Source of the DNA: Barthelona sp. PAP020
Taxonomy: Eukaryota
Reading direction: 5' to 3'
NCBI GenBank assembly: GCA_040182905.1
Contig: JARQWU010000048.1
Coordinates: forward strand, 1 to 48,925
Length of the DNA: 48,925 nt
Within the stretch, counting starts at the first letter, position 1. Each line of letters starts with the position of its first letter. Shown piece by piece: positions 1 through 48,925 of the stretch. Both the position numbers and the translations under genes were made by a program. The notes below the pieces were generated by a model. It searched no databases and was not told the DNA's origin. It saw only the letters and a program-made list of their open reading frames with translations.

Positions 1-3000
1 GTTGAAAGAACGTGTCTATCATCGAGAAGACAAGCAGGATTACAACCGTCAATATTCAAATGATCTAATGATCTCGTTTCTGCGGCACCATACATCGATC
101 CGGCTAACAATGTAATGTTGTGAGCATAAATGTTTGCAAAACCTATTCTTTTACCACCATTCAAAACAAATCTCTTGTTGGGCAAAATGAAACTACCATT
201 GTGATTAAAAATTGCATTTCCATTAATTAGCAGGTCTGCCACCTCAAATCCAGGGGAAATTTTGGAACTTATAATAAATTCACCGCAATTCAAGTCAATT
301 TTAGCGGCTTCATTGATATAATTACCATCAATAAATGTAATTTTAGGAGATTTTCCGCTATTTAATACACCAAGGGTTATATTAGCTTTGTCAAGATCAG
401 CTTGACCAGTCTCAAATTCAAAAGTACCAATTAAAACTTTCATATCTGTAATCCAAGGAAGTTTACTAGTTGATGAGCTTTCAACATTATATCTGACAAA
501 ACTATTCAAACCGTTCACAACAAACCTAATTTGATCAATTGAATTTGAGTTATAAAGATAAACATCACTATTTGGTCCATAAACATCAATCAAACAAGAA
601 ACAATACGAGTATTAATGTAATAGACTTTTGATTCACTGATTTTGAAGCCATTTACAAGATTTACGTATGCAGTAACATAAACTTTCGAATTAACATAGT
701 TAAACAAACCATTGCCATTGATATTGGTCGAAGAATTAAAAATAGCACCACCATTAATAACAGTAGTGACACAACCTTCTTTCAACTGAACATCTGAACC
801 TTCTATCGTTAAATTGTTAAAGTTACCATTTCCAAAAAGTGTAAAAGAACCAACGGCATGCAAATACACCCACATATTAAATTTATGGGTATTTTCACTT
901 TCAATTCTAGTTTCACCCATTGAATAAAAGGTAGGGAATCCATTCTCAGTTGTTCCTTCAACGAAGTAAGTGCATGTTATATCAACATTAACATAGAACA
1001 ATTCAATAACCTTAACGAATGCGGTAGGATGCAACCATAATTCCTTGTTGCCAACAATCCATTGTCTAACCTTAATATACACATTTTCATATATGTGGTC
1101 AACAGAATCAAGAGTAGGGAATTCAATCTTGTTTGCTTCAATTCTTAAAGTTCCATAAACATGAGAATAAGACAATGAAAGGTTTATCACAACAATAAGA
1201 GCATTACATTCAATACACTCATAGTTTGCTTGACCAACATATGCATCATTAACAATCATATCTTGAACGTAGAAAGGATGATGATTGATAAATCTTCCCT
1301 TTGAACTGACTTTAATGGTATCAAAATATGAATTTCCAATATATTTGGAAACGAATAAACCATTATCATACACGTTCAAGAGCTCAGCACCATCACCATA
1401 ATTCATAATAGCAGCAGGCTCTATTTCAAAGATTCCACCTCCATAAACGTAGAATCGACTTTTAATTGTGTTAACGTTGATAATAGATCCATTTCTGAAG
1501 ATTACATTACCTCCATTATTTTTAATTTCTCTTATGCTTTCAATATGACAATCTTTGACAAACATTAAAGACCCAGTGTTATAAATAGTGATATTTCGAA
1601 CATAATCAGTTTCCAAAGTATTATTGAAAAGTAATGTACCATAATTGTCAATTAAACCTTCATCAATTTTTCGGTTTATTGTTGAATAACCATAGTTGAT
1701 CAATTTACCAGTAATTTTTGCACGGTCATCATGGAAGAAAGAACCTGACTCCTTGATAATAAGATTTGAGGTATTCGTATTTTCGAAATATCCTGAAGTA
1801 ATGTTGAATTCATTAAATACATTAAAATCCGTATTTTCCAAAGTCATTTCACCACCAGAAAGAACAACATATCCATAACTATTGGGATAATTTGAACTGA
1901 CAGTGTAACGTTGAATAAAGTTGGTACGGTTGAAATAATGAATTCCATTGGTAAAATTAACTCCAATATTAACATCAAACGCTTTATCATGCATGTTGAC
2001 TTTTGTGGTACCATTACTCGTCCAATAAGCCAAACTGCTTTGATCAGATGGTTGTCTAATGTAAATATTACGAGAAGGATATTCACCATTGTCAATATTC
2101 ATGGTACCATCATCTAAAATGTTGAAAGAAGTTCCATTATACATATTGATAACACCACAAACAATATTCATTGTTCCACTCACTTCAATAGTTGTGATAA
2201 AGCCTTCCTTTGTTGGGCTGCTGAATTGAACAGAATCAGTATCTGCACTACAATCATTGGGAATAAGTTTCATTATTGCCATTTTTGCAATATAAAGAGC
2301 AGTATATTTGGCTCCATGACTTCCATAGAAATATCCACCCTTAAAGATGTAATTACCAAAAAGTCTAATGGTGTTCAAATTAGAATATATTTCTCCACTG
2401 ATCAAAGTAATGTTGTTAACATCGATGAAGTTCTCGTTGTTGAAATTTATAACACCTCCATCAACAAACACATGACTGATATTTTTGGTGAAAGAATCAT
2501 TAATGTTGATGATGCCACCAGTTGATTTCAACAATAAATTATCAGCATCAAAATCAGTAACATCATTAAACAAAAGAAGACCTCCTTCATTGGTGATGGT
2601 ACAATCTTCTAAAAAGTGAACTGTGGCGTAGTTTTTGTACACGACGTTTCCTTCTCCAATTCTCAAAGAATGCATGTGAGTATTTGATGCTGAAGCAAAT
2701 GTGATATTTCCATTTTTGTCAACAATGGCTCCATTGAACTTGTAAATGGTGCCATTAAATACGGACATACCAATTTCATTGTAAAGTTTAAGTTCATCAA
2801 TAAAACTGTCATTGTGGGTAATTAATTTTCCATCATTGATAACACTGATATCCAAATAATCTGCATGAGAATCACCGAATTCAAGTAAACCAGTACCACT
2901 GACAACAATCTTACATTCTAAAGCAAATAATGTTGACTCATTTGCAAATCTAACATGTGAAAAAATAACCATCTTTCCATTTGTACAAGTAAACTGTCCA

Positions 3001-6000
3001 TGTATTTCCATAGGTGAATAAACTTCAACAACCACATTTTCTCCTACAATGGAGAATTTGGATAATTGATCCACAAACAAAATGGTTTTTGAGAATAATG
3101 TGCTTCTTACATTAAAAGAAGCACCCTTTTCTATTTTAACTCTGTTAAGTTCAGAAAGATTCCATGAACCGTAATTTTCAACATTTTCAAAAACAGTTGG
3201 AATCACTAATGATCCAATTGTAATTGAGTCATATGAACAATCATCATTCATAATTTCAAAAGTAGCTTTGGGAGACTTGAACAATACAAGACTTCCACGT
3301 TTTAAATCAATCAATCCACATTCAGGACAATCTGCTACTTTAGTTGGATATACCTCGATCTTACCATCTAAAATAATCAATTCTGACATATTTCCAAGTG
3401 TTTTCAAAGTTTTCGTGTGGAAAGTACCAAGAGCATCATTCACAATTCTAACCGTAGTATTTGCATCAATATGACCACCTTGGAAATTAAAACTGTTTGT
3501 GATATCAATCGAATTTCCATTAATTTCATTCAAAGTGCCATCCAAATCCATTGTTAAATCAACAATTTCAACGTATCCATCATACAATGAATATATTTCA
3601 ACATAACCAGTTTGATTGATAGTTATACAAGGATAAATTTGGGAATCCAATACAGCACCATCATACAGGAGTAAAATGCCATCATTAACGACAAAGCATC
3701 CAATAATAGTAAGATGTGCATTAGAAGACACATTGAATAAACCTCCATTCATATTGACATTCATAATGGTAGATTGAGCATCTTCTTCAAAGAGAACATC
3801 ACCTCCTTGAATGTCAGGGAATTCAATGGAAGATATCAAAGAATCATTGTGGAATATAGTGGAAGAATTATCATACATGTGACGATGGTTGATCCAATTG
3901 ATTTCACAAGGTCCATATTCAACCAATTTATCATACTGGTGAACAATTGTGACTGAATTGAGATCATTGTTCTCTATCCATTGATAATGATCCTCGTCAA
4001 AGACTATTTCAATGAAAATATCATTTCCGTACACTTCATTCATCAAAACAATACCACCGATCCATTCCAAAGGCAAATATGCTATTTGAGTATCTCTCAG
4101 ATCTAAAAGTCCAGCATCAATATAAACTAAACCAAGCACATTCAAATAACCATCTAATGTGACATAAGCGTCATCATCTGTAATTTTGAAATAACCTTTT
4201 CCAACCAAACCACAATTTTCTTGTAAATCAAATCCATAATGAACTTCAGCAATAGCTCTATCATTTATGGTGATATTTGATGCTAAAGTATTGTAAATAC
4301 CTGTAACATTACTTTCAAAGATGACATGAGCATCTTCAGTAAGAGTAAGATTACCATTGTCCAATTCAACTCTCCAATAAATAGTTTCTGAACCAGTCAA
4401 TGAAACATCACCATTTATACGCAACAGAGAACGATCATCAGATGTTCTGTTTGTAACATCCATCAATCCATTGTTCAAAGTCATATTCAAAAGAGAACCT
4501 TTTGCAATTCTGAATGTCACAAATTCATCACCCATAATAACACCTTTGTTCCATTCACCATAACCAAACAATTCAACAAATACTTGATTTTCAAAAGATT
4601 TCTGTTCAATCGACGTCATCAATAATTTATCAAGTTTGAAGTGACCACCAAATAAGATACCTGAGAAGAAGTTGAATTCAGTTATGAAACCTTCTTGGAT
4701 ATAAATGGTACTGTTCTCACCAGTCATGTTCAATGTAGAGAAATGAGAAGATATGGTTGTATCCAATGTTGTTGAACTAAAGTGTGCATCAGTAATATTT
4801 AAAACAATATCGTACATTTTGTTGTATGTACTGTTAATTGAAAAAATAGCATCATCATACAACTCAATAGTCGAACCCAAAAACATCAAAGTGTTCATTT
4901 CATCAATGCTCACTGAAGAAGAAGATTTTCCAACAAACTTTGAATTGGCTTCCAATCCCAGATTGCTACTATTAAATGTTACTTCACTTGAGTCTTCCAT
5001 CAACCAATTAACATGACGAATCCAAGTCAAATTAGATACCATTACATTTGCATTTTGCATTTGAAGATAGGATTCGGATAAATCTGTGTTAAACATTTCG
5101 AGAACACCAGTCAATAAATTAATCTTAAGCACATCAACTCGATTATTGCTCAACAATACATGTCCATCAATGTTATTCATGAATAGTTGTATAGAAACAG
5201 ATTCATTCAAGAATATGTTACTGTTGATATCAGAATTGATAACAGCACTGTCAATCTTTCCGTCTAAAACGGTCAACAAGTTAAAATCATTCCAAACACC
5301 ATCAATATCCAAAACTGAATATGAAGTAACATTTCCTTTGTTGTTGACAACACCTCCATTTTGAATGAATAAAAGTCCATTATTGATAATATTGGATTTA
5401 ATATTTAAAGTAGAATTGACTTGAGTAACATTACCTATGATAACATCCAAATACAGTTCAGCAGTACCTTGATCAACTCTGAAAAGTCCTTCATTTACAT
5501 TCAGAGTGGAGTTTGTTCCATGTAACTCAACATTTCCTGTCGTAACTATCACAGATGTTGGTTTGGTTGTGTTTAAAATGACGTTATCCAAATATATTTT
5601 TTCAGTTCTCATTTCAGTTGTATTGTTGAGATGAATATTCATGTTAGAGAAATTTCTAATGACAGATTCACCCTCTAAAATTCCATCAAATATCGTTAAG
5701 AAAACATCTTCAGCCATTATGTTGTGTATAGTTGTATCATTCAATATTAAATGACTTGATTTGTCACCAACAATAATACCATTATCAATGATTGATTCAT
5801 CGATGATTAGAGGGCAATTGGGAATTGAAACATTTAAAATACCATTTGTGTACATATCAAGACGCTTAAATTCATGATTTGAGCAATTGATATCAACAAA
5901 GGCAACAGATTGTTGTCTGATATCAAAAGTCATAGGATGAATGTAGACTTGCTTATCAAAGATCAAATGTCCAGCCAAATGAACGTAATCAGAAGCATTG

Positions 6001-9000
6001 TATTTGAATTGCATTTCATGAACTTCTAAAGTACCATTAGTTTCAAAATATAAAGCTGCACCACTGTGAATATTCAAAGTAACGTTTGAACCACCTTTGA
6101 ACCAAACATGTTTGTTTGAAGGCATCTGAATTCCACCATCGGGTTTCACATCTATTGTACCATGATAATAAGATCCTTCACCATCAAAAGTCAAAAATCC
6201 TTTTTCAACGACTAGTTTTCCACTGTATTTTTGATAAATATTCGTCATCAAATATGACAATGTGTTAATGCTGCAAAGGTCCTTTTGAATTAAACCATAA
6301 TTGATGATTGAACCAGTTCCGTTAAAAGTCGTTCTGCCACAAATATGCAAATATGCATCACTATGAACAATCAATTGCGCATCATTGTTGATTTCAATTG
6401 CAGATCCAACTTCAGCAGTAGCATCTCCATAAAGATTTACAATACCAGAATCAATAACTTTTTTGAATTTTTTATATTGGAACTGTAATGAAGTTTGAAT
6501 ATTGGTCACACCACCATCGATACAACCATCTTTAATTATAACTTCGTTAACATTCAATTCACCGGGTCCAATCCTACAAGATCCACAATCTAATACCATA
6601 ATATTGGCTTCTTGTTCTCCCAAAATAGTAACATTTGGTCCACATACTGATACAGTTGTTTCAGCACAAAAAGTAGCATCAGGAGTAAATACAACAGCGC
6701 CCAACCCTTCAACAACAGAATCTCCAGTAATACAGAAATCACCACCAAAAATAAAAGTCTTTTCATCATTGAACTTGACTGTAACATCATTTCCTACCAA
6801 TCTTGTACCTTTCTCAAATACATAATCTTCATCAATTCTCAATTCTTGAGTAACATTGACAACACCATCAGTTGCCTTTCCACCAACTGTTGCAGAGAAA
6901 TACTCCCAATTGGCATATAAAAGTTCACTCTTTTGGAAGAATCTCCATTCAATATTCACACCTTTAGCTCTATCATCACCATACATATATCCATCATTAA
7001 TTAGCTGAGGTTTATAATTATGTTCAGTGATATTATACAAAATACCTTTAATTAGATATTGTTTAATTGTGGGTTTGGGTCTTAAAGACAATTCTAAATC
7101 TTGAACTTCCCACATAGATTCATAACCAATTTTAAACTCTCCAGTGTTGATAAAACTAGCACCATAATCTCCAATAAATTTAGTTTTTCTTTTTGTTTCA
7201 CCATAACCTGCATTCTCAAATGTACATGTGTCCAATAATGAAACACTGATTTGAGGACTAGGGAAACCTGGTGGTAAAACTATTCCATTTGGCCATTCAC
7301 GATCAAAAGTTGTAGTACCAGTACAAACTGTGATTCCTGTTTCACAACAACCACCACCTGACCATTTTGTTTCTTTGCTGACAAGGAAATGATCAGTTCC
7401 ACCACGATAACCACCTTCAAAGTTCAAATAATCAACATAAACAGGTCGCTCATTATAGAACAAGGCAAATCCTGAACCAGTCAAAGTAATTTTTCCAAAA
7501 TACACATCTTCATCTTGTTTTAAAAAGGTGATATTTGAACCAGCAACTGTCAAATTTGCATTTTGTGTGAATAATACACCTGGATGTACATACAAGTTAC
7601 CAATATTTGAATCAACCCCATCTTCAAAATTATTCGTGGTTTGAGGGAATGTAATTGTTAAATCTTCGAAATTCATATAACCAAAAACATGACCAACAGC
7701 GTCATTGGTGACAAACATAATAACTGCATCTGTAACATCAAGAATTGAAGAAACATTGAAGTAAAATACTTCACCAATACCCAAAACAACCGCAGAATCT
7801 AAGAATATTTTTCCGGAAGAAAAACCACCTCTATGAAGATAGAAATAACCTCCAGAAGCAGACAAATTATAGAAATTCTGAACTATTAAAGATAAATTAA
7901 CAGATGATTGAATGTCAACTATACCCTCATTAATAAAATATGCTTCAGTTTGTCTTGAATCAGGAGAACACATCATATTGATTGGGAACTTGATTTCAAG
8001 AGTACCCTTTTTATCATTGATGAATCTAGAATGATTTTCGGATCTGAATTGAGCAAACTCATTTGCAGCGACTCCAACATCCAACAAGGAAGGAGGGAAC
8101 ACAGTGTAATTAAAATTGATAAATGTGGCATTATTCATGAATCTTGAATTGAGACTCCTGTAGATGTACGAAGAATTATGCGAATAAGTTCTTGAATATG
8201 GGCCTAAACCACCACCTCTCCAATGGAATGAATGAAGAATATTCAAAATGTCTTTTCCCATACGATAACCATTTGTCATATAAAAATCGATAATGGAACA
8301 ATTCTTGGTTGTTTCAAATTCAATAATACCACCAGTTAAATTGACTTTTATCAAATCAATAAGAATACTGCCTTCTCTAAAACCACAATATCCATCAATG
8401 ATGAGTAATTTTGTCAATTCTTCAACAATATTGCCTTCTTCAAACAAAAGTCTTCCTCCTTCAATGGATACAACTTCAAAAGTCTCAAAATGATTGTAAA
8501 TAGTAATATTACCACTTTGATATATGTTAACAAAAGCATAATTTGGTTTGAAAATACTTGTTGGACCAAATACTAACTCATTATAGATTGAAAGGTTTTT
8601 ATAACCAAAGCTAACATTCATCATTGTGTTTACCAAGAATTGTCCTTCAATTAAACCACCTTCAAATATCCAAAATTTGACACCTCCATTTTCAAGAAGA
8701 ATAAAACTATTCTTTGTGGCAAAGATATCGGTATGAATTTCAACATATTCAGCAATTGATGTCAATGCAGTCTCAATAATATTGAAAGTCCCATTACCAT
8801 ATGGATACCCATTTGATGAGAAATTATGATTAATGTAAAAGTTGCTTGAAGTGGTAAAGTTACTTACTTCCATTTCAACTAAATTAAGTATGTCCTTGTC
8901 TACAGTCCACTTTGAATTACTCAAAACACCGCATTGACTCTTTATGGAGGCATATTGAACAACTTCACCAACATTTGTGTTTAATAAAGCAACGTGAGTA

Positions 9001-12000
9001 CCATCATCACTACAATTAAACCAAATACTTTGATGAATTTGTAAATCTCCATAATTTTGTATTAAGGATGTGTTCCAAACATTTAAAACCAAATAATCTT
9101 CAGAAGCTTCAATAAATGTCGTTGAAATGATCCAATCAATAGTAGAATTGTCAACAACACCAGTTTCATCTTCCAAATAAACAAAAGTTTCATTAAATAC
9201 GCTGTAGGAATTATTAAAGAAAAATCCACTGTACCAATGTATTGTGGAGACATATAATGTCGTTGTACCATCTCTCTTTGACTTTGTAAAAGATAGATCT
9301 TTAAATATTGCATCTTCTTTGGTATTAATACTGATCCAACTTGATGTGACATCAACTAAATCAGATAAGAAATACATATCTAAAGCTTCAACATACAAAA
9401 ATGATTGAACAGAATAAACGTTGAGATAATAATCAATTTTTGATTCTATAATAGAAAGATTAGTTGTTGTGATTGATAAATTGCGTAATAACTCAATTGT
9501 GTTGTTATATAAATATATTGAAGAATCAAAACTTTCAAAATAATCAAAATATTTGACGAACATAATATTCTTCATGGATACATCTGATGATTCAAATGAA
9601 CAATGAGTAATGTTTGAATCAAAATTAATGTCTTCCAAAGTCAATACACTGTTTTGATGTGTTAAATTCATAAAAATTTCCATATTCAATGAATTGTCAA
9701 CAAATGTTGAATTATTCATTATCAAAGCACTATCAATAGAACTGAATGATCTCAATAACAGTAAATCTAAAGCATTGTCAATATATGCATCCCATTTAAA
9801 GACAGTATCAATAAAAGTGACATTACTATTCACAAAAGATGCATCAAAAATCAAATTGTCAACAAGTGAGAATTGATTATCAGTTGAATCTTTTAATAAC
9901 CAATTAAAATTAACATTATTTGCAATAAACATACTATCAACACTTGTAATATTAAAAACTATGTTATCAACACGTGAAATCAATGAAGAATTAAAATATT
10001 TACCAGATTCAACAATTGTCCAGTTATAAACTACATTATAGAATTCAACTGAACTGTCAATCATATACAATTTCATGCTCATCGTATTATTGTTTGTAAT
10101 ATCCATTAAATCAGTACCTGTTGATAAATCAAACAAGTAACATGATATGGTCATGTTATCCAAAGAAACAACACTACCTTGGTAATTCATTGCAATAAGC
10201 AATTTGTCTAAATCTAAATTAAAGATATTTTCACTTTCAATAGTGATACTAACATTATATAACACATTAATAAATGCAATATCACTGTCAACAATAGTTA
10301 AACTTTTGAACATGTCATCATACAAGGAAACAATATTTGAATTTGAAATAATACCACTGAAACCTTGAATATGAATGTCTTCAGAATTGAATAAAGTATC
10401 AACAATTGAAATTGTTCTTCCATTATCAATTGGAGCCATAAATATCATTGGGTCATTCAATTTATGCTTCATATAAACATCATCATAATCAATAAAGTGG
10501 GTTCTGTTACTCAATAAATAAGTCCCATTTAAATTAACTTTTCTTGAAAACAGTAAAGATTCTGCATTAATACTAGAATTATCATAAAAATCAATAATGA
10601 AACTGACCAACCCAGTATTAAATTTAAGCTCAGCATAATTAGTAAAGTTACCTTCTTTACATGTGGCAAAATGAGCATTTACATTGGATGTTACTAAATT
10701 ATAATTAATAAATGATCCAACAGTAATATTTCTGGCTTCATCTAAAACTTTTGTATTCGTTGGTGTTACCATAACCATTCCTTTGTTGATGAAGTCTTCT
10801 CCAACAATTAAATTCATCAAAATGTTAGTTACAGCATTTTCTGAGTTGATAAAAGATCCTCCAATCAAAGCAACAGATGTACCAAAACTAACATACTTTT
10901 CATTAACAAAGAATCCATTGCTAAATTCAATAGTTATATATGTAACATCTTCATAATTCAAACTTAAAGGTTCTTCTGTGCTTGAAAAAACTATATCTGC
11001 TCTATTAATAAGTTCTGTATTGTTTCTGATACATTTACTACCAGTAGATTTAATAGAACCATAATTCTCAATAATGCTGGTAGTTTTGACACTATCTAAA
11101 CCAACAAAACAACCTGATTGCCAATCCAAATTGCTAATTCTTAAAAGATCACCACCCATTCTGATACCTCCATCAATAATCGATAAATCTGTAATTGAAG
11201 TTGTATTTGTTGTATCAAAATGAACAATTCCTGATAAAACAACTGAATCTAATGATACAGGATCATTTAAAGAAATAAATTCCACTTCACCTGATATTAT
11301 AATATCTTTTACTTGTTTCAACCACGTGAAATCAACAAACTTTACATAACCACTTATTTCCATTGGTTTATCCTGCATATAAATTGTACTGTGTTCAAAA
11401 GTAACTGATGCATCAGAACCTACAATGAATGTATGATCTAAAGTGACTTGATCATGCGAAAATAAATGGGTACCACCAAGAAGTCTGAAATTAGTATAAC
11501 TTGTACTTCTTAATTCAGCATTCCAAACCGTGTTTACATAAAAACTAATTGCATTGGCATGCATTTCTGTATATGAATTTGTGTAAGACGAGTATTTGAC
11601 CGAAAAATCAACATCAGATAATAATTTAAAAGTACCATAATTCTCAAATATGGAATTATCACTCAATCTTTTGAATTTCATTGCAGTACATGTTGACATT
11701 GTACCATAATTACTGAAATGTTGAACAACAATTGAAGGAGAATAACCAAAATAACCGGAACAAACAAAATTTAATGTTCCAAAATTAAGCAAATGACTTG
11801 TATCTTGAGAATCAATAGAATACATTATTTCCATTGTCCCATAATTCATAAATGTACCAGAATACATTTGCCAATTTGTATTTACTTTGACAACCCCAGA
11901 ATTGTTAAAATATGCGTCTCTTCCAAATTGAAGCAAAAACCATGGCATATTTGAAGGTGTAGCATTGGGATCTTCACTTTCAATAATCAAAATTCCATTA

Positions 12001-15000
12001 TTCCACAAACTTACTTGTTCATTTAAAGCAACAGGTGAACTTCTGAAATACATTTCTCCATTGTTAACCAATTTAAGACTTTCATGGAAAAATGATGCAT
12101 TTACAACTAATTTGTCTCTGAAAATTACTTTATCAGTTCCATAGAAATGTGCATTAACAAAATTCATACTGCTCAATTCAATTTGAGCACCACCATTTAA
12201 ATATAAATTTGAATTTGTTACATCAAAAGTAGTAGAAAAACCAACTTGTTTCGATCCCTCGAAATACACTTGTGAATTGACGATTGTCCATGAATCAAAT
12301 TGGAAATCAGAATTAACAAAACGAACAGTGGAATCAGTAATGGAAATACTATTGCCTTCGATTAAAGCCATATTTTCCAAAGTAACATCAGTATTGCTAA
12401 AAGTTAAATGGTTACAACTTTCATATTGACCTCTAATTAATATTGGTTGTCTGTCATCATTAAATTGTCCTTCACAAGCATTAATAATAGAATTGACACC
12501 AAATGTGAAGGTTCCTTCTGGGTCATAATATCTAGTTTCATAATGATAATCAATAACTATACCTAAGAATGTTTTATCAATTACTTTAACAGTATAAGTA
12601 GGTAACAATAAATATAATCTAGAAGAAGAATGAATCAAATTGATAGTACCATCATGTGATCCATAATAATACAAATAAACACTTCCATAGTTAATATCCC
12701 AAATCGAGCCTGTATAACTGCTGACATGTGTCATAAAAACTGAAGAAACACCGTTTTCAACAATAGTCTTATTGCCATTAACAAAAGTACTGCCACCAAC
12801 TTGAACCCTTCCATCGATTGTAAGATGTCCATTGTTAACAAATGTAGTACCGTAAACATATCTGGTATACTTTACATGCTCTGCCAATGTACCAATATTC
12901 ATAATATTTTTGTTTTCAAAAGAAGAAGGCAAAATCATATTGCATAAAACAATTAAATTACCTTCATTAACAAAAGACGAAGAAGAAACTTCCGAAAATT
13001 GGAAATTTGTTGCAAAATAAAAAGTTCCAGTTGCTTGATTGATTATAGTTGCACCAGCGTACATTGTTATCACAGTCGTTGGCATCTCACTTAGTTTTGA
13101 ATATTGTAATGATTCAACAAATTCAATCCTATTATAATTAATTAATTTTGCTGAAGCTCCTAACATCAAATTATCTACTCTGTAAACTTGGGAATTACCA
13201 TACAAAGAAGTTGTCGTGGAATCTCCAAATCCACCACCTCGCCAAATAAATGATTCAATAACGTGTAAATGATCAGTACCAGAACGATAAGAATTAATGA
13301 ATGTCAAAGAGTTGAAAGTTATCAAAATACCAGTATTTAAAACGAAAGTAGAATAATAATTAAGGTAAACACTATTGGTTCCGGTCAAACTGGAACCACT
13401 TTGGAAATCAACTGTACAATGATATGTATTGATATTACCAATTTCAGCATTTGCCCCAGAAAGTCCGATAAAATTGATAGAATTTAAATTCATTGAATTT
13501 TTGACAACAAAAGAACCACTGACCTGCACAATTGTTGGACGGTAAACATCCAATAAACCTTGTGACAATAAAACTGAAGATGTGGAAGTGAATATCATTG
13601 AAGGTGTTCCGTCATACACAAAAAATGCATTTGCATAATTGGAAGCATCATTGATGTATAAATTGTTTGTTGAATCTTCCATCAAAAGTTCACCTTCAAT
13701 GGAACCACCTTGTTTGAACATCAAATTACCATTTTCTACAATCAAATGTGAATCCGCAGAAGAAGCAAAATGAACTTCAAACGTTACTAATTGAGAAGGA
13801 TATTTGATAAACATGTAATGTCTATTAATAAAATAAGAACGCCTAGGTGTTGTTACATAATTTCCCTCATATGTGGAAGGCAATTTTCCTTCAAAAGTGA
13901 ATGAACCAATGATGCTAATATTTCCTTCATTAATAAAGTATCCTTTTTGATACAATTTAATAGGTCCTGATTCTTCAATGTCAATAATACCTTTGTTTGT
14001 AAAAGTGCTGGAAGAAAGTTGTTTCAATGCAGTACCTTTGATTATTGTGGATTTTAGACTGTTTACAAACAAATAGACTCCGTTTAAAACACCACCTTGC
14101 CAAGTAAATGTTTCAGAAATGTCTAACGTGGTAGCAACTGAACCACTTCCAAGAGTTCCACCATTCATTTGTAAATATGGGAAGGATAAATATGCATAAT
14201 TGTAAAAATATAGTGAACCACCGGAAATTAGAATTTTAGTAGGTTCTAATTGTCTTGATATACCACGAACATACATATTACCACCAATTAAAGTAATATT
14301 CTTAAAAATTGCATCACTGTTATCCAAAAAGTCGATGGTTCCACCACTCAATACCATATTTGTAAAATCGAAAAGGGAATTAGCCTCGAAATAGATGTAT
14401 GGTGAAGTTCTTGTACTATCATATGCCCAATATCTTCTGGTGCAGTATTTAGTTACATATTCATAATCTTTGATGTAATGACCACATTTATATTTTTCAG
14501 TTTTCACGTATCCAACTTTTTTATACATGCTATAAAAGTTAAAAGCTGGTATATTACTGCTTGTGTATGTATAACCAGGTGCCAATGAAACAGAACCATA
14601 AATTTGACACTTCAATGTTAAACAACTGTAAGCTTTCCAATTACTATTTGGGTACATGATTATTTCTGATGTGGCATCAACATTTAAACCAACTTTGGGG
14701 TAAAATGTACCATAAATATGAATGATTGAATTTTCAGATATTTGTAATCCTCTGTCAAACATTGCAAATTCTCCACTGGATGTGATGTTCATAGTTCCTT
14801 TATAATCCACCTCCAAAGAAGAAGCTGTTGTTGAATAAGGCAAAAAGGTGAAAGACTCATCCAAATATTCAACATAATAATCAACTGGTAATAAACCACT
14901 TGGTATAAATGTTACCATATAATGACACTGTGGCTTATGAATTTTTAACATAACTGAATCTGGAGGATTACTTGAACACCAAGAACTATCTGTTGCACAT

Positions 15001-18000
15001 CCCAATAACCATGAACCATAAGAATCTGCCCAAATAGGACCACCAGTAGGAATTGGATTAGATCTGAACAAAATACTGCCAGAAATATAACTGTCTGCAT
15101 AAATGTGAATTCTATTTATTCCATTACAAGCAAACACTTCCAATCGATCTTCAGCATAAAATTCACCTTTCAAAGTCAATTGATGCCCAGAACCCATGAT
15201 GTGATGCTCATCCGTGCCACTAATGGTGGTTTTCACAGCTACAATTGTGTCAGCTGGCCCTAAAAATCCTCCACTAATCCAAATTAACTCATTGACAAAC
15301 ACACGATCAGTTCCATCTCTCCAACCACCATCAATAATCAAACGTTCCAAATAAATGTCAGCACCTGTATCAAAAATAACATAACCACCAGTAATTTTAA
15401 TTTCATTATAATTGATTGAGGTGTCGATTTCACTAAATGATGTAATACCACCAGAAACTAATAGCGTGGTCATTTCCATTTCATCTTCAAATTCATCAAA
15501 AATGATTCTACCTGTGTCAGTATTGACTGCACTATTAACAACCCATTTGCCACCATCTTCGGCAGAAACTCTGTATAGAGTAATAGTACCTTTTGAACAA
15601 TAGAGATTAACAATTGACAACCTAGAACCAGAAAACAATACTGCAGCATTAACGGTTTGAGTAAAAGTATCACTCAACAGATAAGTACCGTAAATATTAA
15701 TCACACAATCATCCAAATACTCCATTTCACCTTCGCCTAACAATTTTCCAGTGCTAGTTAAAGTAAAAGTGTATGAAGCACGAATACTGAGAACTGAATT
15801 TATTCCCAAATTAACAGTACTACTCACTTGAGCATTATTAGCTGGTTGGAAAATACAAAAATCAGCAATATTAATGATACCTGTTGACTCAAAAACAGTG
15901 GAAGAAGGGAAAGTAAAGTGACATTCAGGATTGAATGTTCCCCCAATTACCATACGACCATAATATACAAATACACGACCAGTTGTCACATTGACAATAC
16001 CTGATGATCTAATGCTAAAATCATTGTAAATATTAACATTAGCAAATCCATCTAAAACAACTTGACCATATATTAAAACATCATTAAAAGTAACTGCATC
16101 ATAACTAAAAACATCCAAATCATATATAGAAACATGAGTGAAAGAACCTGTTGTCATGAGTGTATAATCAACAGAAATGGAATCACTTCCAGAAATAGAT
16201 CCAGATTTCAAAGTCAATTGTTCAATCAACACTCTGTTGGTATAAATTGAACTGTCAAATTTCCAAGAAGAATCGTTATCCAATGTAAGATTGGCAATGG
16301 TCAAATACTGCTCGTCAGTAAAATCACCAGAGAAATAAAAATGTCCACCATTTTCAAACGCTAAATTTTCATCCACAGAAATACTGTATCCAATCACATT
16401 TCTATAATGATGATAACAAGATGATGAAGAAACATGATTATAGATGGGAAGATCATTCTTTACATTATCATAAATGATACCACCAAGGTTTGAACTATCA
16501 CAATCAATTCTTGTGGTTAACGTGGTAGATTCATTAAATATTGCTCCATTAAACATCAAACAACCTTGTTCGACCAAAACATTTTGCAAATTATGAGTAC
16601 TGCCAGAACCAAGTCCAAAAACACCACTACTTTCAATGAACAAAGTTTTGGGGAAGAAATGTCCCTTAATTAATGGTGTCATAACACCAGTTGAAGCAGT
16701 ACATTGACCATTGTGATTTTTAAATCTCATTGTAATATTACTGGGTAAAATAACGGTATTTTGTGCGGCAATTAAACGGCCAGAATTGAAAATAACTTCA
16801 ACATCTTCAGCAAACTCCAAAGTAGCCCATTTAAATGCAGTGACACCTAATGAAACATCACGTCTAAATTCAACATCTCCAGATTGGAATTTTAAAGTTG
16901 AACCTTCATTAATTGAAAAAGAAGTATACGAAACAAAACCTTTTTCAAATAACAAATAAGAACTAGCAGTTGCAACAACAGAAAAACTAGTGGTAGTTGT
17001 AAAAATACCCTTAAAAATGGCTTTTGATTGATCAATAAACTTCAAGGTTGAATAAGAATCAGTATCAACTGTCCAATCATTGTCAACATACATATCGTCA
17101 CTGATAACAAATTGAACTTTCTTTGTGACAAAATTATTATCAGTAAAAACTGTAAAATTGTTAACATTAAAATTGAACACTTCAGTTTCCGAATAAATAA
17201 CACCACCATACCATTCAAAAGAATCAACATTGATAACACCACCAGTTGAACCCTTTAGCATACTTGCATCATTCATGTACATGTAATTTGTATTTATTTG
17301 ATTGTTCAAAAATTCAAAACTACCTGAATCCAAAATAATATTATCAACTGAAACTATTGGCACATCAATTAAATATAGCAATTTACCAAAAGTACGAATT
17401 GTTGAAGGTAAAGTTATGGCAATAAGAATATTGTTCATTCTAATATCTGCACTGGTAGTGTATAAAGGTAATTCAACATTGTTACCATCATAAATGCTTA
17501 CTAATGATTCAAAGTTAGCATCACCAATACTGAAAGTGGTAAAATCATGAACAACTAAAGGGGAAACAAAATGAGCATACGTGATGTCAATTTTTACTAA
17601 TGAATTAAATGTGATTTGAGTTGAAGTTAAATGTAAAAACCTTTCAACAATAAAATTGCCTCCATGTAGAATAAATTCAGAATTTTCAAAATTTGTGTAA
17701 TTTTTTCCTTGGAATAAAACACCTGATGTCGAGGCATCTTGAATACTACCATGATTTTCCCATTTTTCAACATCAAATACAGAAGACCAATCTAAACTTT
17801 GTCTTGAAATAATATCAAAATCAGCGTCATTATACAAATAATCAATATTTATTCCTCTAGCAGAAATAATAAATTGAGCATTGTTTGTGATATTGACTAA
17901 ATCTAAAGATAAGATACAATTAGATTTAATATCCAATTTACCAGTGCTTAAAATAATGTATTGCATTGGTAAAGTGGGACAGAAATTTTGGAAAGACACT

Positions 18001-21000
18001 TCGCCAGTAAAAATTTCAATCGCTTGAAATCCTAATCTGGCAGTTTCTCTGAAATCAATAGAAGCATCAGGATTTGAATATTTAAAAATAGGTACATTAT
18101 AACCCCCAGCAACAATTACTGGTGCATCAGTGAATATATTTATTTCTGAAGTTATTGAACCACTTTCTTGAATGTATATCAAACCTGAACTTTCTTCAAG
18201 ATCTACATTATGGAAAAACCCGGTTTCGGTGATATATATATCACCATAAATATTTATGGTATTGCCAATATAAACATCACCAGAAATTTCTACTTGACCC
18301 CCTTCTTCAATTGTCAATTGATCATTAAAGGCCACTGAAGCATTTTCATTGACAATTAATTGACCTTCGGAAGTGATTACAATATGATTTTTAATTATAA
18401 TATCACCAGAAACATTCATAAGTCCACCAACATAGATTCTGTCAGAATTTATATTGGCAGAAGGTTCAATGTACAAAGTAGCATTGTCATGAACATAAGA
18501 GTTTTCTCCCAAATCTTCAAAATTAGAATTTGCACCAATTGAAACGTTGTAATGGTTGTCTATAACCATTGGAATTTCAAAATTGGTTGAGGATAATTGA
18601 ACAAACTGCTCATAATTGTATAAAATGTAGGTAGTTTTTTTATAAGAACTTAAAGGAGACGGAATCTGCTCCAATGTTGTACCAACAATCATTCCACCAT
18701 AATTTATCCATTTTGATTCACAAAAAGACTCATACAAAGATCTATGCCATCCAATCTTAGTTAAATTCCATGGTCCATAATTTATCAACATGTATGGAGC
18801 TAAGGTGGTAATTTTTCCACCATCAATCATATTAAAAGTATAAAATGAGAAGAAACTCTTTGTTTCTATATATAGATTAGCAATTTCCATATAATCAACA
18901 TAAACATATCCTCCTGATAATTTAACCATTGTAGAAGCAAACAAATTACCAACTTCCAAAAATACTTTATCATAAACGGGTGATAATGGTGGTTCTGAAT
19001 TTGAAAAATAATTCCAATCAAAACTACCAGCAAACTCCACAGTTTTACTTTCAATTTTTTCAATCTTAATATTTCCATTGTTTGCATTTAAATACACATT
19101 ATCTGCAACTGTTACTTCATTAATATTCAAATAATTGCATGATGAACATGTGATTGAAGCAGATTTATCTGATCTTAAATAATTCATGTCAGCATAACTA
19201 GAACTACCGTATAAAATCATTTCAACAGCTTCAACAATATCAAAAGAAATAGTTAAACCACCTTCAATTCTAACAGCGCATGTATCACCCAATAATTTAG
19301 ACTCCAGATTTGTAGTTGTAAGTGCTCCAGTTGATTTAATCAAATAATATGCTCCCAAACAATAAAAATCTTCTGCAAAATTCATCAAACCAAAAATGGT
19401 ATATTTACCACTCATTTTAATTACAGAAAGAATTTGAACTTCTCCAGAAGATGCAACATATATGCTTGGATAAAAAACTGATTCTGAATCAATAGAAATT
19501 TCCATATTACCAGCAACAGTAAATTGATAATCATCATTATCAATAAAAAAAGTTTGGTTCAAAATCAATTCAAGAGAAACACCAGCATTAATGTGTAATT
19601 GTCCCAATGTTTTATCAGCTAAAGGTTTGGCATGGAATTCACCAACATCAAACATGCATGATTCAATACAACTATGCTCACCAATAAGAGTTTTCTTTTG
19701 ATCACTGATTGCAACAACATTATCCAATATATATCTTGAAGTGCTATCAGATTCAATACTTCCTGAATACCATTGATGAGAATATGACAAAGACTTTGCA
19801 ACTCCGATAGTACTGAATGAAGCAAACGACCTTTGAATCAAAGAATGAATTGTAACATTTGTCAATGAATTAAATTTCAATGTTGCGCCTGCCAAATCAA
19901 TGTTCTTTAAAATAACATAAGTATTGGTTGATAAAAATTCAATATAACCATTAACAGATTGCAAATTATCAATAATAGCACTATCTACATTATGATGATA
20001 AATCTTTCCATGAATGATTATTTCAGCAACATTGAAGTTCTTAATATCTCTAAATCTCAAAATGTTTGTTGAAGAAATTGAATCTTCAATTTTGCCAATG
20101 TTGACAGAACCAAAAATTTCAGACATTCTGAAATCAACATCACCACTTGTTGTTAAAATAGGAGTTTCAATTTTTTGATAAACAAATAGATCAACTGAAG
20201 AGGAATCAATCACAAATTTATCAACAACAATATTGCTGAAATAAGTCAACTCGTTGGTTTGACAACCAGATATTGTGAAATTAGTTGCTTGAATGCTGCA
20301 AGTTCTTGAAGAACCAGTATCAACTGTTGTTACTCCATCATTATAAAAGGTAGTGCTTATCAATTCAATAACGTCTGCTTCCATTATTCCACCATAATTC
20401 ACATAAAATTTGGAAGATTCAATTTTAATTATTGAGGCTTTTAGTGTTTGCCATTTGATGCTCCAAGCTGTTTTATAAAGATAAAACTTGTATATTTCAC
20501 CAATGGTGTTACTTTGAAAAATGTGTTTAATGTAGCTATTTTTGATGGTAATATTATTACAATTAACAAACTCAGAATTATAAAGATAAAAACTGGTAGA
20601 TCCATCAATTTCAAAGAAAGAAAATCCAAAAATGGAATTTCTCATGTCAAAACTACATCCATCCATTATCAAACCTGCACCAATTAAATTATCTGATGCG
20701 TCTTTTGCCTTAAACTTAAAATTGTCAATAGTAATATAAGAATCAATAAAACTAACATTATGAATATGATGTATGGCAGAAGTAATAGTCAAATATGAAG
20801 AAGAAACGACTTCAATGTATTCCAAAGAATTAAATTGACCAATATTTGTGGTAAATTTAGAACCACCATTAACCAATAATTGTTTCATATTTTGAAACTC
20901 AACATCTTGATTGCTCATTACTGAGGCTCCAATAACAACGATATAATCCAATAAATTACTGGTAACAGTATTCAATGTAGCAGTTGAAGCCTCTGAAATT

Positions 21001-24000
21001 TCAATATCTAACAAAGCAGCGTTCGTGACACTATTTAATGAGAGACTAGAAGAGCCCTTAACAATTAAATGCTCAAATTCTAAATCACAATTATTGATAG
21101 TGTATACAGACTTTGATCTGACCGTCAAAGTCTCATTTAAAATTGTTGGAGTATTTATACATTTGAAAGTGGAATCATCACTATTAAACCTGTAAAACAA
21201 AGTTGTAGACTCTTGAATATCAAAAATTGCACCATTACTTAAATAACCGGTAGATAATTTAGTGTTGGCTCTCTTGATGTAGACGTATGCCTTAGAAAGA
21301 GAAATATCTTTAACATCAAAGAAAGTTAAATCATTAAATTGATTTGAATAAGTAATAGAATATGCCAAATTAAATATTCCTGTTTTCACTTCAAAACTTC
21401 CTTGATTAACAATAAATCTACAATTTGTACAACTAACATCTGTGACACTGGTAATATCTGATCCAGATGCTTCCAAATACATATTTGGAGTATAAGCACT
21501 GAACACATTTTCACTTTCCAATGTAGAATCAGTTAAATATAAACCAGGAACATAATTACCTGAACAAAAAGTTCTATCTTGTTTAAATTGAATATTTGCA
21601 CCCTCAAACTTAAAAGCGTATCCAGCAGCAACGTACAAATTATATAAATCAACTTCAGAATACTTATTCGTGATGTGGAAACGCAAATCAGTGTTATGGA
21701 TTGTAAGATCACCATTGACAACAAGTGCTCCCTTCATTGTTCCGCCTAATATCTTAAAATACGCCAATGTACCTTCAAAATAACTATAATCAGAATTAGA
21801 AGAATATGACCCAACGTTAGCACTTTGAGCAGAAAAACCCCATGTATTGCCATCATCAAAATAAATTGAAGCCAATTTCATCGTCAATCCATTCAAATCA
21901 ATATCTTCACAACTATTACAATCCTGGAAATACAAATAACAACGGAAATATTCAGTATAATCAGTGTTTAAAATTACACCAAAAACGGCTCCATAACCCA
22001 TATTCAAATCAGTGATGTCTAAAACCGAACCATCTTTGATATAATTCTTTCTTGTTGCCAAATACAACAAACCACCATTTGAAAAAGCATCCTTAGTCAA
22101 ATGAATCTGAGCATATGAAGTAAATATAACATAATCTTCCAAATAATGTGTATCAGAATCATAAGCATAATTCATACGATGAATTTCAATTGAATTCAAG
22201 GTTAAGGAGACGCCAGCCGCAAAGTATACATCAGGTCTCACCCTTTCATCCCTTGTATTTAAATATAACCTCAACTCAGGTGCATTCCATGTACCACCAG
22301 TTATAGCAAAGTACTCACTAGACAGGATATCCAATCTAGAAGAAAATGTACCAACAGTTGCAAGATTTCCAGTGAAGTAGGCAGGCATATCAATATATAA
22401 AACATATGTGGAAGCAACTCCAATAAAACCACCATAACTGGATAATATTCTTTCATCTGTTTCTGAAAGAGTCATATCATTCGTGGAACTATAAATTGAA
22501 GTGGATGATTCAACATAAAAGTAAGAATATCCATGGTCATCATTCATATTTGAATTGATATACGATTTAAAAGATCCAACAACTCTAAAGGTATTCCCAC
22601 AAAATTTGACTCTACCTGGATGATGCATCCATATAGTAATCCACTCATCAAATAAATCAATAATACCTTCCTTTTTAACTTTTGTATAATAGGTTTCAGA
22701 ATAAATCAACACATTTCCAATAGAAGTGACATCAGCAGCCCAATCTTGAACAATATCTGTGCCTCTTTCGGCGTAATTATTTGAACGTCTCAAACGAACG
22801 GTTCCAAACAAATACAATTTATTCAAAGGTCTAAAATGAAGATGAATTATAACATCATCCAAAACAGCTACTTCTGTCACATAAATGCATGGAAAAGAAG
22901 CTCCAATTAACTGTGTTGAACCGGTGGCAACGAATTCACTAAAATAAACATCTTTTCCATGAGTTCGTCTGACATCTAGATATGCTCCAGTAAAATAGAA
23001 ACTGCCCAATTCAACATGAACTTGATAGCCTGAAATGTACAATGTACATCCGGTATTGATAGTTGCTGATTTAATTGTTGGTGAAACAGTCACATCAGAA
23101 ATTGAAACTTTAATATTTGCAGATGTCATCAATTGATCAATGGTAAGATCATCATAAATATTGTTTAAATTTAACGTATTATGAGCATCTATTGAACCAA
23201 CATGAATGGGATTTCTAACATCTTGAAATTGCAAAATAGTTCCATAATGAGCTATTGTGCTGAAAGTATAAACCTTGTTGTGTTCAGCACCATCAACATA
23301 CAAAGAACCACCAGAATTGATTGCTGTTGTGGAAACATGAATGGTTCCAACAACGTTAGTGAATGAACAAACAGAACTGGTAATAATCAAATTTTCAATA
23401 TGGATATTTGAAGATAGTGAAAAATGAACCGAAGAAGATGATTCAACGACAAGTGTTGTAATTCTAATATCAACTCCTGATAGAGCTGTGGAGAATGTGA
23501 AGCTACTTCCACCAGATATAGTAAGAGTATTCAAATACCAAATATTATCAATACGAAGAACAGGTGGTTGATGCAAAATCAATTTACCACCGCTACTAAT
23601 GGAAATATCAGTAAAATTATAAACAGAACCAAGAACGAAATGGAATACACCACCTTTAATTGTTAATACAGGACCAAGTTCCCAAATACCACCAAAACGA
23701 ACATAACCAGTAGAAGAAGTGGTGAAAGTTGAACCCAATCCTTTCAACGCAACACCATTCATAACAGTAAAAGGTCCTTGAACCTCTAAAGTGGATGCTA
23801 CTTCTCCTGCACTAACATCAGATAATGTAATGTTATCATTGACAGTCATTGGAGATGGCAAAACCAATCGTGAACCAGGTAAAATAATTAATCTTCCTGA
23901 CAATTGTAATCTGAAATCTATTGTAATATCAGAAGCCACTGTCATATCCCCATTTACAATCAACAAAGGTAATTTGTCGATACCACCTGTGGTAAAAGTC

Positions 24001-27000
24001 AAAGGATAAACAACAGCACTGGAACTTTGTGCTCCCGAAGCAAAAGAAGCTCTGACAGTTCCTTCACCAATGAATCGAATAATGGAAGAAAAATAGGTGC
24101 TACCAAACTGAATTATAACATTGTCACCAACTCTAAATAAAGAATCATAATCTTTAAAATAATAATCATGCTTGAATAAAATTTGAACACCATTACCAAC
24201 AGTGTGAACAGTTTCAGCATTCATGACTAAATATTGACCTAAAATATCTAAAATAACATAAGATTCCAATGTACCACCTAAAAATGTGGCACTGTTAGCA
24301 ATTTTAAAATACACAGGACCATTTAAATAACCAGAATACATAATAAAATCATTCAAAGTAATATTGTTAACGATCAATTCAACTTCTGAATTATCTAAAA
24401 TAAACTCCTCAGTATAAATTGATTCAATTTCACTAATCACCAAAGTAGATTGATCCCTCACATTAAATCCATTCAAATATAAAACTTCTGCATTGCTTAA
24501 ATGTTTACATCTTTTAATAGAAAGGGATGCTTGAATTAAAACAATATTATCAACCAACATTGAACAATCTTCAAATTGAATATTGACTTTTTGTAGAGAT
24601 AAATCATTCAAGATTTTAATAATACCTCTAAAAAGAATATTCGTATAATCCTTAGTCCAAACTAACCCTGATGCTGATGTACTTTCCAAAATAGTTTCAT
24701 AACCAAACTCATAATTATCACCATATAATTTTAATCCAGCACTGACACCACTCAAAAGAAGTTCTCCATTGAAATATGCATCAACATTAACCCTCCAATA
24801 ACTGTTATAAAATTCCATAACAGATGAAGCTCCCAATTCAGGTCTAATGTACGTAGTGAATTGAGAATTGGTCACTATCCACTTTCCTTCATTGATAAAC
24901 ATACTGTATCCATAACTGTCATAAAAAGTCAAATCATCTAAAACTTCAACTGTAGCACTGCTGCCAATATTAATTTTCCAATCATACCCATTCATTGCCA
25001 TGTTAGAACTTACTCTCCAAAAAGTGTAGATGTTTAATATTGTTGTATTCTTGACAGTTAAAGAACTATCAGTTTCCCAAGAACCAATATTTAGCTTACA
25101 AGTGGACGACTCAGAATTGAAATCAGTTTCTAAAATTTTCATGTAATCAAATTGAATAGTTTGAGCACAATCCAAATTTGATTGATACAAATACAGAAAA
25201 TCTCCTCCAAACTCAACACAATTTTGAGTTAATTCCACATTATCCAAAAAGACAATACCTTCAATTGTGATAACCGCTCCAGTAACCGTAAGAGTTGAAC
25301 TTTTCATGAAAAAGATGTCATAACTCTTAATTACTTGAATGTTTGTTTCATTAAATACAGTTTGATAATCATAACTTGTTTCTTTCTTAAAATCTAACAC
25401 TGTAACATAACTTAAAGAATGTAACGTTAAATCTGTTGTCACAATAGAATCAGTACTGAAAATGAACGATTCTCTGAATTGAATATACACAGTGGATAAC
25501 TCCATATCCAAATTATAACCAAAAGTTACATATCTACTCTTTACAACAATGTTTGAGTTGTAAATTTTTACGAATTTCATAATTGTTTCATCATTAGTGA
25601 TATTGTATTTTGAATCATAAGTCTCTAACCCTGTTTCGGCAAATACAACTGCATCAACTTTGAAATCACTGTTTCTTACATAATAAGAAGCAGAATGGGA
25701 ATTGATATTCAATTGATTTCCAATGAAATCAATATTTCCATTGTCTGTTGAATCAAATATTAAATCAAAAATCTGAGATTGAACATTCAATACACCTTCA
25801 GTGACAGTTTGACAATCGAACACAATGTAATTTCCACTTGTTACAAGCAAATTAGGTTTTGTTGCAGTTTCAAAACCTTTGAAACATAAATTTCCATGTT
25901 TAAAAACAGTGACTAAATTCAGCAATTCAGAATCAATTCCTTCAAATTCAATTTGACTTGATTCACCATTAATATTCATATCATTGAAAATTGAAAATCC
26001 TGTGAAATTTGCTGTAGCAGAAACAAAATTCAATGAGGATGAATCATAACGATTTGCTTCAAGCATTATTTCATCAACAGAAATAAAATCAAAAGCAGAA
26101 TTACTTCCATTCAGTATTGAACCAGCAATTTTTTCAGTAATATTAACAAATAAATTAGAATTATCAAAAATAGGCAAATCAAAAGTTATTGAACTTGAAG
26201 TGTGAACTTTCATGTCACATATATCCATCATTCCAATAACATTAATATTGGCCACATTAGAAAAATCAAAACTAACATTAAATGCACTTGTACTGTTCAA
26301 ATCAAAAAGATTCCCTTCTTTCAAATTGAAATTAACAACGTTTAAATCATCAGTTAAAATTCTGGTCTTTTGTGAATTATTCAAATCAAATAATGAATTT
26401 GTTATGTTATTTGAAACATTTAAACTCAAATTGTCAACATTTACCACATTAAACTGAGACTTATCAATTTGATTAGAAGTGTAATTTCCCAAAGAATCTA
26501 TATCATGTAAGACAAAATCAACAGTGTCAATTATTTCAATATTGGTTGCATACAGCTCTATAATATCATGATAATCAATTGAAGAATCTGATAATTCAAT
26601 TGTGGAGATACCTCCACTATAATTAACTTGATTCAATGTAAAAGAAGATTCTTTAATAGAATTTTCAACAACAATACCTTCTAAAGTTGAATTAACAGTT
26701 GTATAAGTAAAAGTTGAATTGTAAATATCAACACTTTCAATTCCTTTTACACTATTAACTCTCAAATAATTTATCGTTGAAGAACTGATTTTTGAAACAA
26801 ATAAACCACCATACTCAATATCAATATCAATATAATCTAATTTGGAATCAATCATTTCAGTACATATTACATTTCCATGTATCTTTTGAATTTTATCATA
26901 ACTAAAGGAAGAATCAACCATCTTAACAACATCTATACTACCACTGTTGTTTCCATTGGAATATTTAATAATGGAATTAAGCATATCATCAGAAGTAATC

Positions 27001-30000
27001 CAACCACTATTGGTAATTTCATCAATAACAAAATTAGAATGATAAAACGTGTTACCCAAAATATTACCATGCGTATCACCAATAAAAGCAGTATATGTAG
27101 AATTTTTAATATTTGTAGAATCAATGCCGTCAAAAATACTCACATCATACAATGTAAAAGTAGATTTAAGCATATCAGAAACTTTTAACTTGTAAAATTG
27201 TTGTACTTTATCAAAAGAAAACACTGAATCTTCAAAATAAGAACGTTCATTCATTGTAATATTGAAATCAGTAGCATTAAATATGATAAAAGTACTATCA
27301 ATACTAATTATTGGATCAAAATTTAGAATACTACAATTCACCGTTTGGAAAATAACATCAGTGAAATCAATATGGGTGTTCAAAGAATTGGTAAACTCAT
27401 TGTCCACAACAAGGTCCATAAAAATAGAAAATTGAGAATATTCAGAAAAATGTATTTTCATTTCATCAATGTTCGTCAAATTCATTGAACTAATGTTATC
27501 TTTTACAACTGTTTGTTCAGAAGAACGTTCAAGTTCATCAATTGTCAAATAGATCATTGAATCAACAGTTAAATTACCTATAATGGAATAACTAGTCATA
27601 TATTGATAAAACCCAAAACGAACAACCAATTTTCCTCTTAAATCCAACTTATAAATTTCATTGGAAAAAATCCTTGTCAAATCAAAATAAAAAGACCCTT
27701 CAGAACCAATATAAAGACTTGTAAGATTTTGATCAAGAGACGAAGAAGCATTAAAAACAAATTTACCTGATTCCCACTCAAAATCTGTGGATAATCCATA
27801 AAAACCTTCATACAAAACATAAGCTGAATCTTCAAAACCGTAAATCTTCGAATTTGTTCCATTTATTGTAGTTCCTTCATCAACAATTAATGATCTAATG
27901 ATATTGATAGAACAATCAATAATGTAACCACCGCTTAATCTGGAATTTGTTCCCAAAACAGTAATATTAGAAGAAGATGTAAAAGTGGTAGAATCAGCTT
28001 TCATTCTTGTGTATGAACCAATAACTAAATTAGATTCCACAATTACTGGCTCAAGAAATTCAATAATCCCATTAATTTCAGTATTCAAATCCGAAAGTAA
28101 AGCATTTGAAACACATTGGGAAGTGGGACTATATTGATAACGCATTGTACTGTTTTGATAATCTGTTAAATCATGTATACTAGCATTATATTTGTCAGTG
28201 ATGTTACGATCAATATCAAAAATACAATATTTGAAAGTAACATCTTGCATCTCATATGTATAATCACTAATATTCCCATCATCGTCATAAACTGGAACTG
28301 CTACTTCCACTTCCTCGGTTTTAAGTTCCTCAGATTGGAGGTACATCGGATAAAAAGCACTCTTATTGTCTAAATGTTCATATCTTGCATCAGACACATT
28401 GTGTTCAATATCTTGACAAATTTTTGCCATTTCAGTTTGCAAAATGTCTGAATCAAACAAATATTCTCCATATTTTTGGGATAAATATTCATCTTCCCAA
28501 CAAATAGCCTTCCAAGAAAAAGAAGTATCAAACAATACATCACCACCCAAAGTAATGGGATCAATGAATTGCAATAAAGAATTGGGAGCAACTTTTAAAA
28601 CAACATCATCAAATCTTTCAGCTTTAACAACATGAAACTCAGCACCCATACCAAGATAAATATCACATCCTTCAATATTATATTCATCTACATCTTCTTC
28701 AGGAGCAAAACGACGATTAACAGCCAGAACGTGATCCCAACCCTTCAAAACATTAACTTGACAATAGAATCTAAATTCAATCTCAGAATCAAAAATTCCA
28801 CCATACCAATACATGATTTCGTCAAAAACTAATTTGTCCTCAATCTGTAACAAAGGTACCTTGGTAAATTCACCATAATGAATCAAAATGGGATTTCCAG
28901 TGGAAACCTTAAAATCACCTCCAGACAATCTAAATTCATGAAACTCAAATGGTTGCAAACTGTAATCAAGATTGAATGATCCACCTTGAAAATTAATAAA
29001 CCATTGGAAGTAAGGATTAGTATCATCTCTATACGTAACACCATATTGGAACTCAGTAGAACCTCCAGATTGATTAAAGTATAAGGTAAAATCAGAAAAC
29101 ATACAACCATCCATAAACGTCAGTTGTCCATCTGTTTTTTCAACAATTCTCAACCCTTCAATTCTTGCATCACCAGTGAAATAAATATCACCACCGTATA
29201 TGTACAATTCACGAAGATACAAAGGTTTTGCTCTGAAACCTACTGTACCATTATAGATCATAAAACTACCATAGTAATACATCATTATCATTGAATTAAA
29301 TGTTGCACTTCCCACTTTTGAGTCAAAAATAAAATATCCATTTGTTGTTTGTGACAAAATATGACTATAGAATTGAATGGTCCCATTAAAAATACCAATA
29401 CCATCATTAACAAAGTAATTATTACCCATATGATTAAAATCACATTCAGCCAAAAAAGTTTTGCCTTCATTGATGTGAAAGAATCCAAAATTTGAAAACA
29501 AAGGGTTGGTTTCAGTGGATGCTGCTGCTTGATTTGAATAAATGGTAAAATCAAACACATCAATTGTTGCAGAATTATCAGTGGATATTGTGCAACCATA
29601 ATCAAGAGTAATAGATCCTTCACCTAATGTAAGAACACCTCCTTCAACATGAATCGCAGAAAAAGGCTCAAGAACTCGATTATGATTGCCAAGAAAAGAC
29701 ATCACAGTAGAAGCCTTCAAAATAGCAAAACCACGAAGATTACACTTGTACATTTCAACTTTAATTGCTGAAAGAACAACATTATAATCAAATACTAAAT
29801 TGACTTCATTTGCATCTGAACCTAAATATAACTCACCTAAAGAAATTGACTTCTTCATCGTGATATTTACTGTTGTTTGAATTTTAACGTTAGAATTAGC
29901 AACAGGGGCTAACCCTTCACTCCAACAAGCATCTTCATAAAAATCGTGTTCACCTTCACAAATATATTCGTTGTAGGCTGAACTACAAACGATAATTAAC

Positions 30001-30032
30001 AGACTAATAAATAAATAAAATCGCAAACTCAT
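1..30032 (-). CDS. Giant secreted/surface beta-solenoid-like protein, at least 10,010 aa, 3' end outside the window
   Basis: ATG at 30032 (in-frame TAG just upstream at 30060-30062) reads MSLRFYLFISLLIIVCSSAYNEYICEGEHDFYEDACWSEGLAPVANSNVKI. The same frame was open wherever I translated by hand (around 27 kb, 20.4 kb, 15 kb, 11 kb, 7-8 kb and 3-300). The ORF track has no minus ORF in this frame, which it would if an in-frame stop existed. Codons are strongly T-ending (GGT, GTT, GAT, ATT) throughout. Confidence 0.92.
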   Translation of the reverse strand, partial: MSLRFYLFISLLIIVCSSAYNEYICEGEHDFYEDACWSEGLAPVANSNVKIQTTVNITMKKSISLGELYLGSDANEVNLVFDYNVVLSAIKVEMYKCNLRGFAILKASTVMSFLGNHNRVLEPFSAIHVEGGVLTLGEGSITLDYGCTISTDNSATIDVFDFTIYSNQAAASTETNPLFSNFGFFHINEGKTFLAECDFNHMGNNYFVNDGIGIFNGTIQFYSHILSQTTNGYFIFDSKVGSATFNSMIMMYYYGSFMIYNGTVGFRAKPLYLRELYIYGGDIYFTGDARIEGLRIVEKTDGQLTFMDGCMFSDFTLYFNQSGGSTEFQYGVTYRDDTNPYFQWFINFQGGSFNLDYSLQPFEFHEFRLSGGDFKVSTGNPILIHYGEFTKVPLLQIEDKLVFDEIMYWYGGIFDSEIEFRFYCQVNVLKGWDHVLAVNRRFAPEEDVDEYNIEGCDIYLGMGAEFHVVKAERFDDVVLKVAPNSLLQFIDPITLGGDVLFDTSFSWKAICWEDEYLSQKYGEYLFDSDILQTEMAKICQDIEHNVSDARYEHLDNKSAFYPMYLQSEELKTEEVEVAVPVYDDDGNISDYTYEMQDVTFKYCIFDIDRNITDKYNASIHDLTDYQNSTMRYQYSPTSQCVSNALLSDLNTEINGIIEFLEPVIVESNLVIGSYTRMKADSTTFTSSSNITVLGTNSRLSGGYIIDCSINIIRSLIVDEGTTINGTNSKIYGFEDSAYVLYEGFYGLSTDFEWESGKFVFNASSSLDQNLTSLYIGSEGSFYFDLTRIFSNEIYKLDLRGKLVVRFGFYQYMTSYSIIGNLTVDSMIYLTIDELERSSEQTVVKDNISSMNLTNIDEMKIHFSEYSQFSIFMDLVVDNEFTNSLNTHIDFTDVIFQTVNCSILNFDPIISIDSTFIIFNATDFNITMNERSYFEDSVFSFDKVQQFYKLKVSDMLKSTFTLYDVSIFDGIDSTNIKNSTYTAFIGDTHGNILGNTFYHSNFVIDEITNSGWITSDDMLNSIIKYSNGNNSGSIDVVKMVDSSFSYDKIQKIHGNVICTEMIDSKLDYIDIDIEYGGLFVSKISSSTINYLRVNSVKGIESVDIYNSTFTYTTVNSTLEGIVVENSIKESSFTLNQVNYSGGISTIELSDSSIDYHDIIELYATNIEIIDTVDFVLHDIDSLGNYTSNQIDKSQFNVVNVDNLSLNVSNNITNSLFDLNNSQKTRILTDDLNVVNFNLKEGNLFDLNSTSAFNVSFDFSNVANINVIGMMDICDMKVHTSSSITFDLPIFDNSNLFVNITEKIAGSILNGSNSAFDFISVDEIMLEANRYDSSSLNFVSATANFTGFSIFNDMNINGESSQIEFEGIDSELLNLVTVFKHGNLCFKGFETATKPNLLVTSGNYIVFDCQTVTEGVLNVQSQIFDLIFDSTDNGNIDFIGNQLNINSHSASYYVRNSDFKVDAVVFAETGLETYDSKYNITNDETIMKFVKIYNSNIVVKSRYVTFGYNLDMELSTVYIQFRESFIFSTDSIVTTDLTLHSLSYVTVLDFKKETSYDYQTVFNETNIQVIKSYDIFFMKSSTLTVTGAVITIEGIVFLDNVELTQNCVEFGGDFLYLYQSNLDCAQTIQFDYMKILETDFNSESSTCKLNIGSWETDSSLTVKNTTILNIYTFWRVSSNMAMNGYDWKINIGSSATVEVLDDLTFYDSYGYSMFINEGKWIVTNSQFTTYIRPELGASSVMEFYNSYWRVNVDAYFNGELLLSGVSAGLKLYGDNYEFGYETILESTSASGLVWTKDYTNILFRGIIKILNDLSLQKVNIQFEDCSMLVDNIVLIQASLSIKRCKHLSNAEVLYLNGFNVRDQSTLVISEIESIYTEEFILDNSEVELIVNNITLNDFIMYSGYLNGPVYFKIANSATFLGGTLESYVILDILGQYLVMNAETVHTVGNGVQILFKHDYYFKDYDSLFRVGDNVIIQFGSTYFSSIIRFIGEGTVRASFASGAQSSSAVVYPLTFTTGGIDKLPLLIVNGDMTVASDITIDFRLQLSGRLIILPGSRLVLPSPMTVNDNITLSDVSAGEVASTLEVQGPFTVMNGVALKGLGSTFTTSSTGYVRFGGIWELGPVLTIKGGVFHFVLGSVYNFTDISISSGGKLILHQPPVLRIDNIWYLNTLTISGGSSFTFSTALSGVDIRITTLVVESSSSVHFSLSSNIHIENLIITSSVCSFTNVVGTIHVSTTAINSGGSLYVDGAEHNKVYTFSTIAHYGTILQFQDVRNPIHVGSIDAHNTLNLNNIYDDLTIDQLMTSANIKVSISDVTVSPTIKSATINTGCTLYISGYQVHVELGSFYFTGAYLDVRRTHGKDVYFSEFVATGSTQLIGASFPCIYVTEVAVLDDVIIHLHFRPLNKLYLFGTVRLRRSNNYAERGTDIVQDWAADVTSIGNVLIYSETYYTKVKKEGIIDLFDEWITIWMHHPGRVKFCGNTFRVVGSFKSYINSNMNDDHGYSYFYVESSTSIYSSTNDMTLSETDERILSSYGGFIGVASTYVLYIDMPAYFTGNLATVGTFSSRLDILSSEYFAITGGTWNAPELRLYLNTRDERVRPDVYFAAGVSLTLNSIEIHRMNYAYDSDTHYLEDYVIFTSYAQIHLTKDAFSNGGLLYLATRKNYIKDGSVLDITDLNMGYGAVFGVILNTDYTEYFRCYLYFQDCNSCEDIDLNGLTMKLASIYFDDGNTWGFSAQSANVGSYSSNSDYSYFEGTLAYFKILGGTMKGALVVNGDLTIHNTDLRFHITNKYSEVDLYNLYVAAGYAFKFEGANIQFKQDRTFCSGNYVPGLYLTDSTLESENVFSAYTPNMYLEASGSDITSVTDVSCTNCRFIVNQGSFEVKTGIFNLAYSITYSNQFNDLTFFDVKDISLSKAYVYIKRANTKLSTGYLSNGAIFDIQESTTLFYRFNSDDSTFKCINTPTILNETLTVRSKSVYTINNCDLEFEHLIVKGSSSLSLNSVTNAALLDIEISEASTATLNTVTSNLLDYIVVIGASVMSNQDVEFQNMKQLLVNGGSKFTTNIGQFNSLEYIEVVSSSYLTITSAIHHIHNVSFIDSYITIDNFKFKAKDASDNLIGAGLIMDGCSFDMRNSIFGFSFFEIDGSTSFYLYNSEFVNCNNITIKNSYIKHIFQSNTIGEIYKFYLYKTAWSIKWQTLKASIIKIESSKFYVNYGGIMEADVIELISTTFYNDGVTTVDTGSSRTCSIQATNFTISGCQTNELTYFSNIVVDKFVIDSSSVDLFVYQKIETPILTTSGDVDFRMSEIFGSVNIGKIEDSISSTNILRFRDIKNFNVAEIIIHGKIYHHNVDSAIIDNLQSVNGYIEFLSTNTYVILKNIDLAGATLKFNSLTNVTIHSLIQRSFASFSTIGVAKSLSYSHQWYSGSIESDSTSRYILDNVVAISDQKKTLIGEHSCIESCMFDVGEFHAKPLADKTLGQLHINAGVSLELILNQTFFIDNDDYQFTVAGNMEISIDSESVFYPSIYVASSGEVQILSVIKMSGKYTIFGLMNFAEDFYCLGAYYLIKSTGALTTTNLESKLLGDTCAVRIEGGLTISFDIVEAVEMILYGSSSYADMNYLRSDKSASITCSSCNYLNINEVTVADNVYLNANNGNIKIEKIESKTVEFAGSFDWNYFSNSEPPLSPVYDKVFLEVGNLFASTMVKLSGGYVYVDYMEIANLYIETKSFFSFYTFNMIDGGKITTLAPYMLINYGPWNLTKIGWHRSLYESFCESKWINYGGMIVGTTLEQIPSPLSSYKKTTYILYNYEQFVQLSSTNFEIPMVIDNHYNVSIGANSNFEDLGENSYVHDNATLYIEPSANINSDRIYVGGLMNVSGDIIIKNHIVITSEGQLIVNENASVAFNDQLTIEEGGQVEISGDVYIGNTINIYGDIYITETGFFHNVDLEESSGLIYIQESGSITSEINIFTDAPVIVAGGYNVPIFKYSNPDASIDFRETARLGFQAIEIFTGEVSFQNFCPTLPMQYIILSTGKLDIKSNCILSLDLVNITNNAQFIISARGINIDYLYNDADFDIISRQSLDWSSVFDVEKWENHGSIQDASTSGVLFQGKNYTNFENSEFILHGGNFIVERFLHLTSTQITFNSLVKIDITYAHFVSPLVVHDFTTFSIGDANFESLVSIYDGNNVELPLYTTSADIRMNNILIAITLPSTIRTFGKLLYLIDVPIVSVDNIILDSGSFEFLNNQINTNYMYMNDASMLKGSTGGVINVDSFEWYGGVIYSETEVFNFNVNNFTVFTDNNFVTKKVQFVISDDMYVDNDWTVDTDSYSTLKFIDQSKAIFKGIFTTTTSFSVVATASSYLLFEKGFVSYTSFSINEGSTLKFQSGDVEFRRDVSLGVTAFKWATLEFAEDVEVIFNSGRLIAAQNTVILPSNITMRFKNHNGQCTASTGVMTPLIKGHFFPKTLFIESSGVFGLGSGSTHNLQNVLVEQGCLMFNGAIFNESTTLTTRIDCDSSNLGGIIYDNVKNDLPIYNHVSSSSCYHHYRNVIGYSISVDENLAFENGGHFYFSGDFTDEQYLTIANLTLDNDSSWKFDSSIYTNRVLIEQLTLKSGSISGSDSISVDYTLMTTGSFTHVSIYDLDVFSYDAVTFNDVLIYGQVVLDGFANVNIYNDFSIRSSGIVNVTTGRVFVYYGRMVIGGTFNPECHFTFPSSTVFESTGIINIADFCIFQPANNAQVSSTVNLGINSVLSIRASYTFTLTSTGKLLGEGEMEYLDDCVINIYGTYLLSDTFTQTVNAAVLFSGSRLSIVNLYCSKGTITLYRVSAEDGGKWVVNSAVNTDTGRIIFDEFEDEMEMTTLLVSGGITSFSEIDTSINYNEIKITGGYVIFDTGADIYLERLIIDGGWRDGTDRVFVNELIWISGGFLGPADTIVAVKTTISGTDEHHIMGSGHQLTLKGEFYAEDRLEVFACNGINRIHIYADSYISGSILFRSNPIPTGGPIWADSYGSWLLGCATDSSWCSSNPPDSVMLKIHKPQCHYMVTFIPSGLLPVDYYVEYLDESFTFLPYSTTASSLEVDYKGTMNITSSGEFAMFDRGLQISENSIIHIYGTFYPKVGLNVDATSEIIMYPNSNWKAYSCLTLKCQIYGSVSLAPGYTYTSSNIPAFNFYSMYKKVGYVKTEKYKCGHYIKDYEYVTKYCTRRYWAYDSTRTSPYIYFEANSLFDFTNMVLSGGTIDFLDNSDAIFKNITLIGGNMYVRGISRQLEPTKILISGGSLYFYNYAYLSFPYLQMNGGTLGSGSVATTLDISETFTWQGGVLNGVYLFVNSLKSTIIKGTALKQLSSSTFTNKGIIDIEESGPIKLYQKGYFINEGNISIIGSFTFEGKLPSTYEGNYVTTPRRSYFINRHYMFIKYPSQLVTFEVHFASSADSHLIVENGNLMFKQGGSIEGELLMEDSTNNLYINDASNYANAFFVYDGTPSMIFTSTSSVLLSQGLLDVYRPTIVQVSGSFVVKNSMNLNSINFIGLSGANAEIGNINTYHCTVDFQSGSSLTGTNSVYLNYYSTFVLNTGILITFNSLTFINSYRSGTDHLHVIESFIWRGGGFGDSTTTSLYGNSQVYRVDNLMLGASAKLINYNRIEFVESLQYSKLSEMPTTVITMYAGATIINQATGTFYFATNFQFSEVSSSSFVNEGNLIVLCNMILPSSFENKNIMNIGTLAEHVKYTRYVYGTTFVNNGHLTIDGRVQVGGSTFVNGNKTIVENGVSSVFMTHVSSYTGSIWDINYGSVYLYYYGSHDGTINLIHSSSRLYLLLPTYTVKVIDKTFLGIVIDYHYETRYYDPEGTFTFGVNSIINACEGQFNDDRQPILIRGQYESCNHLTFSNTDVTLENMALIEGNSISITDSTVRFVNSDFQFDSWTIVNSQVYFEGSKQVGFSTTFDVTNSNLYLNGGAQIELSSMNFVNAHFYGTDKVIFRDKLVVNASFFHESLKLVNNGEMYFRSSPVALNEQVSLWNNGILIIESEDPNATPSNMPWFLLQFGRDAYFNNSGVVKVNTNWQMYSGTFMNYGTMEIMYSIDSQDTSHLLNFGTLNFVCSGYFGYSPSIVVQHFSNYGTMSTCTAMKFKRLSDNSIFENYGTFKLLSDVDFSVKYSSYTNSYTEMHANAISFYVNTVWNAELRSTSYTNFRLLGGTHLFSHDQVTLDHTFIVGSDASVTFEHSTIYMQDKPMEISGYVKFVDFTWLKQVKDIIISGEVEFISLNDPVSLDSVVLSGIVHFDTTNTTSITDLSIIDGGIRMGGDLLRISNLDWQSGCFVGLDSVKTTSIIENYGSIKSTGSKCIRNNTELINRADIVFSSTEEPLSLNYEDVTYITIEFSNGFFVNEKYVSFGTSVALIGGSFINSENAVTNILMNLIVGEDFINKGMVMVTPTNTKVLDEARNITVGSFINYNLVTSNVNAHFATCKEGNFTNYAELKFNTGLVSFIIDFYDNSSINAESLLFSRKVNLNGTYLLSNRTHFIDYDDVYMKHKLNDPMIFMAPIDNGRTISIVDTLFNSEDIHIQGFSGIISNSNIVSLYDDMFKSLTIVDSDIAFINVLYNVSITIESENIFNLDLDKLLIAMNYQGSVVSLDNMTISCYLFDLSTGTDLMDITNNNTMSMKLYMIDSSVEFYNVVYNWTIVESGKYFNSSLISRVDNIVFNITSVDSMFIANNVNFNWLLKDSTDNQFSLVDNLIFDASFVNSNVTFIDTVFKWDAYIDNALDLLLLRSFSSIDSALIMNNSTFVDNSLNMEIFMNLTHQNSVLTLEDINFDSNITHCSFESSDVSMKNIMFVKYFDYFESFDSSIYLYNNTIELLRNLSITTTNLSIIESKIDYYLNVYSVQSFLYVEALDMYFLSDLVDVTSSWISINTKEDAIFKDLSFTKSKRDGTTTLYVSTIHWYSGFFFNNSYSVFNETFVYLEDETGVVDNSTIDWIISTTFIEASEDYLVLNVWNTSLIQNYGDLQIHQSIWFNCSDDGTHVALLNTNVGEVVQYASIKSQCGVLSNSKWTVDKDILNLVEMEVSNFTTSSNFYINHNFSSNGYPYGNGTFNIIETALTSIAEYVEIHTDIFATKNSFILLENGGVKFWIFEGGLIEGQFLVNTMMNVSFGYKNLSIYNELVFGPTSIFKPNYAFVNIYQSGNITIYNHFETFEVVSIEGGRLLFEEGNIVEELTKLLIIDGYCGFREGSILIDLIKVNLTGGIIEFETTKNCSIIDFYMTNGYRMGKDILNILHSFHWRGGGLGPYSRTYSHNSSYIYRSLNSRFMNNATFINFNYTVFPPSLLDVGVAANEFAQFRSENHSRFINDKKGTLEIKFPINMMCSPDSRQTEAYFINEGIVDIQSSVNLSLIVQNFYNLSASGGYFYLHRGGFSSGKIFLDSAVVLGIGEVFYFNVSSILDVTDAVIMFVTNDAVGHVFGYMNFEDLTITFPQTTNNFEDGVDSNIGNLYVHPGVLFTQNANLTVAGSNITFLKQDEDVYFGKITLTGSGFALFYNERPVYVDYLNFEGGYRGGTDHFLVSKETKWSGGGCCETGITVCTGTTTFDREWPNGIVLPPGFPSPQISVSLLDTCTFENAGYGETKRKTKFIGDYGASFINTGEFKIGYESMWEVQDLELSLRPKPTIKQYLIKGILYNITEHNYKPQLINDGYMYGDDRAKGVNIEWRFFQKSELLYANWEYFSATVGGKATDGVVNVTQELRIDEDYVFEKGTRLVGNDVTVKFNDEKTFIFGGDFCITGDSVVEGLGAVVFTPDATFCAETTVSVCGPNVTILGEQEANIMVLDCGSCRIGPGELNVNEVIIKDGCIDGGVTNIQTSLQFQYKKFKKVIDSGIVNLYGDATAEVGSAIEINNDAQLIVHSDAYLHICGRTTFNGTGSIINYGLIQKDLCSINTLSYLMTNIYQKYSGKLVVEKGFLTFDGEGSYYHGTIDVKPDGGIQMPSNKHVWFKGGSNVTLNIHSGAALYFETNGTLEVHEMQFKYNASDYVHLAGHLIFDKQVYIHPMTFDIRQQSVAFVDINCSNHEFKRLDMYTNGILNVSIPNCPLIIDESIIDNGIIVGDKSSHLILNDTTIHNIMAEDVFLTIFDGILEGESVIRNFSNMNIHLNNTTEMRTEKIYLDNVILNTTKPTSVIVTTGNVELHGTNSTLNVNEGLFRVDQGTAELYLDVIIGNVTQVNSTLNIKSNIINNGLLFIQNGGVVNNKGNVTSYSVLDIDGVWNDFNLLTVLDGKIDSAVINSDINSNIFLNESVSIQLFMNNIDGHVLLSNNRVDVLKINLLTGVLEMFNTDLSESYLQMQNANVMVSNLTWIRHVNWLMEDSSEVTFNSSNLGLEANSKFVGKSSSSVSIDEMNTLMFLGSTIELYDDAIFSINSTYNKMYDIVLNITDAHFSSTTLDTTISSHFSTLNMTGENSTIYIQEGFITEFNFFSGILFGGHFKLDKLLMTSIEQKSFENQVFVELFGYGEWNKGVIMGDEFVTFRIAKGSLLNMTLNNGLMDVTNRTSDDRSLLRINGDVSLTGSETIYWRVELDNGNLTLTEDAHVIFESNVTGIYNTLASNITINDRAIAEVHYGFDLQENCGLVGKGYFKITDDDAYVTLDGYLNVLGLVYIDAGLLDLRDTQIAYLPLEWIGGIVLMNEVYGNDIFIEIVFDEDHYQWIENNDLNSVTIVHQYDKLVEYGPCEINWINHRHMYDNSSTIFHNDSLISSIEFPDIQGGDVLFEEDAQSTIMNVNMNGGLFNVSSNAHLTIIGCFVVNDGILLLYDGAVLDSQIYPCITINQTGYVEIYSLYDGYVEIVDLTMDLDGTLNEINGNSIDITNSFNFQGGHIDANTTVRIVNDALGTFHTKTLKTLGNMSELIILDGKIEVYPTKVADCPECGLIDLKRGSLVLFKSPKATFEIMNDDCSYDSITIGSLVIPTVFENVENYGSWNLSELNRVKIEKGASFNVRSTLFSKTILFVDQLSKFSIVGENVVVEVYSPMEIHGQFTCTNGKMVIFSHVRFANESTLFALECKIVVSGTGLLEFGDSHADYLDISVINDGKLITHNDSFIDELKLYNEIGMSVFNGTIYKFNGAIVDKNGNITFASASNTHMHSLRIGEGNVVYKNYATVHFLEDCTITNEGGLLLFNDVTDFDADNLLLKSTGGIININDSFTKNISHVFVDGGVINFNNENFIDVNNITLISGEIYSNLNTIRLFGNYIFKGGYFYGSHGAKYTALYIAKMAIMKLIPNDCSADTDSVQFSSPTKEGFITTIEVSGTMNIVCGVINMYNGTSFNILDDGTMNIDNGEYPSRNIYIRQPSDQSSLAYWTSNGTTKVNMHDKAFDVNIGVNFTNGIHYFNRTNFIQRYTVSSNYPNSYGYVVLSGGEMTLENTDFNVFNEFNITSGYFENTNTSNLIIKESGSFFHDDRAKITGKLINYGYSTINRKIDEGLIDNYGTLLFNNTLETDYVRNITIYNTGSLMFVKDCHIESIREIKNNGGNVIFRNGSIINVNTIKSRFYVYGGGIFEIEPAAIMNYGDGAELLNVYDNGLFVSKYIGNSYFDTIKVSSKGRFINHHPFYVQDMIVNDAYVGQANYECIECNALIVVINLSLSYSHVYGTLRIEANKIEFPTLDSVDHIYENVYIKVRQWIVGNKELWLHPTAFVKVIELFYVNVDITCTYFVEGTTENGFPTFYSMGETRIESENTHKFNMWVYLHAVGSFTLFGNGNFNNLTIEGSDVQLKEGCVTTVINGGAIFNSSTNINGNGLFNYVNSKVYVTAYVNLVNGFKISESKVYYINTRIVSCLIDVYGPNSDVYLYNSNSIDQIRFVVNGLNSFVRYNVESSSTSKLPWITDMKVLIGTFEFETGQADLDKANITLGVLNSGKSPKITFIDGNYINEAAKIDLNCGEFIISSKISPGFEVADLLINGNAIFNHNGSFILPNKRFVLNGGKRIGFANIYAHNITLLAGSMYGAAETRSLDHLNIDGCNPACLLDDRHVLS
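6500..16250 (-). repeat. Degenerate higher-order protein repeat (~280-390 aa spacing) marked by a GGxRxGxD...WxGG motif
   Basis: Motif copies near 16200, 15330, 14170, 13290, 12140, 11165, 8265, 7410 and 6570, e.g. DGGWRDGTDRVFVNELIWISGG, INSYRSGTDHLHVIESFIWRGGG, TNGYRMGKDILNILHSFHWRGGG, EGGYRGGTDHFLVSKETKWSGGG. Confidence 0.65.
26350..27240 (-). repeat. Protein-level tandem repeat of ~21-22 aa (about 13 units) in the giant ORF
   Basis: KSTFTLYDVSIFDGIDSTNIK / NSTYTAFIGDTHGNILGNTFY / HSNFVIDEITNSGWITSDDML / NSIIKYSNGNNSGSIDVVKMV / DSSFSYDKIQKIHGNVMYTEMI and onward, with consensus x-S-x-[FIL]-x-[YL]...G. Confidence 0.75.
29976..30032 (-). other. Predicted signal peptide of the giant protein
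   Basis: MSLRFYLFISLLIIVCSSA: basic residue, hydrophobic core and small residues (S-S-A) before a likely cleavage site. Confidence 0.8.
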
Positions 30033-30692
30033 ATAAATAAAAAAGAAAATGGGAAAAAACTATGTGTGGAAGAATGACAATCATTTTCCATTTGTAAGAA
30101 TTTTTATAACAATAAAAATAAGATGATAAATTGCTGATTATAATGAATTTCTGATTAAATTTTAAAAGATGCTCCCGGAAATGGAATGAAAAAATGACCT
30201 GTACGGTTAAAAGCAATTTTATTTTCATCTTTCACATTATTTTCTTTAAAAAATATTAAAATATTGATAAAAACCAATTCAATAATAACATAACCAAAGC
30301 TAGAGATGTCCAAAAAAATTATGACTAAAATATCCTTTTTTATTTTTAGTGATTTTATTGTTAATAGATAAAAATATTCAAATAGCACCCGAAAGTGTGA
30401 AGAATCTTTTGAAATAAAAAAATTTTTTGTTTTGAAATTTGCAATTTTTTAATATTTTTTTTTTTTGAGGAGAATTTTTGATTGTTTTGTTTATCTTGAA
30501 AATAAATTTGGAAATAGGATTTTTTGTGATTTTATTTTCTTTTTCATATTTCAAAAAATAGTTTTTTGAGGGAAAAAACTACCCATTCAAACATTTTTTT
30601 CTTTGAAAAAAAAAAAAAGTGACCAAAAATGAACAACTGAATTGTCAATTCCTTTATAAATTTCGACCTTTGTATCAAAGAGAATTCCAATT

Positions 30693-33600
30693 TTATTTCT
30701 TCATGTCAATTTCTGTGGTAATTTCAGACTCAACTAAACTTGCTGGTATTGAAAGAAATCCACTGTTATAATTAAAAAAATTAATATTGTCAAAAGCAGT
30801 GAATCTTTTCTTTTCTGGTATTTTTGTAAGATTCAAAAGATCACAAAAGAGAATTTTTTCAATCTTTAAATTTTGAGTGACTTTATGATGCAATTTCAAA
30901 ATTTGATCATAAAAATTGTTGGTTAAAGGACTTGGAAGAGGAAATTGATAACAATGACTCAACAAAGCCAAAAAAAAAGTGAAAAATTCTACTCTATTTT
31001 TCTCAACAATAACAATGGGTAAACTATATATTTGATTAATTCCAGGAGCCCAATCATTTCTAAAATTAGATAATTCTCTGAAACTGTCAATAAAAGAACT
31101 TTGAGGACTTCCAATTGGTTGTGGTAAATTTCTGAAAAGATCAATAGCATCTAAATAATGAATAGTACCCAAGCCTTTAGGATCGTACATACTCCATGCT
31201 TGTTGATATGTTCGAACAATATTAATATCGACTTGAATTTGTTCATGAAATCTTGAAGATGCAAATGAATCAACCAAAATACCAATCAAATATGACAAGA
31301 TAATGAAATTATTTAAATAAATGAAAAAAGTGAAAAATAAAAGTGCTGAAATACTCGGGTTAAGTGAAGTTAATTCTGTTAGCCAGTTATCTAATGTTAA
31401 TAAACGTATGTTAGCCCCAAAAGCGGTAAAAAATGTTGAATAATGTTTAATATAATCACCAAATAAAATCATGCTGAAAATTGTGAAAAAAACCAAGAAA
31501 ATGAAACAGATTATAAGAATATTAATAAATGAGGGAATAGCTTTCAATAAGGAATCAAAAATTAAACTTAGTCTTTGAACATATTTTGCAATTTTAAATA
31601 ATCTAGTGAATCTCAATAGTCTAATTACTCTTAAGCTTTTCAAGGAACTATTGCTAAAAAAATAGGTTAAAAACAAATCAACAATAGAAATAACAACTAA
31701 AATGAAATCTAAATAATTCCATGAATCCAAAAAATATTCAAATTTAAAAGTAAAGAATTTAACCAAAAATTCAATGAAAAATAAAATTGTACAACTCAAA
31801 GTAATCAATTCTGAATAAAATAAAAAGGTTTGTGATGAATGTTCAGTCTTTGCAATTATAAAAAAACTGTTTATTACAATAAAAAACATTATAAAGATGT
31901 TAAACATCTTCCCATTTAATAATTCTTTAAATTTCCAAATTTTACTGTCAATGTTTAATTCTAAACTGATGGGTTTGGCGTTTGAAATAAAAAACTCAAA
32001 GTTGACAAGAAAATTGCTTTGTTTTTTTGAAAAAAAGATTTCTCTCTTCTTTAAACTTAATTCTAAACTAAAGGAATCAATAACAACACCAATAAACATG
32101 TTTAATAATAAAAATGAACAGATTATTACAAAAGAAATCAAATAAAGAGAACACCATAGGTTGTTCTCTGAAAATAGATTTGTTTTACTTTCATTACTAC
32201 TGAGCGGATTAAATGTTAATAACGCAGGCCACTCTTCTAATGTCAACATTCCAAACAAAGTTACCATACTTTCACCAAAACTATCAAAAGACTTATGAAT
32301 TTGAGGTTTAATAATATCTGTCTCATTACATAAAGAGATATGCGATACAGTAATGTCTGAGCATTTATTTAAATTTCCTTGAAAAATTCCCATACCAATT
32401 AGGGAAAAAACAAGCATAATCAAAAGAATAATCAAAGACATCCTTAAAATAGATTTGATAGAAGGAATCATTGATAATATAACAATTTTCAAAGAATTAA
32501 TAGTGGAAAATATTCTTAAAAACCTTAAAATTTTGAAAAACCTCAAAAACTTTACAACTTTTGAATCATTTTCAAATTCAATAAAAAAAACAATAATTGA
32601 AGGCAAACTGACAAAAGTCACAAAGAAATCTAAAACATTGCCAGAATTCTCAAAATATTTTTTTCTTCCATTTATTCTCAATTTCACAATTGCTTCAACT
32701 ATATAAATAAATAAAAATACAATTTCAACTCTTTGAACAACTTTCAATTGACTTTGAAGACCTTGCCCAAAATTTATTTCGTTGGACAAAAAAATTTCCG
32801 CAACTATCAAACTAACGTTAATCAAAATAAGTATCAACAAAATATAATCCCAAAGATTAAGTTTAGCATTCATTTTTTCATTAATTATTCTAAAAGTTGT
32901 CGAATATTCTTCTTCAAAAATATCAACACCTGTAGAAGCATCGAAATGATCTTCTTTTACAGGTAATTTCAATTTGGTAACTTGTTTTAAAGGTTTATTG
33001 TCATCAGCATTTTGAATTCTTATTGATTCCTCAAAGCTTTTGTCTTTATCACTTTTGTTTGTATCTTTACATCCAAATTCTTTAATTCGAGCTGAAAAAA
33101 TTTCTGGAATAACTTCCAACACCGGAAATTTATCCTCATATTCTTCTTCAGACGTTTCATCAGAAATCTCAGAAGACACATTATTGATTTCAAGTTCACC
33201 AAAATCATCTTCAAAAGATTCAGCAAATGAGCTTTCCTGTTCAACAATATTTGGAGATGAAAAAGAATATTCTTCATTCAATCCATTGAAAAATGTAATT
33301 GATTCAAGAGATTGTGATGTTTTTTCGTCATTGTTCGTCAAAAATTCCACGTTTTCAACGTTTTCGTCATCATTTGTCACATTATAACCAAATAAGTTTT
33401 CATTAAATCCTTCTTGATCAGAAGAGTGAGAAAAAGATATTCCCATTTGTTGCATATCTTCAACTTCTTGTGAATCCATTTCGTAACTGTACTCCAAAGA
33501 TGGTAATTCACTAATTGGACCACGATCAATTGTGCCATCATGTCTAGCACTTAGTTGATCACAAATATCGTCGTCCATACAAAAATCTTCACTTTGAGAC

Positions 33601-36254
33601 ATGGCCATAAGTTCATTCAGTCTGAAAGAATCCTTTCTGGCGGAATCTAAATTGCTGAATATTTTTTCATCTATATTCATAGAACCATCAAATAAAATAT
33701 CTTCCGAAGCTTCATCATTCTCTGCAGATAGTTGTGTATCATTTTCTCCAACATTTGACAACTCCATAATGTTTGATAATGTGTGAATATTTTTGATACT
33801 TAACGGTGAAAGCTCTTTACTTGGGGAAGGAGAATTTCTGAGGGTATTAATAATAGGTGAAGAAGGATAATTTATTGACTTTCCTCTCTCTTGTTCTTCT
33901 CTAAGCCATATCTTATAATCAGTTTCATTAAAATAATCATAGTATAAATAATCTGAAATTCGTTGAAAATAACCACAATTTTGAGGAAAAGTAGGATCAT
34001 CCTTATTCAAACTCAATAATTTTGCATATTTCATGGCTTCTTTTTGAAACTTTTTTGTCCAACTATTTTTTAACAACATTTCATCAAAAGCTGGATCAGT
34101 AATAAAGTTTATATCTGTTCCCAAATATTTCAAAACTTTCCTAAACAAATATTTTTCCTTTCTCTGTAATGAGAAACGATGAATAATTATCGTAACTAAC
34201 AAGTTAACGAGAAACCAATTTCCAACAATATAACTTAACATAGTAAAAATGCTGCCAAAAAATACACTATTTACACTTTCAACATTCTGTATTAAATAAT
34301 CATTCCATCCTTCCCCCGTAAAAATAGCAAACGTTACTAAAAAAGAATGGAACAAGTCAACATTCCCAAGCTGTCCAACAGGCACTCTTTGTGAGTTCGT
34401 TGGGAAAAAAAGCATTCCTATACAACTAAATACAAATAAAGCAATGAAAAAGATCAACAAAAAGGTCAATAGATCTTTGTATGATAATATTATGCTAGTT
34501 AACAATGAATTCATGGATTTACTTGTTTTAACAATGCGTAATATCCTCAACACTCTGAATGATCTTAAAAGTCTACCGGTCAAACTATCAGATGTGAAAA
34601 AAATGACTTCACACAGTCCTAAAATAGTTAAGATACCATCCAAAACATTAAACCAATTCTTAAAAAAATTGAAAAAACCATAAGCAAAAAGTTTCAAAGT
34701 AAATTCAAGGAGATAAAAAAACGAAAAATAAAAATTTGTTAATTTAATAAAATTATTTAGCGAGTCACTCATGTCCACATGTTGTATTGCTAAAATAATG
34801 CTATTGAATGAAACAAAAATTAAGATGCTTCTTTCCACAACTTCATTTTCAAAAAAATCAAATAATTTGTCCCGAAACATAAATGTACGTGGCTTATTCA
34901 CTTGAAACAACTTGTTTAATTTGTTATCAAACATTTTAACTTCTTCATTTCGGTCTTTCAAAAAATTCAACAATATTTCAGATTGGTGAGGTAACGTGGA
35001 GTTCAAAGTATTTTTGAAAAATACAAAGGCATTGTATTTTTTGTCATTTTGACAATATTCTAACTGCCTTAAAGAATTGTCGGTTTTTAATTGCTCAACC
35101 ACATTTTTGCCAGTTTGAAAAGGAATAATTGATGGAACCAAATGTTTGAAATGTATTTGATCATTTGTAGCTAAAATATCCGTCAAGCGATTAACAATGT
35201 TCTCATCTATATTATCAGCATTACCAAATGGCTCCAACAAGGCGCCTATTAAAAGATTGACTAAAATAAAACTGCATGATCCAATAACAACACAGAAATA
35301 TATTGTAACAAAAAATTTATTTTCATTGGACTCCATTAAAGCGCTATATATGGAATTCCATCCTTCAAGAGAAATTATTTGAAACACGGTCAAGAAGGAA
35401 TTGTAAACATTATCGAAAGAAGTCGTTTCATTATTCATATTTGTCCCAACAGTCAAACAATAAAAATTTGATGGGCAATCATTATCATTTGAACATCTTT
35501 GAAAAGAATTTGCAAGAGAGGTAAAAGAAATGTTGGTTTTGGACCCTCCAAAATTTTGATCTAAAAAGTCTTGGTCAACACAACGATTATGTAAACAACC
35601 ACCAAATAAGTGTAACCCTGCAACACTCAGAACAAGCAGAACAAATATTAAAATGAGAAAAGTGTCTTGGACAAAAGATATTGAATTGTTCAACTTTTGA
35701 AAAAGTTTGGAGGCCTTTTTTGACTGACAAAACAGTTTATTAACTGCAAACAACCTAAATAGAGTTATGATTGAAATATCAACAAAAAAGGGAAGATATT
35801 TAAATGAAATAATTAACAAAATTAAAAAATTAAACTTATTTGAAAAACTATCAAAATAACTATTGTGTCCACTCCAACCATAACCAAAGAGCTTTACAAT
35901 AAATTCTATTAAAAAAACCAAATCAATAAACCATTCCAAAAATCTAAAAAAGAAATAGTTATTGCAAATTTGTGGATATTGAAAACTAAACACAATAAAT
36001 AATACATTTAGAAAGATTATAAACAAAATAAAATGATCAAACATCTTGTTTTTACATACAGAATAGAAATTATTTCGCCAACCAAAATGCTTGGAAAAAG
36101 CAGGACCATATGGATCATATTTGACAGCTATATGTATCGCGTCTTTTTTGGTCTTTATAAGATCATCTTCATAAAAAGGTCTTATACTCTGCAATCTTTC
36201 AAAGCCCTCCAAAAATGAATCACTTGAATCATTTGTAAGACTTGTATTGTTCAT
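30693..36254 (-). CDS. Four-domain (24-TM) voltage-gated cation channel alpha subunit, Cav/Nav superfamily, 1853 aa
   Basis: Four 6-TM repeats. S4 segments RLLRSFRVLRILRIVK, KFLRFFKILRFLR and KSLRVIRLLRFTRLFK. Pore loops ISLEGW, FTGEGW, LTLEEW and LTLDNW. C-terminal EF-hand-like YQQAWSMYDPKGLGTIHYLDAIDLFRNLPQPIG as in Cav/Nav tails. Confidence 0.93.
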   Translation of the reverse strand: MNNTSLTNDSSDSFLEGFERLQSIRPFYEDDLIKTKKDAIHIAVKYDPYGPAFSKHFGWRNNFYSVCKNKMFDHFILFIIFLNVLFIVFSFQYPQICNNYFFFRFLEWFIDLVFLIEFIVKLFGYGWSGHNSYFDSFSNKFNFLILLIISFKYLPFFVDISIITLFRLFAVNKLFCQSKKASKLFQKLNNSISFVQDTFLILIFVLLVLSVAGLHLFGGCLHNRCVDQDFLDQNFGGSKTNISFTSLANSFQRCSNDNDCPSNFYCLTVGTNMNNETTSFDNVYNSFLTVFQIISLEGWNSIYSALMESNENKFFVTIYFCVVIGSCSFILVNLLIGALLEPFGNADNIDENIVNRLTDILATNDQIHFKHLVPSIIPFQTGKNVVEQLKTDNSLRQLEYCQNDKKYNAFVFFKNTLNSTLPHQSEILLNFLKDRNEEVKMFDNKLNKLFQVNKPRTFMFRDKLFDFFENEVVERSILIFVSFNSIILAIQHVDMSDSLNNFIKLTNFYFSFFYLLEFTLKLFAYGFFNFFKNWFNVLDGILTILGLCEVIFFTSDSLTGRLLRSFRVLRILRIVKTSKSMNSLLTSIILSYKDLLTFLLIFFIALFVFSCIGMLFFPTNSQRVPVGQLGNVDLFHSFLVTFAIFTGEGWNDYLIQNVESVNSVFFGSIFTMLSYIVGNWFLVNLLVTIIIHRFSLQRKEKYLFRKVLKYLGTDINFITDPAFDEMLLKNSWTKKFQKEAMKYAKLLSLNKDDPTFPQNCGYFQRISDYLYYDYFNETDYKIWLREEQERGKSINYPSSPIINTLRNSPSPSKELSPLSIKNIHTLSNIMELSNVGENDTQLSAENDEASEDILFDGSMNIDEKIFSNLDSARKDSFRLNELMAMSQSEDFCMDDDICDQLSARHDGTIDRGPISELPSLEYSYEMDSQEVEDMQQMGISFSHSSDQEGFNENLFGYNVTNDDENVENVEFLTNNDEKTSQSLESITFFNGLNEEYSFSSPNIVEQESSFAESFEDDFGELEINNVSSEISDETSEEEYEDKFPVLEVIPEIFSARIKEFGCKDTNKSDKDKSFEESIRIQNADDNKPLKQVTKLKLPVKEDHFDASTGVDIFEEEYSTTFRIINEKMNAKLNLWDYILLILILINVSLIVAEIFLSNEINFGQGLQSQLKVVQRVEIVFLFIYIVEAIVKLRINGRKKYFENSGNVLDFFVTFVSLPSIIVFFIEFENDSKVVKFLRFFKILRFLRIFSTINSLKIVILSMIPSIKSILRMSLIILLIMLVFSLIGMGIFQGNLNKCSDITVSHISLCNETDIIKPQIHKSFDSFGESMVTLFGMLTLEEWPALLTFNPLSSNESKTNLFSENNLWCSLYLISFVIICSFLLLNMFIGVVIDSFSLELSLKKREIFFSKKQSNFLVNFEFFISNAKPISLELNIDSKIWKFKELLNGKMFNIFIMFFIVINSFFIIAKTEHSSQTFLFYSELITLSCTILFFIEFLVKFFTFKFEYFLDSWNYLDFILVVISIVDLFLTYFFSNSSLKSLRVIRLLRFTRLFKIAKYVQRLSLIFDSLLKAIPSFINILIICFIFLVFFTIFSMILFGDYIKHYSTFFTAFGANIRLLTLDNWLTELTSLNPSISALLFFTFFIYLNNFIILSYLIGILVDSFASSRFHEQIQVDINIVRTYQQAWSMYDPKGLGTIHYLDAIDLFRNLPQPIGSPQSSFIDSFRELSNFRNDWAPGINQIYSLPIVIVEKNRVEFFTFFLALLSHCYQFPLPSPLTNNFYDQILKLHHKVTQNLKIEKILFCDLLNLTKIPEKKRFTAFDNINFFNYNSGFLSIPASLVESEITTEIDMKK

Positions 36255-36445
36255 AATTAAAATCGTTTCTGAAAAGTATTCACATCATAATCAAAAATTG
36301 TGTGTTAATTTCTGTTTCAAAAAAAATTGTTTGAACCATTTGTTTTGACAATAATTTTAAAAACCCAAGGAATGAAGAAGAAAAGTAAAAACAAAAACAG
36401 ATCATTTATAAAAACTAAATTCAAAGAACAACTGAAAATAGAAAA

Positions 36446-37761
36446 TCAGTTATCCACTAATTTCCATATTGAACATGTTTGATCTTTTGACCCTAATATT
36501 AAGGTATCACCACTATAATTTAAATCGAGACAAAAGAGTTCTCCCTGATGAGATACTAAAGTTTGCAAACATTCACCAGTTTCAACATCCCAAATTTTAC
36601 AAGTTTGATCATCGCTTATCGTAAAAACACGTGTTCCAGCAGAATTAAAACGAATTTTGGATACTTCCTTCTCATGACCAACCAGAGAATGAATAATTTC
36701 TCCTGTTTCAACACTGTAAATATTTGCAGTATGATCCACAGAGGCTGAACCAATATATTGACAATTCAAAGAAAAAACACAATCAACAACTTCATCTTGA
36801 TGACCCTCAAGAACATGAATCGTTTGTCCAGTATATGAATCCCAAAGTCTCAAAGTATGATCACTAGAACAGGAAACTATATATTTACCTGTAAAATCAA
36901 ATTCAGCCATAAAAATGCTTTGGGAATGACCTTCAAAAATCATTAAACATTCACCAGTTTCAGCATCCCACACACGACAAGTAGAATCATAAGAAGTGGT
37001 CAAAATACGGGCACCAGCCGTATCAAATTTGACACTGATAACCTCTTGTTCATGACCAGTTAATACATGAATACAATCTCCTGTTTCAACATCCCAAACA
37101 CGACATGTGTGATCCATAGAAGATGAAGCTACAATATCACTTTGAGGTGCAAAAGCAACCGATAGGACTTCACCTTCATGACCTCTTAATCTGTGCAATT
37201 GTTTTCCTGTATTTGTATCCCATAAAATCAGTGTTTTATCAAATGATGCAGTCACAAGTTTGTCGCCATATGGTAAATTTAATGCAACAGCAAAAACAAC
37301 AGCTTCATGACCCATCAAAGTACGAATGTTCTTTCCAGAAGATGTCTCAAAAATTCTACAACTCATATCATAAGAAGCTGTTACAAATAAATTTCCACTT
37401 TTGTTGAACGATACAGCAGTAAGAGCAGGAAGATGTGCTCGTAAAATTTTATATATTTCAAATTCTCCTTCATCATTAGAATGTTGAACTTCTATTAATC
37501 GTTCTAAAAGACTAAGAACTTGACCACGTCTTCTCTCCTTAATTAATGGTTCTGCCTGTAATATTTGGCTGGTATAAAAATCAAGATCTGAACTACTAAT
37601 TAGTAAATATTGAACAAAACAAAATTTGAATACTTTCTTGACAAAGATAATAAATCAATACTACGTGTTTTTAATTCACCATCTTCTTGATATTCTAATA
37701 TTAATCCTGGAGGATAATATCGTAATAAAAATCGTTGCAATCGAGATCTCTCAGTGTTCAT
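36446..37761 (-). CDS. DAW1: Dynein assembly factor with WD repeats 1 (DAW1/WDR69/ODA16), two exons: 37761-37634 and 37592 (or 37595)-36446, ~424-425 aa
   Basis: Exon 1 encodes [38 protein letters not shown], the DAW1 LLRYYPPG N-terminal signature. Removing a GT..AG intron joins it in frame to the WD40 ORF with [30 protein letters not shown] and [10 protein letters not shown], which follow DAW1. Confidence 0.93.
37593..37633 (-). other. Short spliceosomal intron in DAW1 (41 nt, or 38 nt with the proximal AG)
   Basis: GTATTCAAATTTTGTTTTGTTCAATATTTACTAATTAG(TAG). Phase 2, restores the reading frame, with a branch-point-like TACTAAT directly before tandem TAG TAG acceptors. Confidence 0.88.
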
Positions 37762-38063
37762 AAAAGAAATTTTTGAAAAAACAAAATTTTATTTTGTTAT
37801 TTATTTAATTTTGAAAACTCTGAAAATAAAGGAAATAGTAAAGAAAGTCAAAAATAGCAATCAGAAAAAATGACAAAAAGAAAAATGTAAGATTTACATT
37901 GTTTTTCAAAGAAATAATATGTCACAATTACGATACAATGGCTTAATAACAAATTACGAAAATGATATGCTTCTTTTGAAGAGAAAAAAAAAAATTCAAA
38001 AGTTAATAAAAAAGGTAAACGATATTCAAACACACACACAAATAAAAACAACAAAATATATCA

Positions 38064-38327
38064 TCAATAAGAATTTAAAGAAACCCAAATATGTTGTTCA
38101 TCCTTCAAAACAGTTTCAATCGTTGCATTCATATCCAACAATGTACCGTCTTCAAATTGTACACTTCTAGGAGTTCCTAATTCGATTAAGTCATCAGAAT
38201 CCAGTCTCCCTTTAACAACAGAAGAAAAGCGGGCAATAGCAACAAAAGTCAACCAACTTATTGTTTGAGTTGATGGTCCTGTTTCAACAGGAATGCAAGT
38301 GTCTTTAAGATGAACAAATATCTTCAT
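38064..38327 (-). CDS. Small (87 aa) protein resembling the Par3/HAL N-terminal ubiquitin-like domain
   Basis: MKIFVHLKDTCIPVETGPSTQTISWLTFVAIARF...GTLLDMNATIETVLKDEQHIWVSL matches the pattern I recall for histidine ammonia-lyase/Par3 N-terminal domains (V-x-V...P-x-x-x-G...WL..A..R[YF]...LD....I..VL.D...V.V). The ATG at 38327 follows a T-rich leader like the other genes. Confidence 0.6.
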   Translation of the reverse strand: MKIFVHLKDTCIPVETGPSTQTISWLTFVAIARFSSVVKGRLDSDDLIELGTPRSVQFEDGTLLDMNATIETVLKDEQHIWVSLNSY

Positions 38328-38513
38328 AAAATCAAAAATAAGAAATGAATGTTTTTTTGAACGCATTTTATTGTAAATGAATATGATTTGTGTTGAAATA
38401 CGTAATCTAAAATATTCAAAAGAGAAGAAATGTGATTGATTAATTTGAAATAAATCATCACCACATTGAATTGTCAAGACTCATTCCAAAATTCTTTACA
38501 AAAAAGTTTTACA
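38328..38513. promoter_or_regulatory. Probable bidirectional promoter between divergent genes
   Basis: Only 186 bp of AT-rich DNA separates the head-to-head start codons at 38327 (-) and 38514 (+). No specific element identified. Confidence 0.45.
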
Positions 38514-41012
38514 ATGCATTTAACTAAAACCGAATTATTACCCACCAATTACGATGAATATTGGAAGAATTTGAATGAAGCTGCTGATTTTGTCAAAGAT
38601 AGACTTGGAGCTGCTGACATTTGTCTTGTGCTTGGCAGTGGTCTTGGTGATTTTGTTGATACAACCCTTTCCGATGCACCTTTTGTTAATTACAATGAAA
38701 TTCCTCATATGTTTGCCCCTGGTGTTGCGGGACATAAAGGTGCAGTTTATTTGGGAGAGTTTGGTGAGCATAAAGTGTTATGTTTTGCTGGTAGATATCA
38801 TCCTTATGAAGCTTATCCTTCAGTTATTGCCGGTTGGTTACCTCGTTTAGCATATTTATGTGGTTGTCGTCTTTATATTGCCACTAATGCTGCTGGATGC
38901 GCAGATTTTGGTGCCAAAATTGGTGATTTAAGTGTTATTACTGATATTATTGATACTCATCGCATTTCAACACTGACTGATTTGTCTGATGATCCTCGGT
39001 GGTTCAATGGCATGGAAACAATTGATACTTCTTCATTGTTTTCTGATAGATTAAAGAAAATTGCTTTAGAATATGCTAAAAAGGAGGATTTCAATTTGCG
39101 TCAAAATGTTTATTGCATGCAATTTGGTCCTTGTTACGAAACACCTCATGAAGTGCATAGACTTGTTGATGAGGGTGGACGATTATTTGGAATGTCAACT
39201 ATTCCTGAAGCTTTGGCAGCCAAAGCATTAGGAATGGAAGTTTTTGCTGTTTCATGTATTACTAATTTAGCTGCTGGTTACTCAGAAACCAAATTAAATC
39301 ATGAAGAAGTTGGAGATGCTGCCAAAATTGCTGCACCAACAATGAGAAAATTAATGACTTATTTGCTTTCTAATGTTGAACTTGGAGCTTCAGTTCATGT
39401 ATCACCTGTTACCGTTAATCAAGCAGCAGGACATGAGACAGCCAGGTTACTCCACCCTCCCGCTTCTGGTGAAGAATTAGTCAATGGTCAAAATATGTTG
39501 TTGAAATTTACAGAAGGTAAACCTTTCATTGGTCTTTATATATGCCCTGGTGGTCATTCAGTTATTGATCGTTTGAATTTGGATCGTGTAATTGAATTAT
39601 CTGAGTTTTTACCTGTTGTTCGCACACGTTCTGAATCTAAAGGTGCTATTTATTATGGGGAATCTCATGGCAATATTTTTGTTGCTGTTGAATGCCGACG
39701 CTTTCAAGGATTCCACATGGACAGTGAAAGATTTATTGGTGCAGTTTTTGCATTGAGTGGATGTTATCAGTTTGTTCAAATAGTTCCTGGTAAAGCCACC
39801 AATAAGAATGTTATTCCTAGAAGTATTACCCAAATAAAAGACATTATTCACAATTCAAACAATTATCCTGCACCTTTAGTTCATCCCTTAGTTAAAGAAG
39901 ATGTTGGTGTTTTACCTTTATTGAGTGGGGAAACAGACAAAATGGCAATGACATTCACTGCTCCAATTATTCCCGCTCCTGTTGAAGTTGAATTCGCCAA
40001 TAGAGCTGGTTGTGATTTTGCTTTATTCCACCCAAGTGTTTTATCTGATATAATGAGAGCCAGTGATATTTCTACTATTACATTTGTTTTGAATGTTCTT
40101 GATTGTGATGAAGTGTTAGAACAAACTACCAGAATTTTAGACAACGTAAAGGGTTCCATTCATATGCTTGGAGGTGCCATTTATGAAAGAATTTTGGATT
40201 TGACTGAATCAACACCCAATGATATTTTAATTAAGGATATTGACAAAAGTTTCAAATTTGAAGGGAAATTTGAATATTATCAATTGTTTGCTGGTGCTTT
40301 TAATCCTACTGATGTTGAAATGATGACTAAATTTGCCCAAGAGAATAATTTGATGGAAAAAAATTGGGAGTTTGGTATTATTTGTCGTGAAGAACATTGG
40401 AGTGATATTGATGGATATTCATGCATTGAAATTCCTTTCATTAATTCCAAAATATATTTTAATGATTTGAAGATAGCTATTGTTGGTGATTTCAATTCAA
40501 ATAACGGTGTTAATATTAGAATGAGCACTTTGGCTGTTAGATTGTTGGGAGTTTGCAATGTTAAAAAAATTTATAACATTTTTACTGCATATAGTACTGG
40601 AATTGAAGCTCAAATACTGGTTCCTTCTGATCACATAAATTATTGGGGTGATTCTGGTTTGATTGGACACAATGCTGATCATTTCGGAACAAGATTCCCA
40701 GATGTTACGAAGATTTATAATGTTGAAATGAATAATGAGATAATGGATAAATTAAGAAGTTGGAACTTTGAAGTTGAAAGTGGTGTTTTAGGTATTGAAT
40801 TTGGGCCCATTTCTCAAGGGGATTTGAAGCGTGTTCAAGGTTTGAAAACAATTGCCTTGGCTTCTGGAGAAGGATTAGAAAATATTGTTGTTAACCATAT
40901 GTCTCAAAATTTCAATGTCTTCAGCAGTTCAATTGTTGGTATTGTTGGCAGTGACGAAAAGAACATTGTTGATAAAAGATTGGGTGACATTGTCAAAAAA
41001 TTGTTAGAATAA
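38514..41012 (+). CDS. PNP: Purine nucleoside phosphorylase (trimeric NP-I family) with one intact and two degenerate tandem PNP domains, 832 aa
   Basis: Domain 1 has LGSGLG, AGHKG, GRYHPYE, TNAAG, GPCYETPHE, GMSTIPE, ITNLAAG and LNHEEV. Later segments echo the fold (KPFIGLYIC, ITQIKDIIH, PAPVEVEFANRAGCD; EFGIIC, DHINYWGDSGLIGHNADHFGTRFPDVTKIYN). The first in-frame ATG is 38514; the track start is TTG. Confidence 0.88.
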   Translation: MHLTKTELLPTNYDEYWKNLNEAADFVKDRLGAADICLVLGSGLGDFVDTTLSDAPFVNYNEIPHMFAPGVAGHKGAVYLGEFGEHKVLCFAGRYHPYEAYPSVIAGWLPRLAYLCGCRLYIATNAAGCADFGAKIGDLSVITDIIDTHRISTLTDLSDDPRWFNGMETIDTSSLFSDRLKKIALEYAKKEDFNLRQNVYCMQFGPCYETPHEVHRLVDEGGRLFGMSTIPEALAAKALGMEVFAVSCITNLAAGYSETKLNHEEVGDAAKIAAPTMRKLMTYLLSNVELGASVHVSPVTVNQAAGHETARLLHPPASGEELVNGQNMLLKFTEGKPFIGLYICPGGHSVIDRLNLDRVIELSEFLPVVRTRSESKGAIYYGESHGNIFVAVECRRFQGFHMDSERFIGAVFALSGCYQFVQIVPGKATNKNVIPRSITQIKDIIHNSNNYPAPLVHPLVKEDVGVLPLLSGETDKMAMTFTAPIIPAPVEVEFANRAGCDFALFHPSVLSDIMRASDISTITFVLNVLDCDEVLEQTTRILDNVKGSIHMLGGAIYERILDLTESTPNDILIKDIDKSFKFEGKFEYYQLFAGAFNPTDVEMMTKFAQENNLMEKNWEFGIICREEHWSDIDGYSCIEIPFINSKIYFNDLKIAIVGDFNSNNGVNIRMSTLAVRLLGVCNVKKIYNIFTAYSTGIEAQILVPSDHINYWGDSGLIGHNADHFGTRFPDVTKIYNVEMNNEIMDKLRSWNFEVESGVLGIEFGPISQGDLKRVQGLKTIALASGEGLENIVVNHMSQNFNVFSSSIVGIVGSDEKNIVDKRLGDIVKKLLE

Positions 41013-41264
41013 AGAATTTTCATCGAAACAAACAAGTAAAGTGTGTTGTTTACATATTTTTTTTTTTGCATTTTCGTAATTTGAATCATTTTTGTTTTTG
41101 AAGGAGTTATTGATTTCCTTAATTATTTTTAATTGTTCTTTTGTGTAAAAGTTGTTGACAAATCATATGATCAATAGATTGTAAACATGTTTATTGATAT
41201 TAAAGTCAATTTTGCTTTTAAAAAAAAAAGGCGTTTGTTCAGTGATTTTATTTTTATATATGTG

Positions 41265-44200
41265 ATGAATTTTGACAATCAACCTTCACCAAAGTCTGAA
41301 AAAGAATCGAAAAGCAATAATTCTGAAGAATATGAAACTGACGAAGATGAAGATGAATATGACGAAGACGAATATTATGATGAAGAAGAAGATATTGAAT
41401 ATCAAAATCTTGTTAGTGAAAACGAAGAAATGAAAGAGGAAATTTCAAGGCTCCAAAAGGTTTTTAAGGATGTTGAAAAACAAAATACAGTTCTTTCAGA
41501 AGAAAATTCAAGATTAAGTATTCGCCTTGAAAGAATTGATGATGAACGTAAAGCTCAAGCGTTGAGGCAAAAGAAAGAAATAAATGATTTACAATCTCAA
41601 AAGGAACGATTGATTCAAGAGAAGGAGTCATTAATGGGTAGGTTAACTTCTGCTGGTGACAGTGCGACTGAATTTAATCAAAAAGTGAGAAATCAAACTT
41701 CCACAATTTCAAATTTAGAAACTCAAGTAGACGCTTTGGAAGCACAAAATAAATTATTACGGAAATCCATAGGGGATGAAAGAAAGAGGTTTGATACTTT
41801 AGAGGTTGAAAAGAAATTCAATGAGAATCAATTGAATGAAGTGAACACCCTTTTGAAAAGTGTAAAAGCACAACTTTCACGTGCAACCAATAGAATAGCT
41901 GAGTTGGAAGAAAAGGAAGCAGCGTCTAATAGTAACAGATTAAAATTGCTGTCAGAACAAGATAAAATAGTCAAGTCTTTAAGAGAGGAAATTAATGATT
42001 TAAATAAAACAATAAATAAAAAGAAAGAACAAGAAATAATGCTTTTAAAGCGAATTGATGAATATCAAAGAAATTTTAAAGATGTGAAGGAAGGATTGGA
42101 TCAGATGTATTCTTTGAAACAATTAATTAGCAATCAGCAAAGTGAATTGATTGACCGAGAAGAGCAAATTGAAGAACTGATGGAAGAAGTTGAGCGATTA
42201 CGTTTGGAACCAACGGAAATCAATGATTTAATAATGAATCAACGAGAAGAACTAAGATTAAAGACGATTGATTATGAGATGGAACTTGATTCATGGAAAT
42301 TCAAATATGAAAGTTCTGAGTTAGCAAGAGATTCATTGCAAGAACAGTTACAAAAACGTGAAAGTGAATTAAATGCTTATGAAGTAAAGTTTAAGAAGTT
42401 AGCTAGTGGAAAAATTGAGATTGCTGATTTATTGCAAGAAATTGAAGAGAAAGACAATATAGTGGCAAATCGTGATCGTGAGATTCATATTCTACGTCAA
42501 CAGTTGAATGATTTTCAAAATAGATTGAGCATGATTGGAAAAGAGCTTTTATTATTAAGAAAACGAGCTCAAGATCATGGAATTAACATCAGTGACATTA
42601 AAGTTGACAATTTAGAAGATTTATTGGGTATAGAACAAAGGAATTTACTTGAACAGATTCGTTTTGAAAATATTGCGTTGGAAAAGGAAATTTCCTCATT
42701 AGAAGAAGAAAAGAGTCGTTACAGGCGTCGTGCAAGAGGATTATATGCTGCTGCACTTCAATTAGCAAAGCATACATCTTTTGTTGGGGAAGATTTACAA
42801 ACAATATTTGAAACTTTGGAAGTTTTGGGCACTTCTGACAATGATATTGAAACTTCAAAAGCTGGGGATGGAATTCATAATCTTTTAGCAAAGTTGGGGG
42901 AAAGTGATAAAAATGTTGATGTGTCTAATGTTTCTCAAATTGAAGTTATGTATTTATCACAACAAATGAAAGATAAGGATGTAGCTATAGACAGTTTAAA
43001 AGAAGAGTTAAAAGAGATGAAAACCTTGTTGAATGAAACACAAATTGATTTAGAAGAAAAAGTAATTTTGCTGAAAGAAACAAAACAAAGTAAAGAATAT
43101 GTATTGATTGAGAAATTAAAGGACTCTCCCTTTTTTGCTGATTTAAAGATCGATCCTGTCTCATTAATGTTTTTGGGGAAAAAATTGGTTGAAAGTTACG
43201 AAAATATTAATAAATTGAACGATTATTGTAAAAACTTGGAGGAAAAAGTCTTAAGCAGTTCAAAAGACAAGGAAAAATTAGTTAGTGAGATTATATTTTT
43301 GTCTTCAAAATTACATTCAAAGTTTTCAAATGAAATTTTTAACAGTTTGAAAAAAATTCAAGTTGAGATCAATTCAAATGAAGATGAACCACTGTTGAAG
43401 TTTGATTTTTATAATAATGATGTGGAAACTCAAAACGCTCGGATTAAACAGTTAGAGACTGATAACAAAGATTTGAGCCAATTGTTACATGATGAAAGAA
43501 TCGAAAAACAAAAGTTTAAAGAAATGTATTCAATCATTCATGAAAGTGTTGGTGACAATTCAATAGTAACGACATTAGCAGATATTAGAGGGAAAAATAT
43601 TGAATTAAAAGATTCATTGGAACAAAAGGAAATGGAACTTTTACATTACATGAAACTATCGAATGATTTAAACAAAAGTTTGAGGGAGGTTGAAATTTAT
43701 TTGAAAAGCAGATTGATTTATTATCAAACGCGCTCTGAGAAACTATTTGAAATGATTATTTTAGAGGATACAAATATTTTAAAACTTGATGAGATATGTA
43801 AAATAAAGGAAAAAAATTCAAAATTGGTTACGTTACAAATTCAAAATAATGAGATTATTAAGAGCTTACAAGAAGTAATCCGAAACTATGATGATGGAAA
43901 AATGAAAAAGAGAGGGCAAAATCATGAATTTTTAGCACAGATGAGTCTTGATAATGCGTTGAATAGAGCCAATTTATTGGCTGAGTTGAGTTCTTTAAAA
44001 AATACTTCACATCAACAATTTGTAGAGTTGAAGAGATTTTATTCGCTATTGTCCACGAATGGAACTCTTTCAAAAGATTTATTGAAGAAATTGAAAGCTT
44101 TAGGCAACAATGAAAGACCTGCAATATTGGACATTGCAGAAAATGCTTCTGAGCATTTAGCTAATTTTGTTGAAGCAAATGTTGAAAATCAAAGGTTAAA

Positions 44201-45419
44201 AGAAGATATTATTTCAAAAGACAAGTTGATTAAAGCTTTGAAGAATCAAAATATGGAAACCAAATTGGAACTTTCACAAATAAATTTAGAGCATCAAAAG
44301 TTAAAATCAGAAATGAGTCAAAGTACATTGATTAACAGTGTAATTCCTTATTCAACAATGGTTCACTCACAAGAGGATTATGAGAATAAAATTACTCGAT
44401 TAGTTGAAACAATTGAACGAAAAGATGGTGAGATTAATAGAAAGATATTGGCAATTGAAAGATATCAAGAATTGTTGAAGAAAGCGAGAGAAGATCAAGA
44501 AAAGCATGCCAAAACAGATTCAAAGATCAGGCAAGCGATGCTAAAACAATTAGATAAATATGAGAAACAACGAACTAAAGACCTGATTAAAACAAATGGT
44601 GAAATTGCCTTGAATGAAACGAACCAAATCATAATTCAATTAGAAAGTGAAAAGGCTGCATTATTGAGGGATAAACAAGTATATATAAACACTAATGAAA
44701 GTTTAGCAAATAAAATGAAAAAAATGAAACAAATAATGAAAGTTTTAAAAAGAGAAATTAGCATCAAGGAGCGAAAAGTATTAGAATTGGAGAATATCAA
44801 TCCAAATGAACAGCTGCAATTATTAAATGAAGAATTAAAGAGTGAATTGAGAAAATCAAAGTCATTAATCAGTAGTCTTCAAAAAGAATCAATAACAAGG
44901 GGAAATAGCATGAAATCAGTAGGTTTATCTCTTGCTGAGACTGAAATGAAATTGGCAACAATTACCGATGCGTTAAATCAAAAAACTGTTGAAATTGAAG
45001 AATTACAAAAGAGCAATGCTTATTTAAATAATTTGTTGACTGATATTAATCAACGTTTCAGTCGTGTTAGAGGTGAAAAAGAACTTTTAGAAAAGAAGTT
45101 AGCTGGTTCAAACGCCAATGTTTCTAATATGAATGTTAGTGAAACAATAGATGATGATCAGGAAAATTTAGCATTTTATGACAATAATGCCCTGAGGAAA
45201 TTCATCAATAAGTTGCGAAAGAAACTTAGAAGATCAGAACAGAATCGAATTCATTTAGGTGACAAATTGAATGATAAAGCAAATCAAATTATGGAATTGG
45301 AAAATAATATTGATGAATTGTTGAAAGAAGTTGGTTCATTGGAAGCAGAAAGAGATAATTTGCTAAGTAGAGTTCACAAATTAATTTCTTCAAAAGCTAA
45401 ACCTGTCATAAAGGAATAA
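41265..45419 (+). CDS. CEP290: CEP290-like long coiled-coil ciliary transition-zone protein, ~1384 aa
   Basis: Long coiled coil with blocks resembling CEP290 from memory: ASGKIEIADLLQEIEEKDNIVANRDREIHILRQQLN, IRFENIALEKEISSLEEEK and IERYQELLKKAREDQEK. Start at 41265 is preferred over 41187 because the extra residues look like T/A-rich leader. Confidence 0.65.
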   Translation: MNFDNQPSPKSEKESKSNNSEEYETDEDEDEYDEDEYYDEEEDIEYQNLVSENEEMKEEISRLQKVFKDVEKQNTVLSEENSRLSIRLERIDDERKAQALRQKKEINDLQSQKERLIQEKESLMGRLTSAGDSATEFNQKVRNQTSTISNLETQVDALEAQNKLLRKSIGDERKRFDTLEVEKKFNENQLNEVNTLLKSVKAQLSRATNRIAELEEKEAASNSNRLKLLSEQDKIVKSLREEINDLNKTINKKKEQEIMLLKRIDEYQRNFKDVKEGLDQMYSLKQLISNQQSELIDREEQIEELMEEVERLRLEPTEINDLIMNQREELRLKTIDYEMELDSWKFKYESSELARDSLQEQLQKRESELNAYEVKFKKLASGKIEIADLLQEIEEKDNIVANRDREIHILRQQLNDFQNRLSMIGKELLLLRKRAQDHGINISDIKVDNLEDLLGIEQRNLLEQIRFENIALEKEISSLEEEKSRYRRRARGLYAAALQLAKHTSFVGEDLQTIFETLEVLGTSDNDIETSKAGDGIHNLLAKLGESDKNVDVSNVSQIEVMYLSQQMKDKDVAIDSLKEELKEMKTLLNETQIDLEEKVILLKETKQSKEYVLIEKLKDSPFFADLKIDPVSLMFLGKKLVESYENINKLNDYCKNLEEKVLSSSKDKEKLVSEIIFLSSKLHSKFSNEIFNSLKKIQVEINSNEDEPLLKFDFYNNDVETQNARIKQLETDNKDLSQLLHDERIEKQKFKEMYSIIHESVGDNSIVTTLADIRGKNIELKDSLEQKEMELLHYMKLSNDLNKSLREVEIYLKSRLIYYQTRSEKLFEMIILEDTNILKLDEICKIKEKNSKLVTLQIQNNEIIKSLQEVIRNYDDGKMKKRGQNHEFLAQMSLDNALNRANLLAELSSLKNTSHQQFVELKRFYSLLSTNGTLSKDLLKKLKALGNNERPAILDIAENASEHLANFVEANVENQRLKEDIISKDKLIKALKNQNMETKLELSQINLEHQKLKSEMSQSTLINSVIPYSTMVHSQEDYENKITRLVETIERKDGEINRKILAIERYQELLKKAREDQEKHAKTDSKIRQAMLKQLDKYEKQRTKDLIKTNGEIALNETNQIIIQLESEKAALLRDKQVYINTNESLANKMKKMKQIMKVLKREISIKERKVLELENINPNEQLQLLNEELKSELRKSKSLISSLQKESITRGNSMKSVGLSLAETEMKLATITDALNQKTVEIEELQKSNAYLNNLLTDINQRFSRVRGEKELLEKKLAGSNANVSNMNVSETIDDDQENLAFYDNNALRKFINKLRKKLRRSEQNRIHLGDKLNDKANQIMELENNIDELLKEVGSLEAERDNLLSRVHKLISSKAKPVIKE

Positions 45420-46309
45420 TTGAATTGAAATGGAAAGTTCCAATCTGTAAGATAAAATTCAAAGTAGTCTATAAATTGTATTTTTTAAATAGTAAATGTT
45501 TAAATAAAATTTTCATATTTTTTTATTTCATTAGTTGTTCAAATAGAGGCTGAAATCAAACAGAAAAATGGAGGTTAAAGAATTTAATCTTTGTACAAAG
45601 TGGGTTCTGGTTTTTAAATTCTTTGAAATATGCAAATTGCTTTATTTTTGTGCACTTATCGAAACTCAAAGGTTAAGAACAAATGCATATTATTTTCTTT
45701 TATATCAGTGCATTAATAATTTCTTTTCACCAACTGAGAAAGCAAAAAAAAATAGAAATGCGTTTCTTTCAAGGCATCAGATTTATTGAGGAATATTCCC
45801 CATCAATCGTGAAAAATCAACCAAATGAAAATTAAATAATATAGCAAAGAAAACAAAAGACTTGGGAAGAGAAGAAATAAATGAATTTTCAAGGGTGTTG
45901 AATCCCAAACAAGTATTTTTCAGATCAATTCACAAATATTCTGAAAATAAACGATATAAAACAAACAAAACTATAAATAGTCGGCAATTAGGATTGGAGG
46001 TAAAGATTACAAATGAATACTCAAAAATTCAACATCACAAGATAAATTCAAAATCCTTTTACATGTATAAAGCTATTAAAATATAGTTTAACATTACAAA
46101 ATTATGCATGGAAATTCGAAAGAAGACAATTGATGATTTAAAAAATCATCATTATACAAGTACATTTCAACGCCAAAAGTTTCAAAACATTGATTGATTA
46201 ATGGTGCAACAATTGGTAAAGAGTTCATAAAAGTAAAATTAATCTTTATCAAATTTCTTTTTTTTCACAGATATTTGTTTCTAATAAGAATTTAACCTTT
46301 AGCAAGGTG

Positions 46310-48199
46310 ATGGTATTGAAATCAAAAGAAGAGGAAATTATATTTGAAGCCAGTTGGCGATTAATGGACAGAAATTGGATAGGTAACCCCGAATTATTTG
46401 CAAAGCGCATGAAATCCCTTAAATTACCTAATATTCGTGGAACAACTTTGAAAATAGTTGAACCTGAGTTTGCCAAGAATGGAAATGTTTTTTTTTCCAC
46501 TGCTGAAAAAGATGGAATTGTTCATGTGATCAAGTTCTTCAATGAAAAGCAAAAAAAACAGAAGTTTCTCAAAGAATGCATTCCAATGGCTCTCAATCAT
46601 CCTTGCATTCGTCAATTAAATGGGGTTACGGAAATCAAAGGGAAAAAGGGAATAGTAATGGAATATTGTGATACTGTTCTTGAACATGAAATACCCAACC
46701 TGCATTTGATGGATAAACTCACAATTTTGATGCAGATTGCTTCTACTCTGGACTATTGTCATGAATGTGGTGTTGTTCATGGCAAGCTACAACCCAAAAA
46801 TGTTTTTTTGAGGAAAAAAAATGGGAAATTGATTCCTGTTTTGAGTGATTTTGTCATGTTAAAGGATGCCAATAGTTCGTCAACATTATCTATGGTTGAT
46901 GCTACTGGTTATTTGGCTCCTGAGGTTTTAAAAAGTAACAATAAGAATAAAATTAATCGTAAAGCTGTCGATGTATGGGCATTTGCTGTAATGATGATAC
47001 ATGTGATGATAGAAGTTCCTCCTTTTAATGGGAGTGACAATCGTGAAATCTATGAAAGTTTGATGCAAGGTAAATTGCCTTATTCTGATGAGATAATTCA
47101 TTCAATTCCTGGTTATGGTATCGTAAAGCTGTGTTTTAACGTAGATTCCAGTAAACGACCTTGTTGTGAGATGATTGGTGATTATTTGAAGATGCTTATT
47201 GATACAGTGGTCGAAGAGACATCTAAAGAAGAAGTTGCAATAGATGTCGTTGATCCTTCTATTAAGCATAAAATGGACCAAATTGTTGTTCCAAATGGGT
47301 TTGATGTGGATGGATATGAGGATAATGGACTTCCAAAGAAGATTTATGGGGCTGCATGTTCAGGGAATTTAGATGTTGTCAAGCAATGTATTAAATCTGG
47401 TGTTGATGTGAACAAACAAGGAAAGGCAGGAAGGACATCGTTGTATGGCGCTGCTATGTGTGGATGTGTTGAAGTTGTTGAGTTCTTATTAGATTTTGGT
47501 GCGAAGGTTAATTTGTGTAAGAATACTGGAGCTTCTTCGTTGTATATTAGCTGTGAGAATGGTCATTTGGATGTTGTAAAAATGCTATTAGATCATGATT
47601 CTGATGTTAATATGTGTAGGAATGATGGTGTTACTCCATTGTTTATTTGTTCTGAGATTGGTTATCTTGATATTGCCAAAATGCTCTTGAATCATGGCGC
47701 GGATGTTAATTTATGTGTGAATCAGGGTGCTTCCCCATTGTATATAAGTTGTCAAAATGGTCTTTTTGATGTTGCTAGAATGCTTGTGGATTATGGGGCT
47801 GATGTAAACATGTGTATGAATGATGGTGCTTCTCCATTGTATGTTAGTTGTCAAAATGGTCATGTTGATATTGCTGAAATGCTTTTGGACCATGGCGTTG
47901 ATGTTAATTTGCGAATGAATGAAGATGCTTCTCCATTATTTATTAGTTGTCAAAAAGGTCATCTTAATGTTGCCAAAATGCTGTTGTATCATGGAGCTGA
48001 TGTTAATTTGTGCACGAAAAATAAATGTTCACCATTATACGTTTGTTGTCAAAATGGTCACATTGAAATTGCTAAACTTTTATTGATTCATGGAGCCAAC
48101 GTAAATCTTAAATTCAACAATAGTACGTTGCCAATTGATGTTGGCAGAATTGAGGGGCATTGCAAAATCGTTGAGATGCTTGAACCCTATTACAATTGA
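46310..48199 (+). CDS. Protein kinase-like (probable pseudokinase) domain fused to ankyrin repeats, ~629 aa
   Basis: Kinase motifs HVIK, LNHPCI, IVMEY, VVHGKLQPKNV, SDFV, GYLAPE, DVWAFA and KRP, followed by about nine ankyrin repeats. Confidence 0.88.
   Translation: MVLKSKEEEIIFEASWRLMDRNWIGNPELFAKRMKSLKLPNIRGTTLKIVEPEFAKNGNVFFSTAEKDGIVHVIKFFNEKQKKQKFLKECIPMALNHPCIRQLNGVTEIKGKKGIVMEYCDTVLEHEIPNLHLMDKLTILMQIASTLDYCHECGVVHGKLQPKNVFLRKKNGKLIPVLSDFVMLKDANSSSTLSMVDATGYLAPEVLKSNNKNKINRKAVDVWAFAVMMIHVMIEVPPFNGSDNREIYESLMQGKLPYSDEIIHSIPGYGIVKLCFNVDSSKRPCCEMIGDYLKMLIDTVVEETSKEEVAIDVVDPSIKHKMDQIVVPNGFDVDGYEDNGLPKKIYGAACSGNLDVVKQCIKSGVDVNKQGKAGRTSLYGAAMCGCVEVVEFLLDFGAKVNLCKNTGASSLYISCENGHLDVVKMLLDHDSDVNMCRNDGVTPLFICSEIGYLDIAKMLLNHGADVNLCVNQGASPLYISCQNGLFDVARMLVDYGADVNMCMNDGASPLYVSCQNGHVDIAEMLLDHGVDVNLRMNEDASPLFISCQKGHLNVAKMLLYHGADVNLCTKNKCSPLYVCCQNGHIEIAKLLLIHGANVNLKFNNSTLPIDVGRIEGHCKIVEMLEPYYN
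47336..48190 (+). repeat. Ankyrin repeat array (~9 x 33 aa, 99-bp period)
   Basis: Units such as SPLYISCQNGLFDVARMLVDYGADVNMCMNDGA. Similarity is also visible in the DNA (recurring gttgtcaaaatggtc and gatgttaattt). Confidence 0.92.
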
Positions 48200-48925
48200 T
48201 GACTATCTTTGCTTTCGATATCCTACATTCTTATTATATCTATTTGTTTTGATATGACTACAAACAATGAATATTTTTTTTTTCCATTCTATTCGACATT
48301 GTGCTGTTGGTTTGTGTTGTATAATCAAATATGAGAAATTCATCATGTTTTCAGTTCAAATGTACGTGTTATTGGCATAAATTTTGTGCAAATCAATTCT
48401 TTTTTTTTTTTTTTGTGGGGGGGGAATGGAAAATTTTTCCAAAATTTTCATATTTAATGACCAAGATTCAATTGTAGCCACTGATTTTCTGTGACTGTGA
48501 TTTAATGAAATGAGTTTTCTCTGATTGCTTTTTCTTTGTAAATAAAAAAAGTTGTTTCACAACTTAACCAATGCTTTTTTATTCACTCATACACACAGCG
48601 CTTTTTGGCATGGAAATGATTATTTTTATTTTGAAATGTGGGAGTTCATGCTCATTGAATGAAATTTATTGGATATATAAAGAGGTCATCAAATATCACT
48701 TCCGTTATTTGTAATTTCTTCACCACCTTTTGGTCCTATTTTTTGAGTTACAAAGGCATCTGAATCCATGTGAGTTTTTCCCGAACGTTAAGCTAACTCG
48801 TTTCGTTGTTTACTGAACAATCATAAATTGGTCCAGTTGTGAAACAACTATATTTATTTACAAAGAAAGTAAACTCAGAAAACTCATTCTAGCAAATTTC
48901 AGTCAAAATCCCAGGAGGGGAATTT

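Follow-up and report, generated by a model that had tools for sequence, protein, structure and literature searches.

The right-handed parallel beta-helix is shared by bacterial adhesins that are exported as rods, such as the SRRP binding region, pertactin, Vag8, HMW1/HxuA and the tapirins. The fungal Hyr/Iff-like and Awp proteins (PF11765) are also eukaryotic beta-helix surface proteins, each with one beta-helix domain of about 300 aa. For example, in the accessible text of a report on yeast, Awp2 adheres, and no adhesin role was confirmed for Awp1 and Awp3 (PMC8746771). The trichomonad Pmp-like proteins combine a metamonad surface location, a bacterial counterpart, a beta-helical body and a role in adhesion, according to the available part of the source (PMC6701047). 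Giant beta-helix chains are known in bacteria from the accessible portions of two preprints (bioRxiv 10.64898/2026.03.19.712371 and 10.1101/2023.11.21.568195). In the first of these, Cag_663 and Cag_665 of Chlorobium chlorochromatii, giant single-chain parallel beta-helices of 12,000-14,000 aa, are proposed as discharged or penetrating devices. Few eukaryotic proteins exceed 10,000 residues, and titin and the PKZILLA enzymes are the extremes named in the available text of bioRxiv 10.1101/2024.01.29.577497.

In this study, the window (the whole stretch of 48,925 nt that was analysed) was found to carry a gene of at least 10,010 codons on the minus strand (3..30032), whose 3' end lies beyond the window and whose product has a mass of at least 1.12 MDa and a pI of 4.6. 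By analogy, this giant protein would work most like the bacterial beta-helix adhesins and the fungal Awp/Hyr proteins. It differs from the bacterial adhesins in having no detectable sequence family match, in its eukaryotic secretion and in being several times longer, and from the fungal proteins in that the helix apparently makes up the whole rod. Awp3b fitted our unit model with Z 11.8 (rmsd 3.1, 182 aligned), and the PF11765 cut-off was not reached (residues 5895-6025 scored 16 bits against 28). Cag_663 and Cag_665, as described in the accessible preprint text, are unlike the giant protein in being bacterial and in carrying near-identical repeats that are predicted to bind calcium. Two other identities were rejected: Pmp-like, because the repeated motifs GGA[ILV] and FxxN are missing (GGA[ILV] occurs once, and FxxN 62 times against 56 expected, the chance level), and the polyglycine-type giant rods, because the chain has no run of 4 or more Gly. 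The definition of the unnamed repeat unit in the chain ties a protist to bacterial surface proteins, and the giant protein is a concrete target for studies on the molecular basis of attachment and prey capture in such flagellates.

The giant reading frame

The first-pass annotation had described a minus-strand frame that is open from ATG 30032 to the window edge, and full translation from 30032 to 3 with tables 1 and 11 gave 10,010 residues with no stop. The stop-to-stop frame has 10,019 codons, begins at 30059 and reaches the window edge without closing; at the given base composition, such a run would arise by chance with a probability of about 10^-359. The window edge interrupts the last unit (3..308, minus strand) beyond its core; therefore, the gene continues and its full product must exceed 10,010 aa, which agrees with the earlier figures of more than 10,000 aa and more than 1 MDa. 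The gene had also been called intronless. Six intron-like patterns were found in the frame, four of which break the frame, and the two in-frame ones have coding-like GC (0.33 and 0.37), so the term stands within the window. The gene is real and unusual, and the observation is confirmed. An alternative genetic code was rejected, as table 6 gains nothing for the giant frame.

A rival explanation is that the frame encodes no real host protein and stems from a misassembly, a pseudogene or contaminating bacterial DNA, and the existence of bacterial homologs for the repeat would fit it. Several results speak against this. The codon use of the giant frame correlates with that of all four neighbouring genes compared (r 0.81-0.96), and its GC1/2/3 values of 0.37/0.34/0.22 include a host-like GC3. 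The longest DNA repeat family in the gene is 63 nt with 60-71% identity, and near-identical copies are absent, which excludes an assembly collapse. The neighbours are eukaryotic and include the intron-bearing flagellar gene DAW1; a collinear eukaryotic relative exists; and the N-glycosylation sequons are zoned along the chain. We believe that this rival is largely refuted and hardly credible.

Repeat unit, predicted fold and relatives

Comparing the chain with itself revealed a degenerate repeat whose core reads GG.R.G.D...W.GG...F.N.G and whose copies are most frequent at residues 4750-7960. In this main WxGG/FxNxG array (residues about 4750-7960; 6153..15785, minus strand), the cores lie mostly about 290-390 aa apart, with a mid-chain spacing of about 330 aa, and extra copies occur near residues 1850, 3350, 4230, 8780 and 9160. 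The combined profile gave 14 matches above the controls, which cover 24% of the chain and of which 12 were training rows. Conservation within the unit is strongest at columns of the structural residues G, W, F and N. Searches of four long and 51 short pieces of the protein against Pfam and NCBIfam gave no family at its cut-off, in line with the earlier statement that no catalytic domain and no EGF, Ig or LRR repeat was recognised; the cadherin family profile did not reach its cut-off either, and the RTX motif GGxGxD does not occur in the chain.

The unit at residues 7201-7420 (7773..8432, minus strand) was modelled with AlphaFold2 using 13 units as the alignment, and the result was all beta, with a pLDDT of 81.3 and a pTM of 0.83. 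By comparison, 600 residues given as a single sequence reached a pLDDT of 34.5. Compared with 48,161 chains, the unit model fitted right-handed parallel beta-helices end to end at 3-4 A. Left-handed helices fitted it at about 12 A. The list of matches was led by adhesins, with SRRP 5nxk at the top (Z 13.4, rmsd 3.7, 199 aligned) and Vag8, tapirin, Awp3b and pertactin among the further high matches. Tailspikes and lyases fitted at Z 10-12.5, interleaved with the adhesins and within 1-3 Z of them with no standout, so the fold leaves the function unfixed. Foldseek with the unit model returned nothing at E up to 0.001 in the PDB or BFVD, and a PDB sequence search with the repeat profile returned one chance match. 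The model thus predicts that the unit forms a right-handed parallel beta-helix with three-sided coils of about 20 residues, the pectin-lyase-like fold that is common in adhesins and lyases.

The first-pass annotation had inferred a very long beta-solenoid from alternating hydrophobic and polar residues. As a simple i/i+2 pattern, the alternation did not hold, because the lag-2 autocorrelation over the chain was -0.006; the peaks were at lags 7, 14, 20-21 and 27, and the actual period is 7/14/20-21. When each segment was scored with the period learned from the other seven, the 20-21-residue rung period appeared in all eight segments (leave-one-out z 2.2-9.2), against -0.9 to -0.4 in three neighbouring proteins. 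The solenoid itself is in keeping with the unit model and the chain-wide periodicity, with the confident model spanning 220 of the 10,010 residues, and this periodicity suggests that the three quarters of the chain outside the unit matches may be beta-helix as well. A beta-helix rises 0.48 nm per rung. At this rise the known part would extend up to 234 nm, or 116 nm if scaled from the Chlorobium model, from which we infer a rod of roughly 120-230 nm or more.

A single-sequence HMMER search of residues 6401-7600 against 1.84 billion representatives gave one match (E 2.3e-12), GEMRC1_008520 (KAL0244436.1; hereafter P0002), a hypothetical protein of Eukaryota sp. GEM-RC1. We equated this organism by name with Skoliomonas GEMRC of the BaSk metamonad clade, as that strain is given in the accessible text of PMC11316075. 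P0002 is collinear over about 950 residues with residues 4653-5649 of the giant protein (13086..16076, minus strand), with 237 of 899 positions identical (26%) and a score of 398, against 229 for the next region and at most 69 in 30 shuffles. Inspection of the two sequences showed that they share cysteine-bearing insertions at about residues 5000-5040 and 5165-5210. In the unit tree, two of the three P0002 units were nearest to the position-matched units, and the third was nearest to the unit at 7206. The order of units is therefore probably old. P0002 differs from the giant protein in its listed length of 1,012 aa, and it is likely a piece of a longer gene, which suggests that gene callers may fragment such giant genes. 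Word-seeded searches gave nothing at E up to 0.001, either for residues 4300-7700 against proteins of 5,500-17,500 aa (486 candidates) and of 30-5,499 aa (7,987 candidates) or for the repeat alignment against proteins of 386-2,000 aa (7,996 candidates).

The unit was also found in PVC bacteria. With the protist profile, three of 401 planctomycete genomes gave matches at E up to 1e-5, which lie in frames of 1,677, 3,159 and 9,613 aa, and none of 301 verrucomicrobial genomes did. A bacterial query detected it in 10 of 301 verrucomicrobial genomes, in 3 of 401 planctomycete genomes (one of them the query's own) and in 0 of 301 Chloroflexota genomes; the carrier genomes and loci included G145, G103, G388, G002, G054 and G652. 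In the opposite direction, a bacteria-only profile of 68 units was run on the giant protein; its seeds lean towards the protist unit, as they had been collected with the protist profile. This bacterial profile matched 10 places with more than 11.5 bits, the highest score in the controls (one reversed and five block-shuffled copies). Its best score was 60.6 bits at residues 5249-5449, and it gave 4 matches in P0002. Single units used in pattern scans had no match in bacterial genomes, viral contigs or metagenomes, and tblastn of units gave none in plasmids. Judged by these reciprocal profile matches, the unit of the giant protein is homologous to a PVC bacterial surface-protein module. The PVC proteins likewise have tandem copies, are large and exported, and may have an N-terminal cap in common with the giant protein. 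Their copies are usually similar within one protein and rich in Gly/Thr/Ser, whereas the copies in the giant protein are deeply diverged (end branches 1.5-3.7). The PVC carriers either terminate in PEP-CTERM or have the unit embedded among Ig, cadherin, Calx-beta and RHS domains; the giant protein, in contrast, has N-glycan sites and no other recognised domain in its chain.

The unit tree was built by a quick method from 52 units, with at most two units per bacterial locus (36 of the 68 bacterial units were kept). Protist and bacterial units were split at a support of 64 with long branches, so the tree gives no donor or direction. A transfer of the unit from bacteria is plausible from these matches, with other eukaryotes barely sampled. 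The giant protein had been put forward as a possibly undescribed class. This is partly borne out: neither Pfam nor NCBIfam lists the unit, but its fold is common, it has PVC homologs and a metamonad fragment matches it. No description of the giant protein or its unit was found in the literature, including the supplements of the BaSk paper, with subscription papers and bioRxiv supplements outside the scope of the search.

Two observations were made on the bacterial carriers themselves. A planctomycete frame of 9,613 aa (G388:C18; L131 8564-19999, L132 and L133) contains many cadherin/Ig domains, six or more beta-helix units, and Calx-beta, IgGFc-binding, PKD and RHS repeats, and an RtcR-like regulator adjoins it. 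Four further loci (L129, L130, L136 and L156) encode PEP-CTERM-type proteins that consist mostly of the same unnamed unit, with periods of about 230-450 aa, and this unit is a candidate for a new family model.

Predicted export and N-glycosylation, and possible function

The chain had been said to start with a signal peptide. Residues 1-19 (29976..30032, minus strand) combine a basic residue with a hydrophobic core and end in small residues, and their hydropathy of 1.88 is the maximum of the chain; this N-terminus is signal-peptide-like by hydropathy, with an inferred cleavage site. In the rest of the 10,010-residue chain, no membrane helix was seen, and the other 19-residue windows had a hydropathy of at most 1.66. 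A putative N-terminal beta-helix cap follows directly after this segment at residues 21-59 (29856..29972, minus strand). This was the chain-best match to a profile of seven bacterial N-caps, a weak match at 7.3 bits against 2.6 in the controls, and pairwise comparison of the caps stayed at shuffle level. Residues 20-146 had no Pfam match at E up to 1. Atlas searches with the cap region gave G8 (0.82) and Amnionless (0.77), which we treated as leads only, as all Atlas matches were at most 0.90. The bacterial cap matched Amnionless at E 0.003, below the family cut-off; amnionless has capped right-handed beta-helices in the accessible text of PMC6283879. An acidic, non-periodic insertion was also seen near the N-terminus, at residues 560-620 (about 28170-28355, minus strand).

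The NxS/T sequons are strongly zoned: their variance over 20 fixed windows is 3.79, a value that never rose above 1.42 in 200 shuffles. Residues 501-1500 (25533..28532, minus strand) form a sequon-rich, glycine-poor and acidic segment, in which the rung period is present, with 32 NxS/T against 18 reversed. Residues 1501-6500 (10533..25532, minus strand) form a sequon-poor zone and a candidate exposed binding surface, with 36 NxS/T against 64 reversed (p 0.007), compared with 133 against 76 outside this zone; the borders for both counts were set after viewing the data. Residues 6501-9500 (1533..10532, minus strand) are sequon-rich, with z 2.1-3.8 in five of six fixed 500-aa windows, and are a candidate glycosylated stalk. 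No sequon bias was found in the bacterial units (326 against 302 reversed), and P0002 is unlike the giant protein in having no sequon depletion (11 against 11 reversed). Selection for or against sequons would give such zones in a protein that passes through the ER, and the zoning argues indirectly for expression of the gene and secretion of its product. The earlier reading of a secreted protein is supported in sequence by both the N-terminus and the zoning.

Studies on barthelonids and Skoliomonas have described attachment. In the accessible text of these papers, barthelonids attach by the posterior flagellum, and the flagella were naked in the sole strain examined by SEM (PMC13087550); one Skoliomonas isolate sticks by a spike and forms double-walled cysts (PMC11603281). 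Neither attachment nor cysts are linked to a protein in the accessible parts of PMC13087550 and PMC11603281, and the words glycocalyx and extrusome are absent from the barthelonid and Skoliomonas morphology papers. The genomes of the group are 10-33.5 Mb in the available text of PMC11316075, and a secreted giant that is nearly wholly beta-helix would be a large investment in genomes of this size, which would point to an important surface task.

The first-pass annotation had offered a surface coat, an adhesin, a prey-capture filament or an extrusome component; these were not told apart, and an adhesin or surface fibre seems to fit best. On balance, we lean towards a glycosylated rod that projects from the cell surface and serves as a fibre for attachment to substrate or bacterial prey. 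The product of the gene, of which the window covers the initial 10,010 codons, would pass into the ER, carry N-glycans in zones and form a single long right-handed beta-helix. The stalk (6501-9500) would be stiffened by glycans, and the binding zone above it (1501-6500) would be poor in glycans and bear loops tied by cysteines. A membrane anchor may follow at the C-terminus beyond the window, and adhesion would proceed without catalysis.

Three other functions were weighed against this attachment fibre. An anchor-free secreted structural fibre (a coat, cyst wall or mucus-like matrix, possibly a multi-chain bundle) would suit an acidic, very long and glycan-zoned protein with no anchor within the window, and one Skoliomonas isolate has double-walled cysts in the accessible text of PMC11603281. 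However, deeply diverged units that are position-matched to a relative and carry specific loops exceed the needs of a plain scaffold, and the bacterial homologs are surface-sorted proteins; we consider this function rather unlikely. Still less probable is a tailspike-like beta-helix that degrades prey or binds capsules in the feeding groove or food vacuole. The fit of tailspikes and lyases, the bacterivory of the likely host group and the recurrence of Arg and Asp in 7 of 13 units favour it, but none of the enzyme families in Pfam or NCBIfam scored at its cut-off, conservation of the charged columns goes no higher than 7 of 13 rows, and the recurring Arg and Asp are missing from the bacterial unit consensus. 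A discharged or penetrating device, such as an extrusome shaft or needle, seems very unlikely: its size and fold would resemble Cag_665 (20,647 aa, about 240 nm model, in the accessible text of bioRxiv 10.64898/2026.03.19.712371), but the word extrusome does not appear in those morphology papers, and the giant protein has no RTX motif.

The attachment fibre may also be placed in a wider scenario, which we put forward tentatively. A metamonad may have taken up a PVC-like beta-helix module early, expanded it to a megadalton chain, fixed the unit order and zoned its N-glycans. The outcome would be a so far undescribed surface filament of 0.1-0.25 micrometre or more with a glycan-free binding zone, used for capturing bacterial prey or for holding on to surfaces, and hidden in databases as short gene-model fragments.

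Neighbouring genes

The gene directly upstream of the giant gene and co-oriented with it (30693-36254, minus strand) encodes a four-domain voltage-gated Na/Ca-type channel of 1,853 aa. It is followed by the dynein assembly factor DAW1/ODA16 (36446-37760, minus strand), which has a 38-nt intron of 18% GC whose branch point abuts the 3' splice site; a fused branch point and 3' splice signal fits metamonads. The neighbouring genes indicate a flagellated eukaryote, and the single homolog P0002 together with this intron style makes an anaerobic metamonad the likely host. A small, probably spliced gene of about 100-140 aa (38064-38480, minus strand) is divergent from a gene on the plus strand (38514-41012) that encodes a purine nucleoside phosphorylase domain and then about 550 aa with no Pfam match. 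Worn PNP copies in this extension were suggested by eye and not confirmed by self-search. A coiled-coil protein of 1,384 aa (41265-45419, plus strand) had no Pfam or PDB match and may resemble the ciliary protein CEP290. In the product of the last gene (46220-48199, plus strand), a protein kinase domain is joined to about seven ankyrin repeats.

Follow-up and report, generated by a model that had tools for sequence, protein, structure and literature searches.

A single-chain protist protein of three purine nucleoside phosphorylase domains with one predicted active site

Homotrimeric purine nucleoside phosphorylases (PNPs; EC 2.4.2.1), which include human and calf PNP, bacterial PunA and E. coli XapA, consist of three subunits of about 270-290 aa and carry three active sites. 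The interface between subunits of calf PNP is formed by loop 141-168, lying against residues 87-91 and 196-205 of the neighbouring subunit (PMC9916683). According to the same paper, Phe159 in this loop makes no contact with the substrate and the F159A exchange alters the activity of human PNP little, while a mutant with six alanines in the interface is a monomer that has no activity; why PNP is a trimer, though its three sites work independently, is posed there as an open question (PMC9916683). Here we give an account of an 832-aa protein from Barthelona sp. PAP020, whose domain 1 has the same fold and the same full catalytic set as the homotrimeric enzymes and whose donor loop and receiving face are of the same sequence type, but which is one chain with one predicted site. 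In the trimeric-type PNPs described by TIGR01697 and PRK08202, the site and the donor loop lie within a single domain, whereas in the 832-aa protein they lie on different domains. Domain 1 belongs to the trimeric-type PNPs, but the protein departs from the single-domain homotrimer of that type, its sequence allowing one site per chain only.

The window is the whole stretch of DNA that was analysed, 48,925 nucleotides of contig JARQWU010000048.1, and is AT-rich eukaryotic DNA with a GC content of 24-35%. The gene for the three PNP-family domains is located at 38514..41012 on the forward strand and is a single uninterrupted frame, running from an ATG at 38514 to a TAA at 41010-41012; the ORF finder places the start further upstream, at a TTG at 38466. 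The other genes of the window are long and uninterrupted. Their products are a four-repeat ion channel, a WD40 protein, a kinase-ankyrin protein and a long protein without Pfam match, and no link to purine metabolism was seen among these neighbour genes in the window. The whole protein scored above the NCBIfam cut-offs of PRK08202 (251.4 versus 218 bits) and TIGR01697 (244.5 versus 197.1 bits), both values being whole-protein scores from two stretches, and under the cut-offs of the narrower models PNPH, PUNP, XAPA and MTAP. Assignment to the MTAP subfamily was rejected, as MTAP models gave only 24-60 bits versus cut-offs of 223-382. MTAP and hexameric DeoD-type PNP were likewise rejected as the best structural match, with Z scores of 18-23 versus 33-35 for trimeric PNPs. 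One more distant system has the superfamily fold and the type of reaction in common with the protein; its Z score is about 18 versus the 33-35 of trimeric PNPs, and its oligomer and substrates differ.

Homology among the three domains was established by profile-profile comparison. Using slices of a 70-row alignment (A3), hhalign matched domain 1 to domain 2 with E=3.7e-32, domain 1 to domain 3 with E=5.8e-34 and domain 2 to domain 3 with E=9.2e-21, at probabilities of 99.9, 99.9 and 99.3%. Slices of an 11-row alignment gave E=3e-24 for domains 1 and 2 and E=1.7e-21 for domains 1 and 3, and a profile of 64 bacterial single-domain PNPs matched domain 2 with E=1.4e-34 and domain 3 with E=2.4e-54. 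A Pfam scan, which an earlier sequence-only reading had proposed for finding the three domains, detected domain 1 only, plus a weak stretch of domain 3 (E=0.15), whereas the profile-profile comparison found all three. AlphaFold2, supplied with the 70-row alignment and no templates, returned a model with a mean pLDDT of 84.9 (81.9-84.9 over five models) and a pTM of 0.90; from the single sequence with no alignment, the values were 31.9 and 0.24. The model comprises three alpha/beta units, at about residues 13-287, 319-563 and 598-831, together with two low-confidence linkers, one at aa 289-318 (39378..39467, forward strand; pLDDT < 50 at 299-307) and the other at aa 564-597 (40203..40304, forward strand; pLDDT < 50 at 569-596). 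With a pTM of 0.90, the relative placement of the three domains is confident in the model. The Foldseek and VIA-align lists contained mostly matches to domain 1, domains 2 and 3 each being represented by a single row of the whole-model search. An artefact, such as a chance read-through or a mis-assembly, was ruled out because dozens of unrelated sequences share the identical layout of domains 1, 2 and 3. The 832-aa protein is composed of three PNP-family domains fused in one chain, which bears out the sequence-only reading of a protein three subunits long from a triplicated gene.

Domain 1 (aa 1-288; 38514..39377, forward strand) is a PNP domain in which every catalytic residue is present and the receiving face is intact, as judged by Pfam, VIA-align and conservation. 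It matched Pfam PNP_UDP_1 (PF01048) over residues 36-285 with E=8.8e-29 and 101 bits versus a cut-off of 25.1, and in the model it superposed on human PNP 3k8o with a Z score of 34.5 and an rmsd of 1.7 over 277 aligned residues (VIA-align). Assigning positions by motif, we take S42, H74, R94, H96 and E209 to be the equivalents of human Ser33, His64, Arg84, His86 and Glu201, and M227, S228, N251 and H263 to be those of Met219, Ser220, Asn243 and His257. The earlier claim that domain 1 keeps these residues agrees with their near-invariance in the 70-row alignment: counted over rows with a residue at the position, and with human numbers assigned by motif, conservation was 62/62 for H64, 63/63 for R84, 63/63 for H86, 67/67 for E201, 69/69 for M219, 69/69 for S220, 67/69 for N243 (the other two being Asp) and 67/69 for H257, and at the S33 position 53 of 60 rows had Ser and 6 had Thr. 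The domain has phosphate-, ribose- and base-binding residues, including the Glu201 and Asn243 equivalents for 6-oxopurines, and because of these two its predicted reaction is the phosphorolysis of 6-oxopurine nucleosides to the base and ribose-1-phosphate, for purine salvage. The donor loop of domain 1 (aa 144-176; 38943..39041, forward strand) had been described as eroded. It has indeed lost the tip equivalent to Phe159, but it is half-eroded rather than gone, with a match of 0.40 to the bacterial consensus and 0.03 in the Phe column.

Domain 3 (aa 598-832; 40305..41009, forward strand) has the complementary composition, with no catalytic motifs and an intact donor loop. Alone, it matched TIGR01700 in NCBIfam with E=1e-12. 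Its loop (aa 706-735; 40629..40718, forward strand) reads DHINYWGDSGLIGHNADHFGTRFPDV from 40629 onwards and includes Arg727 (40692-40694) and Phe728 (40695-40697), the latter being the equivalent of Phe159. Phe is found there in 59 of 61 rows and Arg in 60 of 61, and the loop matches the bacterial consensus at 0.81. In a phmmer search of solved structures, residues 700-758 aligned to the part of Clostridium PNP 8SWU that holds the donor loop, with E=5e-7. Elsewhere in the domain, Arg676 and His795 are conserved at about 0.9. The single row for domain 3 of the model (599-832) was a match to AMP nucleosidase 1ybf, with a Z score of 17.3 and an rmsd of 3.2 over 207 aligned residues.

Domain 2 (aa 319-563; 39468..40202, forward strand), recognised by hhalign with the bacterial PNP profile, is a PNP domain without catalytic motifs, in which the donor loop is shortened and the receiving face is partly kept. 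Searched alone, it had no match in Pfam or NCBIfam. The retained part of the face consists of G399 and a GP-x-x-P-x-x-x-E segment at aa 483-491 (39960..39986, forward strand; here AP-I-I-P-A-P-V-E), which corresponds to GPSFETVAE but has Pro in place of the catalytic Glu. This Pro occurs in 64 of 70 rows of the alignment and the final Glu in 62 of 70, the Gly-Pro also being kept, and a further Glu, at query position 404, occurs in 59 of 68. The statement that domain 2 keeps neither the catalytic motifs nor the donor loop agrees with the motif counts (0/68 for each motif set) and is refined by the portion of the receiving face that persists. The single row for domain 2 in the wide structural search was a PAC2-family protein (Z 10.1, rmsd 3.8, 168 aligned residues), and an ESM Atlas search with the domain produced one uninformative match at 0.75.

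The same division of motifs was seen across the family. The three catalytic motifs were present in 63-66 of 66 sequences of domain 1, in no domain 2 and in none of 60 of domain 3. Conversely, the donor motif G-x-R-F was present in 57 of 60 sequences of domain 3, as it was in 69 of 80 bacterial proteins; domain 1 had nine matches, eight of them in the C-terminal helix and one, in P0070, within the loop, so that a canonical donor loop is kept by 1 of 66 sequences of domain 1. Both halves of the earlier description of domain 3, the absent catalytic motifs and the nearly intact loop, hold at this scale. When the domains were compared with the consensus of 64 bacterial single-domain PNPs, domain 2 matched at only 0.14 in the donor loop, and its Phe column was a gap, against 0.98 for that column in domain 3. 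The receiving segment GPxYETxAE gave the match values 0.81, 0.49 and 0.25 for domains 1, 2 and 3. At 19 active-site positions, no phosphate- or base-binding residue was conserved in domain 2 or domain 3, and in domain 3 the commonest residue never exceeded about half of the rows; a lineage-specific site in either domain would escape this comparison. Among columns conserved at >=70%, every one in domain 3 and most in domain 2 hold the residue of an ordinary bacterial PNP, for the most part a glycine, a proline or a residue of the interface or a loop. Catalytic motifs in domain 1 alone and, but for P0070, an intact donor loop in domain 3 alone are supported as features of a wide family.

The three fused domains probably form a one-chain ring that mimics the homotrimer. 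Only domain 1 would hold a site, predicted to act on inosine and guanosine, and the loop of domain 3 is likely to support it. In a cyclic trimer, each subunit gives its loop to one neighbour and receives a loop from the other. The grades of conservation of loops and faces can be paired in one way only, best with best, half with half and worst with worst: the loop of domain 3 with the face of domain 1 is strongest, the loop of domain 1 with the face of domain 2 middling, and the loop of domain 2 with the face of domain 3 weakest. This pairing points to a ring running D3→D1→D2→D3, in which the loop of domain 3 would serve the site of domain 1, the loop of domain 1 would reach domain 2, and domain 2 would meet domain 3 and close the ring. 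After one ancient triplication, each copy would have retained only the surface required by its neighbour: domain 1 the site and its receiving face, domain 3 the loop supporting that site, and domain 2 the part of a spacer. The loop of domain 1 would have decayed because it faces the dead domain 2. As the tasks are split among mutually dependent copies, none could be lost, and the layout would persist without any new function. The asymmetric one-chain trimer with one site shared by domains 1 and 3, as proposed by the sequence-only reading, is well supported in its three folds, its one catalytic domain and its loop on domain 3 alone, and the contact of that loop with domain 1 is what these sequence patterns suggest. 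The premise that Phe159 completes the active site was overstated: the mild effect reported for F159A, together with the inactivity of the monomeric mutant (PMC9916683), indicates that the loop interface in its entirety counts for more than the single Phe. A mutant of the Phe only would be a poor test of the contact for that reason, and catalysis would incompletely explain the near-invariance of this Phe in domain 3.

Other explanations of the split were weighed. Domains 2 and 3 might have been kept for an extra role, as an allosteric site for a nucleotide or base or for the docking of a partner, with the same fold and one active site; such a role would add to the ring and not replace it. It is expensive to make a chain of 92 kDa for a single site, yet this layout persists across distant lineages, and the new near-invariant Pro of domain 2 at the Glu201 position, its Glu at 404, and Arg676 and His795 of domain 3 could be read in favour of such a role. 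However, domain 2 has no phosphate- or base-binding residue left, the active-site positions of domain 3 are too variable, and the conserved columns of both are for the most part those of ordinary bacterial PNPs, which makes an extra role unlikely. The related claim that the two dead sites are free for regulation or new functions found no support, because no polar pocket residue is conserved in domain 2 or domain 3.

It is less probable still that the loop of domain 3 supplies the domain 1 site of another chain, in a domain-swapped dimer or a larger oligomer. Both linkers are about 30 residues long and of low confidence in the model, and could permit swapping, and conservation alone cannot separate a contact within the chain from one between chains; yet the single-chain model is compact and confident, the number of domains, exactly three, matches the stoichiometry of a trimer, and each chain has just one loop and just one site that are intact. 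Least credible of all is a self-sufficient domain 1, acting as a monomer or as a homotrimer of domain 1, with domains 2 and 3 as decaying or dispensable appendages. Decay would not give the strongly conserved loop of domain 3, and the loop tip that a normal homotrimer needs is lost from domain 1. What could speak for it are short sequences with domain 1 only within the domain 1 clade and, among the best 150 matches, those with domains 1 and 2 only, many of which look truncated, and those with a single domain.

The family was collected by two word-index searches, which gave ten long relatives, and by a profile search of 1.84 billion representatives, of which the best 150 matches were analysed. 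Among these, 48 had domains 1, 2 and 3 in order, 16 had domains 1 and 2, 5 had domains 1 and 3, 1 had domains 2 and 3, and 80 had a single domain. Many of the sequences counted had also gone into the profiles used for counting, but the full layout was seen as well with profiles from only 11 sequences. The sequence-only reading had proposed a search for the architecture in other taxa, and it does recur there. Names were sought for 20 proteins, and the members named are from Acanthamoeba castellanii, Stenamoeba stenopodia, Bolivina argentea, Pygsuia biforma, Tritrichomonas foetus, Gefionella okellyi, Eukaryota sp. TZLM1-RC, Stygiella incarcerata and Stentor coeruleus, that is, from amoebozoans, a foraminiferan, a breviate, metamonads, a malawimonad, a jakobid and a ciliate. 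We take them to span Amoebozoa, Rhizaria, Breviatea, Metamonada, Malawimonada, Discoba and Alveolata. The members from Acanthamoeba, Tritrichomonas, TZLM1-RC and Stentor sit on contigs of 48 kb to 3.7 Mb, and there could be prey contamination among the EukProt-derived members. Four long protist PNPs, L8GW90 (Acanthamoeba castellanii), OHT13651.1 (Tritrichomonas foetus), OMJ78353.1 (Stentor coeruleus) and KAL0219132.1, have the same layout and the same split of motifs as the 832-aa protein, at identities of at most 31%; the names given to them in their sources are simply PNP or hypothetical protein, with no mention of three domains. The nearest named relative, KAL0219132.1 of Eukaryota sp. TZLM1-RC, is 31% identical to the query and is its sister in all three domain groups. 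Skoliomonas litria, a metamonad, has TZLM1-RC for its type isolate (PMC11603281), and by the evidence of this one gene the host of the 832-aa protein is probably a metamonad too. No triple-domain PNP was found among 80 prokaryotic loci of GTDB, a thin sample drawn from 600 rows in 3 of 64 parts: 72 of the frames are shorter than 400 codons, and each of the other 8 has a single PNP domain. A further word-index search gave mostly single-domain PNPs and no additional named triple.

Phylogenetic trees set the domain 1 sequences apart. In a tree of 30 of them and 40 bacterial PNPs, domain 1 lay on one side of a branch with an SH-aLRT of 99. In a tree of 178 rows with the loop columns removed, 66 domain 1 sequences and 15 further loop-less sequences formed a clade with a value of 93. 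Of the latter, 11 exceed 330 aa in length and resemble partial triples; the four short ones (P0057, 281 aa; P0067, 297 aa; P0092, 305 aa; P0170, 273 aa) may be fragments or genuine stand-alone domain 1 proteins. A tree of 20 proteins, each entered as three domains, with 20 bacterial PNPs recovered domains 1, 2 and 3 each as one group (SH-aLRT 100, 98 and 97), domains 2 and 3, both on long branches, joining each other; this tree carries many long-branch warnings. Such grouping of each domain fits one ancient triplication that would predate the split of the sampled protist lineages. A single triplication in the last eukaryotic common ancestor or close to it, with the pseudo-trimer as the ancestral eukaryotic PNP and the animal homotrimer as a later replacement or reversion, is a possibility that we rate at slightly short of even, and is put forward as a hypothesis because all trees were quick searches with animal, fungal and plant PNPs not knowingly included. 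Spread by transfer among protists is the alternative. If the hypothesis were true, amoebozoans, breviates, malawimonads, metamonads, jakobids, ciliates and foraminifera would still use the ancestral form. This would be a trimer with one site, made by nature, and would show that PNP is trimeric in order to support its active site.

Other single-chain pseudo-oligomers also combine active repeats with dead ones, for example the fused pseudo-dimeric enzymes of eukaryotes. As in fused pseudo-oligomers generally, a subunit appears to have been duplicated internally in the 832-aa protein and catalysis then lost in some copies; unlike the pseudo-dimers, it is derived from a cyclic trimer and has three copies, and its domains have visibly divided the two faces of the interface among them. 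Among titles and abstract openings, for the most part those of papers outside subscription, none described a multi-domain PNP, and passages of PMC10474468 and PMC11316075 added nothing. The chemistry of the protein is probably ordinary. Its family would illustrate clearly how a homo-oligomer can become a fused pseudo-oligomer and then be fixed in that state, and would be a natural dissection in which one site, one donor loop and one spacer were kept, pointing to the interface parts that a site needs. The asymmetric single-chain scaffold would also allow one interface to be mutated at a time. The spread over distant protists suggests an old eukaryotic enzyme form hidden under the plain label of PNP, and in Acanthamoeba and Tritrichomonas a site architecture unlike that of the host enzyme could matter for selective inhibitors. 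PNP is reported to be present in nearly all diplomonads in a section of PMC11437800 that leaves the domain layout unmentioned, and a PNP tree in the supplement of that paper may bear on the origin of the family.

The family of the three-domain purine nucleoside phosphorylase (PNP) was compared across 66 first domains (D1, the domain with the catalytic residues), and only P0070 combines a canonical donor loop, which in ordinary PNPs reaches the neighbouring subunit, in D1 with the loop in the third domain (D3). This double-loop layout is possibly a relic of the ancestral state. Two other proteins, P0084 and P0117, contain two PNP stretches each, with the donor-loop motif in each stretch; these are possibly independent duplications or assembly artefacts. 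Four sequences of 273-305 aa without the donor loop (P0057, P0067, P0092 and P0170) were placed within the clade of D1 domains and may be fragments or stand-alone D1 proteins.

Downstream of the PNP gene, the plus strand encodes a 1410-aa protein (41187-45419), which has a coiled-coil look by eye and gave no significant match in a Pfam search, and a protein (46307-48199) in which Pfam identified ankyrin repeats joined to a protein kinase domain. The ORF listing also includes a small minus-strand ORF (38064-38477), head-to-head with the PNP gene, which is 137 aa when counted from TTG and shorter from an internal ATG start.

The minus strand further carries a WD40 gene (about 37761-36446), the true start of which seems to lie upstream of the listed ORF in an added first exon that is similar to the N-terminus of DAW1/ODA16. 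A 38-base intron is probable at about 37633-37596; the candidate has GT...TACTAATTAG ends and a branch-point-like motif adjoining its 3' end. The same strand encodes an intronless four-repeat voltage-gated Ca/Na-type channel of 1853 aa (30693-36254, minus), in which Pfam detected four Ion_trans domains and a weak GPHH match.

A single open frame occupies 3-30032 (minus), encodes at least 10,010 aa and continues past the window edge. Pfam gave zero matches in the 10,000 residues scanned, and self-BLAST printed no internal repeats at E<1e-3. Its product is possibly a giant secreted or surface protein. Ser, Ile, Asn, Thr and Gly are abundant in it, and Pro is scarce. The N-terminus resembles a signal peptide.
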